NCBI GenBank assembly: GCA_010093995.1
Contig: ML992505.1
Location: 1,532,670-1,596,669, forward strand
Length of the DNA: 64,000 nucleotides
Source: Elsinoe ampelina
Taxonomy: Eukaryota
Reading direction: 5' to 3'
In this document: positions 1 through 64,000 of the stretch, piece after piece
How the letters are laid out: each line of letters opens with the position of its first letter
How positions within the stretch are numbered: position 1 is the first letter of the stretch
Notes under the pieces: generated by a model
What the model saw: only the letters and a program-made list of their open reading frames with translations
Told to the model about the DNA's origin: nothing
Database searches by the model: none
Made by a program: the position numbers and the translations under genes

Positions 1-220
1 CTGTGGTCTTACCTTCTTCCCCACGTGAGATTAGATGAACGAGAGAGCAGTTCAGCATTGACGACTGTGAGCGGGGCCCTGCATACCTGCATCACTCTGA
101 ATCCATGTATCGAGCTGAAGTCCATCCCCAAATGGTCCGGTTCGAGATTGATATGTCTTGGCTTTGTGCAGGATGCTACTATCATTGTCGATCCAGAGCG
201 CAAGTTTCAGGTTTTCTGTC

Positions 221-1402
221 TCATCGCGCCTTGCTATCTTCGACCATGTCTGCCCAAGATTGCTCCTTCGAATCATCAAGCGCTATGTCTGCGTTTGTAC
301 TCTGATCCTTGTCTTTGGCGTCTGATTGGTCCGACTGAGCCTTGTCTTGGGCTGGGAATGATAACTTCGGTGCTGCAACCACCTCATCGGCACCTTGGTC
401 TGCTTGCTTCGCTGATCCGGATGCGAGTGCTGGAAACTCCTCAGCCTGAGGCGGTTGTTGCGACCCATGACCTTGAGCTCTTGCATCGCCTCTTCCGCCT
501 CTTCCTCCCCTCCCTCTTCCTCTACCCCTGTCTTCGCGATATATGTATTCTCTACCATCATCCTGTGCTCCGTCGAACGCTGCTGCAAGCTCACCGCGCC
601 CCAGCCGTGTTCCAGCCACACCACCGTGCGCTCCTCGTCCATAGCCCCGTCTTTGATCAGCAAAGTCTTCCTCCCGTTTGTCCAGGTCCCACTCTCTGCC
701 TTCTTGGGCTTTCAGCTTCCGTTGTCTATTCTTCTCCCGTTCGCCCATCATCTGCTGCCTGTCTCGTCTCTCCTCCTGTCTCCTCTTGGACGCTTCATTC
801 TCCCTTTGCGCAAACGAATCTGCGTCAGCCTGTGCTCTCGCATGTGCGGCTTCTAACGTGGCGTTCTTTAGCTGTATCGAACTGATGCGGGCTGCGAGCT
901 CTTCCTCCGTCAATTTCGTTCTCGCCATTCCGCCTGTAGCTGATCGATCTCCTCGTACTGCTGTGGGCTTTGTGTGTCGAGGCTCAGTCGGCGCATCTGC
1001 CGGCGGATCCACCGTGGCTACCTCGTCCGTCGATTGCTCAGTTTGTACAGGAGCTGCTGGCTCGGGCTCGGGCTCCGTAGCCACTTTTGGAGCATGCCTG
1101 GACTCACCAAGTGGATTAGGTGCATGTCGAGATTCCCCCAGAGGATTGAACGTGAGGGCTGTGCTGCCATTTACGGGTGTTGCTTGGAAGCTTGATGTAG
1201 CACCGGTCCCACCTCGTCCTCGCCCACGACCACGACCTCGCGGAGCAGAACCACGACTTCCTCGCTCGAAGCCTTGTTGTTGCGGCGGCGGTGTGGGTGC
1301 TACTGGTTCCGGCTCGGTAGCAGGTGTGAAGTCGTCTCCAAAGAGATCATCCTGTGCCCGCGTCTGCATGGACTCTTCGCCATTGTCGTAGAAGCTGTCC
1401 AT
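221..1402 (-). CDS. Hypothetical RGG-rich, low-complexity protein with a central coiled coil (possible RNA-binding protein)
   Basis: 393-aa ORF. RGRGRGRGG tracts at both ends and a charged helical segment (LTEEELAARISSIQLKNATLEAAHARAQAD...QQMMGEREKNRQRKLKA). Confidence 0.75.
   Translation of the reverse strand: MDSFYDNGEESMQTRAQDDLFGDDFTPATEPEPVAPTPPPQQQGFERGSRGSAPRGRGRGRGRGGTGATSSFQATPVNGSTALTFNPLGESRHAPNPLGESRHAPKVATEPEPEPAAPVQTEQSTDEVATVDPPADAPTEPRHTKPTAVRGDRSATGGMARTKLTEEELAARISSIQLKNATLEAAHARAQADADSFAQRENEASKRRQEERRDRQQMMGEREKNRQRKLKAQEGREWDLDKREEDFADQRRGYGRGAHGGVAGTRLGRGELAAAFDGAQDDGREYIYREDRGRGRGRGGRGGRGDARAQGHGSQQPPQAEEFPALASGSAKQADQGADEVVAAPKLSFPAQDKAQSDQSDAKDKDQSTNADIALDDSKEQSWADMVEDSKAR
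1088..1147 (-). repeat. 30-bp coding tandem duplication (NPLGESRHAP x2)
   Basis: The peptide is repeated exactly in the 221..1402 protein. The DNA copies differ at synonymous positions. Confidence 0.85.
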
Positions 1403-1879
1403 CCTGAGGAGGTCTCTGTCGATATGGTGAATTACAGGCGGTGCAATTACAATCTAATGTACAAATGCGTAATGTTACACGGACGTAACCAATAATTACA
1501 GTGCGCCCTCGCCCGTAGAAATATCCAAGTACCCGAATACAAGTAATTCTATGCAGCAGTGGAGCATACAGTGAAGAGTCGGTGGTCGGTATTTGGTAGC
1601 CGAGCTCTGCAGATGTCGCTCACCGTAGTGCGGCTCTTGTCGGCTATGAGGATATCAAATCATCGTCATCTCAATTACCATGGAGTGCTTTCCGCCATAT
1701 GAACTATCTTGCTCTTAATTAGCGTTTCGATTCTGCAATTTCGCACTCCTTCAGAGCCAAATCCAGAGATTACCGTATTTCTACATTACCCCAGACAATG
1801 CTCAGCGTGAGGAGCCAGCTCGACGATATCAAGGTCTTTCGTCAACTATCCAACCTATGCGCGTAACGATCCAGCAATT

Positions 1880-2567
1880 ATGATCAGGGTCAAAGCGTTC
1901 ACGAAGCTTCTCAGTGACAATGCGGATGGTAAGCTCGTCCGAAGATGGTTGTAAGTATGTTCGTCTTCACATGCAGATAGGAGCTGACCACGGAAGTATG
2001 ACGACACCTAATGGATCACTCCTGGCATACACTTCACCTACAGACATTCGAGAACTGCGCGATCAAGTTGCGCTAATCTCAATGACCTGGAAGGAGCAAC
2101 TCGATCTGCGCGAGAATGACATGGACGACGAGGGCCATACTGATCCGAACGAGCCGACCATGCACACCATGACTATGGAATTTGAGAACCGCAACATCGT
2201 TGTGCGACTTCTCCAAGCAAATCTGCTCCTGGTTCTGGAAGGAGGAGTGCCGCCAAGGAAACCTCGACAAGTACAGGTCACCACCGAGGGACCGCGCGAT
2301 CAGAGATATCCTCCACATGCGGACGGCGCGGTGAGCAAGTCTGTAGAGAATGGTTCGACCCGTCCAAATGGGTCAGTGACTGCTACAGAGCCGCCTGGAA
2401 GTCCTTCTGGTCACTCTGAAGCGTCAACCACGATGAGCGTACGCAAAGCGAAGAATGTACTGGATGTCCACCGCCGCAAGCTCGATGCAATGACCACCAT
2501 TATCCGATCAGAGCTCCGAAAGATACACTTCGAGATGCCTTCTGACCCAGAGGGACGACATTTCTGA
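1880..2567 (+). CDS. Roadblock-fold protein, LAMTOR2 (Ragulator subunit)-like, 2 exons
   Basis: ATG 1880, intron 1951-1996 (GTAAGT...GCTGAC...AAG). Spliced start MIRVKAFTKLLSDNADGKLVRRWFMTTPNGSLLAY resembles the LAMTOR2 N-terminus as recalled (MLRPKALTQVLSQ...LLLNNEGSLLAY). Also contains ANLLL and a C-terminal helix. Confidence 0.65.
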
Positions 2568-2935
2568 ATACTTGACGAGGCGATTAGTATGGGAGAAGAA
2601 GAAGCATAGCTTGTGAAACACTCTCAGAGTTGCAGAGTGGCAGGCATCGCCATTGCTCCTCGGGTTCCATGCCAGAAAGGGACAACAATCCGACAGCCCG
2701 TCTGATGTGCATCTCATCTCGAGGCCGCCACATGAAACCATTGGTCAATGTTTGACTTTGGGTGCAGTGTGTGGGGGTCCAACCTCACCCTCTGGGCAAA
2801 CTGCGGGGTAATGGCGTGGGACAGATGGCACAGTACCAGCACACCACCCTCGACGGTTTTTCTCAAGTAAACCATCCTTCCACGTACCCTTGTAGTCTGG
2901 AAACCACCGGAACAAATACCGAAACTATCACAACC

Positions 2936-4795
2936 ATGCCGCTTATCGTTCCTACAGCCACCAATGGCTCCAGTGCTCGTCCAAAGGTACTCATACCTGA
3001 GAAGGTCTCACCTGATGGACTAGCCTTGCTGAAAGGATCTCTGGATGTTCATGAGAAGAAGGGCCTGTCCCCGGAAGATCTTGTCCAGTGCATTGGAGAC
3101 TATGAAGCTCTCATAGTGCGTTCCGAAACGAAGGTTACTGCCGAGGTTCTAGCAGCAGGCAAACGCTTGAAGGTGGTTGCTCGTGCTGGGGTCGGCGTCG
3201 ACAACGTCGATGTAACTGCTGCAACCAAGCATGGCATCATCGTTGTCAATTCCCCAGTCGGCAATATCAATGCTGCCGCTGAGCATACCGTAGCCTGTAA
3301 GTACACATGACCTCAATACCACTTCAAATCCTCACTGCTCCAGTGCTCATGGCAGTCGCTCGCAACATTGGTCCGGCCTATGAAAGTATCCGTGCTGGTA
3401 AATGGGAGAGGAGCAAGCTGGTAGGTGTCGAGCTCAAGGGCAAGAATCTCGCCATCATTGGTCTAGGCAAAGGTCAGTGCCAGCCAATTTGTAGTATCAC
3501 TCAGCTAACATAGTCCAGTGGGTCTTACTGTGGCACGTATAGCAGGAGGTCTGGGCATGAATCTGACTGCATATGACCCCTATGCAAACCCTCAATTGGC
3601 GGCTGCCGCATCAGTCACAATCGTCCCCACCATGGCCGAGCTGATCAAAGAGGCGGACTTCTTGACCATCCACACGCCACTGATTGCCTCGACGAAAGGA
3701 ATGATCGGTGCTGCCGAGCTGGCGACGATGAAGCCGACTGCGCGTATTCTCAACGTCGCCCGTGGAGGCATGATTGATGAAGACGCTTTGATTGCAGCAC
3801 TTGACAACAACACCATTGCCGGCGCGGGTCTTGACGTCTTTACGTCCGAGCCACCGGAGGCTGACTCTTCTGCTTCTCGCGTCATTGCCCACCCCAAGGT
3901 GGTCGCCACTCCTCACCTCGGCGCATCCACTGTCGAAGCTCAAGAAAATGTCTCCATCGACGTCTGCACCCAAGTCCTTTCCATCCTATCCGGCGCCCTC
4001 CCCCGCTCCGCCGTCAACGCCCCCATCATCCTACCAGAAGAATACCGCACTCTCCAACCTTTCGTCTCCCTCGCCGAAAACATGGCGTCCATATTCACGC
4101 AGTACATCGCCCGCTCCGCCTCCACCTCGCGCTCCTCCCTCGAGATCATCTACGAAGGCACCCTCTCGTCCCTCAAAACCACGCAACCCCTCTACGCCGC
4201 CATCGTCAAAGGCCTCCTCACCCCCATCTCCACAAAAGAAACCCTCAACATCAACATCGTCAACGCCGAACTCGTCGCCAAAGAACGCGGCATCCGCATC
4301 GCCGAGGTCCGCAGCAGGGAAACCCTCGAAGGAGAGGGGTACTCTGCTCTCATCACCCTGCGCGCCCGACCAGGTCCCCGCACCCCGTCCACCAGCCGCC
4401 ATCGCGACCCCTTGTCCCCGCCGATTGGCTCTTCGTCCGGAAACGCAGAAGACGACGACCTCACCATCTCCGGGTTCGTCTCCAATAACCTGCCCTACAT
4501 CTCCCGGCTGGGACGCTTCAGCACGTCTTTCATCCCGCAAGGCACGTTGCTCATGTGCAGGAACTATGACGAGCCAGGTAAGATCGGGGTCGTGGGAGGG
4601 CTGTTGGGCAAGGCAGGGGTGAATATTCGGTCGATGAGCGTGGCGCCGTTGGAGAGGGGGGAGGGGGAGCAGGGAGAGGGGAGGGGGAATGAGGCGTTGA
4701 TGATTCTTGGGGTGGATGGGAGGGTGGAGGAGGGGGTGAGGGGGAGTTTGGAGGGGGAGGAAGGGGTGGTGGAGGCGAGGGTTGTTGTGCTTTAG
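2936..4795 (+). CDS. serA: D-3-phosphoglycerate dehydrogenase, type I architecture (catalytic + ASB + ACT), 3 exons
   Basis: Motifs RAGVGVDNVD, NAAAEH, IIGLGKVG (NAD binding), NVARGG, TPHLGAST.EAQ, and C-terminal ACT NYDEPGKIG...GVNI. Introns ~3297-3343 and ~3473-3518. Confidence 0.93.
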
Positions 4796-4900
4796 ATGTG
4801 AGAGGGAATGGGTAGAAGACAGAGATCCATGAGGGTGTCAAGAAAAGAGGTCCCTGCGAGCGAACATGGTAGAAGTACCTTGGTGGAGTGGGGCATTCAA
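3960..4900. other. C/A-rich to G/T-rich skew-switch domain (switch ~4550)
   Basis: ccccgctccgcc-type runs on the left, gagagggggagggggag-type runs on the right, inside a + strand gene. Confidence 0.8.
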
Positions 4901-5124
4901 CTGGACCCCTTGAGCGGTGATACACATCGCATAGCATGAATAGAAAGGGTTGTGTGACCGATTGATGGTGCCTGGAGAGCGGCTCGTGATCGTACATTCA
5001 TAGGATATCTACCTCGTCCGGTGTCTTGGGCTAATTCCATTCCGCAAAATGCCATGACAGGCAGGATCTTCCACACCACAACAAATCACCGTCTCTCTAC
5101 CCGGTATCATGACCTAAAGGTCGT

Positions 5125-6021
5125 TTATTTCCCCTCAAATTCAAACTTCCCCAATCCCCTACCTCCACCACCATGCAGGCCACCCTCCTCATCCCCCAAC
5201 CTCTCCCTAACGAACCTCTCCGCCACGCCCACAGGATCCTTAGCCACACCATCCATCCTCACCTCCTTCTCCACCCCCTGCCCACCCACCGCCGCCGACG
5301 TCGGCGTCAAGCTATCCCCCCTAAACCCACCTCTACCACCACCCGCAGGAGAACCATAATTGCTCAACCTAGCAGGCGTCCTCGCCCCCTCCCCGAACCC
5401 GACCAAACTCCCCGTCCCCTCATCACTGATATTCCCAACACTACTCCTATCCATCTCCATATCCACATCCCCCTGCTCGTCCAACGTACCTGTCTCCGCC
5501 GTCGCAGCCGACTCACTCATCTTATCCTCCTCCCCGCCCACGCTGCCCGACGCCCACGTCGTGCGGCCCCCTACACTCCCCGTCGCGGACGCAGAGCCGA
5601 CGGTGCTCCTCTCCCTCCCGAGCACAGGGTTGCCTTGGTTGTCGAAGTAGCCCGCGCCGCTGCTGTAGCCCGCTTGGGAATGAGGGGCGACGGCGCCGGG
5701 GGTGAGGTTGGCGTTGGGGGGTTGGCGGGCTGTGGCGACGCGTTCGAGGCCGGCGAGGCGGGAGATGCGGTCGGCGCGTTCGGCCGTGGGGTCCGGGGCG
5801 TTGGCGCGGTGGTGCGGGAGGTGTCCTCTGTGGCCGTCTTTGATGGCGACGGTGGAGAGTTCGGACATGGAGGTTGTGGTGGAGTTGGGGGTGCCGCTTG
5901 GGAGGAGAGGTTAGTTGGGCGAGCAGGGGAGGAGGGGGAGGGAGGCTCACGGGATGTCGGAGGGGGTGACGGGGTCGGAGGGAGGTGGGGGGAGGTTGAT
6001 GAGGGTCGGGTGGGATGGCAT
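5125..6021 (-). CDS. Fungal hypothetical protein, disordered, 2 exons
   Basis: ATG 6021 (MPSHPTLINLPPPPSDPVTPSDIP), intron ~5950-5898 (GTGAGC...CTAAC...AAG) joining GTPNSTTTSMSELSTVAIKDGHRG...ADRISRLAGLERV. Confidence 0.7.
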
Positions 6022-6100
6022 TTTGGTGGTGGGGATGGCGGAGATGTGGTAGGAGTACGAGGTCCTGATTGGTATTGGTAGGATTGAAGAGGTGAAGAGT
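5130..6100. other. C/A-rich to G/T-rich skew-switch domain (switch ~5640)
   Basis: Same polarity on the + strand although the gene is on the - strand. Confidence 0.8.
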
Positions 6101-6870
6101 GTAGCAGGTCTTGCGCAGCTAAAAGCGAAGAGGTTGGAGCTCTTTCATGCGAATTGGGTGCCGATCGCTTTTGGTAGCAGCAATGACGATCGATCCTCGA
6201 GAGACAATAAACTGCTCGATCCGGGATCAATCGATATCGTCGTCAGGTGTGTTGTCCAGCGACTTGTCTCGGGCAGATCAGACACCAATTGAGCTTGTGC
6301 GAGGAAGGACCCTTTGTGATCACCACGGGCATTTGACAGCGAACCTGAAGGAAGCGAAACCCTGGAGAGCTCCCGTCCTTGTCGGCTTCGATGGCTCCGC
6401 CGACGTCAGACTCGACCAATCATGTCGTGCTCCAACATTGCTGAACGCGGATCTTTTTCTCCGCGTCTCATCATGCGGATTCTTTCTTTCTCATACAGCC
6501 GTTGATGAGACCATTTCAAAATATATGATAGGAAGAGGGTGATCCGTCATTGACGGGCCTGATCACAACTTTTACAATTCTGAGGCTGTGGTCGACGACC
6601 GGTGGGACAAGGGCAGGCGGAGTGTGCTCAATTTGCAAAGTTTGCTTGGGGTGGAATAGATTTCTCCATCTGGTACAAAGGCTAGGTCTTGAACATTTGT
6701 TTGTTTTCACAGTCATTGTTTATACATGTTAGCTATGGCTGAAAGAGGAGAGTGATGGTGGTATATGGCTGCTGCGAGTTGATGGCACGAGCAGCTGCTC
6801 GCTCTCATGCTGCATGAATACAATGAAACGCCAGCTATGCTGTCTTTGAAGTTTCTCTGGTTAGGAATGA

Positions 6871-7833
6871 CTACTCGACAAACTTCTTGACGTCTGGATG
6901 TTGTTAGCGCATGTCACACGTCCAAACTGATGAGAAGACCTACTCTCCAGCCACTTTACGTATTCTTGCGTCTCCTTTTGGTCGATGTAGTTGGGGATAA
7001 AGACACCCATACTCTCATTGATCCCACGCTCTTTCAAGTACTCATCGAACAGTGCTTGTAGGTTCTCGTCAAGCTCGACAAATGGCGGACCAGTGTACAG
7101 ATTACGTTGAGCAATCTGATCATCGGCTGTCTTGCCTTCCGCCAGCTCTGGAGTTGAGTAGAAGGCGACGTGCTTGATGTAGAATTGTCCACTCGGGTCC
7201 AGCTCAGTCTCGAGAAGAATTGCGCCCTTGCCAGGTCGTGAAACCTGAACATCGACTGCTACAATGACCGGCGACTGTGACCCGTACTCATCGGAATCCA
7301 AGTCATCCTCTGGCGCTTGTCTGGTCTTGCCCTCTGACGCAGCGCCTGAGTCCGCATCTTCATCAAACATGGCAGCATCAGCTTCTGCCTCTTCCGCGCT
7401 GGTCAAGCCGGCAGTCGAGAATGTGACCTTGATCTGTTCGTCGTTGAAAGTTCGAACCAGATGAACTTCCTGCGATCCTTCGATGTCCTCGAGCTGGAAT
7501 TCCGATGCACTGAGGTATTCCTTGATATCGTTTGCCCCTTCGTCTTGTGGTGATTCCTTCTCGTAGACAAGTTCCTGATCGAGCTTCGCGAACAGCTCCT
7601 CATTGACTAAACATGTCAGCAGGGTTTTGGCAGTATAGTGTTCATGATTACCGACCCTCAAAGCGTGCCGGGGTGCTCGAGAAGCATGCCGATTGCTGTA
7701 TCGTCTTCGCTATGCTGGCAGTGGGCCGCCATGATCTTTGAAGAGCTGGGGACTGGAATGTGCGGATGCTGCTTCGTGCAGCCTTGAGATGATTTCGGGT
7801 GGCAGCTCGTGCCAGGAGTCTCATTGACTGCAT
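6871..7833 (-). CDS. MAM33: Mitochondrial acidic matrix protein, MAM33/p32 (C1QBP) family, 3 exons
   Basis: Arg-rich presequence, acidic body, motif LYTGPPFVELDENLQALFDEYLKERGI...YIDQKETQEYVKWLENVKKFVE. Introns 7655-7607 and 6943-6894. Confidence 0.92.
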
Positions 7834-8077
7834 AATGAGGTTTTAATCGGAGAATGTGATGTGCGGCGGAGGTCGAAAGGGTGGGTGGCAGATGTTCTTG
7901 TCGTGATGCTCGAAACTTTTGCGACGCCGAAGCTCGTCACGGACCGCGAAAGGCGGAGCTTGGACCAGGCTTTTTCAACCTTTGGACGGCGAGGGATAGT
8001 CACTTTAATAATGACATCCTGGACCAACCAATCATTGAAATATCGTCCGGTCCCCCTCTGGTCCTCCAGCATTCAAA
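7834..8077. promoter_or_regulatory. Probable bidirectional promoter between MAM33 and CTP1
   Basis: Only 244 bp separate two divergent ATGs of mitochondrial proteins. Confidence 0.55.
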
Positions 8078-9065
8078 ATGAGTGCCACGACGCAAGAAGG
8101 CAAGCAAAAGCCTTCTGCACTACGCTCCATCATTGCTGGATCGACTGCGGGAGCAGTAGAGATTGCAATTACCTACCCAGCAGAATTCGCAAAGACCAGG
8201 ACACAACTCAATCGAAGATTAGAAGCAGGCAAGAAGTTACCATGGCCGCCATTTGGATCTCAATGGTATGCTGGATGTACGACACTGATTATCGGCAACT
8301 CGATCAAAGCTGGAGTACGATTTGTGGCGTTCGACTCGTATAAAAGTATGCTCGCTGGACCAGATGGCACTCTAAGCGGCCCAAGTACCGTACTGGCGGG
8401 TTTTGGAGCAGGTGCCACGGAATCACTGTTGGCAGTCACGCCTTTTGAGAGCATCAAGACTCAATTGATCGATGATCGCAAGTCGGCGAATCCAAGGATG
8501 AGGGGATTCTTGCACGGGAGCAGACTGATCGCTCAGGAGCAAGGCATCCGCGGATTTTTCAAAGGCTTCGTACCAACGACAGCACGGCAGGCGGCGAACT
8601 CGGCAGTCCGATTCTCAAGTTACACATCACTGAAGCAATTGGCGCAAAGTTATGTAGCGCCCGGAGAGAAGCTCGGAGCTATCAGCACGTTTGGTATTGG
8701 TGGTCTGGCGGGAGTCATCACAGTGTAAGTCTGGGATGTGGCGACTTCGGATACCACGAGTTAACGTTTCCAGGTATGCAACCATGCCCATCGACACGGT
8801 CAAGACACGAATGCAATCAATAGAAGCAAAACATGAGTACAGGAACAGTCTGGACTGTGCCGCAAAGATATTCCGACATGAAGGTGTTTTGACATTTTGG
8901 TCGGGTGCCTTGCCGCGACTTGCTCGATTGGTTTTGAGTGGAGGCATCGTTTTCACCATGTAAGTACAATCATCAGATACTTGATCAAGGCTGATAGCTG
9001 CAAATAGGTATGAGAAGACGATGGACTTGCTAGACACACTGGACCCAAAACGAGAGTACATATGA
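8078..9065 (+). CDS. CTP1: Mitochondrial citrate/tricarboxylate carrier, 3 exons
   Basis: Three carrier signatures (PAEFAKTR, PFESIKTQ, PIDTVKTR), plus GNSIKAGVRF, RQAANSAVRF, PRLARL. Introns ~8725-8773 and ~8960-9008. Confidence 0.93.
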
Positions 9066-10063
9066 AGTTATCCGCCACGAAGCATGTGGCTTATGCCGGC
9101 AACCAGCGGAGAAGAATGGAAACGCCACAATTCTTGTGAACGGCTCACGCGGACCATGGCATTGGAATCGCCATGGCAAGGAGAGATGTTGTCCCGAACA
9201 GACCATGTGTTGGTCATGGATGAGGTCGTAAGCCCCACCTCTCGCAGGTTAACCCCCCGTTTGGTCTTAGCGCATTCGGCGAAGGATTCCTGATATGGCC
9301 AACTCAACGTGTCAGTCGACAGTTCTCGGCAGCGTCACCGCATGGAAGGAGTCTCTGCGAAAATCAACACTGCTAGAGATTGTCGTTGGTAGACTAATGA
9401 AGCTGTACAATATGTTCGTACCATAAATAGACCATTGGAATTGATAGCGTCGATCTGTTTTGCCCTGCCAAGTGACGAGTTCCCATGTTTCGGGTTTAAC
9501 CTGGATCCGTTGGGTTTAGGCAGCCGGAAGTTTAACGAAGCAGGGCGATTAAAGCTAAGTGTAGGTCAGGCCACTGGTCAGTCATCCTTTGACCTGTCAT
9601 CTCGTCACCCATTCGAGGTTTCGACTTCATTTTCGATATTGTTGTGTCGTGTGCATTGGAAACACTGCCTACAATATCAAATTCGCAACCTTGAGTTAAT
9701 GCATTGCTAATCGCCTCTGCGACACGAATAAGCCGCGGACGGATAGTCTCAAAGTCTAAACCGCGATCTCTCACAGCCGTATCGTGCGAGCTGACGGCGA
9801 ATAGTCAACCGATTGTGGACATCAAGTATCGATCAGAATCGTGCTCAAGCTCCCACCGATTGCGGCTGGTTCACAGACGGCACTTTTCCCGTCTTTGACC
9901 ATAGTCTGCGTGGTTTTGAGATATGCTGCACTGAGGGCAAAGTCGCAGCGGACAGCCTCGAGTGCTACCGATTGACCATCAAGACTGAGTGGCATGACGA
10001 GAGAAAGTCGAACAAATTTACGATTGAAATCCACATTAATTTAGCCCTGCTTATATAACGACA

Positions 10064-12592
10064 ATGTCCGACGCAAGCCCACTGGGCTCCTCTACGGCCG
10101 CAAGGAACAAGATCCCCTCACCACCCGCAGCAAAAGAAGCCTCGGGCGCACCTCGCATCAGAAGACGAAACCGAGTCATTGCTTCATGTCTCGAATGTCG
10201 AAGACGAAAATTGAAGTGCGACAAGTCAGCACCATGCTCCAATTGTGCAAAGTTTCGAAGGGACTGCCTGTACTTGGCTCCGGCCTTGGACTCGGTGTCA
10301 CAACAGAAATTGGCCGAGATCAAGGATCGGATGGGCAATCTCGAGCAGAGTCTGGAACGGGATGTGGCGAGGAAGAACAGCACAGACAAGGTCAAGCCCA
10401 AAGTTGAGATTGACAGTGATGAGGATGACTTGCCCGAGTTTGAGGATGAGAAGGACCTGGAGCCAACTCCTCTCGCCTCTCTCGACCAGGTGTATGAGGA
10501 TGATGCTGACGATGACCTGATGGATCTTGGTGTCCAGTTGGGTAAGATGAGAGTGTCAGAGAGGATCGGTGGCTTCGTACGACCAAAGATGGCCGAAGAG
10601 GTATGACTTGAATGATACCTCATTGACACCGCTGATAGTATGTAGTTGACGAGTTGGGGTCAGCGAGGTGGTTCATCGGGCAACATATCATCGCCTCCCC
10701 CTCCACAAGCCGACATTCCAGCCTCTTCGCAGAACTGGTTTCTATCAGACTCTCCAGCAGTCTACCTCGGACCTGGACCCGACTATCTCCCACCAGCGTC
10801 AGGATTCTTCTTCCCAGCCACGGCCGCAAACTCATTGCAAGAGATGCTGCCATCGAGAGCCACATGCGACAAGCTGTTCGAGCAGTATTGGCGAGCAGTT
10901 CACCCAGTCGTCACGATCGTACATAAGCCAAGTTTCCGCAACCTCTACAATCTTTTTTGGCAGCACGTCATGATTGGCACTGAACCTCCGCCGTCGACCC
11001 AAGCTGTCATCTTTGCTTGTCTCTTCAATGCTACTGTCAGCTTGACGGATGAGTCCAGCCTGCAAATCTTTGGGCTACCTCGAGCAGTCTTGGTTGAGAA
11101 GATTCAGGCAAGCACGGAGAAGTGCCTATCCAAAGCGAACTTTCTCAGAACGACAAAATTAGAGACGATGCAGGCCTTTGTGTTATATCTTGTGAATACC
11201 CCTTTCTGCCACATCTGACAGTAGCTGACCAACCAGGTACCTCTATGTCGAGCGGAAGTTTCACGGTCACATTCCGCTCTCACAGGTACGGCGATCCGTC
11301 TAGCTGAGTGTATGGGTCTGCATCGAGACGGAACTCATTACGGCTTCTCGGCGGTAGAGACACATGTTCGTCGTCTCATCTGGTACCATCTCTGCTTCCT
11401 TGACATTAGAACTTGCGAGGCGACTGGACCGCGACCGCAGATTCACAAGGACGACTTTGATACGAAGCTACCCTTGAACGTGAATGAGGATGACCTTACT
11501 CAGAATCCACCTCCGACGGAAGATTTGCCTTACTTTACCGACATGACGCTGAGTCGTATCCGCTTCGAGTGCACCGAGGCACACCGGCAAACCTGGCTGG
11601 ACAATCGAAGGATCGATCAGAAGAAGCTCAAGCATACAGCAGGACTGAGCAGGGTTCAGAAGTTCAGGACGGACATGGAAACACGGTACATGCCTCTGCT
11701 TGCTGGTTCTGACCCTCGACAAAACCTCGCCATGCACTTTTACCGAATTCTTAGCAGTAGACTCTTCATCATGCTACTTCACAGGTACTTTGCTGGAGCC
11801 AGGAATGCTTTGCCTGAGCGACTGAAGCGAATACTTATCGACGCATGTCTAGCGACGAACGAGTTCACCATCTCATTAGAGACAAGACCAGAACTTTCGG
11901 CTTGGGCTTGGTACAGAGGGGCAATTCTACAATACCACTCCGCCATGCTGCTCATGCTTGAAGCACACATGAACCCGAACACAACAGAGGCCCCACGGAT
12001 ATGGCGATGTCTAGACTACATCTTCGAACTTCCGAGCACAATGACAGCACAGGAAAAGTCTGGAAGTGTCATCTTTGCATTAAGGGACAGACTCTCGGTC
12101 TACCAATCAATGCGGAAGATGCGAGCGTCCAAGACCGCCGACGAAGCATTCGAGGACATTCGGCAAAAGTACGGGCAAGGTGTCTTCTCGATACATGCAC
12201 CGACCACCGTCGACTTTAGTGTCCCGATGGCCACTAGCCACATGGATCCACAGCAATTCGGCATGCCACCTATGAGATCCGTGCAAACGCATTCAAGTGA
12301 GTCAGGAAGCCAACAGGGCCAGCACACCGGCAGCGCACCAAGCCCAATGGAAGGTCAAATGACAGCAAGCGACGAGATCGACTGGGTAAGTTGACACCCA
12401 TAAAGGTCCCCACATGGTAAGCTGACCCCTCTGTAGACCGACTGGGACAAGATGTTTCCCGCCGAAGCCTCCGACTTTGGCGCCGCTGAATTGCCCGACT
12501 TCAACCTAGGCAGCTTCACCACCTTCGTCGGCAACTTCCAACAACCACGCACACAATCACAACCACAAATGTTCACTCAGCACCACTCATAA
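10064..12592 (+). CDS. Zn(II)2Cys6 transcription factor with fungal-specific TF middle domain, 4 exons
   Basis: CLECRRRKLKCDKSAPCSNCAKFRRDC binuclear cluster and MGLHRDG...RRLIWYHLCFLD. Introns ~10601-10645, ~11192-11237, ~12386-12436. Confidence 0.93.
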
Positions 12593-12599
12593 CATTTAC

Positions 12600-13440
12600 T
12601 CGTTGCATAGCTTCCCCTCCCTTCAATCAAATAGCCTCACTCTGCGGCCTCGCTTTCACGTGACTCATCGTCAACGCGACCGGTCCATCCCTCAACAATC
12701 CCACATTCTCCTTGAACACCTCCGTCTCCCTGAACTTCATATGCGCCTCCACACTCTCCCACCCAATCAACAACTTCAACACCCTCCCCTTCTTCCCCTC
12801 GCCTATCTTCTCATGCTCCACCTCCTCCTCTCCCCACCCGTACGCGAACCCCTTTGCCCCCGCCGCATCCCCCTCGACCACCTTCCTGAACTGATCCAGC
12901 TTTTCCTCGAATGCCTTGTCCACGGCCGAGAAGTAGGCAGTCACGTTCTCCGTGACGGGCTGGGCGAGGGCGTCTTTGAGCTCGGATTGCGAGGTGAAGG
13001 AGAAGTGGATGTAGGAGGGGGCGCCGCCGAGGGTTTGGGAGAGGTATTTCCCTAGCTCCGGGTATTCGGGGGATTTGGTGAAGGAGATGTGGGAGGAGAT
13101 GGAGTCCCAGTCTGGTGGAGAAGATCAGCTAGGCGTCAAGGGGGAGGAGGGGCGGTGGGGAGGGGGTAGGAGGGGAGACGTACTGATGATCATGAGAAGC
13201 TCTTTGTCGTTCTCGACGGTGGCGCCGTACCAGGAGTCTTGGAAGCCTGGGGCCTTGGAGATGAGCTTATAGCCTTCGGTTTGGGCTTTGCCATTGTCGG
13301 AGGTTTTGTCGTTGGGGTCGAAGGAGGACTTGAGAGGGAGGATGGCAATTTCGGTGGCGACCATGATGGGTGGTTGTGTGTCTATGTTCTATGCTGTGTT
13401 GTTGTATGTACTTCCGGAACGAAGCGGGTGAGCAGATGGC
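12600..13440. other. Skew-switch domain (switch ~12930)
   Basis: C-rich 12600-12900, G-rich 12960-13440 including an intron. Confidence 0.8.
12627..13364 (-). CDS. Dimeric alpha-beta barrel / ABM (antibiotic biosynthesis monooxygenase)-like protein, 2 exons
   Basis: Two similar halves (IINWDSISSH; LIGWESVEAHMKFRET). Intron 13183-13112. Confidence 0.75.
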
Positions 13441-13619
13441 AAGGCTTATATAGCTGGTGCTGCCTCGGTATCTGAGTACAAGCTTACTGATTCAGGATCA
13501 TGTGCCTGGAAAAAGAGGGTCTGAGAACGTGTCGCCAACCTCTTGGCTTGTTTGATGCACAATTTGTCTCTCGCCGTCTGATGCCTCGGAGTCTTTCCCA
13601 CATGTCGTGCTGAAACTCA

Positions 13620-14830
13620 ATTCCCCGCACTGCACCCCCACCTACCCCATCCGGACAGCCCACAACGACGTCACACCATCCCACTCCCAGCATCAACTGC
13701 AAACCAACTTCATCCATCCACCTTCACGCCAAGTGAACATCCTTACCTCGCCCCATCCCTCACAGACTCAACAAACAATGTCCCCCGACCTCGCCCAAAG
13801 CCTCAAATCCGCCTCCACCCCCATCCCCCCCACCTTCTTCTCCACCCTAATAACAGCAAACCACATCCTCCACTCCCAAAGCATAGTCGACGGCTACGGA
13901 CACATCTCCGCCCGCTGCCCCCGCGACCCAACACACTTCCACCTCTCCCGCTCCCTCGCCCCCGCCCTCGTTGCCACCCGCTCCGACATCCTAACCTACC
14001 ACATCCCCTCTGCGGCCCCCGTCCCCCGGCCCCCCTCCGCCCCCTCCTCCGACCCCGACCCCGCCGCCGAGCACCAGAAACACTACCTCGAGCGCTTCAT
14101 CCACGCCTCCATCTACGCGCGCTACCCCGACGTCCAAGCCGTCGTGCACGCGCACTCGGAGGCCGTCTTGCCGTTCGGCATCACGAGTGTGCCGTTGCGG
14201 GCGACGTTTCACATGGCGGGCGTGATGGGGGGACAGGTGCCTGTGTTCGATATCGAGAGGCATTATGCGTCGGGGGATAAGCATGATTTGCTGGTCACGA
14301 ATGAGAAGCTGGGGAGTGCGTTGGCGTTGGGGTTTAATCCTGAGGGGTGGGCGAGTAAAGCTGGTGGGTTTATAAAGAATCTGGCGTTGAGTCAGGTGGG
14401 GATGGGCGGGAAGGAGGAGGAGGTGAGGTACCCTGGGAATTCCGTGGTGTTGATGAGGGGGCATGGGTTTACGGCTGTTGGGGCGAGTGTGGAGGAGGTG
14501 GTGTACAGGGCGATATACACGGTGGTCAACGCGAGGGTGCAGAGGGATGCGGTGTTGTTGCAGGGGGCGTGGAATACAGGTGTGGTAGGAGAGAGGGTGA
14601 CGAAGGTGGGGGAGAAGGGGTATCAGGGTGGGGAGAAGGACGGGATGAGGCTGGAGGGGGTGAAGTTTTTGAGTGATAAGGAAACGAAGGAGGCGTGGGA
14701 GAGCAATAAGGGGCAGGTCATGAGGCCGTACGGGTTGTGGGTACAGGAAGTGAGGCAGAGTGGTAGGTATAAGAATGAGTATTGGGAGAAAGAGGGCGAG
14801 GCAGCGAAGTCATGACCGGGGGGCGTGACA
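13620..14830. other. Skew-switch domain (switch ~14170)
   Basis: C-rich 13620-14160, G-rich 14200-14830. Confidence 0.85.
13778..14815 (+). CDS. Class II aldolase/adducin family protein
   Basis: DGYGHISAR, ERFIHASIY, AVVHAHS (Zn-binding His residues), VVLMRGHG. Confidence 0.9.
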   Translation: MSPDLAQSLKSASTPIPPTFFSTLITANHILHSQSIVDGYGHISARCPRDPTHFHLSRSLAPALVATRSDILTYHIPSAAPVPRPPSAPSSDPDPAAEHQKHYLERFIHASIYARYPDVQAVVHAHSEAVLPFGITSVPLRATFHMAGVMGGQVPVFDIERHYASGDKHDLLVTNEKLGSALALGFNPEGWASKAGGFIKNLALSQVGMGGKEEEVRYPGNSVVLMRGHGFTAVGASVEEVVYRAIYTVVNARVQRDAVLLQGAWNTGVVGERVTKVGEKGYQGGEKDGMRLEGVKFLSDKETKEAWESNKGQVMRPYGLWVQEVRQSGRYKNEYWEKEGEAAKS

Positions 14831-14910
14831 TGAGGAAACGAGCTGGTAGTAAAACGACAGAATGGCACACGAAGAACGAAGAATGACCTAATGACCTAGA
14901 AACTCGAATC

Positions 14911-14977
14911 TCACGATTGTTCAAGCATCGCTAATCTACCCTTTGTTCACGATTGTTCAAGCACCGCTAATCTACCC
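14911..14977. repeat. 36-bp tandem duplication, intergenic
   Basis: tcacgattgttcaagca(t/c)cgctaatctaccc starts at both 14911 and 14947, with one mismatch. Confidence 0.9.
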
Positions 14978-15376
14978 ATTCCCATCTCATGGTCTAGTAC
15001 ACCTTGTCCATCCCGTCTCGTACACCTCGACCTAGCGGGATCTCCTGTTTCCCGGGGCATGGGGAGCACCGTAATAAGCGTTGTCGCGCTGTCTTTGAGT
15101 CACGTCAAGCTGCCGAAGCATCATTACTTGGTGTTCCGTCACCCATGCCTTTAACAAGTCCAATTCCCTCGTGTGCGGCAAGGGCACTCGGACTGCCGGA
15201 TTGATTCCACTGTCCCACCCTCCCGGACCTTCCATTGGTGGCGGTATTTGCCACTGCAATGGCATTAACCCTAGTGTCCCCGACACCTGCCTTGGCGCAC
15301 CTGGCACCCAGCCTGCTCTTCTGGTACTACCAGACTCATGCCACGCCGCCCTTCTGGTAGTTTCATGCTCACGATA

Positions 15377-18300
15377 CTACCCGAAATAAGCTTGCACCGT
15401 CTTCTGTGCCTCGGGCGAGAGACTGCCTAGTAGTTGTCCGGCATCCAGTTGTGCCGCGCCGATCATGCGTTTCGACGACTCGACAATGCGTTGGGCCGTC
15501 TGGCCTTGGAGAGTCTCGGCTTCGAGCGCTTCGGCGATGAATTTGAAGCATTTCGCGGCGTTTTGCATGACGGCGGGGTTTTGTCTGGTACTTGTTAGCA
15601 CTGGTCAACTACCAGACAGAGGCAGGCGAAAGGGACTTACTGATCCATCAAGCGAGCGAGGAAGCTGTATGCAAAGGGCGCAGCTTCCTCGTCATTGACC
15701 ACAGGTAGGGTGTCGAGCCAGTGGACGACAACTTCTTGGACGTTGGTGACTTTGGCAGAGTTGAAATGAAGGATCTTGGCGATGGAGGCACAGGCGTTCT
15801 CTGTGGCAAAGACGTGGTCGTCTTGTCGTGCATCTGGCCGTGAGCAGGCTTGGAACAGGGCGGGTAAAGCAGCGTTGGCAAAGTCTGACCACGGTTCACC
15901 TCCCTTCTGGGCTGCAACACCAGCACCGTAGGTGGCTGCTTGTCGGTTGGCAGGAACTTCGTCGTTCATGCCGCGCATCAAAGGGCCAATGATCTGCTCG
16001 GAATACTTCCATGAATCTGGGCCGCAGAATTCGCAGACGTCATCCATGATGCAGAGAGCCCACTGTCGTTGTGTCGGGTCGTCGCTAGAAATGAATGCTT
16101 GTAGGAATTGAGCGAGACGTTCCCAGTGAGGCAGGAATAGTGTGCCTTGGTTCTTGAAGATGGTGTGAAATGCCTTGTTCATGTCGCTCAGCAAGGTTTG
16201 ATCGTCCTCGATGGCGAACAGGGTTTCTTCCGATGCCTCCTCGCCTTCCTCACGTTCTTTGGCTTCCTCTTTGCGCTCCAGGACTCTCACTTGGTAGTCT
16301 TTGAGGACGGATTCTGCAGATGTGATGAAGAGAGCCATTTGATCGTCTGATAAACAACCCTTGCCGGAGACTTCAACAGTCTCGTAGAAACACTGATACA
16401 TCTCGGCGAGGGTTTCGATCGCTGGTTCGGTCTCGAGCACTTCGAGAACCTTCTCAATCGTTGAACGCCAGAGTTGCTGGTACTGTGGGGCTTGAAGGCC
16501 GTGAGCTGCCTTGTAGGAAGACAGGAGTTGAGGTACGCATTTGGCGCAAGCGACTCGTACTGGGTCATGGAAGAAGAAAGCCAGGCCCGGAATAGCAACG
16601 TTCTCCATAACGTCAAGGACATAAGGTTCGAAAGACGCTTGGAGGTTCTGGGCGTAGATTACGATCAGCTCTATTGCCATATGCTTGTCGTCCAGAGTAG
16701 AAGTCTTGATGCCAATGTATTTGCCTTTGAGTGGTACAAGCTCCCATCCTTCTTCTTGCTCGACCTGTGCAACATTCTCCTCGTCGTCGAGGAGCTGGAT
16801 GTCTGCCTTGGCCTTGGCAAGAGTGAGGAGAGGTGGCATGACAGCAGGCAGATATGGAACAAAGTCTGGTCCAAGAATCCTGCACATACGACCCCAACAG
16901 TGAAGGAGGTAAGAAGCTTGCGGGTCGTCATCGTCCACAATGTTTTCCTGTATCGATCCGAGGAGCTGAACAAGAGCGAGCGCGTCTTGACCCATCTTTT
17001 CCTTGCCGACAGCCAAGGCAATCAGAGTAGCGCACTCCATAGCTTTTGCTCGAAGGAGACGATATTCCTTGCTCTGCTCCTCGCGTAATACATTGAACAA
17101 TAGTGGCATAAGAGTGTCGTAGTACTTGCTGAATCGGACCTCTGCCGAATCTGCTACAGTTGCAATCGTACTAAGCGCTTGCTCCTGCACAAATCGTTTG
17201 GAGCTCTGGAGAAGCCCGAGAAGTTGGTTGAGGAGGTCGTCAAGGTAAGGGTCGAGAACATCCTTCTCTGCTTCCTCGCAGAAGTTGACCAGTGCAGCCG
17301 CGGCATGAGAGGCCACTCGTGGCTCCGGGGATTGAAGGACTGGGATGAGATTTGTGAGGACGATTTGGTGGTATTTGCCCTGCATAGTACCCTTGAAGTC
17401 GGTACTCATTTGACCGAGAGCGTTGCAGGCAGCCCAGCGTACACGTGGATGAGGATCCTTGAGTGCGGGTACGACAAGATCCAGAACCTTGTCGAGCTCA
17501 CTCTCCATAAGTTCCTGGCATCCTTCCGAGATTGCTGACATGGCCATGAGAGCAGCGTGTCGGTCGCGCCATGATCCGGATGTTATCATCCGTGGTAGCC
17601 AGTTGAACGTAGGCGGTAGGATAGCTGGTCCACCGAGCTTGTTCGCTAATCGATCCATTGTTTGCTCACCTGCGACGTGGTTCAAATCGCTCTCATCAGC
17701 ATCAAGCTACAACGGTAAGTCTCTGACTTTGAAAGACATAATCCTGTACATACATCTTCAGAAGCGTTCCACTCGGCCGCATCGTCGTCGTCAGTTCCTA
17801 CGTCCGTCATCAGAGACAAGCATTGCGTTACCATCTCGGACGTGTATGTAGGATCCTTCTTGCACATCTGTGGTGCATAGTCCGCAAACGTGGCCATCAG
17901 TTCGAGTGCGTTCTGTCGTGCTTGATCTTCAAGATCCTTGTCTTGGATTACTGTGATGCTGAATGTGACCAGGTCGTGGAAGAGAGGTCTGAACATCTTT
18001 GGTGCAGCTTCGGCAAGATCAATCATGGCAACGAGCGCTTTCGTGAGCTGATCTGAATCGCTGGAGGCCTTGAGTGGAGGAAGAATGTTAAGGATGTCGG
18101 GGATCAAGCCGTAGTACTTTGCCTGGGCCTTTTTGGTTATTGAATGGAAGAAAGATGCGAATGCGTCCATGGCCGCTAATTGCACCTACGGTATGGTCAG
18201 TACGTGGCTTGGCGGGTATCCCAGTGTACTTTACCTCCACGTTGGAGTCCTTGAACCCTTTGGTGAAAGACCCCAGAACGACCTCCTCATGCTGTTTCTC

Positions 18301-18896
18301 TATGATACCTGGAGTCGTCGCGAAAATTCTAAAAGCTGCCTCCCGTTGTCCGGCATGTTCAGACTGGCTGGCCTGGAAAAGTCCTCCAAGCAATTCGTTC
18401 CAGGACTCCTTGGATCCGTCTGGCGCCAATACCTCTCCCTCGACGTAGAGTCTGGCGACTTCGGCAATTGCATCGCCAATCTTGTGTCGGACACTGTCCG
18501 CCTGTTCGACCGATAGACATTCCAAGAGTCTTGCACGAATCGTATCCCTTTCATCCTTCTTAAGCGTGAAGAATAATTCGCGCTTGTAGACGCCTGTTGC
18601 ATCCTGTAGTGTGCGCACCGACAGTCTTCGAAACAGAACAGCTGCATATGATCGGGCCTGGAAAGACAAGTGTCAGCGCATCATGCTTGTTGTGGCTGTA
18701 CGTTATCACTCACGCCCAAATCCTGTGAATTCCTCAACTGCTCAACCAACCCCATCAGAAGAATCTCTAGTCGTTTGCCCACCCATTCTGTCGAAAGTTG
18801 CTCTTCAGCTTGTGCTCTTACCGTATTATCGGTGGATTGAAGAGCTTGGAGAAGCTGCTCAAGAGCTGTGGTGATCTCCACAGGAAGGACAGACAT
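15377..18896 (-). CDS. PSE1: Importin beta-3 / karyopherin Kap121 (importin-5), multi-exon
   Basis: HEAT-repeat protein with WRDRHAALMAMSAISEGC, DPHPRVRWAACNALGQMSTDF, LRAKAMECATLIALAVGK, ATENA. Introns near 18714-18658, 18235-18186, 17750-17707, 15640-15586. Confidence 0.93.
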
Positions 18897-19536
18897 TGTG
18901 GGGAGATGGCAGGGGCGGGTTTTGTGTAGAAATTATTGGTGTAGCTTTTCGTATAGGCCCATGAGCCTCCAAATTAGTGCGTCTGGTCCTCTGGTGAGAT
19001 AAGGATGAGGACGATCGTGACAGCGCGTGTCAGCAGGTTGTGTATGCTCGCAATCGTCAGGAACAGGCTGAAGGTGCACACGAAATGTTTTTGGTGGAGG
19101 GAAAATGTACAGGGTCCACCTCGCCAAACTCGCCAAAGCAACGCGTTGCGGACAATGCCAAGACATGCCGCAGAACTTCCATTGAACCTCTCGAAAACTG
19201 CCAGAACAGAACCTGACAGTGGCATATTTGTGGGGCTCGTAAGTCACACTCAGTCACAAGCACAAGGAAGAAACAAAAGTCGATCAATAAGGCCCTCGGC
19301 CAGATTGCATTGCTGTTTGACTGTCTGCAAAAATCAAAGCTGCCTGCTATGGTGAAGCTCGCTAAGCTCGAACGCCGACCCATCCACCATCATCATCTTC
19401 ATTACGGGCGGCTCGAGAATGCTGCAAATTGTGTCGTGTGCTGTGATGTACTGTGCTGTGATCATGTGCAATGGTCGACGATGTATGCGTTGGGGGATCG
19501 TGGAAAGTGAGTGTTGTTGACCTTGTTGTGATGTGT

Positions 19537-20268
19537 TTAAAAAGCAACGAGAGCGACACCCATCATGATGGCAGCGACGGTCAAGCCGGACTTGTGGTTG
19601 ACGGCGGCTGCACCGGTGCTGGGAGAAGGCTCGACAGCTCCAGTGGTGGCAGAAGGGTTGGTGTTGGTGCTGGTGCGGACGGAAGTGGTAGCACTCTGAC
19701 CGGAGCTGCTTGAAGCTGGAGCACTGCCGGAAGGAGCTGGGGCGCTGCCAGATGGAGCAGGAGCGGAACCAGCTGGAGGAGTGCCGGCCGGGGGAGTGCC
19801 CGCAGGAGGAGTGCCAGCTGGAGGGGTGCCGGCCGGAGGAGTACCAGCGGAAGTGCCGACTGGTGGAGCTGGAGGAGCCGAGCCAGACGGGGTGGGAGCA
19901 GGAGGAGCGCTGCCTTCGCTGGACGGGTAGGCCGGGAGGGTGACCGGAGTGGAGACCACGATGGTGGATCCCTCACTGGTGATAGTAGTGGGGGTGGTGA
20001 CGACGACCGAAGTGGTTGGAGGAGGGACCAAGACGGTGGTGGTGGTGCTTGGGACTGCAGGTGGAGTGCAGTAGTCAGGGATCAGAGTGATCGTGACAGT
20101 CTCTGTGAAAGGTCAGTAAGTCATTGTCGATTGTGAGTGGTCGAGTCGACACTGACCAGTGGCAGAAACGGCTGGAAACAAGTTAGCTGAGCTCGACAAG
20201 CTTGAATGCGATGGATTTCACCTACCGACAATGGCCATGGTGGCTGCGATGATGTTCTTGAACTGCAT
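19537..20268 (-). CDS. Secreted Pro/Ser/Thr-rich, probably GPI-anchored cell-wall protein, 3 coding exons
   Basis: Signal peptide MQFKNIIAATMAIV|ATVSA split by introns, P/S/T/G/A-rich body, C-terminal STGAAAVNHKSGLTVAAIMMGVALVAF GPI-type signal. Confidence 0.8.
19775..19850 (-). repeat. 15-bp coding minisatellite (AGTPP x5)
   Basis: AGTPPAGTPPAGTPPAGTPPAGTPPAG in the translation, followed by SGSAPAP repeats. Confidence 0.85.
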
Positions 20269-21178
20269 CTTGACAAGGGTCTATAGAAGTCAGTCAAGTC
20301 CGCCGGCGGTGATGAGGTAAAGGTCAAACTCACCGGAGAAATATCTGGACGTTGCTTGTGAAGCTCTTGGTGGCTTGGTGTGTGAATGTGGATGGAATAT
20401 GGTATGAATTGCGATGGAAAAAGTCCAGCAGGAGGATGTGTGATGGTGAGATGTGTTGTGGAAGAAGGATGGTTGGTGAGAGAAAGCAGAAGAAGTTTTG
20501 TGCGTGGTGAAGAAATTGAGGGAGGCAGGTGCAGTGCGGGAGGGAAATGGCGACGACGAAGCGGCAGCGACTGCTACCACGACAGAAATCTGGGAAAATG
20601 CAGGCACAAGTGACGATCTCACCAAGGATACCGGCAGTCGAGTCAAGCTTATTGGTGTTCCTGCAGCCACCCGCACGGAATTGAGCTGTCGTGGTTACAC
20701 AAACCTGGATCAACACGAGCTAATGCAGGTTGCATGCCGTAGCTATCTCAACCATCTGCAACGAGGATATAGAGATCGCCAGCCTCACCTTTTTGAGGCA
20801 TTGGCCACTCAAATTGCAGATTAGCACGTGCGCGCACATGGCGCTGAGCATCAGCTTCGTCCTTGCTGTCTGTCACGTGTCTTGCAAAATTGAAATGGTA
20901 CTTGCCTATTCTCCAGCGCAGCAGTGCTTGGGAAGCCACGCATCACTGCTCCTGCCCACAATGACAAGGCAATGGTAGATGACGAAACCTTCGAAGCAGT
21001 CCAAACACATTTCTCGCACCAACTTTCTCTTCCCCTCCAACCATCATCCCATCACACTCGTTATACAGCATTACATCTGTTTGGATTGACTGTTGATCAT
21101 TAGCATCTCAGCCTTCATTCGCTTCCAGGCATCACCAAACCTCCATAGTCGATCCAATCCATCACCAAAGTCGTCACC

Positions 21179-23669
21179 ATGGTCGCATCTTTGGTCTAGG
21201 TGGCCATGGCAGCCGGTCTCGCCATGGCAGTCCCGGTCAAAGAGCATGATATCGAAAAGCGTCAGCTTGGTCTTTGTAAGTTGAACCTCCCTCCATCGAC
21301 TTTCATGTCTGACTCTCCTCTAGCAGCATTGCCCGTCGTTGGTGGCCTCCTCAATCCAGCACCTGCAGCCCCAGCAGCCAGCAGTGGCTTCATCTCTGTC
21401 GTTCAGCTCGCTCCCAACGTCTTCACCTCGTTCCGTGTCATCACTCAGGAGTTCGTCGTAGGTCACACACTCCTGCTTGAAGAGATGGAGACTGACAAAT
21501 ATCCAGTATACCGTCCCAGGCGCCGCCACTGTCTCCTCGGCGGCTGGTGCAGCTGCACCGGCCCCTACACCTGCTCCGGTCCCAGCGGTCGCTACTGCTA
21601 CTCCAGCGGCTGATTCGGGTCTCCTTGGTCTCGGCGGTCTTGTTGGAGGTGTCGTCTCTGCAGTCACCAATGCAGTTCCTCTCGACCTCGAAGCCACTGT
21701 CGCTGTTTCGGCTCCCATCTTGGACGTAGCCGCCACTGTCTGCCTCGGCATCTTGGTGGATGGAGTCTGCCAGGAGACTACAGTCCAGCCTGCTCCTGGT
21801 GCAACTCCAGCTGGCGGCGACGGACTTCTCGGTCTTCCCATTACGTTGCCTGGTATCGAAGTTCAGGCTACTGTTGCAGCCACTGTTGCTCCCAGTGATC
21901 TCGGCGTTCCTCTTCCACCCATCGATGTCAACGCTGGTCTTTGCTTGGGCATCTTCACCAACGGGGTCTGCTACACTTCTGATCCAGCAGCAGTCCCACA
22001 ACCCACAGCTGCCGGTCCTCTCGGTCTTCCAGGCATTGAGCTCTCAGCGTCGCTCTGCATTGGCATCTTCCGCGATGGTCTCTGCTTCTCCGCTCTCGAC
22101 GCTGCAACTTCCACCCTTGTCAATCTCCTGGTCACCACTGACCCAGCAGCTGTTGCAGCCATTCCAACCGAAGTTCTTGCCAGTGTCACCGCCATCGCTT
22201 CTCCTGCAGTTGCTGCTATCACCGGAGCTGCAGCCGTCACTTCCGCCGCAGGAGCCGTCACGTCCATCATTCCCAATGCAGGCGGGGTCTTCACATCAAC
22301 ATCCTTGATCACCATCCCCTTCGAAGAGACCATCCAAGGTCTGTCCACCATCTTCGGTGCCAATGGGGCTGTCTCTCAAGTCCTCAACGCCGCTGGCTCG
22401 GTCGTCTCGGTCGCTACAGGAGTCGTTGGTGGTGCTGGCTCCGTCGTCTCCGCCGCTACTGGTGCCGCCGGTAGCATTCTTCCTCAAGTCACATCAGCAG
22501 CTGGATCTGTCCTCTCTGAAGCCACGGGTGCTGTCGGAAGCATCCTTCCACAAGTCACATCCGCAGCCGGATCTCTTGTCTCAGGTGCTACTGGTACAGC
22601 CGGCAGTCTCGTCTCTGGTGCATTGTCCGGAGTCGACTCTCTGGCCACTGAAGCAACTGGGGCTGTCGGATCTCTTGCTGCAGGCGCCACCGGTCTTGTC
22701 GGCAGTGTTGCGTCTCCAGTCCTGTCCGGTGTCGGATCGATCGCGACCGGTATCCTTGGTGGTGCTGGCGCGGCCAGTCCCTCAGCAACTGCTTCCGGTT
22801 CTCCATCATCATTCGACCCTGCTCTGACTGCCTCTACATCCGCCGGTGCAGTCGCTTCCTCGGGCACTTCCCTCCAAAGTGGTGCCGCTGCTACAACCGC
22901 CTCTGCAATCCCAAGCGTCTTTGCTGGCCTCAGCTCTGCCACTGGATCAGTCTCGGGCAGCGCTGCAGGGGCCTCTTCCATCGGTGCTGCTAGTGGATCT
23001 GGTACATCTGGCTCAGCCACAGGATCCTCAGCCGGAGGTCTCGCCACTGGTACTGCGAGCAACTTCGACCCAGCTCTATCCGCCTCAACCTCAGCCGGCG
23101 GATCATCAGCCTTCAGTGCCTCTGGCAGTGGTGCTTCTGCTTTCTCTTCCAGCGGATCCGGGTCGTCCTTCAGCACCTCTGTCGTCTCTAGTGCAGTTTT
23201 CACTTCGGCCGGCAGTGCATTCCAGTCTGTCAGCAGCTCCGGCTCGTTTGTGTCAATTTCCAGCAACGGTGCTTCTAATGCCAACGGCGCTTCCAATGCC
23301 AACAGCGGCAGCTCCGGTCAAGGATCTTCATCGTCTGGCTCGTCCGGACAGACTGGATCTCAAGCTGGCTCCGGAGCTCAGGTTACTGGCGCGTCCTCTG
23401 CTGTTGGCAGTGCTGCATCTGCATCTCCAGCTTCAACCTTCGGCACCTTCGTCTTCGACCCTCTTTCGCCATCTCAGACCAGCTCGGTTGTCGTCACTCC
23501 CGGTTCCGGCGGTGTCGCTGTCCCAAGCACTCGTCTGTCCACCAATGGCACTTCCGGTCTACCACTCGGCGTTCTCCCATTCACTGGTGAGGCAACGACT
23601 ACTACGTCTCGAGACAACTCCTTCCCGGCTATGGTCGTCGGCATCGTCGCCGCCATGATCATGTTTTGA
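21179..23669 (+). CDS. Large Ser/Ala/Gly-rich, probably GPI-anchored surface protein; in-frame TAG at codon 7
   Basis: ATG 21179 in strong context (tcaccATGg) gives MVASLV*VAMAAGLAMAVPVKEHDIEKR (signal peptide plus Kex2-type KR). Introns ~21276-21323 and ~21458-21506. Three C-x8-C motifs. C-terminal PFTGEA...hydrophobic tail. Confidence 0.75.
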
Positions 23670-24199
23670 TCATGCAACATCCCTCACAACGAACAACACC
23701 ACGCATTTCCTTTCATCCACTTCCATCACCGACTAATGGACACTTGTATCTGGCATACGTGATTGTCGCCTCCTGGTTGATGGAATTATGGATTGTTTTG
23801 GTTTGGCATCAGCATCTTAGCAGGAGCATCTAGCCGGTATGGATAGCATCCAACAGTATCACATGTATGGTAGTCTCATAGAGCATGAATGACAGTGTCA
23901 TCCTATCCCCATGTTTGCCTCTTTTTTTGATGATTACTGGTGGATTGTGATGAAAGGAGATCAATTGAGAGCTGATGACAAGACTGACGTGCTGAGCTCA
24001 AGTGGGGTCAGCTTGCGCCACACTTCAACGTCGACCTACCCCTGATGGTGAATCTATTGACGGTTGGACTATCAGACACGTCTTCATCAATCATTTTCTT
24101 TCCTCGAGCTCTTCATAATTCGCAAATCGGCATGCATCATTGACGACCATTGGCCACAAGGATAACCGAGCGACTAGCAAGTTGTCCGTCACCACTTAA

Positions 24200-25260
24200 A
24201 AGCACGACTTCCTGGTCCTCCATCCCAACATGCGTCTCTTGCCGTCCTCTCTCTGCTTCCTCCCCCTCTTCTCCCTACTTTGTTTCTTGCACCTTGCCAA
24301 TTCCCAATCTTCTCCACAACTTCCCCTCGTTGCCCCCACCAACGACGACCCTCCCGCCACCAAACGCGTCGCCATCATCGGCGCCGGGCCCGCCGGTTCC
24401 TCAACTGCCTACCACCTCCGACGCTTCGCCGACCTCCACTCCATCCCAGTAAACATCACCATCTACGACCGCAACCTCACAGCCGGCGGGCGCAGCACGA
24501 CAATCCACCCCTTCTCCGACGCCTCACAACCCGCCCTCGAGCTAGGCGCCAGCATCTTCGTCTCCGTAAACCAAATCATGGTCAACGCCACACGGGACTT
24601 TGGCCTCTCGACATCACGATCCATGAGCGCGCTGAGCCGCTCCGAAGCGAAAGGCACCCCGGACCTCGGCATCTGGGACGGGGAGAAAATGGTCGTGCTC
24701 ATGCAGGACGAGAGCTCGTGGTGGGATCTCGGCAAGATCGTCTGGCGGTATGGGCTCGCGCCGTGGAAGACGATGAAGCTCATGCGGCGGACCGTGGGGA
24801 AGTTTCTGCGCATGTACGATGATGTGTTCCCCTTTTTGGATCTGGGGTCGGCGGTGGAGGATGTGGGGTTGTTGGATGTGGTGAGTGTGACGGGGAAGGG
24901 GTATATGGAGCGGTGGGAGATCAGAGGGGCGTTTGGGAGGGAGGTGGTGCAGGCGAGTACGAGGGTGAATTATGCCGTGGGGGTTGGGGAGGTTAGTGGT
25001 GTTGTGGCGATGGTTTGTATGGCGACGGAGGGGGCGATGAGTGTGGAGGGGGGGAATTGGAGGGTTTTTGAGGGAATGGTGGAGAGGTCAGGGGCGAAGC
25101 AAGGGTTGGGTATGGAGGTTGTGGGGGTGAAGGAGGGGAAGGAGGGGTGGGAGGTCAGGGCAAAGGAGGTAGAAGGTGGGAAGGAGGAGCTGGATGTGTT
25201 TGATGATGTGGTCCTGGCTGCGCCGTACCAGTTTGCGGACGTCAAGTTTGAGGGGCTGCG
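24200..25260. other. Skew-switch domain (switch ~24700)
   Basis: C-rich 24200-24680, G-rich 24720-25260, then normal composition for the rest of the same CDS. Confidence 0.85.
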
Positions 25261-25909
25261 GCATACACCAGAGGAGGTGCCGTATGTGCAGCTGCATGTC
25301 ACGCTGTTGACGAGTAAGCACAGGCTGAATCCAGAGGTGTTTGGATTCGAGAAAGGGCAGAAGGCGCCGCGAGCCATCTTGACCACCACTGCGGACGACG
25401 AGGGTGAGCAGGATCCTGGCTTCAACTCGATATCACTGCTTAGGGAGGTCATGAATCCGATGACAAAAGCACCAGAATTCGCTTACAAGATCTTCACCAT
25501 GGAACCGGTCAACAGCACTTTTCTCGGTAGGATCTTTGGACTGGGCGATCTGGCACCCAATGCGAACATCGGTAAGGACGATATCAGCTGGATATACAGA
25601 AAATTGTGGTCGAGCTATCCCTACGAATATCCTCGCGTTACCTTTGAGCAAACGAAGCTGGCCAAACGTCTCTGGTATACTGGGGGTATGGACTCCTTCA
25701 TCAGTACCATGGAGACAAACGCGTTGATGGGCAAGAACGTGGCCCAACTTATGGTAGATGAGTGGGTTGATGGCACGCCCGAGGATGAGGAGGCCTACTT
25801 TGTCTCCAGGAGCAAAGAAAAAGAAGACGCCCTTGACCATGATGACTCAGAAGACTCGGACGTCGAAGACGGTGGCGTGACCTACATTGACGACGATGAC
25901 GATGATTGA
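24230..25909 (+). CDS. Prenylcysteine oxidase/lyase (FAD-dependent, PCYOX1 family)
   Basis: Signal peptide, VAIIGAGPAGSSTAY (FAD), ELGASIFV, SVEGGNW, FISTMET.ALMGKNVA. Confidence 0.9.
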   Translation: MRLLPSSLCFLPLFSLLCFLHLANSQSSPQLPLVAPTNDDPPATKRVAIIGAGPAGSSTAYHLRRFADLHSIPVNITIYDRNLTAGGRSTTIHPFSDASQPALELGASIFVSVNQIMVNATRDFGLSTSRSMSALSRSEAKGTPDLGIWDGEKMVVLMQDESSWWDLGKIVWRYGLAPWKTMKLMRRTVGKFLRMYDDVFPFLDLGSAVEDVGLLDVVSVTGKGYMERWEIRGAFGREVVQASTRVNYAVGVGEVSGVVAMVCMATEGAMSVEGGNWRVFEGMVERSGAKQGLGMEVVGVKEGKEGWEVRAKEVEGGKEELDVFDDVVLAAPYQFADVKFEGLRHTPEEVPYVQLHVTLLTSKHRLNPEVFGFEKGQKAPRAILTTTADDEGEQDPGFNSISLLREVMNPMTKAPEFAYKIFTMEPVNSTFLGRIFGLGDLAPNANIGKDDISWIYRKLWSSYPYEYPRVTFEQTKLAKRLWYTGGMDSFISTMETNALMGKNVAQLMVDEWVDGTPEDEEAYFVSRSKEKEDALDHDDSEDSDVEDGGVTYIDDDDDD

Positions 25910-26331
25910 AGCAGAGCATCCAAGCAATAGAACCACTTCAAGCCTGCATTTATGTCCGATCGAAACAGTGAGTTTCAGCTTCCGAGATTGGGTACGATGC
26001 ATAGGCACGAAAACAACATCCAAAGTGCTCAATGAAGTCATGTCGGTGAGGTCGCGACTTGCAGCAATGAAGTCGACATTTATTAGAGAGGCAGAGGGTG
26101 ACATGACCAGAACGAATTGAAGTTGGTGAAACCGTCGAGTGCTGGGGGACCCTGCTGGGGTTTGAGCATGACTCGCGCAGAGTGCTCCCCTGACTCGATT
26201 GTTTACGTTTGTTTACGCTAGGCGAATTTGGGTAGCACATTATCGATTCGCGATGCGACAAGCCCGCCGGACTTCCCAATTTCTTTAACAACATTGCGCA
26301 GCCCTCGTCGTCTACTGGAAGGATCGTAGCA

Positions 26332-29300
26332 ATGTCGGCAGCATCATCGACACGTGCCGTGCGGCAGCGCGCCCCTCGACGGAAGATTGTGGACGACTCG
26401 GATGAGGAGAACACGGTCATGAGCACACATCACGAAGAGGACGATGAGGAGGAGTTCACACCTGCGCCAGTCAAGACGCAGCGATCACCTCGGAGAAGGA
26501 CAACAGATGCGACAAATGCGACGACAAAGACTACGACCAGGACGCGACGGACGAGGATGAGCGAATCGGTCGAGCCTTCACAAATATTCAGTCCTCCAGA
26601 GAGTGTAGCAGACCCGGAGTCTCCCACAAAACCTGCCTCTCCCCCCAAACGCCGCTCTGTCAAGACAGTGCGCGCAGCACGCAAGAGCAGAGTGTCGGCG
26701 GTCTCGGTAGCAGTATCGGAGGACGTTGATACAGAGATGACTGACGCGCTGCCTACACCTGCACCGTCCGAGAAGTCAACGCCAGAACCAGAGCCTACAC
26801 CTTCGCGGAATAGTCTCCCGCTGTCAGATATCACAGAATCAGCTGTCAACGAGCGGAATGCGTCACGAGAAGAGCCGCCTTCACTGGCAGCAGTGGAGGA
26901 GAAGACAGATCTGGAAGCCACACCCAAGAAGGCTACGCCTCCGCCAGAGATCAAGCATGTCAACAGCAAGATCACTGTCCTGGAACGACCGATGGACATT
27001 GTGATTCGGTCACGACAAGCTGCTATACCTACGACCCAAGTCTCGGATGAGCCAAAACCACGCACAGTAATCACCTACCTGATTCTCAAGAACTTCAAGT
27101 CGTATGCTGGGCGACAAGAAGTCGGACCGTTCCACGCCTCTTTCTCGTCAGTCGTGGGACCCAATGGTTCGGGCAAATCAAACGTGATTGACTCTCTGCT
27201 CTTCGTCTTTGGATTTCGCGCCTCAAAGATGCGACAGGGCAAGTTATCCGCGCTCATCCACAACTCTGCTCAGCATCCAGATCTAGACCACTGCGAGGTG
27301 GAAGTGCATTTCCAAGAAGTCATGGACTTGCCAAATGGCGCTCATGAGGTTGTGCCAGACAGCCAACTGATCATCTCCCGGCGAGCATTCAAGAACAACT
27401 CGAGTAATTACTATATCAACGGCAAGACTAGCAACTTCACCACTGTCACGACTCTGCTCAAAGACAAAGGCGTGGATCTTGACCACAAGCGCTTCCTGAT
27501 CCTTCAGGGTGAAGTCGAGAGCATTGCACAAATGAAGCCAAAAGCAATGACCGAGCACGATGATGGTCTGCTAGAGTACCTTGAAGACATCATAGGGACG
27601 AGCAAGTACAAGACGCCAATCGAAGAGTCTGCCGCAGAGACCGAGACGCTCAACGAAGTCTGCACCGAGAAGAATGGCCGCGTCCAGCACGTTGAGAAGG
27701 AAAAGAACGCGCTCGAAGACAAGAAGAACAAGGCCCTTGAGTTCATCCACAACGAGAACGACTTGGCCATGAAGCAAGCCGCCCTATACCAGATCTACAC
27801 GACCGAATGCGGTGACAACATTGCCGTGACAGAAGAGGGCATGGCAGAGCTGCAGAAGGAGCTTGGTGAAGAATTGAAGAAGCACAAGGGCAACGAAGAC
27901 GGAATCAAGCGTCTCGAGAAGGAGTACAAGAAGGGCCAGAAAGAATTCGAGGCCATGGAGAAGGAGAGCCAAACCATTCTCAAAGAGGCAGCGAAGCTGG
28001 ACAAGGAGACCGTCAAGTTCGAGGAAAAGAAGAAATTCCTCGCCACCAAAGCCAAGAAGCTTGAAAAGGCCGTCGACGCCAGTAAGTTTGGCGTGGCCGA
28101 AGCTTCGAATCTGGCACAGCGAGCGACAGACGACATCGAGCGCAACCGAGGACTGATCGAGACACTGGAGAGCGAGATGCAGGCCGAAGAGGCCGAGCTT
28201 AATCGCATTCGAGAAAGCTTGAAGGGCAAGACACAAGGTCTCTCAGACGAGATCGCGGCGAAGCAAAAGCTGCTTGAGCCTTGGAGCGCCAAGGTGGCCG
28301 ACAAGCGCAGCGCTATCGCCGTTGCCCAGAGTGAGCTCGACATCCTCCGTGAACGCGAGAATGCCGGCGCCGCCGCGATTGCTGAAGTGGAAGCCAAGAT
28401 CGCAACTCTGCAAGAGACGCAAGGGAGCAAGAGTGAAGAGCTTCAGTCCACTCACGAGGAGATCGTCGCAGCAAAGCAAGAGGTCAAGAAACTTCAAAAG
28501 GAACAAGACAAGCTTGCCGCTCGAGAGCCAGAGCTACGGTCGAAGCTGTCGTCCGCTCGGCAAAAGGCAGACGAGGCTCGCGCCAGTCTTTCCGCTACGC
28601 AGACACAAGGCAACGTGCTCAACGGACTGATGCGACTCAAAGAATCGGGCCGCATTGATGGCTTCCATGGCCGTCTAGGCAATCTCGGCACAATTGACGG
28701 CAAATTCGACGTTGCCATTTCCACTGCTTGTCCGGCGCTTGACAATCTGGTTGTGGATAGCGTGGAGATCGGACAACAATGCATCGACCACCTGCGAAAG
28801 AACAACCTTGGACGAGCGAACTTCATCCTTCTTGACCGCCTCCCGAAACGCGACCTGGGTGCTATCCAGACCCCCGAGAATGTACCTCGACTCTTCGACC
28901 TCGTCAAGCCAAAGGACAAACGTTTCGCCCCAGCCTTCTACAGCGTCATGCAAAACACCCTTGTCGCCAAGGATTTGCAGCAAGCGAATCGTATCGCCTA
29001 CGGAGCTCAACGATGGCGTGTCGTCACGCTCGAAGGCGCACTAATTGACAAGTCTGGTACCATGAGCGGAGGCGGTACGAGAGTAGCCAAGGGTGCAATG
29101 TCCAGTAAGCTTGTGGCAGACACATCCAAGGAGCAGGTGCAGAAGCTGGAGGTGGATCGGGATGCAATGGAGAAGGAGTTTGCTGGGCTGCAAGAGGCGC
29201 AGAGAAGGTTGGAAGCAGACCTCCGAGCCGCGAGCGAGAGGATACCCCAGCTTGAGACTCAAGCTCAGAAATTGGAGCTTGAGCTGGGGAGTCTTGAGAG

Positions 29301-30734
29301 GAACGTCGCTGACGCGAAGAAGAGGATCAAGGAGATTGCCGCGGAGCAGAAGCCGGCGAATGAGGACAAGGGCAGGATGGTGGAGCTGGAGAAAGGCATC
29401 GCAAAGGCGGGAAGGGAGGTGGAGAAGTTGCAGGCCGAGTCAGCGGGGATCGAGGAGGAGATCAAGGCCTTGCAGGACAAGATCATGGAGGTGGGTGGTG
29501 TGAAGTTGAGGAGCCAGAAGGCCAAGGTGGATGGGTTGAAAGAGCAAATTGACAATCGCAATGAGGAGATGAGCGGCGCTGAGGTCGCGAAGGTGAAGGC
29601 GGAGAACCAAAAGTCGAAGCAAGAGAAGGTCTTTGGTGATTCAACGAAAGAGCTGGAGAAGGTGCAAGAGGAAGCGGAGAAGGTGAATGACACCATGAAG
29701 GAGCATGCTGCTAATGCTGCCGGTATCCGGAAGGAGGCAGAGGATGCACATGAGACACTCGAGACGAAGAAGGACGAGCTGAAAGAGCTCGAAGCTGCCC
29801 TCGATGAACAGCAAGCAGAGCTGAACTCGTCCCGCGGTGTCGAGATTGAGATGAAGAACAAGATCGAGGAGAGCGTCAAGATTCTGAAGGACAACCAGCA
29901 ACGCCTTCGACACTGGCAGGACAAGCTCTCCAAGCTCTCGATGCAGAACATCTCGGACGAAGGAGAAGAGATGGATCCTCAGGCACTGCCAGAGTATTCG
30001 CGCGACGAGCTGCAAGACATGAGCAAAGATGAACTCAAGAGCCAAATCGCCAGCCTCGAAGAAGCCACCAGCCACGCCGTCGAGCTCTCCGTCCTGGCCG
30101 ACTACCGCCGCCGCGTCGCCGAGCACGCCTCCCGTACCGCCGACCTCAACGAAGCCCTCACAGCCCGCGACACGGCGAAGAAGCGTCTCGACGACCTCCG
30201 CCGTCTCCGCCTGGAAGGCTTCATGGAAGGCTTCAGCGCCATCTCCCTGCGCCTCAAGGAGATGTACCAAATGATCACCATGGGCGGCAACGCGGAGCTG
30301 GAACTCGTCGACTCCTTGGATCCATTCAGCGAGGGTATTCTCTTCTCTGTGATGCCGCCGAAGAAGTCGTGGAAGAACATCAGCAACTTGTCGGGCGGCG
30401 AGAAGACGTTGTCGTCGTTGGCGTTGGTGTTTGCGTTGCATCACTATAAGCCGACGCCGTTGTATGTCATGGATGAAATTGATGCGGCGTTGGATTTCAG
30501 GAATGTGAGCATTGTGGCGAGTTATATCAAGGAGAGGACGAAGAATGCCCAGTTCATCGTTATTAGTTTGAGGAATAACATGTTTGAGTTGGCGAGTCGG
30601 TTGGTGGGGGTGTATAAGGTTAATCATATGGTAAGTCTGGTGTTGACATGGAGTGAGAGAATGAATGCTAATACATCTGATAGACGAAGAGTGTCACCGT
30701 TGAGAACAGAGACTATATCACGAACCGAGCATGA
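26332..30734 (+). CDS. SMC4: Condensin subunit SMC4 (Cut3), 2 exons
   Basis: Walker A GPNGSGKS, FLILQGEVESI, hinge GRLGNLG, signature LSGGEK, Walker B YVMDEID. Intron 30631-30683, then TKSVTVENRDYITNRA*. Confidence 0.96.
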
Positions 30735-31187
30735 GGGTGGGAAAGAGGGTGTTTGCATGATTCGGCGCTGGAGGTATCGTTAGCGACTTTGGATGATATA
30801 CCACCCTTGAATGTACATACTCATGACTGCATTTCACGTTCCTGCATGTATTGACTGTCCCCGCGACACAAAGTGAAGTCGGGCATGTCTTGGCGTTTCC
30901 GCCGATGTGCGGGGCACGTTTGTCCAGATCTCCGCCACCGCAGCGGCGCTAGTCGCAACGACTGGCAACAGCCGTCACATGCTGGACTTCCAACTTCTCC
31001 TCGGTCAGTCAACAACACTCACCGCAAATATCTCACAGCTTGGACGCTATCTTCCTCACCACATCTAGCCACCAGTCTACCCCTTGCAAAGTCAATTGGA
31101 TCACTCAAACCGCCACACGCCCTCACCTTTCAGGCGGCATAACACCGCAGAAACACCGAGGCGGGGAAACGCCCCCCATCCTGCAAG

Positions 31188-32825
31188 ATGAGCAACACCG
31201 ATTTTCTCGGTCGGGCGATCGAGACGGTGAAGAAGGCGATAGAGATGGACACGGCGGGCGATTATGAAAAGGCATATCAGCAATATTACCAGGCTTGTAT
31301 GGAGGCGCCTGGACGAAATGAGGGGCGGAGACTGACATGTCGCAGTGGAGCTGTTCATGCTTGCGCTGAAATGTAGGAGAGGCCACCTTGAAGCACACAC
31401 GTCGTAAGGCTAATATTCACCAGGGGAGAAGAGCGCCAAGTCAAAGGAGATGATTCGGGCAAAGGCAGCAGAGTACATGGAGCGGGCAGAGAAGCTGAAG
31501 AACCACTTGGCGGAGCAAGAGAATGGGAATCGGAAAAAGCCTGCGGCGATGGGAGCTAATGGCAAGGCATCGAATGGAGCAGGCAAGGGCGCAAAGTGGG
31601 TTGTCTACCTGAGATCTACATCTGCACCACTGACCCATCAAGGGGCGAAGACGACGACGACAACGACCCCGAGTCTAAGAAGCTCCGCGGCGCCCTAGCC
31701 GGCGCCATCCTCACAGACAAGCCCAACATCAAATGGGAAGACGTAGCGGGTCTGGACCAAGCGAAAGAAGCACTGAAAGAAGCAGTCATATTACCGATCA
31801 AATTCCCCCACCTCTTCACCGGCAAACGACAACCATGGAAAGGCATCCTGCTCTACGGCCCCCCTGGTACAGGTAAGAGTTACCTCGCCAAAGCCGTCGC
31901 GACCGAAGCAAACTCCACCTTCTTCTCCGTCAGCTCCTCGGACCTCGTCAGCAAATGGATGGGAGAATCCGAACGGTACCTCCCTTTGTCCCCACTCTCT
32001 CCTCCCCACTCCTAACTCCACTTCCCAGATTAGTCAAACAACTCTTCAACATGGCCCGCGAAAACAAGCCCTCGATCATCTTCATCGACGAAATCGACGC
32101 CCTATGCGGGCCCCGAGGCGAAGGCGAATCCGAAGCCTCGCGCCGCATCAAAACCGAGCTCCTGGTCCAAATGGACGGCGTAGGCCGCGACTCCCGGGGC
32201 GTCCTCATCCTCGGCGCGACCAACATCCCCTGGCAACTCGACGCGGCCATCCGTCGCCGCTTCCAGCGCCGCGTCCATATCTCGTTGCCGGACATGCCGG
32301 CGCGGGTGAAGATGTTTGAGCTCGCTGTGGGGAGCACGCCGTGTGAGTTGAAGGGGGATGATTTTAGGACCCTGGCGCAGTTGAGTGAGGGGTATTCCGG
32401 GAGTGATATCAGTATTGCGGTGCAGGATGCGTTGATGCAGCCTGTGAGGAAGATTCAGACGGCGACGCATTACAAGAAGGTCTGACTTCCCTCCTATCCC
32501 CTGCCGCTTTCCCGCCCTTTTCCTTCCTTTGCCCCCCATCGTCCCTTCTCCCCCCCTCCCCATCCACACATGGCCTCGGGCACACAGTACTGACAGGCAA
32601 AAGGTCCAAGTCGACAACACGGAAAAACTCACCCCGTGTTCGCCGGGCGACGCAGGAGCAATGGAGATGACCTGGGTCGACGTGGAGACGGAGAAACTCC
32701 TCGAGCCGCCCCTCCAGGTCAAGGATTTCGTAAAGGCGATCAAGGCGAGTCGACCGACCGTGAGCCAGGAGGATCTGAAGCGGAGCGCCGAGTGGACGCA
32801 GGAGTTTGGGAGTGAGGGTGCGTAG
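31188..32825 (+). CDS. VPS4: AAA ATPase Vps4 (MIT + AAA + Vps4_C), 6 exons
   Basis: [14 protein letters not shown] domain, [32 protein letters not shown]. Five GT-AG introns. Confidence 0.96.
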
Positions 32826-33000
32826 AGGACGGGACGAGATCGGGAAGGGACGTAGGGAGGGGGGATTCAGGGAGTGGGAGGGAGGTGTGCAGTCGGATAG
32901 TCCGTTGGGCATGGGGAATGGGGGAGGTCCCAAGGCGATGTCCGGGCGAGAGGAGAAGGTAGCAGGGCTGCTCGACCATCGGGTAAGAGAAGTGGACGGT
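31800..33000. other. Double skew-switch domain in VPS4
   Basis: C-rich ~31800-32280, G-rich 32300-32480, C-rich 32485-32580 (intron), G-rich 32800-33000. Confidence 0.7.
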
Positions 33001-33326
33001 GATCGGGAATGACCACCATCAGACACTTGTGGTCCGAGGCTGACGGATAGAGGCATCACGCTGGGACTGCACTTGGGGATATCATGGATGAGGACGAGTG
33101 ACAAGGGCAGAGTCCTGGTGGATCAAAGCGACAGCAACTCTAGATCTTTCTTGACGAACTGAAATGCGAAAGAGCAAAACCATGGCATGTTGTCACTCTC
33201 TGCCTGCACACGTGTCTGGTGACCTGGCTGTTTGACGTAGCTCAACAAAGACATGGTATGGTGTTCCCACTCGCTTGGGTCCCAGTCTTATCATGCGGAG
33301 GCTAGAAGGCAGACCCGCTATCAATT

Positions 33327-36300
33327 TCACCTCGTCTCGCTAAAGCTATGCAAGTCATTACCCCTCCTGCTCTTCCCCATCTGTTGATCGACCTCGCCCT
33401 GCACAATGCCCACCGTCCGGACCTCTACTGGATCCTCCGCTCGCCTTCCAGCCCGTCTCACATCCTGTCGATCCACGAACTTCTCCGACTGCTCTTCTCG
33501 TCCATGTCCAATGTCCGTAAGGACGATACTGTACCCAGTCAAATCCGCTCTCAGTCCCATGATCTCCTCCCGCAGCGTCGAGATCTCGTCTCGCAGAGCT
33601 TTGCAGCACTCGCACACCCCGGATTTGACACTGGCCGTGTGTTGTCGTTCGTCAACTTGTGTTCCGTCGAGCGAGAGCCTATCCGGAGGGTGACGCCCGG
33701 GACGATAGGCGTCTTGATGCACAGATGTGTCGGCCATTTCCGAAAAGTGGCTCTTGCCGTGCGGAGTCAGATGCTGCGTCGGCGGTGTTAGATGGCCCGT
33801 CTGCTCGGGCGAGGTGTCGTCTTCGTAGTATCTGATGATGCGCAGCGGACTAGGAGTCAAGCCAGAGGACATTGACGTCCAATCGAGGCGCTCTTGCTTG
33901 CCGCTGTTTCTTGCCATAGTGTCCACGTCTCTCGTCAAAGGTACGACACTAACCTCTGATGCTCGCTTGATGGCATCAACAATCGCTTCAGTCAGGCCAT
34001 CGATTTGACCTTCTGTGAACTTTGACTTCCTGGGTACAGCTCGAGGGGACTGTACCTGCAAGTCAGTGGGTGGTGCGGCGTCGGGCTGATGCATGTCTTT
34101 CCTGCTTGACCGGCGGCGTACTATGCCATTTCTACGTTTGTCCAACAGGGGTAGCCCTTCGGACAGCGCAGCCCAATTTGTCTCGCCCTGTCTTTTGGTA
34201 GGTCGACCGGAATGGGCCATGGCATGTTGTAGCCTTCTTGACTCCTCAGCTGTGGTTCCGCTGCTCTCGAATTCTCCCGGAATATGAGTATGATCTGCTG
34301 CGGTCTTCATGGCAGGATGGAACTTTGACATAGGGCTCTTCTCTAGACCATGTGGTCTTTTCTGCGCTCGATTCTGCATCCCCTTCTTTGTCTTCTGGTC
34401 ATCGACTATGCGAGGTGAAGCAGGAGCTAGACTCGATCCTCTCGGACATAGCTGTCGGATGGCTTTCGATGGTGGACACAAGTTGCCGTTCTCGTCAAGT
34501 AAATCCCCATCCTGCCATTCAGAAGCGGTGTATGCTTCTTCACTCGTTGTGCTCATAGGAAAGTTGCCGGGCAGTCTTGGCATGCGTTCGGTGCTTGACT
34601 TCTGCTGGAAATAGTCCTCAGTTGCACCGTTCAGACTGAGTGGTCGCTTTGGGACGATCGCAGGTACCTCACTTGGCTGACCAGTCGACTTCTTCGACGC
34701 GGCATTGATATGTGTTCGCTTTCGCGAACCTTGACGTTCAGGTTGAGGTGGTGTAATCATGATCTCGGGGCCATTTGGTGGAGGCGGAGGCGGTCTGATA
34801 GGAGCAGGCAGTGGCATTTTTGCAGGGTCAGATGGCATGAAGGACGAGGAAGTAATAGCCTTCAAGGTTGTCTTTGGACGGTCTCGGCGAAGAGACTCCA
34901 GCAACCCACCAGGCTTTCGTGTCTGCGGATAGGTAGGGGTGTCGTAGTAGATGGTCTCAGGGCTGATGATACCGAGCGCGGGCTTTTTGACACTGTCCTT
35001 CCTCGGCACATTGGCTAGAAGGTCTGATTGAGCCATTGTATCAATACGACGGGTTGTTGGCTGGCCCGTTGGTAGCGTGCTTGTCGCTTTCTCGGTCTCG
35101 GAGCCTGACGTGACCCACTCCTCTGCTAGGCTGTCCGTCGATGCACCAGTCAATGTGGTAGCGTCGAATTGTCGGTCGTTGATCTTTCCAGCGCTCCGTC
35201 TTCGAAGACCACTTGCTGCCGTCCGGTTCATGTAGGCAGTGAAGGAAGGACGCTGCTGACTACGTCTCTTCGGTTTTGCTGGTGAAGGATGAGCATGCCG
35301 CCTTGTCTGCGTCGAGACCCGATCATGCGTTTGAAAGGGGATTGGAGATGTTGTAGATACTTCTGATCTGACGAGCTGTATTGAGGACTGCTCTTGATGA
35401 CTGCTATCGAGAGTGTGATCACTACTGCTTGTGATCATGTAGTCTGGTGTGATGAAGACGGTCTTGTCCTGTCTTAATCTTGTCGGCAGGTTGCGATCAG
35501 TGGCGGTCGGAGCATTCAGATACGACAGGGTTAGATTGGGGTCCAATTCGGCTGGTTCAGAAGCCTGGCTGGAAGTGCTGACATGGGAGGAATATTGGTT
35601 CGCAACATCATAGTAGCCCTGTCGGTCGACAAAGGTATTGCTGCGTATTCTAGGCCGAGGCGGCGATCTCATCGGACTGTGTGCATCGTACCTTCGTTGA
35701 CCATCGCTCCTCCCTTGCCTGCCAGGTGAAAAGAAATCAGCAAAATCGCGGCCACCTCCCACCTGGAGACGAGCTGGCTGGTCAGAAGATGGTGGGCTGT
35801 GAACGACTGTGCCTGCAATATCGTGATCGTACAGTTCTCCAATTTCCTCCCTACTGCTCCTGGTCTCCGGCATTGTAAGAGCAGCCACAACTCCCGAGCT
35901 CCTTCTCTTGGACGGTCTTCGCGGAATGATGTCTGCGGCGGTGTCGCTTTGCTTCGGTGGTGGAACGTTCTCAATTTCCTCTCCAGACTCCGTCATGAAT
36001 ACAGATTCGTGCTTCAGTCGGCGGGGTACCATGTCAAACTCCCCAATGGCGTTTGGCGTTACACCTTGAACCCACTCCAGACCGATGATGGGAGAGTCGA
36101 CATCCACAGCTGTGTCATGTATCTGTCCACCAAGAGTATCGTAGAGGACGACCCTTCCTCGGTCCATGCCCACCGCTATGACGCAGCTACCTTCGGACCG
36201 CTAGTCCTTCTGCTGCTCTCGCTGCGAGTTCGGCTGATCTGTCTTGACCCTGGATGGCCCGATCACCTTGCGGCTTTGCAGGACAGCTACAGAGGTGGCA

Positions 36301-37298
36301 TGAGCATGAAGGTTCCATGACTGAAGAATCACCCCATTGTTGGTAAAGTCGACAACGTGGCATTGACCATCACCTCCTACGCTCACTGCCGTTGAAAGAG
36401 TGCCTGGTACGAAGGCAGCTGCAGAGACTCCAACACCACGATCGTGTACCGAAGACTCTGACTGATCATACTCGCTGGTTGTGTAGCTGTAGCCTGACCC
36501 TACCGAGCTTTTATTCGTACTCCGATGCAACCGCTTAAATGAAGAGATTTCTCCTGCCTGACCCTCCATGTCCAGTGAAGAGTTGACGTCCATCCTAACT
36601 CCGTTCTTCCTTGCCATCTTCGTTGCATTGTATGCTGCAAGTGTCCCGTCCTTGAATCCAAGCAAGAAGACGTCTGGCCGGTCAGGATGAAAAGCTGCCA
36701 CGACAACAGGCGTGGTGCTCACACTCGGTTCAAGCTTGTGCGCAGGTGTACCAAGATTGACGTTCTGGATGTAGGTAACGGGCGGATTCTCGGATGCGCT
36801 GATCAGGAGTTGAGCATTTGCATTGACAGCGAGAACGGTCGGAGGAGAAGGATGCTCCTCGCCAGGTCGAGACATGCGTGCTTCCCGGACCGAGTAGCAT
36901 TGGATGGCACCGGCTAGAGTGGTGCTGAGGAAGAGTGACTTTGCATCTGACGTGTACTCCAGAAGTCGAGAATGACCTTCGGGACTGTTCAAACCCCAAC
37001 TCTCTTCTCTGTTCCGTTTACAGTCATGCAGAACAACGACTTGGCTATTAGCTACTGCTAGGACCTGGCTGCCATCTTTGCTTGCTTTGGCTGCGAGAAT
37101 TCCTTGTCGGGACGAACTGAAGATCTTGTGTACTCCTAGGGTATCCCAGGCATGGATTGCTCCAGGAGTGGTGATCAGTAGGTGGTTGTTATGAGGTATT
37201 CGGTAGATTGACTTGGTTGCTTGACTTTGCTTGCGGTGTTTCGAGTTTGATGAGCTGATGCTGGGATGTATTCGTTGCGGTCTCGAAGACACTGGCAT
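33327..37298 (-). CDS. WD40-repeat protein with long disordered tail and C-terminal coiled coil; single in-frame TAG at 36203-36201
   Basis: ORFs 36201..37298 and 33327..36173 are in the same frame: ...QQKD*RSEGSCVIAVGMDRGRVVLYD continues a WD40 blade. WD-like motifs AAFHPDRPDVFLLGFKDGTLAAY and AVSVGGDGQCHVVDF. Confidence 0.75.
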
Positions 37299-37947
37299 CG
37301 CTAAGATGCAGGATAGGTATGCTGATCAAGAATTGTGCATTCGTCTCGAGGAATACGATCTCATCCATCAAGCGAGCCGAGAGAGATGGTTGGGAATACA
37401 GGTGGATAATGCTGTGAGCAGTCTGACCCAGCAGTCTGGTTCCTTCAATTGCACTTGCCATGTCTACCTTAAAGATATCAGCTGACTGCAGCCAGGGCAG
37501 ATCAGCGACATTGGTACAAGGCATGTCATTCTTGCAAAGTATACAACTAAGGACTGACTGAATTCGAAAGCAAAAGAACAAAAAGCAATCTTCCCAAATC
37601 ATACTGTAAGCCATCAATGCATCCTAGCCTCTGCCATTCACTTGCACCTCGCCGTCAATTCCTCAACGATAGAAAACGTCTTCATCCGGCACTACTCATC
37701 TTCTGCTCCCTTGCCTCTTCTCTCGCAACAGATTCCATTCATGTAACAGTTCAGCCAGTGCAAAGTACCCCGAATCTGCGGCAGTGTGCCCGTTGATCTG
37801 TCCGACCGGCTGACGCTTGTCCTCGTCCTCGACGCGATTGAACGCCACGATAGATGATTGCTTTTGGCAGCTTCGACAGGTCGAATGGAAATGCTGGTAG
37901 GGCGAAGAGTGTTTTGAAATGCTTGAATCCTATGCAAACCAGGTCAA

Positions 37948-39323
37948 TCATGTAGGCATCCAGAGGCCTCGACCACCACGGGCACCACCGCGAGCCGGAG
38001 ATGGCCTGGCGAAGGAGTCCGGATCAATTGGACTCGACATCTGCTGCTGCACAGCACTACCACGACCGCGTCCAGACATGACCCCTCTGCCACGGTTCTG
38101 ACCATGTGAGACATTCCTTGGTGCACCGCGCGAAGGGCCGTTGAGTGATCCTCGAGGGGTACGAGAGCTCATGTTGTTGCTCAGACTCGCACGGCTCGGC
38201 TGGGGTGACTTCGTAAGGGCCGCAGGACCTTTCGGAGCGCGCTTGAGGAGGATCTCGTCCTCATCATCGCTGACACTGCCGTCGTTACCAACTGCAGGTG
38301 CAGTAGTCTGGGTAGCTTGACGGCTGACCGGGCGTCCGTTCACCTTGGTCTGATCACCTGAGCGGTTCGTGGCATGGCCCGAGTTGGATGTGGGACTGTC
38401 CTTCTGTTGAATAGCCTGTCTGTTGCGCGCATCCTGACTTTCGCGAGCGATGACATAGCGGATCTCCGAAAGTGTCTTGCTGCGAATGCCAAAGCGTTGA
38501 GCATGTCTGCGTAGGGCAGGATTATCAGAGAGGAAGATGAACGAGTCCAAAGCCTCGACCGGGTTGGTTTCCTGGTGAATGCGCCAGAGAATGTAATTGA
38601 TGAGCGGACGGATGCTGCTAGGGGTCTCATGTGAGGTCTTGTCGTCGGTGAAAGATGCCTGGTTCAGTGCCAGACTTGCTTTACTCTTCGGCGGGCTCGT
38701 TGGTGGGGACAGTGGGCTCGCAGATCGGCCACTCTGGAGAGAAGGCACAGTGGACTCACTTGCAAAAGACTCATTGGAGCTGAACGACTGGACGATGTCA
38801 TCAGTCGACCCTTGCAGCCCCAGCTTCTCCGTCTTGCTCACCACCTGCTCCACTTCTTCGGCTTCCTCCTTGTAGTCATCTTCAGAAAAGAGTGTCCTTG
38901 GCTGTGCAAACTTTTCGACTTCTGCCCAGGTCTCAAATCGCTCGAACCCTCCTTGGAGAGTGACAGAGTCAGGGTGCTTGGAGGTTGCATCATCCAGCCA
39001 CTGCAGGGCTTCCGAGGCGTCGCTTGCCGGCCTTCCTTTCCCTTCCTTCACACGAGATGTATGGTTGAGTGCTAAAATAATGTCAACATCCCGCCCTCGC
39101 GTATTCACCCGAGTGCAAACGGACCGAAGAGTGGCACAAACAACCTGATGCGACCGGCTGCAACCCATTTCGGAATTCCGTCTCGGGTACTCTTCTTTGA
39201 GCCTTGGATGAGGGCACTGTCATCGACAATACAGTTGAAGACCTTGCGCACAATGTTGCCTTGCTCTTGCGCCTGACGGAGGCCGTTGCCTCGAGAACGT
39301 GGTCGTGGTTCATTCACATCCAT
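37948..39323 (-). CDS. PIN-domain protein (Nmd4/SMG5-6-like PIN) with RGG tail, 2 coding exons
   Basis: FNCIVDDSALI, IRLFVPL, FIFLSDNPALRRHAQRFGI PIN-like strands and helices. Intron ~39124-39072. RGG C-terminus. Confidence 0.7.
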
Positions 39324-39943
39324 GATACTACCACCTCATACGTTCTGGCAGGATAGATGTCAGTGAATGTTCTGGTAGGGCATTTGAATGAAGTAGTGTA
39401 AGATCTCATCGCGTGAGATATGTAACCGGGAAGCACATGCCAGTACCGAGGGACTGGTAGTCAGGGCTGACTGAGCTGGCTGGCATACCTTGTATTGTGG
39501 TAGTGATTGTGCGTCTATGAGACGGACCGGATAGGGTGATTCAATAATCCTGGTAGTCCGACATTCAAGGCATGATCGCTAGGCGGTATTCATTTCATGT
39601 CCAAGGTGAGGTTGAATATAGCAATTACAACGGTGCGGCCGTGCATAGCGGCAGGAGGACCGCGATCGGGTAATTGCTTGTGAAAAGGGTATGCGCAAAT
39701 CGCTACGCTTGTCGGTGTGAGTTTGTAAGATGTGATCGCTCCCGCCAAAAGCACAAAATGTGGCGATGCTGGGAAAAGGCAAGAGTAGAAGGGGACGAGA
39801 ATCAACAATGACGATTGTGTTGAAGTGGGAGGGTCTGCACGCCAAGACTGCGGATATCGGAATTACTCCTTCGGGGCGAGGGGCTGCTGAAGGCATGTTA
39901 AGATTCATCGAAAACCTTCATCCTCGCAGATTTCCTGATTATT

Positions 39944-40666
39944 ATGGGACGGACTGTATTGGTTTCTGGAGCAGCCTCCGGCTTGGGCTTAGAATTTCTG
40001 CAACGCTACTCTACAGAGTCCTCCTCGAACCAGATCTACGGCATCGACATCAATCCTCTGTCAAAGGGTGATGAAGCAGAGAATATCACATTTCTCCAAG
40101 TCGACATCACATCCGAGTCGTCTCTGAAAGACCTAACGGCCTCTCTTGCAAACAAGCCAATCGATCTTCTTATCCACAGTGCAGGTATCCGAGGACTTGT
40201 ACCAGATCCTGAACGACAACATCATGGGGATATTGCAGCTTGCGAGACCCTGGGAGTAATGACGCCAGAGACAATGCAGAAGACCTTTGCGGTCAATTCT
40301 GTGGGTACATTCAACCTCATCAAAGCCTTGCTTCCAAATCTTCGGAAGAGTGCCAACAGCAAAGTTGTCGTGATATCCAGCCGGATGGGTAGCATTGGGC
40401 AGAACACATCAGGCAGTGCCTATGCCTATCGCGCTTCAAAAGCCGCCCAAAACTCAGTCGTCAAGAGTTTCAGTATCGATGTGCCAGAAGTCGCTTTTAT
40501 CCTTTGCCATCCTGGTCGAGTGGAGACAGGACTGGTACAATGGAAGGAAGAGGGTGCCATCAGTGTCGAGGAGAGCGTCAGCGGTCTCTTGCCTCTGATC
40601 GAGAGATGGGGCGAGAGCGATAGCGTCAAATTCTATGATCGGTTCGGGGAGCCGATCCTGTGGTAA
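39944..40666 (+). CDS. Short-chain dehydrogenase/reductase (CsgA/C-factor-like)
   Basis: VLVSGAASGLG, ISSRMGSIG, YRASKAA, HPGRVET. Confidence 0.9.
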   Translation: MGRTVLVSGAASGLGLEFLQRYSTESSSNQIYGIDINPLSKGDEAENITFLQVDITSESSLKDLTASLANKPIDLLIHSAGIRGLVPDPERQHHGDIAACETLGVMTPETMQKTFAVNSVGTFNLIKALLPNLRKSANSKVVVISSRMGSIGQNTSGSAYAYRASKAAQNSVVKSFSIDVPEVAFILCHPGRVETGLVQWKEEGAISVEESVSGLLPLIERWGESDSVKFYDRFGEPILW

Positions 40667-40672
40667 TGTCCC

Positions 40673-41281
40673 TCAGAGCATGGAGCTCTTCGCCATGACT
40701 TCTTGAAGGTGCTTTAGACGCTCGGTATAAACTTCGATATCCGATTCGAGCCTTTGCACGACATCTTCCGGTTCTTCCGTAATTTTATCCTTGCCGCCCT
40801 GCTTCTTAGCCTCTGCCCCTTCCACCTTCAACATCAGTCCTTCGGTCGCTGCCTCTGCCCCAGCTTCGGTCCAGGATGGTGCCTGTGCGATGCTCGCTTG
40901 TGATATTTGCCATGCGCTGCTTAGACTGTGCGCAGATTTGATTGTCTTACCATCGTTTGCGACGTCCAACAATACCAGACGATGATTGGGGTCCTCCCCT
41001 TCTGGTTGTAGCGTGTCGATGATGGATGACGTGAGTGTATCGGGATCGTCGTCGGAGAAGATGTAGTGTACAGCTGGGTGAAAGTGTTCGCCGGTCTGAG
41101 TATCCTCTACAAGTGTGAAGAACGGACGGAAGTGAGCGGGCGGAAGCAGCAATCCGTCCGGGGCGCTCTGATAGTTGTCGTCAACTTGGGAGTCAACAAC
41201 AGTACTCGGATGTTGCTCAGGTGCCGGTGTCCCAGATTCCTCCGGTTGCATAGGCTGTGCGCCTATATTGTCCGAGGACAT
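40673..41281 (-). CDS. Hypothetical protein, possible Atg31 (Cis1)-like autophagy scaffold subunit
   Basis: 202-aa ORF with FHPAVHYIFSDDD, LVLLDVANDG, SLSSAWQI, LMLKVEG and a C-terminal helix. Motif order resembles yeast Atg31 as recalled. Confidence 0.6.
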   Translation of the reverse strand: MSSDNIGAQPMQPEESGTPAPEQHPSTVVDSQVDDNYQSAPDGLLLPPAHFRPFFTLVEDTQTGEHFHPAVHYIFSDDDPDTLTSSIIDTLQPEGEDPNHRLVLLDVANDGKTIKSAHSLSSAWQISQASIAQAPSWTEAGAEAATEGLMLKVEGAEAKKQGGKDKITEEPEDVVQRLESDIEVYTERLKHLQEVMAKSSML

Positions 41282-41476
41282 GGCCGCAGAATGTGTAAGA
41301 AGTAGAAGGAGAGAGAATAGGCAGCTCAAAGGTACTAGGTACGGAGTCTGCCCCGCCGGAGCCGCAATGAACTAATTGCCCGGCCTTGGCACTCCTGGTG
41401 AGGAACGATTTGAGCACTTGAGTGGTGCTTGTTACAAGTACGTTGTGTCGGTCTCTCGTCGGCCTCGAATGAACTT

Positions 41477-41803
41477 TCAGACCTCAGTCATGGACTGCTC
41501 GACAGATGCAGCGTTGGTGTTGGTGTTGCTGTCCTTGACAGAATCCAGCGGACGCTCTTCGAACACTTGTCGACACATAGGACACTTGCCTTGACTTGAC
41601 TCCTGTTGGAGCCAGGCTTCCAGACAGTGTTTGTGAAATGAGTGTGCGCAAACTCCGGAAATGATAGGACAATCGTCTCCAGGAAATCTGCACTTTGGAC
41701 AGGTCCCGTCGAATTGAACACGGCAAATACCGCAAAGGTCGTCTTCAGGGAGGTCCCAACGCCAGGCTGCTACAGCATGGTAGGAGAGGATCTTGACTTT
41801 CAT
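41477..41803 (-). CDS. APC11: Anaphase-promoting complex RING-H2 subunit 11
   Basis: MKVKILSYHAVAAWRW...CGICRVQFDGTCPKCRFPGDDCP...CAHSFHKHC...W...CPMCRQ. Confidence 0.95.
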   Translation of the reverse strand: MKVKILSYHAVAAWRWDLPEDDLCGICRVQFDGTCPKCRFPGDDCPIISGVCAHSFHKHCLEAWLQQESSQGKCPMCRQVFEERPLDSVKDSNTNTNAASVEQSMTEV

Positions 41804-42059
41804 TTCATGGACACCAGTTCTGCAGAGGTGCTGTATCCTGATGATGGCAAGAGCCTGTACTCGAGTAAACAGATCTTCATCCTCAAGCGCGCGGCTATCG
41901 CGTTCACCCGACTCGGAGTTTTCTCGGCGGAGCTCACCTCGCCTCATGCAGATCCCCCGCATATTGCGAGCTCTCATCCCGAAATAATCTCAACAACCTT
42001 CATCTCACTCTCTCAGGCCATTGACCTGGCTCATTCCTTCATGAATACCCTATAGCCAC

Positions 42060-43050
42060 AGACGCCATGCTCGCATCACTTCTCCGTCCTACCAGAATCC
42101 CCTCAATCACCCTCCGCTCCCACACGCTCCCCTTCTCACTCCGCAAAATGTCCACCTCCCCCCTCCAAACCTACCTCGTCTCCCCCTCCACCGCCCACTC
42201 CGCCCTCCGCTCCTCCCCCTCAACCCTCATCCCGATATCAGCCGCCTGGTTCCTCCCCACCTCCCCGCAAACAGGCCGCAATTCCTTCCTCGCCTCTCAC
42301 ATCCCTTCCTCGCGCTTCTTCGACCTCGACGCCATCTCCGACCCCACCTCGCCCTACCCCCACATGCTCCCCACCGCAGCCGACTTCTCGGCGCACATCT
42401 CCGCCCTCGGCATCGCCAATACAGACCACCTCCTCATCTACGACGCCGCGGAGTCAGGCCTCTTCTCCGCCCCGAGAGTGGCGTGGACGTTCCGCGTCTT
42501 TGGGCACAAAGGGGGCGTACACGTGCTGAATAACTTCAAGACGTGGGTGGAGGAGGGGCTGCCGACGGAGGGTGGCGAGGAGGCGGTGTTTGAGCGGAAG
42601 ATGTACGAGGCTACGGGGCCGGAGAAGGGGATGGTTGCGGATTTCGAGAAGGTGAGGGATATTGCGAGGAAGAATTTCTGGGAGGGACAGGATGCGGCAA
42701 ACGCGTTGGTGGTGGATGCGAGGAGTAAAGGGAGATGGGCGGGGACGGATCCCGAGCCGAGGAAGGGGTTGAGTAGTGGGCATGTGCCGGGGAGCTTGTC
42801 TTTGCCGTTTACGGAGGTGTTGGACGAGAAGGGGAGGATGAAGGGGAGGGAGGAGTTGAGGACGTTGTTCGAGGGTAAAGGGATAAAGGGGGATAGGGAG
42901 ATTGTGACGAGTTGCGGGACCGGGGTGACGGCTAGTGTAGTAGAGGCGGCACTGAGGGAGGCGGGGTTGGCAGAAGGGAAGAGGAGGGTGTACGATGGCA
43001 GTTGGACGGAGTATGCTCAGAGGGCGGCTGGAATAGAGGGCTTGATTGAG
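42060..43050. other. Skew-switch domain (switch ~42480)
   Basis: C-rich 42060-42460, G-rich 42540-43050. Confidence 0.85.
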
Positions 43051-43062
43051 AAAAGCGAATGA
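42067..43062 (+). CDS. TUM1: Thiosulfate/3-mercaptopyruvate sulfurtransferase (tandem rhodanese)
   Basis: PHMLP, DARSKGRW.G..PEPR, SGHVPG, catalytic SCGTGVTA, YDGSWTE. Mitochondrial-type presequence. Confidence 0.92.
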   Translation: MLASLLRPTRIPSITLRSHTLPFSLRKMSTSPLQTYLVSPSTAHSALRSSPSTLIPISAAWFLPTSPQTGRNSFLASHIPSSRFFDLDAISDPTSPYPHMLPTAADFSAHISALGIANTDHLLIYDAAESGLFSAPRVAWTFRVFGHKGGVHVLNNFKTWVEEGLPTEGGEEAVFERKMYEATGPEKGMVADFEKVRDIARKNFWEGQDAANALVVDARSKGRWAGTDPEPRKGLSSGHVPGSLSLPFTEVLDEKGRMKGREELRTLFEGKGIKGDREIVTSCGTGVTASVVEAALREAGLAEGKRRVYDGSWTEYAQRAAGIEGLIEKSE

Positions 43063-43220
43063 GATGAGGACGAATTCTTATGCAGCGATTCAGCGGATCT
43101 GGCATGGTCAAAACTTCATGAACCAGGAATGTATGATATTGGTAGAAGCGACAGAATATTCTGGTACAATGATCCCACGCCGCATGGAACTACCAGTGCC
43201 GATCATATCTTGCCCATACT

Positions 43221-44215
43221 CTATCTGGCCGGTGGCGGCGGCGGCACCTCTCCCTCCTTCCCCGGCTCCGGAGCAGGAGCCCCAGTAGCCTCACTACCAC
43301 CCTGCGCATCCGGCGGTCCATTCGCGCTCGTATAAGCTTCATTTGTCGCCAACGTCCTCCCCCTAGGATCAACCGTCGACGGCCATTGCGGGCTTCCATG
43401 GACCTTATCAAGCGCGGCCTCCTCAGGCGATCCCCATTCCAGATCCATGATTGTCAGTTGCGCTGCTTTGTCGAAATCGAGTGACTCTTGCTCTTCCGGG
43501 GAGTTGGCTTTGATGCGTTCCCCGCCAGTGTACCAGATCTTGGCTTCAGGGATCGAGGCTTCGAGCATCCCGGACCCATTATCGGTCAGCTCGAGGGGGG
43601 AGAGGAGGGCGAAGTAGTATGCGAACATGCTGGGTCATGGTCAGAAGACGGTCTCCTAGCAGGGGCTGGTAGGACTTACTCTTCCACGTAGAAACGACCG
43701 TATTCGATAGCTGGTTTACCTGAACCTCCCGGCTGGCCTTTGGGAAAGTAGGTGATGATGGGTCCAATGGCGTCTTCTCCCGCTGGAGCGCAGCCTCCTT
43801 CGATACCTCCATCTTCGACACTCTTACCGGGGAGCTTGAGCTCGCAAGTGCCCTCATAGTCGTCGTCTTTGACATGGAGTGTCAAGCTGCCTTCCTCTGC
43901 ACTCTCGCCTTTCTGACTAAGCTTGATATCGGTCAGTTCGATGGCGGGCACCATATTCTGTGACCAGGTGGCGATATCGTCTTTGCAGGTATCGTAGCCT
44001 GGAGGTGCTTGTTCACATGCTTCATTGTAAGTCGATACTGAGGTGAAGCTGCTGGTTGTGGCGGTCGATGTCCCTTCCTCGGCGGAATATGTTGCTTCCG
44101 GTGAGGGTGACTCGGTGCCAGGAGGTTGATCTGCCGGAGGTTGGTCAACGACACCCTGAGGCAGAGCCAGCGTGGCTGTAGCAGTGGCGAGCAGCACTAC
44201 CAGTAACGATTTCAT
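43221..44215 (-). CDS. Secreted acidic hypothetical protein, 2 exons (effector candidate)
   Basis: Signal peptide MKSLLVVLLATATATLALP, four Cys. Intron 43680-43630 (GTAAGT...CTGAC...CAG) joins FYVED to MFAYYF in frame. Confidence 0.7.
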
Positions 44216-45113
44216 GGTGCTCGGATGTGGTCGATGTGAAATCGTAAAAGGGTGATAAGAAAACAGGTTAATACTTATGTTTTTGAGCACCAAGGAAATT
44301 GTCAAGGATCACCTACTCAACCAATGAATGCAAAATCCAGCATCCGGATTTACAGTCTAGCATCTATAAATCGTGCAGGAGATCTCTTCAACGCCTTGCC
44401 AGGATGGCGGATTTGCTTGACAGGTTGGGCGGAAATGTCTGGCCATGCTGTGGGCCACGTGTGCAGAGATCCTTGACGTGTTAGTTGTTTGAATCAAGGC
44501 GAGATACGTTCCAGGGTTACAGAGACGCTTCGATGAAGGCCTCACGTGGAACCTTAGGCTAAAAGTGTGTCGATTGACGGTAGGCGAGGCAAAATTTCAG
44601 CGTGCTGGGGCAAACAAGTTTGCACTTCAAAGATTGAACAACAGTAGCCATATATTTGGATATGCTCAATCTGGTAAGTGTCCGATGGGACTAGGGCAGA
44701 CGCATCATGACAGCTCTTCATGGGCGACGAGGTTGATGGAATACGGGGTTGATGAGATGAGGATGAATTGTTAAAAGACACATCGGGGTCAAAAGGCCCG
44801 ACATTCGCCGAACCAGGCGCACCCTCATGAGGCCCTCTCAGTTCACCCTGTCCAACAATAGCCAGATCCCCCAAGACATTTTGGTCTATCAGACACTTGA
44901 TTCATCAAGTTTAAGCACCGCGTGTCTTGTCGCTGTAAGTACACGCATCCCTTTCTGGAATAGGTCACACCGCTTTGATGGCAATTCTACATTGCCATCG
45001 ACGAATTTTCATCATTGCGTGATAATGTCTGTCCTGATGAAACACAATTGTTGTCATGCCCTCGTACTACAGGTCTGTGGAAGCACTATCAGGCTGCCGC
45101 AAGGGCATCTATA

Positions 45114-45775
45114 TCAATAAGGTTGGAGGTGCGGCCCTAGTTCTGTCCCACTTGATTCTGCGCACTCGTTCTCAAGCTTGTCGTAAGCCTCGTCCATTGC
45201 TGGGAAATCAGCTGTGCGGAACTCTCCACCCGTGTAATACGCTGAAGCTGACTCTGCCTGGCCGCCTGGAGTGTCTTCACCCTGGATCTTTTGTGTTCCG
45301 AGATTTTCGATCTGAAAGAATGCGCTGTACTGTACGAATCGGCTAGCCACTCGGTCAGTATCCTCACGACAGCCGTCAAGGCCAACTACTCACCATTTCT
45401 CCTCATAGACTTGACCCTCGTGTTATAGAGAACACAGACGCAGGAGCGAGCTCTGATTGGCACTGTGTTTGTGCATGTTATACTCGGGCTTTGTTTCAGA
45501 GATGTTTGCGAGCATGTTGTTGGAGGATTCCTACTGCGTACAGTCACCGAGATCGTGCTGCGGGTTATCAATATACGTTTCCCTAGAAGCACAGGGCTCG
45601 CCTGACTAGACGTCCGAGAAGTATTGAGTGGAATGGGTCGCCTGAAGCACAACAGCGGCCTGGATTTGCTCGCGTCAGTACAAGTGGCCAACATCGTGGA
45701 AGCTACCACCTCCGAATTTTATGGCTCGTTGGTCATGCTTGCATCTTCTCTTACCAAACGTTTTGGTTGGGCATG
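45114..45775 (-). pseudogene. Probable degraded spliced gene relic
   Basis: Two canonical-looking introns (GTAAGA...TACTGAC...CAG ~45754-45660; GTGAGT...TACTGAC...TAG ~45393-45343). The more protein-like frame carries TAG, TAG and TAA stops. Confidence 0.35.
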
Positions 45776-46289
45776 GCGCGTTTTAGCCTTGTGTGGCAGA
45801 CGACATTTCCTACTTGCTTAGGAGCTTGCGAATCCACGCATACTGATAGTTGGGATAACTGCTACAACTTGAGTTCAGATCAGGTGCAGCAATTGTGTTC
45901 GACATCTTGCAAGGCCGCATGCCGCAGCAGACCGTGGGATCTTGAGGCGAGTTCGAAGCGGCGGTACGTTTCACAATGTCTCGGGTATCCAAGTCCCCTG
46001 GATGGGGCATTTCGCATCCTGTGCGCGCGATGGGAGAGTAAAAAGGGACATGGCGGAGTGCCCTAGTTGACGGCTAGGATACGTAGGCCCAAGATACCAC
46101 GTATACCCACATCCTACCACATCTCCTGCTTCACATATCGTGGCAAATTCCGTTTGGTCCAGGACCCGTTCTGAATTCTGGTGGCTGCGAATTGTATGTG
46201 CATGGTCCAAGTAGTACAAGCAGACATTGGCAGGCACGAAAGAGGACGGAAAGATCAAGAAGCGAAGCAAGACTTTACGTCGGCTGAAT

Positions 46290-46770
46290 GTTGTGCCGAT
46301 TATATGATACCTTAGTAAGCGGTGAGATATCGCCGGAAATATACCGACCGCCGGAGGTAAAAGATAGAAGAAAGAAGAGGAGTACTAATCAAGCCTAGTA
46401 TTAGGGCAGATTCAGACACTCCAATTGGCTTTAGACAGGGTTAACCCTAAAGTGGCCATAAGTAGGCCCTGGAAGAGGCTCGGCGTGCCTTTGACGTCCG
46501 CCGGAGGTGTAAATAGTGCTCCAATTACTCGGCCTTAGGGAGCCCTCAGAGATGGTTACTGCTATAGCTATCAAACTCCTCTAACTGCTCGAGCTTTAGC
46601 ACTAGCCTTTCCTACTACAGCTAGCGATTCAGCCTAGCGGCGATTGTTAAGCCTCTAGCGATTCACAAAGTAAACGCACAAAGATTATCACGCCAAGGAG
46701 TCATCAGATTGTCAACAATCGCACGAAAGTAAACGGCCTCTTAGAGTACTGTGAGGCACTACTATAACAT
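46290..46770. other. TpA-rich, ORF-free patch, possible RIP-mutated repeat remnant
   Basis: Dense TA/CTAG/TAA, no ORF in the track, short repeats ccgccggaggt (46348, 46498) and ctagcgattc (46621, 46655). Confidence 0.45.
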
Positions 46771-47155
46771 CGTCACAAAAGTTTGGGTCATGCATTGCAT
46801 GGTCCATCCACGCCAGTGAGTTACGTGCCCTAAATCTCATCAAAATCTGCGTTACGGTGCGGAACCTTCTGGCACGGTTTCTCGCTGTGTGAGCATCAGG
46901 TACATTAGTCGTGCTTACCTACAGTCTACGAACACGACACGAGCACTTGACTGCCATTCACGAGAAGGGGAATGCTATTCAAAATAGCATTTCCCTCAAG
47001 AGAAGTTTTCAAACCTAGTGTAATTACTCGACTAGGGCTGCGCTCCGAGAGTGCATATATAGCAGACATGTATCTCAGCAGACTGTCTCTGTCCATCATC
47101 GCTTCGTCAATCGCCACTTCTCACACCTTCAAGACTCTGCTCGATATCCAACGTC

Positions 47156-47527
47156 ATGAAATTCTCCGTAGCTTCAGCACTACCACTCTATTTCCTGGTC
47201 TTGGAAGCCACTGCTGCTTGCACGCGAGTCGGTAACGGAGCCGGCAATCTGGGTCTGAAATGCAAGTCCTATACAGCGCCAACTAAGCTACTCCAAACCG
47301 TCTCCAGCGATTCCAATGCGCTGTCGATCCAATACGTCGCCAATCCTGCAGGGACATTCCAGTATCGCTGTAAGAACAACATGGCCTACGACATCAATTA
47401 CGGGGTTCAATACTGGAACCCGGGCCCGCAGAGCAACGCCTGGCAAACATTTACCATCAAGGCCGGCACATCCGACTGTGTTTTCAATCTCCCCGGTCAC
47501 ATGGAGGTGTTCAAGCTCACTTGTTGA
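47156..47527 (+). CDS. Small secreted cysteine-containing protein (effector candidate)
   Basis: 123 aa, signal peptide MKFSVASALPLYFLVLEATAA, five Cys including a terminal Cys, TATA-like gcatatatag at ~47053. Confidence 0.75.
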   Translation: MKFSVASALPLYFLVLEATAACTRVGNGAGNLGLKCKSYTAPTKLLQTVSSDSNALSIQYVANPAGTFQYRCKNNMAYDINYGVQYWNPGPQSNAWQTFTIKAGTSDCVFNLPGHMEVFKLTC

Positions 47528-48097
47528 TTGGCCTTCCGATCAATGAGGATGTCGTTTACTATCCACTTGCATGCACCTACCAGACAACTGGACATGTCGT
47601 GGTGCCGTCGAACCCGACATCGGATTTAGTACTCTTTCCAGGTCTTGATTAGAAATAAGCAAGATTTAGAAATGATCAATACGGGTAGATGATGAGACAT
47701 GGGTAGTAATATAATCACAACGTCTTCGTGCATTTGAATTCAGTGCATTTCTGACGCAATCTTGCCTATTGTTTGGACATAGTTAATCGTAAGCTTCGAT
47801 CTGACATTTGCGGGCGCTCTTGGAGGTACAGTAGAAAGCTGTTCATGATGGAAGGTCGGAAAGGAGGTCGAGCATGCACTTCGGGCGAATGTTGTGCCGA
47901 TGGTTTGCCGCCACGACTTCCCCTCACCTTCATCCTCCAACACGGCAGCTAATCCCCAATCTTCCAAAGTAAGTATACTGTCTCTGAAATGCATCTGGGG
48001 CTTCAGCACCTGGTAGGATTAAAGCATCTCTTGTTGATCTCCAAGTCTTTACCTGCGCGCATGCTAGAGTGAGGACGAGGGTGCATCTCTATTAGCC

Positions 48098-50047
48098 ATG
48101 GATGCCACCTCCAGCAAAGATGCCGTCATGGCAGATTATGACCTTTCGAAGCCTCTACAGGCTGGCGCTGGATTCAAAATGGGCTTGACGAACTATGGCG
48201 ATCAGCATTTTTCTTTGTTCTTGCGTAAAGCATTCATCAAGGCTGCAGGATACAGCGACGATGCTCTATCAAGACCGCTGGTCGGAATTATCAACACTTA
48301 TTCTGGATTCAACCCTTGTCATGCGAACGTGCCACAGCTCATAGAAGCAGCAAAGAGAGGTGTACTTCTGAGTGGCGGCCTGCCTATCGACTTTCCAACA
48401 ATCAGCCTACACGAATCATTTGCCTCTCCCACCAGCATGTACTTACGCAATCTGATGAGTATGGACACCGAGGAGATGATCAAGGCACAGCCAGTGGACG
48501 CAGTCATTACGATTGGTGGCTGGGATAAGACGGTCCCGGCTCAACTCATGGGTGCTATTTCCGCCAACAAACCAGTGCTACCCCTCGTCACGGGTCCCAT
48601 GATGCCAGGCTCATACCGCGGGACCCGGCTAGGAGCATGCACCGATTGTCGCAACAACTGGGCGGCCTACCGAGCTGGAGAGCTCGACATGGAGGATATT
48701 GCCGGCATCAACGAAGAGCTCGCCCCAACATCCGGCACCTGTGGCGTAATGGGCACCGCCAGCACCATGGCCTGCATCACCGCCGCTCTCGGTCTCATGC
48801 CTTTTCGCGGCGCCTCCGCACCGGCCGTCTCCTCCACCCGCCTCCGCATAGCCGAAGAGACAGGCCACAACGCCGTCGCAGCCGCCAAATCTCAAGTCCT
48901 CCCCCAAGATCTCCTCACCTCTGCCTCATTCCACAACGCCATCACCGTCCTCCAAGCCATCGGCGGCTCCACCAACGCCATCGTCCACCTCCTCGCCATC
49001 ATCAACCGCCACCCCCAACTCACCGGCACCATCACCCTCAAGACCATCGACGACATCGGCCGCCGCACCCCATTGATCGTCGACCTCAAACCCAGCGGCG
49101 ACAACTACATGACCGACTTCCACAACGCAGGCGGCATGCTCGCCCTACTCCACACTCTACACCCCCTCCTCGACCTCTCCGCCCGGACCATCTCCTCCTG
49201 CACCCTGGGCGACCTCCTCGCCAAAACCCCCTTCAAACCCTTCCCCTTCTCCCTCTCCATCATCCGACCCCTCACCTCCCCTCTGCACCCCTCCTCCTCC
49301 CTGGTAGTCCTGAAAGGCAACCTCGCCCCCAACGGCGCCGTCCTCAAAGCCTCGGCGTCAAAATACCGACACCTCCTCTCGCACTCCGGCCCGGCCGTCG
49401 TGTTCCGCAACACGGCCGACCTGGCCGCGCGTATCGACGACCCGGACCTCGACGTCACGGAGGCGTCGGTGCTGGTGTTGCAGAATATAGGTCCGAAGGG
49501 GAATCCAGGCATGCCGGAAGCAGGGGTCATTCCTATCCCGCGCAAGCTGGCTGCCAAGGGCGTTAAGGATATGCTGCGGATCAGCGATGGGAGGATGTCT
49601 GGTACGGCAGGGGGCACGATAGTGTTGCATGTGAGTCCTGAGGCCGGGGTGGGGGGGAGTCCGCTGGGGTGTGTGAGGGATGGGGATGTGGTGGGGGTTG
49701 ATGTCGAGGGGAGGAGGGTGTGGGTTGAGGTTGGGGAGGAGGAGATGAGGAAGAGGATGGTGGAGGGGGTGGAGAGGGAGATGGTGGAGGAGGGGAGGCG
49801 GAAGGCAGAGGAGATGAAGGTGGGAAGGGTAGGGGTGAGAGGGAGGGGGTATAGGTGGTTGTTTGAGAAACATGTGAATCAGGCGGAGGAGGGGTGCGAT
49901 TTCGATTTCTTGACGGCGAGGGGTCCGAAGGAGGATGAGAAGGAGGAAGTCATGGAGGGGGATGAGGAGGTGCAGGAGTTGCAGGAGCAGGTGCGAATGT
50001 ATCGAAATACTTGCGGTGGAGATGGCAGTGAAGATATCATGGCGTAG
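48098..50047 (+). CDS. IlvD/Edd-family dehydratase (sugar-acid dehydratase type), intronless; GCDKT reads GWDKT
   Basis: NPCH, LRNLMSMDTEE, GGWDKT, GTCGVMGTASTM, AIGGSTN, GNLAP, GMPE, SDGRMSGT. No mitochondrial presequence, so not ILV3. Confidence 0.9.
   Translation: MDATSSKDAVMADYDLSKPLQAGAGFKMGLTNYGDQHFSLFLRKAFIKAAGYSDDALSRPLVGIINTYSGFNPCHANVPQLIEAAKRGVLLSGGLPIDFPTISLHESFASPTSMYLRNLMSMDTEEMIKAQPVDAVITIGGWDKTVPAQLMGAISANKPVLPLVTGPMMPGSYRGTRLGACTDCRNNWAAYRAGELDMEDIAGINEELAPTSGTCGVMGTASTMACITAALGLMPFRGASAPAVSSTRLRIAEETGHNAVAAAKSQVLPQDLLTSASFHNAITVLQAIGGSTNAIVHLLAIINRHPQLTGTITLKTIDDIGRRTPLIVDLKPSGDNYMTDFHNAGGMLALLHTLHPLLDLSARTISSCTLGDLLAKTPFKPFPFSLSIIRPLTSPLHPSSSLVVLKGNLAPNGAVLKASASKYRHLLSHSGPAVVFRNTADLAARIDDPDLDVTEASVLVLQNIGPKGNPGMPEAGVIPIPRKLAAKGVKDMLRISDGRMSGTAGGTIVLHVSPEAGVGGSPLGCVRDGDVVGVDVEGRRVWVEVGEEEMRKRMVEGVEREMVEEGRRKAEEMKVGRVGVRGRGYRWLFEKHVNQAEEGCDFDFLTARGPKEDEKEEVMEGDEEVQELQEQVRMYRNTCGGDGSEDIMA
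48780..50000. other. Skew-switch domain (switch ~49460)
   Basis: C-rich 48780-49450, G-rich 49620-50000. Confidence 0.85.
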
Positions 50048-50089
50048 ATCTAGCGGCTAACACTAATATTGAGTCCGAATAGCTACCAG

Positions 50090-50940
50090 AACTTCCATCT
50101 ACAACCCCTGATTCCTAATCGCATCATAACTCGCCTGATACAACCCACACCTAAAATCCACCTGTCCCGACGGAACAATCGTCGCTCCACTTGACCTAAG
50201 CCCACCAATATCCCCAAGCACCGCCAGGTTATAACTCCCACTCGTCCTCTGCCCCTCCCCATCCTGATACAACCCACCAATCTCCTGCTGATTCGCCCCC
50301 AACAAAACCGGCCCGGCCACACCGACATCCACTGCGTTCCAACCCGGTCCTCCGGCAGGGTTCCGCGCGAACCGACCCCATACGCTCTGCATGTACTGCG
50401 TGAGAGCGTACTCTTGCACCGTGGTGTTGAACTTGTCGTACGTCCTGAAGACGATCGGGATTTCACTTGCGTGGTAAGCGCCGAGGTTTGGCAGGGCCTG
50501 GGTGTTTGCGAAGGAGGCGTTGAAGTAGTACCTCCACGACGGGATGCGGGCGGTGGCCGAGTCGTTGAGCATGGCTGCTTGAGGGCATTGGAAGGCGAAT
50601 TCGGTGAAGATCTGCGAGATGACGTCGTAGGGTGTGTTGAGACCGCCGGAGCCTTGGGGGTAGGCGGCGAGGAAGGCGGAGATGATGGTTTCGTTGGCGC
50701 CGAAGGTGGTGGTGAGGAATCGGCGCGTGTCGTTTTGGCCGATTTGGAAGACGCGGCCTTCTTGGCTGTTTGTGCCGGCTAGGACGGGGACGAAGGCGAT
50801 GTTACCGGAACGGCGGGCTTGGGCCGGGTTGGAGACGAGCGTGAGGTTGTCGACGCCGGGGTTGAAGGTGAGTTGGTTGCGTTGGATAATGTCCTTGACT
50901 TGAGTGGCGTTGGCAGCACGGACGCAGGTGAGGTTATTGG
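50090..50940. other. Skew-switch domain (switch ~50400)
   Basis: C-rich 50090-50380, G-rich 50460-50940, inside a - strand gene. Confidence 0.75.
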
Positions 50941-51814
50941 AGAAGGTGCCCGGGCAGTTGAGAGTCGCGGTCAGGTTGAGCCAGGGGCCGAATCCGACTT
51001 GTGGTGGTGTACGGCGGTAGCTGTATTGACCAGACTGGAGGATGGCGCCACGGAATGGTGGGCTGGAGTCGCGGGGAAAGCTGGTCAGGAGGGCATCGAC
51101 GGAGAAGGCGCCGGCAGATTCACCGAAGATAGTGACTTTCTTTGGGTCGCCACCGAAGGCGGCAATGTTGCGTTGAACCCAGTCAAGAGCAGCTCGCTGG
51201 TCAACGAAGCCCAGATTGCGGCCTGTAGCATTGAGCTCGGGCGAGGCAGGGAAGCCAAAGACTAGGATATGTTAGATCTGCCCGCAGGGATCGGGGGTGT
51301 GATGCTGACCGTTGGTGCGGTAGTTGGTCGTGACTACAATGACGTCTTCGTAGGAAGCAAAGTAGCTACCATCGTATGCATCTTGGCCAGCATTGCCAAA
51401 CTGCAGAGATCCGCCGTAGATCCAGAAGAGCACCGATCGAGCATTATGCGGCGAGACTGGCGAGTCTGGGGCAAAGACGTTAAGGTACAAGCAGTCCTCG
51501 CTCTCGGGTGGTGGAGGGTTGTTAAAGGCGCGCTCTGCTGTCGGCGTCAAGAACTGCTGAACGCAAGCAGCGCTGAACTGGGTCGCCTGACGAGGTGCTG
51601 AGCCATATGGGCTCTCCCTGACTGGTGGAGAGAATCGTTCTGGCGGCGACTGCGCGAAGGGAACACCGAGGAACTTGTTGACAGCCGCGGTGGCTGTTGG
51701 CAGCTGAGTCTTGACACCAATGAGCACACCCGAATCAATGGTAGCTGTAGGTGCATCTTGAGCAGAGACCGCCGCAATGAGCGAGCAGGCCGCGAGAAAG
51801 GTAGAAGCCAACAT
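50099..51814 (-). CDS. Secreted carboxylesterase type B (lipase/cholinesterase-like), 2 exons
   Basis: Signal peptide, FLGVPFA, SEDCLYLNV, WIYGG, NYRTNVFGF, FGGDPKKVTIFGESAG, YHASEI. Intron 51310-51262. Confidence 0.92.
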
Positions 51815-52717
51815 CTCGAACAGCTGATGACAGGATGGTACGATCGTGTGAAAAGAAGCAAGACAAGCCAGGCCCGACACCTACCTATATAGATCTGCCA
51901 GATCCAAGCAGACGGCACCCACGTTACCCAAACATGACGACTTGTCGGGACGCCCACTGACTCGAAATATGCAATATGAGTCCCCGCGTGGCATGCAGAC
52001 GGACGAGCGACCGAGGATCTGACCAGGGTAAGCAGGGACTAGACAGCAGACAGCAAATGAAATAGCAGGCCTGTTTCGACCGAGGCACGAAAAGTAGAGA
52101 GCTGGAAGGAAATTGAAGGCGGACTCAAGTCTGGATAGCTCCCACACGTGGTCTAGCGGCGGGGTTCGACTGCCGCTATTCATCCTGTATTGGGCCTAAC
52201 CCCCGTTCATCAATCCACGACGTCACTGTGCTTGGTATTGGAACTGCAATTTCATTCCGTCGGCGGTGTTGTGATGTGGGTGATTCTGGTTCCGAGCAAA
52301 GAGGATGCGGTCAGAAGCGGCATCCTAGGTGATAGACCAGTGCGGATGATGAAGATATCCGAGTCGCCGTGGTCGACAGAGGAAAAAATGACAAGACGTC
52401 GTTCCCCACTACCCCGATGTGTTTTTTTTGCTTTGTGGAGCCGCCGCATCGACCCCAGATTTGGAGCAGAAACACATCTCGAGCAACCAGAGCCGAGGCA
52501 CTGTAGCCAGACTTCATTGCTCTTGAGTCCTCAAGCAAACGCATCACGTGGCGTGTCTCTCTGGCAATGGTGGTCATTTCGCACGGCATGGAGTTTTGGC
52601 TGTCTGTCTATTCGGCAAGACCTGCTCTCCACCTTGCTAGACGTATAGCAAGCAGTCCGCCAGATTCTGCGTGCTCTAGCGATTTCCTGCTCTCCAACAG
52701 CCAACAGAGGACACCGT

Positions 52718-53494
52718 TCACCCCTGGTTGTACGGCGTGATTGAGACACCGTTTTGTAGGCTCTTATTATCGTCGTCCGCCCAGGTACCATCCTTCTGTA
52801 TCACGACTGAGGCCCTCGGGACGCTGCAGTCCTCGAAGCTGACCTTCACGAATGGACCCAATGCCGAGCGATCGATGATCTGGCCAGGCTGCAAATCACC
52901 GGTGCCGACGTAGTGAATCATCTTCGGAAAAACGATGGTGTTCACACTAGGTTCGACTGCGAACGTGGCGACCGGCACGACATTATCGGCGTTCATGGGG
53001 TCAGCTGCACCCACTCCGATAAAGTCCGTATCTGTTGAGCATTCAGGACCATGATGGTCTTACAGCACTGGAGCATGTTATCTTACCTTTGTCGACGGGG
53101 ATACTCCTGTCGGTGATCATTCGGAACCCGCCTGGCTCGGAACTTCGACGTCCATTCACAGCAGTATCGTCCCACTTGAGTTCCGAGTCGCAACCGCCAA
53201 TGCGATGACTGAACCACCTGGACCAAATGTGATCTTCTTGTAGCTCGTCGCCAAAACCCTGGACACACCAGCTTGACTTTTATTGACCCCAAAGACGGCA
53301 TAGAAGGCGTTGTTCAATTCGAAAGTGATCGTGCTCGATCCGTCAGACGCAGCAGCTGCTTTGGGACTGACCGCGTAGACGTTGTTGTTGACTTCGGAAG
53401 ACAGATTGTTCTGTATCTGGACCTCCTGGAACAGGAAAAATTTGCAAGGCAGGTATTTGTTCCTGATCTTGAGCTGGCAAGTAATGGAAGCCAT
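52718..53494 (-). pseudogene. Beta-rich hypothetical protein gene with one frameshift (~53190) and one intron
   Basis: MASITCQLKIRNK...VIALAV shifts frame to DSELKWDDTAVNG...DRSIPVDK. Intron 53086-53032 then joins DTDFIGVGAADP...DGTW...NQG* in frame. Confidence 0.6.
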
Positions 53495-54354
53495 GTTAAA
53501 AATGTGCCAGTTGCTTTGCACTAAAGAGCACCGCGGAGACTTGGGGTCTGAAAATTTTTGGAGGAGGAGCCAAGGGATGTCGTCAAGTAACTTACATACG
53601 ATGCAGCACCATGAGCGGCCAACAACATGCAGTGAGTGATGCTGCAGATGACCCGTTCACGTTTGAAACTGAATCCCCCTTCCAATGATGGGAATGTGTT
53701 CTTATGGTGACGAGTATCCCCCGCATCTTGCATTCAGATGTGGTGCCTGGCAACAAAAATATGAGTATTCTGAGTGCTTCATGCAGGACAGTTGAGCTAG
53801 TAGCGCCATGACATGTGGGTCGACGTTCTTCAGCTCTGCTGTACAACCCAGGGGTTCCGATTGCTAGCGACAAGTGGCCGCAAGGCCACCCAACACTAGC
53901 ACAGGAAACGATCAACCCATGGAGACCAAAATTGACCAGCTTGGTTATGATGCGCTGCTCCGTTGGACGGCCAATGTCGTACTGTGTCCAGAGACGCAGA
54001 TCACAATGTCATGTATCGATTCCTTGACTTCCCTATTCCTTTTGGCGATTCGACATTTACTGTCAATTCTCGAGGCCGGCAGAAGCCTCGTGCAATAGTC
54101 GGATGTGGATGCCGCTGGGTCTACCTGAAGGCCTCTTGCCTATCTAAGTGGTCCCAGATACAATATCTTGATCTTCACCGCGCGGATGGGCGGGGGAGGC
54201 TCGCTGCCTGGTAGATTCTGACACCTTGTTGCTCGTAAAAGCCCTCTCCGGCATTCCTGCGGGATGGATCTTCAATGGGCCTAGCGAAGGGGATGCATCC
54301 GTTTATCGATTCTCAAGTAAGCTTCCAATGGACGGACGAGGTTGGGCTCGATCT

Positions 54355-55962
54355 TTATCGTTTCGTCCTTTTCTTCGACGTTCCGCCAGTACCATTCGTT
54401 TGTTCCCAGCTCTGTTCCGTTTGCTGTAGACTCCGCATCTCCTGTGCGAGCTTCTCCTTGCTGGGTGTGCCGTTGACACCATTTCCATGGCCCTCGAGCT
54501 TCCGGATCTGCGAGAACGAAGCTTTCTGCAACTTCTGTAACGCAGCAATCTGTGACTTGAGTGTGGCATTCTCAGCTTCGAGACTAGACTGTCCATTCTC
54601 TGCTCCATTCTCATCGAGAGCCATAAAGTCCGCTTGCTGCTCTGGCAGCGTCGCGGAGCTTGCCTTTTGATGCCAACTCGCCATATCTGCGATACTGTCC
54701 GCCAGAATATCCTCTGGGAAGGCCGGATGGGACAAGCTTCTCTCGAAGTCGCTCTGTTGGCTTCTGGGCTCCTCCGCCGCCGAGAAGCGTTGGAATGGTA
54801 ATCGCCCGACAAGATGGGCTGTGAGCTTGTAGTTGGCTGGCATCTGTCCGTCCATCGAGTCTAGCTCCCCGAATTTCGGCTTGACCACCTCTTTGATTTT
54901 CAGCACAGGTTGCTCTTCGTTGACGAATCCTTGTACCGGAAGCATCTCGATATTAGTGATTGGTCCAGGAAGTGACGTAGAAGTCAGCTGAGCGTGGAAT
55001 GATTTCGACGGTATATCCCAGACAATTATCTTCCCTGATGCGTGACCAGTAATTAGTTTCGTGCTGTCGTAGCTCACCCCCATAGACATGATCTCCCCAA
55101 GCTCTTCTCCTGGCTTGGGCCACTTCTGGCTATCCGAGACCTGCACCACCTGGTTCCTCTGCTCCTCGTCCCATACCACATTCCTGATCGCATTCTCTCC
55201 TTTGTCCGTCCGAAAAAAGTCCACACCCACCACCGTCCCGTCTTGGAACCCCACAAACACCGCCCTCTCACAAATGTCCAACACCACACACCTCGGCGCC
55301 TCGGGCAACAACACCGTCATCAACCTCGTCCCCCTCTTATAATCCCACACCCTCACCCCATCCCCAGCCACCGAAACAGCCAAACTGCTCCCAACCCTCA
55401 CGTCCCTCACCGCCTCCCTATGGCCCCTTAAAGTCCTCACCGGCGCCCTCTTCGCAAACTCCAAACTCTCCCCCACATCCCCCCAGCTCCTCACCGCTCC
55501 CAGATTCCATACGCAAATATTCCCATCCTCACTCGCAGACAACGCAAAGCCCTTGCCATCCGCCCGCAATACACTCACAGGTCCCAAGTGCGCTTCCCCC
55601 GTCTTCACCGTCCTCCCACTCAACGTCTCCCACACAATCACCGCCCCGCTCTCCGTCCCGCAGAGCAGCGTGAACCCATCATCCACCAGCGCGAGGGAGG
55701 TGATCCGCTCCTTGAACGGGACTGTCGTCTGGAGAGCGCCTGTATCGCGGGAGTACACATGCACAAGGGCTTTGTCGGATTGTGCGGCGAAGATATGGGA
55801 GCGGGAAACGGCGAGGCAGTGCGGGGCGGTGGAGGACTTTTTGTAGGTCGTGAGGAGGGTGGGTTGGGGCGCGAGGCGGTGGTGGAAGAGGGAGGCGTCT
55901 TTTGGGAGGGAGGTGGTGGTGGAGGGGGTGGCGAGGGAGAGGAGGAGGGATTCGGTCAGCAT
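54355..55962 (-). CDS. IPI3: Pre-rRNA processing Rix1-complex WD40 protein Ipi3 (WDR18)
   Basis: MLTESLL...YKKSST..HCLAVSRSHIFAAQSDKALVHVY, WD repeats (AHLGPVSVL, GHREAV), C-terminal coiled coil. Confidence 0.85.
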   Translation of the reverse strand: MLTESLLLSLATPSTTTSLPKDASLFHHRLAPQPTLLTTYKKSSTAPHCLAVSRSHIFAAQSDKALVHVYSRDTGALQTTVPFKERITSLALVDDGFTLLCGTESGAVIVWETLSGRTVKTGEAHLGPVSVLRADGKGFALSASEDGNICVWNLGAVRSWGDVGESLEFAKRAPVRTLRGHREAVRDVRVGSSLAVSVAGDGVRVWDYKRGTRLMTVLLPEAPRCVVLDICERAVFVGFQDGTVVGVDFFRTDKGENAIRNVVWDEEQRNQVVQVSDSQKWPKPGEELGEIMSMGVSYDSTKLITGHASGKIIVWDIPSKSFHAQLTSTSLPGPITNIEMLPVQGFVNEEQPVLKIKEVVKPKFGELDSMDGQMPANYKLTAHLVGRLPFQRFSAAEEPRSQQSDFERSLSHPAFPEDILADSIADMASWHQKASSATLPEQQADFMALDENGAENGQSSLEAENATLKSQIAALQKLQKASFSQIRKLEGHGNGVNGTPSKEKLAQEMRSLQQTEQSWEQTNGTGGTSKKRTKR

Positions 55963-56110
55963 TGTTGGTTCTGACCGCGCGGGAGTTGTGGAGGTTGCGT
56001 GGTGGGAGGAGAAGAATGTGAGGTTTGCTATGGGATTTTTTTTGGTGGAGCTCTGGATGGGGGGAAAGTTTAGCCGGGGTTCGCCGCGGAGGTTTGCGGT
56101 CGGCGAGAAG
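55150..56110. other. Skew-switch domain (switch ~55700)
   Basis: C-rich 55150-55690, G-rich 55790-56110, extending beyond the IPI3 start codon. Confidence 0.85.
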
Positions 56111-56138
56111 ATGGGTTCTTTAGAACTATGTACATTTA

Positions 56139-57071
56139 TTACTTTCCAACGAAGCTCAAGACCGCATCTATGAAGGACTCTGGATTCTCCTCCGCTATCC
56201 AATGGCCGCTTTTCGCGACCGTCACAGCCTTCACATCCGTGTACATCTCCAGAGCCTGCTCTTCCGCTATTCTCGACAAGAAGCTGCCGTCGCCATTGAG
56301 CGTCATACACTTTACTGGACATTTTCCATTGTCTTCTACCCACTTCCTGTTGTCGACGCAATCTTGATGGAAGCCACGATAAACATCGAAGCCTGATCTC
56401 ATGGCGCCTGGCTGGGCGAAGAGTGACGCGTAGTAATCGATGTCATCGGCACGGAACGCGTTCGCATTGATGCATAGGCGATCGTAGAAGTGCTTGATGT
56501 ACTGACGCTCGCGTCCGAAGGTCAAGGTCTCTGGCAGGTCGGTCTGCCAGTGAAAGGTGAAATGCCAGACGCCCGAATCTTCCTTGACAAACTTGTCGTA
56601 GGTCTTGGTGCCTGGAAGTGGACATTCTCCCCACGTCACCGAGGCCGAGTCGTCTGGAAATCGAGCTGCGTATGCATGGGCAACCATGCCCCCAATGTCA
56701 TGGCCAACTACATGGACCTTCTCTTTGACTCCGAGGTGTTTAGTCAGGAGAGTGTGAATGTCTGTGGCCATTGTGACCTTGTCGTAACCGTCGCGAGGAT
56801 GGGAGGATGTGCCAGCACCGCGATAATCAGGTGCGATGACATGGTATCCAGCATCAGACAGCGGAGTGATGACATGTCGGAATTGATACCAGGTTTCTGG
56901 GTAGCCGTGAATGAGGAGAATTGTGCCTTTCGAGGATGTTCCCTCTGGTGGAGGGCAGGACAGGTAATTGATGGTCACATCGGTAGGTGTGGATGGCGAG
57001 CCAGCAATGTTTACTCTCTGCGTGAGCCATCTGCTCTTCTCAATTGAATCATAGGGAGATCCTGCAGGCAT
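56139..57071 (-). CDS. Alpha/beta hydrolase, epoxide hydrolase-like
   Basis: LLIHGYPET, PDYRGAG, nucleophile elbow GHDIGG, SGHWIAEE. Intronless. Confidence 0.9.
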   Translation of the reverse strand: MPAGSPYDSIEKSRWLTQRVNIAGSPSTPTDVTINYLSCPPPEGTSSKGTILLIHGYPETWYQFRHVITPLSDAGYHVIAPDYRGAGTSSHPRDGYDKVTMATDIHTLLTKHLGVKEKVHVVGHDIGGMVAHAYAARFPDDSASVTWGECPLPGTKTYDKFVKEDSGVWHFTFHWQTDLPETLTFGRERQYIKHFYDRLCINANAFRADDIDYYASLFAQPGAMRSGFDVYRGFHQDCVDNRKWVEDNGKCPVKCMTLNGDGSFLSRIAEEQALEMYTDVKAVTVAKSGHWIAEENPESFIDAVLSFVGK

Positions 57072-57258
57072 GTCCGGGACCGATCAAGGGTATTGGGGAG
57101 AAGAGGTGGATCAGAGATCGAAGAATACTGGGGTTAATTCACCTATCTCATACAGCATGACGCTCGACTTTAAATCATGTCAACCTTCGTCATTCGCAGC
57201 TCCAGACGATGGTCGTCCGCAAGCGACTCCAGGTCCTCTGCAACAGCAAAAACTTTAA

Positions 57259-57274
57259 CCCCGCAGCACCCCGC
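57259..57274. promoter_or_regulatory. Paired CreA/Mig1-type sites (CCCCGC x2) in the divergent hydrolase/transporter promoter
   Basis: ccccgc at 57259 and 57269, the reverse complement of SYGGRG, upstream of a sugar transporter. Confidence 0.35.
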
Positions 57275-57715
57275 GTGGCTGGCATTGCGGCTTGCCGATC
57301 ATGAGAGTTGTGGTTGTCTAGCCCGCTGCAGATCATTATCAGAACTCGCCAGACCTTCCCGAAGACGTGAACTCCTCGTCTCAATTACTGTTCACGCTCT
57401 TTCGATCGGCTCTTGGCCGCCACAGCATCACTTTGACTTGGATACTTTGGACCATCTCGAATGTCATGTCCTGCGCAACTCTATCGGGCATTCCGACGGT
57501 CGAAAGGGAGGAATTTCGTTTCGATTTATCCTTTTCCCCCATGTGTTTGTTGGAGAAGGATTGGATCGATCGTCGGCCATAAAGACTGCTGGTGTTCCCG
57601 GGTGTCTGGTCGTTGTACACCATCGACGTTGTCTGTGGCTTTCGGGCCTACACTCCTTACAGCATCACCCCGTTTCCTACCACTCGTCCGTCATCATACT
57701 CTACTCTCATCCATC

Positions 57716-59388
57716 ATGTTCAAGAAACTAGAGGGGCGCGCCCTCTACAAGGTCATGAGCGCCTGTTGTGGCTCAGCCTTCATGTTATACGGTATGCCAA
57801 TGGTATCTCCAACCTACGACGTAGCAAATCTGATATGATGTAGGATACGATGCAGGTGTGCTTGGAGGCTTCCAGGAGACACCTCAATTTCGATCAGCTA
57901 TCGGCAACCCTGAAGGCGCATACATCATTCCCATCATCGCATCCATCTACAATCTTGCAGCGGCAGTCATGTCGCTCGCCATCACGCTATTCGGCATGCA
58001 GCTCGGGCGGCGCAAGACGATCTTGCTCGGGAATCTGCTCATCTGTATTGGTGCAGCCCTTCAAGCATCAACATACTCTGTCGCTCAAATCATCGTCGGG
58101 CGTATCATCTGTGGGTTTGGTATCGGTTGCATTGCCAGCGCTGTGCCTACGTACATGGCTGAGATGTCGTTGGAAGCGAAAGAGCGTGGTCCAGAGATTT
58201 CCTACCAGGGTGCGCTTTTGATCACTGGCGTGGTAAGTCTGAAACCTTCTTCTTCACCTTCGCCTGTGTGAAATCACCTCTGAAGCAGAATTTTGCTGAA
58301 AATGACTCCAGGCCCTCGCATACTGGGTCGACCTTGGTTTTGTTCAAGGTCTCGAGGAGCACCCCTGGCTCTGGCGCGTCCCCATCGCAATGCAAGCATG
58401 CTTCGCCATCTTTTCTACTGCAGGTCTGGCGTTCCTACCAGATACACCTCGTTGGTACTACGCTCGAGGTCGCACCGCCGAGGGCGATGCTGTACTTGCT
58501 CGTCTACACGGACTCTCCACCGCGCATCCAAAGGTCATGGTACAGCGCGAAGAGGTCCTCGCTTCTATTCGCGAAGAGTCGTCAGCCAAGTTCAATGTCT
58601 GGTTGCTATTCTGGGACAACTCGGACTACCAGGTTGGCCGTCGACTACGAACGTCGTTCCTAATCCTGTTCGTACAGCAGTTTCTGGGGATCAACATGCT
58701 GGTTTACTTCAGTACACAAATTTTCTCCAACCTTCGCTATACGCCGTTCATGTCAAGCGTACTCGCAGCAGTCATGAATACGATATTTGCTCTGGCTTGT
58801 TTCCCACCGATCTGGTATATCGAAAAGCTAGGCCGAAGACCGATGATGTTCTGGACCTCACTTGGATGTGGCGCCTGCATGTTGGTCTACGTAGTCCTCA
58901 CTACGCTAAAGACTCAGACTACGGGCACGAATTGGGGTGCCGTGGCTGTCATACTTTTGTACAATATCATCTTTGGCTTTGGTTGGCTAGGACCTCCATG
59001 GATCTACGGACCCGAGATCGCGCCTCTCAAATATCGACACGTTGCTGGAGGTCTTGCGGCCTGTGGAGAGTGGCTGAGTACTTGGATCATGGTGTTCGGT
59101 GGTGGCACGGGTATCAATGGTAAGCGAAATCCTCCTGTGTCAAGTTTCATAAACTGATTCCCCCAAGCTGTTGGTCCAAGGATCTTTCTATGGCCGTTAA
59201 TATGCTGCTTCCTCGCCGCTGGATACGTCTGGGTGTATTGCCCTGAGACCACAGGTCGCACGCTTGAAGAAATCGACTATTTGTTTGCAAAACCCCATAT
59301 CAAGGAGCGGATGGATGCCGAAGGCGTTGGCGGCGGCAGGAAGCGAGATGTTGAGGTCAGAGAGGTCGGCAGCGAGAAGAGCGCTTAG
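57716..59388 (+). CDS. MFS sugar porter (hexose transporter family), 4 exons
   Basis: YGYDAG, GRRKT, VPTYMAE, PDTPRW, QQFLGIN, YGPEIAPL, PETTGRTLEEI. Introns ~57792-57843, ~58233-58311, ~59120-59167. Confidence 0.92.
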
Positions 59389-59813
59389 ATCTGTACCAAA
59401 ATGGATTAATAGAGGGTAGACGTGGCTGGACGTGTGTGTATACAGGAGGTGGCAAAAGCCTTGTCACGTGACTCGATCCCAGACCTCTGAGATGTAGATG
59501 TAATGCTCAAACTTCACTGTACATGAGTTTATACTTGACTTGTTTTAATGCAAATGAACGAGTTATATATCGGTGGTACCACGATGCCGCAAATTGTCAC
59601 GAAGCGACGTCTGCTTTCCATGCACATGTATTACGGCGGAACACAGAATTGTAATCGTCGCAGGATCTTACGCACATCTACATGTATACTATCCGGCAAC
59701 ATTTCCTTCGAATACCGAGGCTGGATGTAGTGATTTTGATTTTTACTACCAGCTACCATGCGCTTGGTCCACAACACCATCATGCTGTACCGCTTCTGTC
59801 AAGCATTCGTTTC

Positions 59814-60431
59814 TCAATCATATTTCTTGCCCTTACTACCCTTGTAGCTCTTGCTTCCTTCCGTCGTACTTCCACCACTCGACCTTTGCCTATCACTCGG
59901 TCCCTGCCCGGACTGTGCACTCGAACTCTCCGGCCCGCCCTCGGTCCCCTTCCGCGGCTGGCTGATCTCGTGGTTCGCAGGACTAGCATTCAACGGATTC
60001 CCCTATGTAAGTCAGCACACATCTCGAAAGAGGACATCACCATCAACGCCTCCGCTGCTCTATTAAATATGCTCCGCCGCGCCACCTCATCACCTCATGT
60101 CTAGGATGGAGTCGTGTTTGAAGTATCAAGAAAGGGCCCGACAAACTGATTTTCCGTGCTCCGGGGCGCTCACCGTCCCGCGCTCCGATTCTGCTGCGTC
60201 TAATTGCTCTTCCGGCGTGGTCTTGTCCCTGCTGAATGCCGCATCGTCGATTTGAGCTGCTTCGGCATCCGAGGCGCTTTTGGAGTATTCGTTGCCCTCT
60301 GGCTTGAGGTCATCCTTGCCTGCAGCGTCTTTTCTGGCGGCAAAAGGTGTGCTTCGTGAGAGGTTTCGGGTGGAGACGAAGGAAGGCCGGTAGAGAGGGC
60401 GGACGGAGCGGAGGCTGGGTCGGAAGAGCAT
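59814..60431 (-). CDS. Small hydrophilic mitochondria-targeted hypothetical protein, 2 exons
   Basis: Arg/Ser presequence, KDDLKPEGNEYSKSASD...AAF...TTPE. Intron ~60173-60004 joins GNPLNASPANHEIS. Confidence 0.7.
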
Positions 60432-60782
60432 CGTGTCGGTATGCGGGGTCGATGAGATGCAATTTCTGGTTCGGGCAATATCGTAGTTACTACGCTATCA
60501 GGACTTCCTCTATTACCTGTTCAAGAGGTTGTCTGATTGCCCTTCAAGAGAGGTCTGCAATTCGATCAGATGTCACTTGCCGCCCGTTTAACGAAGTTCA
60601 AGCGTGACGTCACGGTGATGGTGGTTTTGATGGTCATCCCACGATCACAACTGAGCATTTCTCATCGACCTCAGAAGTCAAACTAACTTGTGGTAGTAAT
60701 ACAGTCTACGAACAGTACTACTGATACAAGTGCTTGCCATCTGACACCGACTGCTCGCCAAAGGGGACAATTTGCTCAAACA

Positions 60783-61296
60783 TCAAAGGTCGCCTGCATC
60801 CCGACCGACCTGCTTCGCCAATTCGATAATCTCCGGTCCAAATTGCAACTCATCATCGCCAGGTTCGTTGGTCATCATATCAATCTTCCTATCCTCGTCG
60901 TCTATGAGCATGCTGGTCATTGTTGACCGACCGACCACGTCAGAGAAAGAATCTCCCCTGCTCCTAGAAGGGTTCGACGGGTTGACATCTTGCATGATTG
61001 CTCGAGTCCGAGAGACAAAGTCCCACCTGACATATCGTTCAGCAATGGTTCAGGGCAGGCTGGCATGGAGCGTAGACTACTTACATGAAGTAGACCTTAC
61101 TGCGCCGTCTCGCGGGCTCCATATAGACTCTGTCAAGATTTGGCTCCATGGCTTCGTGATATGCGAGCTTCTTCGCCAGCTCATTTGTGTCTTCCCATAG
61201 CTTCCTGAATCCTGGAGTCGCGTTCGAAGGTACAGGCTGGGCCTGCAAAGCCTCGACAAACTCCCGACGAGTATTGGTTGACGGATTGAGAGCCAT
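60783..61296 (-). CDS. Hypothetical protein, 2 exons
   Basis: Intron ~61084-61028 (GTAAGT...CTGAAC...CAG) joins KVYFM to WDFVSRT in frame. Confidence 0.7.
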
Positions 61297-61831
61297 TGTC
61301 ACGGTTGTGCTGACACCGACAAGGGAGGGAGGTTGTCCTTATTTTCAATCGCTTCTGACTCCAAAGCAACGCTTGACAAGCCTTTGTCTATTCCCTGAAG
61401 TCCTCCAGAAGGTTTCTCGTCGCACGTTCAATGAATAGGAGCTATGGCCAACAGATGCCTACGAGGGTGACGCGTGGTGTGGGGAGCTTGACGCGACCAA
61501 CTCAAGCCGGGCAGGCACGAAAATTGCGCGAAATTAATCTCAATTCGCACAGCTATCAACTCCCACTTCAATTCCTGTTCAATGGCACACAATGTATCGC
61601 GTCTGCCAAGGAGGCACATCTCGGCCAAAGTCACCGAGATTTCGATGTATTCAACAAACAATCCCCTAATCTCTATGGGCCTTCCAATGGAAAGCTGCCG
61701 CCTGATGCCATCGAGGTTGGACGCAAGGAGGTCGAAATGTGGTAGGCATACCAGATCTGAGTGCATACTCATGACATTCATTCTCGCGTCTCCCTTGAAC
61801 AGCCCTTCCTTTATAGAAATCGAACAGCGAT

Positions 61832-63439
61832 ATGTCTCTACTACCGTTGGAGATCGTGGACATGATCGTCGAGCATTGTCACAACATTGACTCAACAATA
61901 CAGCTTGCTCAAACTTGTCGGACGTACCATCGCATGCTGATGCCGAGAGTCTATCATACCATCGAGGTAGTCAATCGGATACCGGGGGTTCCTACTTTGG
62001 AAAGCACAACGAGTCTGGATAAGCCAACAGCAATGTCTTGGGTCGGAATGACATCCTTCATTCGCGCTGCAATGAATACGACCGCCACTGTTGGATTAAT
62101 CACTGCGTTGTCTGTGCCTGCAATGATGTGCGACCCTGCTGCGAGCGAAGCTCAACAGAGTCTCCGCGAGGGAAAGGTCCTACCACATGTTGAGGCCAAA
62201 GATTTCATGGTGCCGCTTCTCGCCGACCAGATTATCAAGCGGGCGTTCCCATTCGACAGCATCCATACACAAATGGGCTACTTTCGAACATGCTTCACTT
62301 CGGGGGATGGCTGGCTGGCACTACTCTTGTCAAGGCTTGATCATCTCGAAGTCCTTGACTTGACCTTGGCTGGGACGAACGGATATAGGTATAGCGATGA
62401 CTGGAACGATACTCGCTTCTGGTCATTGATGATGATGCTATCCGCTTCAATTGCGGGGGACGTGTCGGAAGAATCGTTTCCTCGTCACCTTCCGCAAAGC
62501 CTGTTGGAAGTGGGATCATCTGCGATTCCTCGACCTTCACCTTGGACGCAGGAAATTTGTGACATCTTTAGTGGTATCAGCTATTCGACGTCCTACCAGA
62601 CGAGTCACCGCGTATGCACATCCCTGAAATCATTGGTCATTCGGGATTTGAAGTTCGTCATGCAGGCAGCTCCTGCTATCAACTTCTGCGGGCTCTGTCG
62701 TTTGGAACTCCACGGCTGTTCCGAGTCGAACGATGCGGAGCTTTCCACATTCAGCAAGGTGGTAGCCCCGCTGAAGACTTTGGTTATATCGTCTGCGCAA
62801 CAACGGATCCGCAACGGTCAGCGCCACATACCCTGGTCGTCCGGGATCAGCTCACGCCACATTCAGCAGGCTCTATGGAACTTTCGCCACACCCTGGAAA
62901 ACCTGACCCTCTATGGTTATGACCATCCTGTAGTACCACGCGATACCAGGACGGTGACATTTCGACAGTTATCAAAACTGCGGCGATTACATGTAACTCC
63001 TGGCTATTTGCCAATGGATGAGACCGGGCTACGAAGGAACCTCGACGCGGAATTTCCTCTCAGTCTAGAGGAGCTCTGGGCCTTGAGGCTCAATCATGAA
63101 CAACGTACGATCCTGCCAGCGATGCTGAGCGATCGCGTGACCCTTCCACATTTGAACACGGTCATACTTGACATCCACAGATCGCATGCAGACATGTTTG
63201 ACTATCAGCAATACGCTGAGCTCGGGCGCAAGCGTAATGTCAAGGTTGCAATTTGGAAGCTTCACTGCCACCGAAGAAGCTGCTGGAGTCAAGACACCGG
63301 CTTCATATGCAACTTGGACAGCGATCAGATAAGAGATTCAATGGCATGGGAGGATCCAAGACTGCAATACACAATCGCCGCTGCGTGGCCAGAGTACTCA
63401 GCTCGGGAATGGAAGAGACAAGAGCTGTACGACATGTAG
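61832..63439 (+). CDS. F-box protein with degenerate LRR-like C-terminus
   Basis: N-terminal LLPLEIVDMIVEHC...LAQTCRTYH...VY F-box pattern, with LxxLxL repeats (LDHLEVLDL, LKSLVI, LENLTL, LRRLHV). Confidence 0.75.
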   Translation: MSLLPLEIVDMIVEHCHNIDSTIQLAQTCRTYHRMLMPRVYHTIEVVNRIPGVPTLESTTSLDKPTAMSWVGMTSFIRAAMNTTATVGLITALSVPAMMCDPAASEAQQSLREGKVLPHVEAKDFMVPLLADQIIKRAFPFDSIHTQMGYFRTCFTSGDGWLALLLSRLDHLEVLDLTLAGTNGYRYSDDWNDTRFWSLMMMLSASIAGDVSEESFPRHLPQSLLEVGSSAIPRPSPWTQEICDIFSGISYSTSYQTSHRVCTSLKSLVIRDLKFVMQAAPAINFCGLCRLELHGCSESNDAELSTFSKVVAPLKTLVISSAQQRIRNGQRHIPWSSGISSRHIQQALWNFRHTLENLTLYGYDHPVVPRDTRTVTFRQLSKLRRLHVTPGYLPMDETGLRRNLDAEFPLSLEELWALRLNHEQRTILPAMLSDRVTLPHLNTVILDIHRSHADMFDYQQYAELGRKRNVKVAIWKLHCHRRSCWSQDTGFICNLDSDQIRDSMAWEDPRLQYTIAAAWPEYSAREWKRQELYDM

Positions 63440-64000
63440 CAGCGTATTTACCTTGAAGATTAGCGTTCTATCTCAGTCGCTCACGGGAAGCTCGCTCACG
63501 TATGTTGTGGGCATCTGCGAAAGCCCATACAGGCGTCGATGGAAGAGTGGTGCAGTCTTCCCGAACAATCGCTAAATCATTGTACATTTGATGACAGTAA
63601 CGACATTGTTTCTCTTTAATCAACCTTTGCTAGTAGTCTCTATTCCCATTTCAGCAGGTAGCTGGTAGTAGAATGGTCGCGCGTGCGGAGGTGTGCGCGG
63701 CTGAGGCGGCTCGCTGAGTACCGCCCGCAACGTACATATCGCACGCACTCTTTCCTTCCTTGCCCGCTCAAATTTGACAGAGGCATTCATGGATACTCAA
63801 TGAGCTCCTGGAACGAGTCGGCAGGTACGGATTATGCCGTCGTGATATGGCGGCCCACTCCAGGCACCCATGCAGATGCATGCACCTCGACGCAAGGGGT
63901 AGCTGAAAAAAAAATGAGTCTTTCAGGTATATTTTTACCTATTGCCTGCGATTTGGGAATTGTCTTCTCCTGCGTACTTGTCATCATGTCTTCACTGCTA

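Follow-up and report, generated by a model that had tools for sequence, protein, structure and literature searches.

Paired C-rich and G-rich blocks anchored at gene ends in a 64-kb window of the Elsinoe ampelina genome

The closest described system is a polarity of fungal genes in yeasts, with a bias towards C at the 5' end and towards G at the 3' end (McLean & Tirosh 2011, PMC3315797). That polarity reaches fourfold sites, promoters and 3' UTRs and alters amino-acid use, and polymerase co-factors setting different mutational regimes are proposed. A stretch of 64,000 nucleotides of Elsinoe ampelina (GCA_010093995.1, contig ML992505.1, positions 1,532,670 to 1,596,669), hereafter the window, was analysed for a local skew of the same sign, following a preliminary description that had placed 11 C-to-G switches in it.

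Switches were scored by the statistic D, the GC skew of the 300 bp to the right of a position minus that of the 300 bp to its left, and the window was segmented by a three-state HMM. Strong C-to-G peaks (D 0.85–1.12) were found at 4538, 5619, 12910, 14198, 24674, 42473, 49458, 50390 and 55688, accounting for nine of the 11 switches described; the other two, near 30350 (D 0.62) and near 32290 (nearest peak 32766, D 0.68), were weak. At each strong switch lies a unit of 916–1244 bp consisting of a C-rich arm followed by a G-rich arm. Nine large C-rich HMM segments (297–640 bp; C 0.42–0.51, G 0.11–0.18) were obtained, all nine followed directly or within 170 bp by a G-rich segment (348–693 bp), and six more G-only segments (181–718 bp) had no C partner. 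The preliminary description had held that G-to-C switches of equal sharpness and frequency would speak against its pattern. Six sharp G-to-C switches (|D| ≥ 0.8 at 300 bp) were found vs nine C-to-G, and since all six lie at the outer right edge of a unit, three of them being junctions of adjacent units, they are not independent features. Aligned on the switches, GC content peaks at 0.64–0.66 next to the switch and is about 0.55 at the edges. By third-position bins, about 9 of the 30 genes of the window are affected and skew strength is bimodal, not graded, most genes showing nothing comparable. Contigs of runs X3 and X4 agree with the unit sequence (0–1 differences) and are independent support for that sequence. 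The units are confirmed as a real feature.

Boundaries were taken from the HMM and the skew walk. U1 (3906–4893; C-arm 3906–4536, G-arm 4537–4893, skew-walk minimum at 4536) spans the final ~0.9 kb of a D-3-phosphoglycerate dehydrogenase gene on the + strand (ORF 3509–4792, stop codon ending at 4795; Pfam 2-Hacid_dh_C, PGDH_inter and ACT) and is 3'-anchored, with third-position skews of -0.9, -0.7, -0.7, -0.3 and +0.9 in 60-codon bins. U2 (5068–6139; C-arm 5068–5619, G-arm 5620–6139) covers the whole of a small - strand gene with no Pfam match (ORF 5128–5910, intron 5897–5950 with borders placed by eye, start near 6025; sense third-position skew -0.8, -0.4, +0.7, +0.8), and the two units form a pair about a convergent intergenic region near 4980. 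A second pair stands about a divergent promoter region near 13510. On its left, U3 (12494–13409; C-arm 12494–12923, G-arm 12924–13409) covers all of a small - strand gene (CDS about 12627–13365, intron 13112–13183; sense skew -0.6, +0.6, +0.8), its C-arm extending ~100 bp into the 3' end of a neighbouring + strand Zn-cluster transcription-factor gene; on its right, U4 (13613–14850; C-arm 13613–14157, G-arm 14158–14850) extends over the whole of a class II aldolase/adducin-like gene on the + strand (CDS 13778–14815; Pfam Aldolase_II; skew -1.0, -0.8, +0.4, +0.9, +0.8, +0.8). The third pair abuts, the convergent stop codons lying 52 bp apart: U7 (48813–50056; C-arm 48813–49458, G-arm 49459–50056) is 3'-anchored and takes up the final ~1.2 kb of an IlvD/EDD-family dehydratase gene on the + strand (ORF 48098–50047; Pfam ILVD_EDD_N and ILV_EDD_C; third-position skew -0.28 ahead of the unit, then -0.83 over the C-arm region and +0.81 over the G-arm region), and U8 (50057–51093; C-arm 50057–50387, G-arm 50388–51093) occupies the final ~1 kb of a carboxylesterase gene on the - strand (stop codon 50099–50101; Pfam COesterase; sense skew -0.7, -0.7, -0.9, -0.8, -0.2, +0.6, +1.0).

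The remaining units stand singly. U5 (24186–25212; C-arm 24186–24667, G-arm 24668–25212) is 5'-anchored and spans the initial ~1 kb of a prenylcysteine lyase gene on the + strand (CDS 24230–25909; Pfam Prenylcys_lyase), the other 0.7 kb being neutral (skew -0.8, -0.8, 0.0, +0.7, +1.0, +0.7, +0.3, -0.2, -0.1). U6 (41933–43069; C-arm 41933–42473, G-arm 42474–43069) covers a whole + strand rhodanese-domain gene (CDS 42067–43062; Pfam Rhodanese), its C-arm beginning ~120 bp upstream of where the transcript contigs of runs X3 and X4 have their 5' ends (42056 and 42059). U9 (55073–56117; C-arm 55073–55687, G-arm 55688–56117) is 5'-anchored, spanning the initial ~0.9 kb of a WD40-repeat gene on the - strand (Pfam WD40 families) and ~140 bp upstream of the X3 transcript contig end at 55975 (sense skew -0.7, +0.1, +0.8, +0.8, +0.5, then near 0). 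Neither weak site is a full unit. The one at 30000–30667 (peak at 30359) is a short C-to-G alternation at the 3' end of a + strand SMC4-like gene, with a G segment at 30459–30667 and last third-position bins of -0.6, -0.1, +0.4 and +0.8; that at 32304–33011 is patchily G-rich, at and beyond the 3' end of a + strand Vps4-like AAA ATPase gene (HMM: G 32304–32484, C 32485–32570, G 32768–33011).

Anchoring at gene ends, a feature absent from the preliminary description, was assessed on an approximate CDS map with 5000 random placements, an edge being counted if it lay ≤170 bp from a CDS end. Thirteen of the 18 unit edges were counted vs 5.4 expected, a number reached by a fraction 0.0002 of placements; all nine units had at least one anchored edge (0.0036 of random placements), and there were three adjacent unit pairs (0.003), so that six units flank one divergent and two convergent intergenic regions. 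All nine strong switches are inside coding sequence. The order within a pair (C-arm, G-arm, anchor, C-arm, G-arm) is as expected of a two-sided process; the flanks beyond U5, U9 and U6 are neutral, leaving three one-sided anchors. Five genes (those of U1, U5, U7, U8 and U9) are longer than their unit, bearing out the earlier remark that the skew is often limited to part of a CDS, and in these both arms are adjacent at one gene end; neither arm therefore belongs to a fixed end of the gene, contrary to what a rule of 5' C and 3' G would lead one to expect. Measured from the anchor in the five partial units, skew sets in sharply in the near arm, at about -0.6; the far arm is the longer of the two in all five and hump-shaped, with its peak at 600–800 bp, and GC content forms a plateau of 0.59–0.64 from 100 to 1000 bp. 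Such a layout favours an anchor between genes, at the gene end, over one at the switch. The same polarity had been reported in + and - strand genes, and it was seen; as evidence of independence from gene orientation it is an artefact of symmetry, because the succession of C-arm and G-arm reads alike on either strand and equal polarity in both orientations is automatic.

The bias was then resolved by site class. At fourfold sites, where the skew was no weaker than in any other class of site, GC skew on the sense strand stood at -0.74 for the 5' arm and +0.75 for the 3' arm vs -0.10 in the rest of the same genes; pooled over the nine units, base fractions were A.10, C.73, G.11, T.07 in the 5' arm (n=817) and A.08, C.10, G.69, T.13 in the 3' arm (n=639), vs A.20, C.33, G.27, T.20 in the rest (n=505). 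GC3 was.81 and.74 in the arms vs.63 in the rest. Twofold NAR codons in the 5' arm were 83 A : 23 G vs 53 : 95 in the rest, and twofold Y-ending codons in the 3' arm 176 T : 73 C vs 86 : 134. The claimed succession of C/A and G/T thus held at twofold synonymous sites and hardly over all sites, where AT skew in the arms is small (within -0.11 to +0.12). Both introns lying inside units (5897–5950 and 13112–13183) share the unit skew (+0.67 each, + strand), as had been said of introns generally, and at U6 and U9 the skew sets in 120–140 bp upstream of transcript-contig ends. The fourfold skew, skewed introns and skew upstream of transcript ends together argue against codon or protein selection, so the earlier judgement that codon preference is insufficient stands, and the loss of skew at fourfold and intron sites that would have counted against it did not occur. 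Codon positions 1 and 2 are also skewed within units, position 2 by -0.54 and +0.44 in the two arms with the frame of one gene off by one base.

In all three genes tested, Elsinoe species differed from other Dothideomycetes by a shift of an amino-acid skew index at the same place, which together with the position-2 skew indicates a bias strong enough to alter proteins. Between Elsinoe species, proteins had diverged no more in the arms than elsewhere. Fungal-like metagenome loci (196 kb) held four C-to-G pairs and no G-to-C pairs, at a density below that of the window, and other loci (745 kb), the bacterial-like ones included, held neither kind. In every fungal-like locus among those listed, third-position skew of the IlvD-family orthologue went from a negative first bin to a positive last bin. 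Fixed, local, strand-asymmetric substitution, as first suggested, is borne out by the fourfold sites, the introns and the amino-acid imprint at the same gene positions in several Elsinoe species. We put at about 0.8 the probability that the units are the long-term footprint of a strand-asymmetric, GC-raising substitution bias at the DNA level, anchored in the gene-end nucleosome-free region, and not the product of selection on codons, proteins or nucleic-acid structure. On the outward strand, read 5' to 3' from the anchor, substitution would run towards C for the first ~0.3–0.6 kb and then towards G for the next ~0.55–0.7 kb.

Selection on translation or amino acids, with C-ending codons favoured early and G-ending codons late, would fit a skew that peaks at third codon positions and, in every affected gene, follows the sense direction from 5' to 3', but that sense polarity is automatic for a reverse-complement-symmetric pattern, introns and untranslated flanks carry the same skew, five genes have the blocks at one end only and most genes of the window show nothing comparable; it is the least credible account. 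Bidirectional replication origins at the switches, which had also been put forward, are scarcely more credible. The C-to-G sign is that established at bacterial origins, and, by reasoning, the inferred damaged strand would be the one that is exposed on either side as the template for lagging-strand synthesis; all nine switches, however, are in GC-rich coding sequence, the skew ends 0.3–0.7 kb from the switch and does not run to a next terminus, and nine units, some back to back, occur in 64 kb. Eukaryotic origins are far sparser than nine per 64 kb, and known replication skews are far below ±0.75 at silent sites. Selection for structure (fold-back of the arms, G-quadruplexes or i-motifs, R-loop-prone zones or unstructured mRNA halves) is very improbable. 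Its attractions are that the arms are compositionally complementary, that G-runs are common, with 20 canonical G4 motifs over the 18 arms, and that position is conserved across Elsinoe species. The best local arm-to-arm complementarity nevertheless stayed within the shuffle range in all nine units, exceeding the best of 40 shuffles in none, and no long intra-unit inverted repeat was among the 25 longest inverted repeats listed; arm-wise dinucleotide shuffles gave 16.1 ± 3.5 G4 motifs, so that the count is explained by composition, and, as the skew extends upstream of transcript-contig ends, the sense mRNA alone does not account for it. The earlier proposals of fold-back elements and selected G-quadruplexes are accordingly not supported. 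A recombination or damage hotspot at the switch itself, within coding sequence, with repair synthesis or strand exposure over ~0.5 kb both ways, which is the DSB-repair version of the preliminary description, is unlikely. It would suit the roughly equal, mirror-like arms and the GC maximum beside the switch, and repair renewing the bottom strand to the left and the top strand to the right would, if G.T mispairs dominate, be reasoned to give the observed sign; on the same kind of reasoning, damage to the single-stranded 3' tails of a central break would give the opposite one. It leaves unexplained the coincidence of edges with CDS ends, the pairing across intergenic regions and the contrast of short, abrupt near arm with hump-shaped far arm. 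No shared motif was seen by eye at the nine switches, and in the fungi studied breaks fall mainly in nucleosome-free regions, not in coding sequence.

Two readings place the anchor at the gene end. RNA polymerase II could start at the gene-end nucleosome-free region, in sense from 5' ends and in antisense from 3' ends, early and elongating polymerase bringing different mutation or repair, so that on the non-template strand ~0.5 kb of C enrichment would give way to ~0.5 kb of G enrichment. The anchoring itself is in its favour, as are the one-sided anchors of U5 and U9, natural for a one-directional promoter, and the polarity of the listed IlvD-family orthologues. It is, however, burdened by the arms lying together at one end of the longer gene, by the antisense promoters that 3'-anchored U1, U7 and U8 would require, by the restriction of a bimodal effect to so few genes, by contig depth (a poor measure) not setting affected genes apart, and by GC3 being raised in both arms, whereas non-template deamination would lower GC; we know of no transcription step that accounts for a sign flip at ~0.5 kb. 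We regard it as possible but doubtful. The mechanism that we prefer, tentatively, is a biased, strand-specific repair at sites of recombination in the nucleosome-free regions of gene ends, and every step of it that invokes recombination we infer. The anchors would be evolutionarily stable sites of meiotic recombination initiation; after a break, each side would carry heteroduplex in which a donor-derived strand is paired with the recipient 3' tail, and nick-directed mismatch repair would be of conversion type near the break and of restoration type farther off. Short-patch base excision is supposed to remove T from G.T and A from A.G mispairs. Changes from T/A to C on the outward strand would then be transmitted preferentially near the break and changes from A/T to G farther out, yielding a C-arm followed by a G-arm on either side of the anchor, and a second, weaker process may remove C by C-to-T change on the G-rich strand, whichever that is. 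A repair process of this kind agrees with the pairs about intergenic anchors, the abrupt near arm and hump-shaped far arm, and the adjacency of the arms. Against it are the three one-sided anchors, whereas break processing is two-sided, and the unraised Elsinoe protein divergence in the arms; against simple biased gene conversion, GC peaks beside the switch or plateaus, not next to the anchor, and against biased conversion alone are the GC-lowering shifts at twofold sites (NAR to A, Y to T).

The statement that no named fungal feature matches the pattern needs qualification, as a weaker, gradient form has been published for yeasts (PMC3315797). The published polarity, with its proposed co-factor regimes, has the same sign as the units, is the closest pattern in print and lends support to a role of polymerase II, under which the units would be an extreme, block-like form of the fungal 5'-C/3'-G polarity. 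As described there, that polarity is a weak gradient; the Elsinoe units are paired blocks at one gene end.

GC skew was compared between adjacent 300-bp windows along the stretch, with the switch statistic D taken as the skew of the right window minus that of the left. Nine C-to-G peaks with D of 0.85-1.12 were found, at 4538, 5619, 12910, 14198, 24674, 42473, 49458, 50390 and 55688. These correspond to nine of the eleven positions in a preliminary description of this DNA, which had reported at least ten domains passing from C/A-rich to G/T-rich; the other two positions were weak (D of 0.62 at 30359, and 0.68 at 32766, the peak nearest to 32290). A three-state HMM run over the window delimited nine large segments rich in C (297-640 bp; C 0.42-0.51, G 0.11-0.18), every one followed directly or within 170 bp by a G-rich segment of 348-693 bp, and six shorter G-only segments without a C partner. 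Each C-rich segment (C-arm) and its G-rich successor (G-arm) are treated here as one unit, with the switch at their border: U1 (3906..4893), U2 (5068..6139), U3 (12494..13409), U4 (13613..14850), U5 (24186..25212), U6 (41933..43069), U7 (48813..50056), U8 (50057..51093) and U9 (55073..56117). Units were 916-1244 bp long, and each switch was located to a range of 15-103 bp from the minimum of a skew walk. When units were aligned on the switch, mean skew lay at about -0.4 to -0.6 in the 540 bp to its left and at +0.4 to +0.65 in the 480 bp to its right. The flip was completed in ~60-120 bp, and AT skew in the arms was small (-0.11 to +0.12). No shared motif was seen by eye in the +/-60 nt around the nine switches. 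As an observation the skew switches are confirmed, and they are stronger and more regular than had been described.

Sharp switches ran in both directions: six G-to-C switches were sharp (|D| >= 0.8, 300-bp windows) against nine C-to-G, and all six lay at the outer right edge of a unit, three of them being junctions of adjacent units. A C-arm followed by a G-arm is its own reverse complement, so it reads the same in + and - genes and the sense strand always runs from C-rich to G-rich; the constant polarity in genes of both strands, which had been offered as independence of orientation, is therefore uninformative.

The 64-kb window has a G+C content of 54% and carries intron-containing genes with fungal families, including a Zn(2)-Cys(6) cluster and a fungal-specific transcription factor domain. 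Its IlvD-family dehydratase is 99% identical to an Elsinoe ampelina protein, and two further proteins share 92% and 94% identity with proteins of Elsinoe batatas, so the window is taken to be E. ampelina or a very close relative of it, within the Dothideomycetes; in a search with the rhodanese protein the best relatives reached at most 53% identity. Contigs from sequencing runs X3 and X4 matched unit sequence with 0-1 differences, so the units are not an assembly artefact. Spliced joints were present in runs X3, X4 and X7, though no listed run is recorded as RNA, and the contigs carry no strand, starts or levels. Run X12 comes from a relative ~5-15% diverged, for which 890 differences were listed. 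One X3 transcript contig (42056-44244) spans the rhodanese gene and its convergent - strand neighbour, including the spliced intron of the latter (43630-43679). Contigs of both X3 and X4 connect 48999 with 49673, leaving out 673 bases with ends CA..GT and with 44 letters on the short side; a cluster of differences at 49704-49720 and loose ends at 48961/49000 and 49750-49806 accompany this joint, which is most likely a chimeric assembly across low-complexity C-rich/G-rich sequence and not splicing.

In-frame codons of the nine unit genes were pooled and read on the sense strand. Fourfold sites (A/C/G/T) stood at.10/.73/.11/.07 in the 5' arm (n=817),.08/.10/.69/.13 in the 3' arm (n=639) and.20/.33/.27/.20 in the rest of the same genes (n=505), giving skews of -0.74 and +0.75 in the two arms. 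Purine-ending twofold codons (A:G) numbered 83:23, 25:232 and 53:95 in the same three classes, pyrimidine-ending twofold codons (C:T) 239:15, 73:176 and 134:86, and GC3 was.81,.74 and.63. Codon position 2 was skewed by -0.54 and +0.44 in the two arms, in a count that took the aldolase-like gene one base out of frame. Both introns inside units had a skew of +0.67, as in the flanking exons, and in U6 and U9 the skew began 120-140 bp upstream of the ends of transcript contigs. Untranslated flanks were delimited by the same composition-based HMM, so that the introns are the sole independent check. The skew was thus kept at both fourfold and intron sites, where the preliminary description had suggested looking for its disappearance, and because introns within units share it, selection on codons or amino acids is ruled out as its source. 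All-site GC was 0.59-0.64 within units against ~0.55 beyond, and formed a plateau or a maximum beside the switch.

Third-position skew was also followed in 60-codon bins over 33 ORF segments. Its strength was bimodal: the nine unit genes ran from -0.7 to -1.0 and then +0.6 to +1.0, and most other ORF segments stayed within about +/-0.4. Exceptions were the ORF at 21462-23666 and the SMC4-like gene, both described below, and isolated bins elsewhere, such as the final bin of an importin (-0.6). Units occur in about a third of genes. All nine switches fall inside ORFs, seven of them Pfam-supported: phosphoglycerate dehydrogenase (U1), class II aldolase-like (U4), prenylcysteine lyase (U5), rhodanese (U6), IlvD/EDD dehydratase (U7), carboxylesterase (U8) and WD40 (U9). 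Four units (U2, U3, U4 and U6) cover a whole small gene; three (U1, U7 and U8) occupy the final ~1 kb of a longer gene, with the C-arm starting mid-gene; and two (U5 and U9) cover the first ~1 kb, with the G-arm ending mid-gene and the far gene end neutral.

On an approximate CDS map drawn from ORFs, Pfam matches and spliced contigs, 13 of 18 unit edges lay within 170 bp of a CDS end (mean 5.4 over 5000 random placements, a fraction of 0.0002 reaching 13), and every unit had at least one such edge (random-placement fraction 0.0036). The independence from genes that had been proposed is not borne out by this tie to CDS ends. Three pairs of units were adjacent (random-placement fraction 0.003), flanking one divergent region (~13510) and two convergent regions (~4980 and ~50056); the flanks beyond units were neutral. 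Read from the anchored edge, the five partial units had a near arm that began abruptly at about -0.6 and a far arm shaped as a hump, with its peak at a distance of 600-800 bp; the far arm was the longer in all five (545-706 bp versus 331-598 bp). All nine units fit a common description: on the outward strand, read 5' to 3' from a gene-end intergenic region (the anchor), the sequence is C-rich and then G-rich, over ~1 kb in total.

Arms poor in G or C have few stop codons in several frames and so produce long spurious ORFs. Inside the units, many long stop-free frames overlapped on both strands (stretches 3792-4837, 5113-6242, 13582-14809, 42045-43077, 48529-50056 and 55188-56119), for example frames of 276, 207 and 268 aa near U1 and of 345, 257 and 232 aa near U7. 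The public E. ampelina dehydratase model (P0001, 718 aa) departs from the orthologue-supported C-terminus and continues through G-arm sequence. Gene models in unit arms may be wrong, and the arms can likewise distort statistics of codon usage and give misleading results in tests of selection or of horizontal transfer.

Several features lie beside or between the units. In the 3' third of an SMC4-like gene (29272-30667) a weaker alternation was seen, with third-position skew of about +0.5 over four bins, -0.6, and finally +0.8; the alternation may represent an incomplete or decaying unit. A 735-codon + strand ORF without a Pfam family (21462-23666) had uniformly C-rich third positions, with skew between -0.6 and -0.8 in all but one of its 12 bins; it lacks a G-arm, contains 66-nt direct repeats at 22392-22565, and its skew is of a different kind from that of the units. 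Tandem repeats of 15 nt (~7 copies, 70-100% alike) at 19756-19910, which would encode a proline-rich repeat on the - strand, lie within a 0.7-kb G-rich segment (19429-20146) and account for one of the partnerless G segments. Just downstream of the aldolase-like gene, at 14911-14980, a 34-nt direct repeat occurs twice (94% alike, 36 nt apart). The convergent stop codons of the dehydratase and carboxylesterase are 52 bp apart (50047-50099), so the 3' UTRs of these genes must overlap.

Conservation was followed with an index deduced from the amino acids of each protein, namely G minus C at codon positions 1-2. In the dehydratase the C-arm index was -0.20 in the window and -0.17 in E. fawcettii, with outgroups at -0.05 to -0.12, and the G-arm index was +0.54 and +0.51, with outgroups at +0.18 to +0.40. 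The prenylcysteine lyase G-arm stood at +0.41 to +0.56 in five Elsinoe-clade proteins versus +0.12 to +0.28 in eight outgroups, with no clear separation in the C-arm. In the aldolase-like protein, C-arm values were -0.24 to -0.31 in five Elsinoe-clade proteins versus about -0.1 to 0 in outgroups (Zymoseptoria -0.23), and G-arm values +0.27 to +0.33 versus 0 to +0.13 (Myriangium +0.25). The index was therefore shifted in Elsinoe species in all three genes, which places the same units at matching gene positions throughout the genus; outside the genus they are weak or absent. Between Elsinoe species, with outgroup pairs as controls, protein identity was no lower in the arms than in the rest, and gave no sign of a mutation-rate hotspot. 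Among single-step replacements polarised against the outgroup consensus, C was lost 16 times and gained 0 times in G-arms, the commonest change being C>G (10), and G was lost 12 times and gained 7 times in C-arms, the latter a weak result; counts were small, and multi-step sites (30 in C-arms, 40 in G-arms) were dropped. The replacements are taken as no more than suggestive.

Metagenome loci encoding dehydratase relatives were scanned with a GC-scaled HMM. Fungal-like loci (196 kb) held four C-to-G pairs and no G-to-C pairs, other loci (745 kb, mostly high-GC3) held no pairs either way, and the window under the same settings gave eight C-to-G and two G-to-C pairs. C-then-G units were located on fungal-like metagenome contigs at L001:15462-16157, L010:2402-3443, L015:13830-14485, L014:933-1627 and L017:8215-9224. 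Several correspond to a small whole ORF or a first exon, with third-position skew of about -0.8 to +0.9; that of L001 lies on a small - strand ORF (sense third-position skew -0.8 to +1.0), and that of L014 on the first exon of the dehydratase orthologue, the Elsinoe unit being elsewhere in the gene. Third positions of the window dehydratase are at -0.83 and +0.81 in the two arm regions; the orthologue reached <= -0.3 and >= +0.3 in the matching regions in 3 of 11 fungal-like loci and 1 of 60 other loci, and the latter (L002; 61% identity, moderate GC3) is probably also fungal. The phenomenon thus extends beyond Elsinoe, with units far denser and stronger in the window than in the metagenome loci.

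The units are best read as a DNA-level substitution bias anchored at gene ends, to which we assign a probability of about 0.8: the bias lies on the DNA irrespective of coding, raises GC in both arms, alters proteins, is anchored at gene ends and has been stable over the age of the genus. Part of the interpretation in the preliminary description, that of local sites of strand-asymmetric substitution, possibly recombinational, stands; its replication origins and its selected fold-back or G-quadruplex structures do not, nor does independence from genes. Replication origins are a poor fit to nine switches in 64 kb that all lie in ORFs and none at a non-coding region, with arms ending 331-706 bp (0.3-0.7 kb) from the switch, neutral flanks and no skew carried from origin to terminus. 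Were the units fold-back or inverted-repeat elements, the left arm should pair with the right; the best local alignment to the reverse complement of the right arm scored 10.5-15.0 against shuffle maxima of 13.0-17.5, and in none of the nine units exceeded that unit's own maximum. The selected G-quadruplex or i-motif tracts that had also been suggested are accounted for by composition, since 20 G4 motifs were counted against 16.1 +/- 3.5 in 200 arm-wise dinucleotide shuffles, a fraction of 0.185 of which reached 20. A force that can drive silent sites to ~70% one base and alters conserved enzymes at the same place throughout a genus has a major and unexplained part in shaping the genes of fungi.

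As to its cause, we infer, tentatively and at somewhat less than even odds, a recombination mechanism. Breaks would form in gene-end nucleosome-free regions, and on each side of a break the heteroduplex would consist of a donor-derived outward strand and the recipient's 3' tail. Nick-directed mismatch repair would then convert to the donor near the break and restore the recipient farther out; conversion followed by restoration is the classical explanation of conversion polarity gradients. Short-patch glycosylases, which act on T in G.T and A in A.G mispairs, are supposed also to remove those bases here. When each of the four transition cases is followed through, together with its transversion counterparts, T/A-to-C changes on the outward strand would be transmitted preferentially near the break and A/T-to-G changes farther out, which would give the arm order, the rise of GC in both arms, the ~0.5 + 0.5 kb scale, the square near arm and the hump of the far arm. 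The model would also account for mirror-image pairs on the two sides of an anchor, for "hot" intergenic regions being a minority, for stable positions and for divergence that is not raised. The GC-lowering shifts at twofold sites would call for a further process, C-to-T change on the G-rich strand. Against recombination stand three anchors that are one-sided and the absence of a GC peak at the anchor, the plateau or maximum lying beside the switch. One-sidedness is explained by the main rival, in which RNA polymerase II starting at the anchor, sense or antisense, sets the same geometry; this we rate slightly below recombination. It leaves the flip unaccounted for and would require antisense promoters at three of the 3' anchors. 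If transcription is the driver, a sharp, distance-dependent change in strand-specific mutation or repair would occur ~0.5 kb from initiation sites. Returning to recombination, a fuller and slightly more doubtful proposal is that heteroduplex repair in meiosis has left the units as its fossil record. Each would mark a long-lived break site in a gene-end nucleosome-free region, with the flip at the distance where conversion gives way to restoration; biased gene conversion would be strand-specific, its geometry readable from one genome, and the weak 5'-C/3'-G gradient of yeast would be the near arms of the same process at both gene ends. Were recombination the driver, the sequence by itself could reveal where hotspots lie and how heteroduplex tracts are laid out, also in species that are impractical to cross, and the yeast gradient described in 2011 would gain a mechanism.

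Among known systems, GC-biased gene conversion at stable recombination hotspots, of which the study of Lesecque et al. 2013 is reportedly an example, shares with the units a kilobase-scale rise in silent-site GC (GC3.81/.74 vs.63), a strength sufficient for amino-acid changes and a location stable among related species; in fungi recombination hotspots are tied to nucleosome-free regions. As described it has no strand asymmetry, whereas the GC gain of the units is almost all C in one half and G in the other and is accompanied by GC-lowering transitions on the G-rich strand. Bacterial origins share the C-rich-then-G-rich polarity and the idea of one strand being more exposed on each side; unlike their switches, which span a whole replichore, those of the units have a 0.5 kb scale, lie in coding sequence and are far higher in density and magnitude. 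Zones of GC skew and R-loops at mammalian CpG-island promoters and terminators, said to have been described by Ginno and colleagues, resemble the units in their kilobase scale and in having transcript ends as their anchors, and the 3' arm of the units has a non-template strand rich in G; at mammalian promoters that strand is G-rich just downstream of the start site, with no biphasic block, and there the units are C-rich. In literature outside subscription journals, block-like C-then-G units were not found described for filamentous fungi or for Elsinoe.

The closest description in print is the polarity of most unicellular fungi, an average bias of the coding strand towards C at 5' ends of genes and towards G at 3' ends, reaching to fourfold sites, promoters, UTRs and amino-acid use, and for which polymerase-phase-specific mutation and CTP economy have been proposed (McLean & Tirosh 2011, PMC3315797). 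The units likewise run 5' to 3' from C-biased to G-biased on the coding strand with comparatively flat AT skew, affect fourfold sites, reach promoters and UTRs and shift amino-acid use. The published polarity is a weak, species-averaged gradient in yeasts, seen in most genes on average, gradual, with an intermediate middle and tied to the two gene ends; the units are discrete ~1 kb blocks, borne by about one gene in three in a filamentous Dothideomycete, and have a skew close to +/-0.75 at silent sites, bimodal strength and an abrupt switch (~60-120 bp). The 5'-C/3'-G rule holds in the four whole-gene units (U2, U3, U4 and U6) and not in the other five of nine, where the arms, always adjacent, both lie at one end of a longer gene, an arrangement that "C at start, G at end" does not predict. 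We therefore class the units as a block-like form of a known, unexplained fungal skew polarity, the block form being new.

What the first reader, a model, noticed from the sequence alone, without database searches (positions are those of the whole stretch)
36174..36266. Single in-frame UAG inside a WD40 repeat of a ~1320-codon gene: candidate for A-to-I restorative editing or readthrough
Seen: the 365-aa and 948-aa ORFs are one reading frame separated only by TAG (mRNA gac UAG cgg; QQKD*RSEGSCVIAVGMDRGRVVLYD). The residues after the stop look like the remaining strands of a WD40 blade, and ~950 downstream codons stay open. In-frame GT..AG pairs (48 or 66 nt, ending at this TAG) could be modelled as an intron, but there is no CTRAC branch site, unlike most introns here. 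Established: in Fusarium and Neurospora, sexual-stage A-to-I mRNA editing converts premature UAG to UGG and favours U at -1 and purines at +1 and +3, which this site matches. A stop followed by C is also a leaky context. Inference: stage-gated production of the full-length protein, which would be notable if this fungus lies outside the classes where such editing is known.
Basis: partly seen in the sequence, partly recalled or inferred. Interest (0 to 1): 0.8.

Follow-up and report, generated by a model that had tools for sequence, protein, structure and literature searches.

The report
Genus-conserved in-frame stop in WD40 gene
The grapevine anthracnose fungus and three sister species carry a stop codon at the same place in the middle of a long gene whose second half is still kept intact, so the cell must get past that stop by a route not yet identified.

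Summary
On the minus strand, a 365-codon ORF (37298-36204) and a 957-codon ORF (36200-33330) share one frame and are separated only by TAG (36203-36201). The organism is Elsinoe ampelina.

New here: N-terminal ORFs or gene models of E. batatas, E. fawcettii and E. australis end at the same Asp-stop place (5 of 5 sequences, 4 of 4 species). Four more distant relatives have one unbroken ORF across it. The stop lies in a disordered loop between blades 6 and 7 of a predicted seven-bladed propeller.

In E. australis no Met lies between the stop and blade 7, yet blade 7 is conserved, so the codons after the stop are probably translated.

A contig from a run that holds spliced transcripts crosses the TAG colinearly, with A at 36202. 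None of 87 in-frame GT/GC..AG candidates has a branch motif. A constitutive intron is therefore unlikely, and a sequencing error is excluded.

The mechanism is not shown. My odds:
- translational readthrough, about 0.38
- A-to-I editing, about 0.23 (it would be new for Dothideomycetes)
- split gene with separate translation, about 0.2
- conditional intron, about 0.07

Public annotations treat the locus inconsistently: split models, an invented mini-intron, or the region skipped.

The parts
36204..37298 (-). ORF 1: 365 codons from the ATG to the last sense codon (Asp). Encodes propeller blades 1-6.
   Evidence: 77-90% identical to the N-terminal models of E. fawcettii and E. batatas.
36201..36203 (-). 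In-frame TAG. The A is at 36202.
   Evidence: Identical in the contig of run X3. ORFs or models of 4 of 4 Elsinoe species end at the same alignment column.
33330..36200 (-). ORF 2: 957 open codons in the same frame. Encodes blade 7, a long low-complexity region and a C-terminal Cys-x-x-Cys plus coiled-coil-like tail.
   Evidence: No Pfam family.
33327..33329 (-). Final TGA stop of the gene.
36195..36266 (-). Disordered, length-variable loop (residues 345-368) that holds the stop.
   Evidence: pLDDT below 50. Variable and 30-45 residues long in distant orthologues.
36066..36185 (-). Four beta-strands of blade 7 (residues 372-411), encoded after the stop.
   Evidence: Strands 372-378, 382-387, 392-397 and 406-411, pLDDT about 94. 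The hhAVG and GLEW motifs are conserved in all orthologues aligned.
36195..36207 (-). Small predicted RNA hairpin GGAC[UAGCG]GUCC with the stop's A in the loop.
   Evidence: Base rate for such a loop position is 9-14% in this transcript.
36165..36167 (-). First ATG after the stop (Met378, context GGGCATGG), 11 codons downstream. It is the start of the public C-half models.
   Evidence: Met in E. ampelina, E. batatas and E. fawcettii, but Leu or Thr in E. australis.
36201..36266 (-). The 66-nt GT..AG candidate intron (the 48-nt one is nested in it, 36248-36201). Rejected.
32892..36404 (.). Stretch covered colinearly by one 3513-nt contig of run X3, with no joint and no differing letter.
   Evidence: record 2.

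Best explanation
The locus is one ancestral gene: an N-terminal seven-bladed WD40 propeller, a long disordered region and a short C-terminal coiled-coil-like tail. In the Elsinoe lineage it acquired an in-frame stop in the loop before blade 7 and has kept it since.

Shown: the stop is real, it is present in transcript-derived sequence, and ORFs or models stop at the same place in four species.

Inferred: normal termination gives a 365-residue product with six blades. The full-length protein of about 1,322 residues is made from the same unspliced mRNA when the UAG is decoded as a sense codon. I judge the most likely route to be translational readthrough by a near-cognate tRNA at UAG-C. That would give a minor long isoform beside a major short one, as in Drosophila kelch. 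Selection on that minor product would keep blade 7 and the 950 downstream codons intact.
For: 1. The stop is conserved. N-terminal ORFs or models of E. ampelina, E. batatas, E. fawcettii and two E. australis-type lineages all end at the last column of a 365-column alignment. Q362 and D365 are invariant in an otherwise variable loop.

2. These species span both branches of the Elsinoe clade in a gene tree: ((Ea,Eb)100,Ef)99 is sister to (E. australis, S. murrayae)81. The tree used 12 rows that I chose.

3. The ancestral state is uninterrupted. In 4 of 4 metagenome relatives examined, out of 10 loci fetched, one ORF runs across the loop. The distant annotated orthologues are also continuous there.

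4. Coding is kept after the stop. Residues 367-421 are 56-58% identical between E. ampelina and E. australis, against 74% for the propeller before the loop and 51% for the tail. The downstream frame is open for 845-957 codons in all four species.

5. In E. australis the residue at the Met378 place is Leu or Thr. The next Met (MMPRRL) comes after blade 7. Blade 7 cannot be reached there from an AUG downstream of the stop.

6. Blade 7 is needed for a closed propeller. The model has 24 strands before the stop and 4 after it. Foldseek matches seven-bladed WD40 proteins (8era_C E 2.1e-15, TM by target 0.80; 7bid 0.83).

7. The dominant RNA form keeps the TAG. Run X3 holds a contig of the neighbouring gene with three GT..AG introns removed. 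Its 3513-nt contig crosses the TAG colinearly, with 201 nt upstream and 3309 nt downstream.

8. TAG is an ordinary terminator here. The neighbouring VPS4-like gene ends in TAG.

9. Context. C follows the stop. From recall, C at +4 is the leakiest neighbour. CGG after a stop is listed as a readthrough context for UGA in PMC4132726 (passage).
Against: No protein data exist, so translation past the stop is inferred only from conservation.

The 3' context CGGUCC does not fit the UAG readthrough motifs CARYYA or CARNBA (PMC4132726 passages). No downstream structure stands out: 104 nt after the stop give z -0.72. Efficiency could therefore be at background level.

From recall, a stop 2.9 kb before the poly(A) site should expose the mRNA to nonsense-mediated decay.

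TAG rather than TGA, and the A sitting in a hairpin loop, fit editing better.

Met378 in a good start context in three species fits separate translation.

I could not see the stop codon's identity in the other three species, because no DNA of them was reachable.
Confidence: 0.38

Rival explanations
1. Restorative A-to-I mRNA editing. An adenosine deaminase turns UAG into UIG, which is read as Trp, in a particular stage such as ascostroma development. The full-length protein would then be made only at that stage, as for the premature-stop (PSC) genes of Fusarium graminearum.
For: - The codon is TAG, the only stop that a single A-to-I change opens.
- U at -1, G at +1 and G at +3 match the published preference (PMC11156358 passages).
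- The A lies in the loop of a predicted hairpin GGAC[UAGCG]GUCC.
- The residues before the stop (x-Asp, with Lys, Met or Val before Asp) could keep the 5' arm of that stem in all four species. This is an inference from protein only.
- A clade-wide conserved premature stop with both sides kept intact is the pattern described for PSC genes. There, TAG was often derived from non-TGG codons (PMC10776026 passages).
- Which classes of Pezizomycotina edit is stated to be open, and pseudothecium formers are named as still to be examined.
Against: - No mRNA editing is reported for Dothideomycetes in what I searched. One search found 3 papers, and the passages seen report none. One search found 1 paper.
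- The Ame1-Tad3 interaction needed for editing is reported to have arisen in Sordariomycetes. Editing was not found in Aspergillus nidulans or Botrytis cinerea.
- The one transcript-derived contig reads A. Its condition is unknown, and contigs drop minor variants.
- -1 U and +1 G are automatic for UAG.
- The hairpin position has a base rate of 107 of 1161 A (9.2%) and 4 of 34 UAG triplets (12%) in this transcript. Fold z-scores are -0.57 and -1.06.
- The sexual stage of E. ampelina is described as poorly understood (PMC8295512, abstract start in the listing).
Confidence: 0.23
2. Gene fission. The two ORFs are now separate genes or cistrons. The N-terminal six-blade fragment is made from the full transcript. 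The C-terminal protein is made from Met378, probably on a shorter transcript from an internal start site. Blade 7 might be supplied to the open propeller in trans.
For: - An ATG in a good context (GGGCATGG) lies 11 codons after the stop in E. ampelina, E. batatas and E. fawcettii. All other orthologues aligned have Arg, Thr or Leu there.
- Public annotations of three species model two genes.
- Open six-bladed propellers completed by a partner's strands are known (Sec13-Nup145C, recalled from memory, not tested here).
Against: - E. australis has no ATG between the stop and the end of blade 7, yet blade 7 is conserved there.
- The 11 codons between the stop and Met378 still encode the first blade-7 strand: GSCVIAVG against GSCIFAVG in E. 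australis and hhAVG in all distant orthologues. That would be unexpected if they had been untranslated since before the species split.
- A start at Met378 would drop that strand.
- A transcript starting upstream of the TAG would carry six out-of-frame ATGs between 36404 and Met378.
Confidence: 0.2
3. A weak or conditional intron removes the TAG in a minor or stage-specific isoform: the 48- or 66-nt GT..TAG candidate, or the kind of mini-intron modelled in E. australis.
For: - In-frame GT..AG pairs exist.
- The Val codon that gives the GT of the 48-nt candidate is conserved in all four species.
- Two independent E. australis annotations bridge the stop with an intron.
- Contigs cannot exclude a rare isoform (tool note).
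Against: - 0 of 87 in-frame GT/GC..AG candidates spanning the TAG contain CTRAY, whereas 3 of 3 RNA-confirmed introns of the neighbouring gene carry CTRAC near their 3' end.
- The 5' sites are poor (GTGATC, GTCAAG) and the candidate is purine-rich.
- The GT of the 66-nt candidate cannot be encoded in the other species, which have Met, Ser or Leu at that codon.
- The 48-nt candidate would be only 45 nt in them.
- The X3 contig is colinear across the site, while the same run shows the neighbour fully spliced.
- Relatives read the loop as plain coding sequence.
Confidence: 0.07
4. A recently broken, decaying pseudogene, or a sequencing or assembly error.
For: A single nonsense codon is the commonest way for a gene to die.
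Against: - The same letters occur in a contig from another sample and study.
- The same stop place occurs in four species separated by up to 0.84 substitutions per protein site.
- 845-957 downstream codons stay open in each.
Confidence: 0.02

Closest known systems
Premature-stop-correction (PSC, 'restorative editing') genes of Fusarium graminearum, such as PUK1 and FgAMA1. 71 genes are described in PMC10776026.
   Same: An in-frame TAG interrupts an otherwise intact, conserved gene. The stop is kept across related species. Orthologues outside the clade are uninterrupted. U is at -1, purines are at +1 and +3, and the A lies in a predicted hairpin loop.
   Different: The organism is a Dothideomycete, a class with no reported mRNA editing. 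No A>G has been seen. The machinery was not examined. The site is in a variable loop, with no ancestral Trp visible.
Drosophila kelch: developmentally regulated readthrough joining two long ORFs (passage in PMC4132726).
   Same: One stop lies between two long ORFs in one frame. The stop is conserved and the downstream ORF is conserved. A short major product and a long minor product are expected.
   Different: kelch uses UGA and has a downstream stimulatory structure. Here the stop is UAG-CGG, with no significant structure and no protein evidence. Here the stop also cuts a folded domain, so the short product would be an incomplete propeller.
UAG-CARYYA (tobacco mosaic virus type) and UAG-CARNBA (yeast) readthrough contexts.
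   Same: A UAG stop followed by C.
   Different: The hexamer here is CGGUCC. It fails the second and sixth positions of the motif (passages).
Propellers completed in trans (Sec13 with Nup145C or Sec31). Recalled from memory.
   Same: A six-bladed open propeller plus a partner that supplies the missing blade. This is what the split-gene rival would need.
   Different: Not tested here. In Elsinoe the two parts derive from one ancestral gene, and in E. australis the blade has no AUG of its own.

Membership tests
Fungal PSC (restorative A-to-I editing) site | An in-frame UAG in a gene whose orthologues are uninterrupted, with both sides kept intact. | tested here: met
Fungal PSC (restorative A-to-I editing) site | Flanking preference: U at -1, A/G at +1 and +3. 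| tested here: met
   The context is U-A-G-C-G. Only the +3 G is informative. The preference is taken from PMC11156358 passages.
Fungal PSC (restorative A-to-I editing) site | The edited A lies in a hairpin loop. | tested here: inconclusive
   A hairpin is predicted, but 9-14% of comparable A positions in this transcript score the same, and the fold z-scores are not significant.
Fungal PSC (restorative A-to-I editing) site | A>G in RNA but not in DNA, in the sexual stage. | not testable with these tools
   Only contigs were available. The one contig that crosses the site reads A. No run is on record as RNA.
Fungal PSC (restorative A-to-I editing) site | The organism has the mRNA-editing machinery (Tad2/Tad3 with an Ame1 able to bind Tad3). 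| not tested
   No whole genome is held for this window. The literature places the interaction's origin in Sordariomycetes.
Programmed stop-codon readthrough gene | The stop is conserved across species, with protein-coding conservation continuing in frame after it. | tested here: met
   4 of 4 Elsinoe species. 56-58% identity over residues 367-421. The codon's identity is known only for E. ampelina.
Programmed stop-codon readthrough gene | A known leaky context (UAG-CARYYA/CARNBA, UGA-CUAG). | tested here: not met
   The context is UAG CGG UCC. Motifs are from PMC4132726 passages. Only the C at +4 fits.
Programmed stop-codon readthrough gene | A stimulatory RNA structure 3' of the stop. | tested here: inconclusive
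   The 104 nt from the stop fold at -34 kcal/mol, z -0.72. No DNA of sister species was available for covariation.
Programmed stop-codon readthrough gene | The extended protein is detected. | not testable with these tools
   No proteomic or ribosome-profiling data were reachable.
Seven-bladed WD40 beta-propeller | 28 strands in 7 four-stranded blades, with a fold match to solved WD40 propellers. | tested here: met
   AlphaFold2 model with pTM 0.74 and 28 strands. Foldseek found at least 500 hits at E <= 0.001. The top hits are mLST8, seven-bladed designer proteins, WDR5 and G-beta.
Seven-bladed WD40 beta-propeller | A Pfam WD40-type family above its curated cut-off. | tested here: not met
   The best hit is PF24814, E 7.6e-05, 22.3 bits against a cut-off of 320. 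Among orthologues, only the WD40 repeat model PF00400 in P0034 passes (31 against 27 bits).
Spliceosomal intron that removes the stop | GT..AG with a branch motif, removed in RNA. | tested here: not met
   0 of 87 candidates have CTRAY. The X3 contig is colinear across the site. A rare isoform is not excluded.
Fissioned gene pair | An own start codon and transcript for the downstream part in every species with the stop. | tested here: not met
   An ATG is present in 3 of 4 species. E. australis has Leu or Thr there. A separate transcript could not be tested with contigs.

The most novel reading that the evidence does not exclude
Elsinoe (Dothideomycetes, Myriangiales) performs gated A-to-I mRNA editing, and this genus-wide UAG is a restorative (PSC-type) site. 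It would be the first such site outside Sordariomycetes and Pezizomycetes. That would imply a third origin of fungal mRNA editing, or a much older origin than now thought.
Probability: 0.22. Interest if true: 0.85.

Novelty: new member of a known kind. Interest (0 to 1): 0.6.

Why it matters
A stop codon kept at one place across a whole genus, with about 950 downstream codons still under selection, is the comparative signature of recoding. Few such cases are documented in fungi outside the Fusarium and Neurospora editing systems.

The locus gives a single, concrete site at which to ask whether restorative mRNA editing exists in Dothideomycetes. Two reviews state that this question is open.

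It also shows an annotation problem. The same locus is modelled in three incompatible ways:
- as two genes (E. ampelina, E. batatas, E. fawcettii);
- as one gene with an invented mini-intron (E. australis);
- as one gene that skips the region (S. murrayae, Myriangium).

Orthology tables and gene counts for these crop pathogens are therefore inconsistent at this locus.

Tried and rejected
- Whole genome. None is held, so I could not scan genome-wide for other TAG-interrupted genes or look at Ame1/Tad genes. Within the window, 11 same-frame ORF pairs of at least 120 codons are separated by one stop (4 TAG, 4 TGA, 3 TAA). This pair is by far the longest. I did not examine the others.

- RNA runs. 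No RNA holder is listed. All four runs laid are contigs. Runs X4-X6 do not cover the TAG. In X3 the part 36418-36952 is covered only by contigs of depth 2.5 and 6.2, against 63 for the contig over the downstream ORF, and 37146-37366 has no cover. The tool states that contig depth cannot rank parts of a gene, so I do not use this for or against an internal transcript start.

- DNA of sister species. A metagenome scan gave 10 loci, the best 54% identical, and none was Elsinoe. The stop codon's identity, the hairpin's conservation and dN/dS in the other Elsinoe species therefore stayed out of reach.

- P0051. This 369-aa model of Dothideomycetidae sp. looked like a second split, but it runs through the loop and ends after the first blade-7 strand.

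- Pfam. Only sub-threshold propeller hits were found, and nothing for the C-terminal 946 residues.

- Protein Atlas. It returned the protein's own WD40 cluster, plus NEDD1-type rows at TM 0.32-0.35. These are under 0.5 and are a lead only.

- Earlier findings of this scan. Nothing was held for this genome, sequence or topic.

- Literature. 'Elsinoe' with 'stop codon readthrough' gave 0 papers.

- No complex prediction was run, because a pass for two halves of one propeller would not separate the hypotheses.
Full report
**What is in the sequence**

The feature is on the minus strand. An ATG at 37298 opens 365 sense codons. A TAG follows at 36203-36201 (A at 36202, context gac TAG cgg tcc). The same frame then stays open for 957 codons, to a TGA at 33329-33327. 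The downstream ORF is 957 codons from stop to stop, or 946 from its first ATG, not 948.

**Which organism and which gene**

The read-through translation (P0001, X at the stop) finds 45 proteins with E <= 0.001 among 7999 scored. All those that carry a name are Dothideomycetes.

One model of Elsinoe ampelina is 100% identical to the upstream ORF and ends exactly at the stop (P0048). A 946-aa entry is the window's own downstream ORF (P0021). Distant orthologues (Aureobasidium, Hortaea, Dothistroma and others) are single proteins of about 850-1030 residues that align on both sides of the stop.

Pfam gives only sub-threshold propeller matches for the N-terminal part and nothing for the C-terminal 946 residues. 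I can name the protein only as an uncharacterised WD40 protein.

**Structure**

I predicted the first 470 residues (stop read as W) with an alignment of 31 orthologues. The model is a propeller with pTM 0.74 and 28 strands.
- 24 strands lie before the stop.
- Residues 345-368 form a loop with pLDDT below 50, and it holds the stop.
- Four strands (372-378, 382-387, 392-397, 406-411) follow the stop at pLDDT about 94.

Foldseek matches seven-bladed WD40 proteins: mLST8 chain 8era_C at E 2.1e-15 and TM by target 0.80, and a seven-bladed designer protein, 7bid, at 0.83. The stop therefore cuts the domain between the sixth and seventh blades, in a loop that varies in length (30-45 residues) and sequence among orthologues.

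**The stop is conserved across the genus**

This is the main new result.
- E. fawcettii has two adjacent models (consecutive accessions and locus tags), of 363 and 923 aa.
- E. batatas has a 364-aa N-terminal model and a 946-aa C-terminal model on a contig of the same length. I could not check that they are adjacent.
- The 90% cluster of the E. australis protein holds raw ORFs of 362 aa from two different lineages, plus downstream ORFs of 889 and 845 aa.

Aligned together, the five N-terminal sequences fill 365 columns and all end in the last column. Gln362 and Asp365 are invariant in an otherwise variable loop. The tails are ...QQKD...EQKD...GQMD...GQVD and ...GQVD.

The annotated 1255-aa E. 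australis model equals the raw ORF for 359 residues. It then omits QVD, the stop and a few codons, and resumes at SCIFAVG. The annotation bridges the stop with a modelled mini-intron. I saw no evidence that this intron is real.

A gene tree of 12 rows that I chose gives ((E. ampelina, E. batatas)100, E. fawcettii)99 as sister to (E. australis, S. murrayae)81 (SH-aLRT support). The path from E. ampelina to E. australis is 0.84 substitutions per site. Stop-bearing species thus sit on both sides of the deepest Elsinoe split in this tree.

The S. murrayae and Myriangium models skip the region, so their state is unknown. I could see the stop codon's identity only in E. ampelina.

**The ancestral state is uninterrupted**

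A metagenome scan returned 10 relatives (47-54% identical), none of them Elsinoe. In the 4 that I examined (L002, L004, L007, L009), a single ORF of 853-1030 codons runs across the loop. The annotated shorter models of other Dothideomycetes also read through it. There is no ancestral intron at this place.

**The codons after the stop are under selection**

The downstream frame is open for 845-957 codons in all four species. Between E. ampelina and E. australis:
- residues 367-421 (from the stop to the next conserved Met) are 56-58% identical;
- the propeller before the loop is 74% identical;
- the tail is 51% identical.

The 11 codons between the stop and Met378 still encode the first strand of blade 7: GSCVIAVG, against GSCIFAVG in E. 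australis and hhAVG in every distant orthologue.

In E. australis the residue at the Met378 place is Leu or Thr, and the next Met comes after blade 7. There, blade 7 cannot be reached from a downstream AUG. I infer that ribosomes do pass the stop, or that the stop is removed from some mRNAs. This is an inference from conservation, not an observation of protein.

**RNA**

No run is on record as RNA, and all runs laid are contigs. Run X3 comes from a different sample and study than the likely source of the assembly. It holds a contig of the neighbouring VPS4-like gene from which three GT..AG introns are removed, so it contains processed transcripts.

The 3513-nt contig of X3 covers 32892-36404 with no joint and no differing letter. 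It bridges the TAG with 201 nt on one side and 3309 nt on the other. The form with the TAG, with A at 36202 and with the candidate intron retained therefore exists in that run and is the assembled form.

Contigs drop rare variants, and the growth condition is unknown. A minor spliced or edited form is not excluded. Runs X4-X6 do not cover the site.

**Intron reading**

- Of 87 in-frame GT/GC..AG pairs of 36-300 nt that span the TAG, none contains CTRAY.
- All 3 RNA-confirmed introns next door carry CTRAC near their 3' end.
- The GT of the 66-nt candidate sits in a Val codon that is Met, Ser or Leu in the other species.
- The 48-nt candidate has GTCAAG as its 5' site and would be 45 nt in the other species.

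I put a conditional intron at about 0.07.

**Editing reading**

The site has G at +3. Its A lies in the loop of a predicted hairpin GGAC[UAGCG]GUCC. That position is not rare: 107 of 1161 A, 18 of 128 UA and 4 of 34 UAG triplets in this transcript lie in a comparable loop. The folding z-scores are -0.57 and -1.06.

Against editing:
- The Ame1-Tad3 interaction is reported to have arisen in Sordariomycetes, with an independent origin proposed for Pyronema (PMC11087585 passages).
- Editing was not found in Aspergillus nidulans or Botrytis cinerea.
- I found no report for Dothideomycetes. One search returned 3 papers, and the passages seen report none. One search returned 1 paper, which names pseudothecium formers as still to be examined.

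TAG rather than TGA, together with the loop position, raises the odds. The taxonomic prior lowers them. I put editing at about 0.23.

**Readthrough reading**

The machinery is universal. A conserved stop followed by conserved in-frame coding is the signature used to find readthrough genes. Drosophila kelch is a precedent with two long ORFs (PMC4132726 passages).

The stop is followed by C. CGG after a stop is listed there as a readthrough context for UGA. The hexamer CGGUCC does not fit CARYYA or CARNBA, and no downstream structure stands out (z -0.72). The invariant Gln-x-Asp before the stop, in an otherwise free loop, suggests selection on the local context, which would fit either readthrough or editing. 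I put readthrough at about 0.38.

**Split-gene reading**

For it:
- Met378 has a good start context and is present in three of the four species.
- Public annotations call two genes.

Against it:
- E. australis lacks that ATG.
- The pre-Met codons are conserved.
- A start at Met378 would drop a strand.
- Six out-of-frame ATGs lie between 36404 and Met378.

I put this reading at about 0.2. It is not exclusive of low-level readthrough.

**Other readings**

TAG is a normal terminator here, because the VPS4-like neighbour ends in TAG. Codon reassignment is therefore not the answer. Conservation across species and the independent contig exclude a pseudogene or a sequencing error.

**Verdict**

By the best-supported reading this is a new member of a known kind (a conserved recoded stop). 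About one chance in five remains that it marks mRNA editing in a fungal class where none is known.

What I could not see: DNA of the sister species, raw RNA reads, any protein data, and the paper supplements listing PSC genes or Ame1 orthologues.

Noticed in passing
window 36201-36266 and the orthologous public models: The same locus is annotated in three incompatible ways. E. ampelina, E. batatas and E. fawcettii have two genes. E. australis has one 1255-aa gene whose model equals the raw N-terminal ORF for 359 residues, then drops 'QVD-stop' and a few codons as a mini-intron. The S. murrayae and Myriangium duriaei models jump over the whole loop and blade 7 region.
   Followed up: partly
window 36418-36952 versus 32892-36404: In run X3 the contigs over the upstream ORF have depth 2.5 and 6.2, against 63 for the contig over the downstream ORF. 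Runs X4-X6 have pieces only over the downstream part. This could mean an internal transcript start, 3' bias or decay of the full-length mRNA. Contig depth cannot decide between them.
   Followed up: no
window 31424-32833, + strand: A VPS4-like AAA ATPase gene has three introns confirmed by spliced contigs (47, 53 and 124 nt, each with CTRAC). At the first intron, runs X4-X6 show a different joint (31591 to 31643, with four other letters) and several base differences. This is probably strain variation.
   Followed up: partly
window 33330-33560 (C-terminal end of the gene): E. ampelina and E. batatas carry about 30 extra residues before the conserved C-terminal ...NDL(H/Y)SFSETR tail, compared with E. 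fawcettii, E. australis and S. murrayae. The X3 contig is colinear there, so this is coding sequence and not an intron.
   Followed up: no
window 36204-37298: The public E. ampelina N-terminal model (272 aa) starts with 'MAA' joined to ...REESWGL. It lacks the first 90-odd residues, which the ORF and all orthologues share. The model is probably truncated at its 5' end.
   Followed up: no
whole protein (orthologue P0034): The architecture (N-terminal propeller, long disordered middle, short C-terminal helical part) gave NEDD1-type rows in the Atlas structure search at TM 0.32-0.35. That is too low to name a family.
   Followed up: no
window 22306-22308, 22825-22827, 51272-51274 and others: Ten further same-frame ORF pairs of at least 120 codons are separated by a single stop. 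Some are probably short in-frame introns; for example, the stop at 51272-51274 sits in a CTAAC motif. I did not examine them.
   Followed up: no
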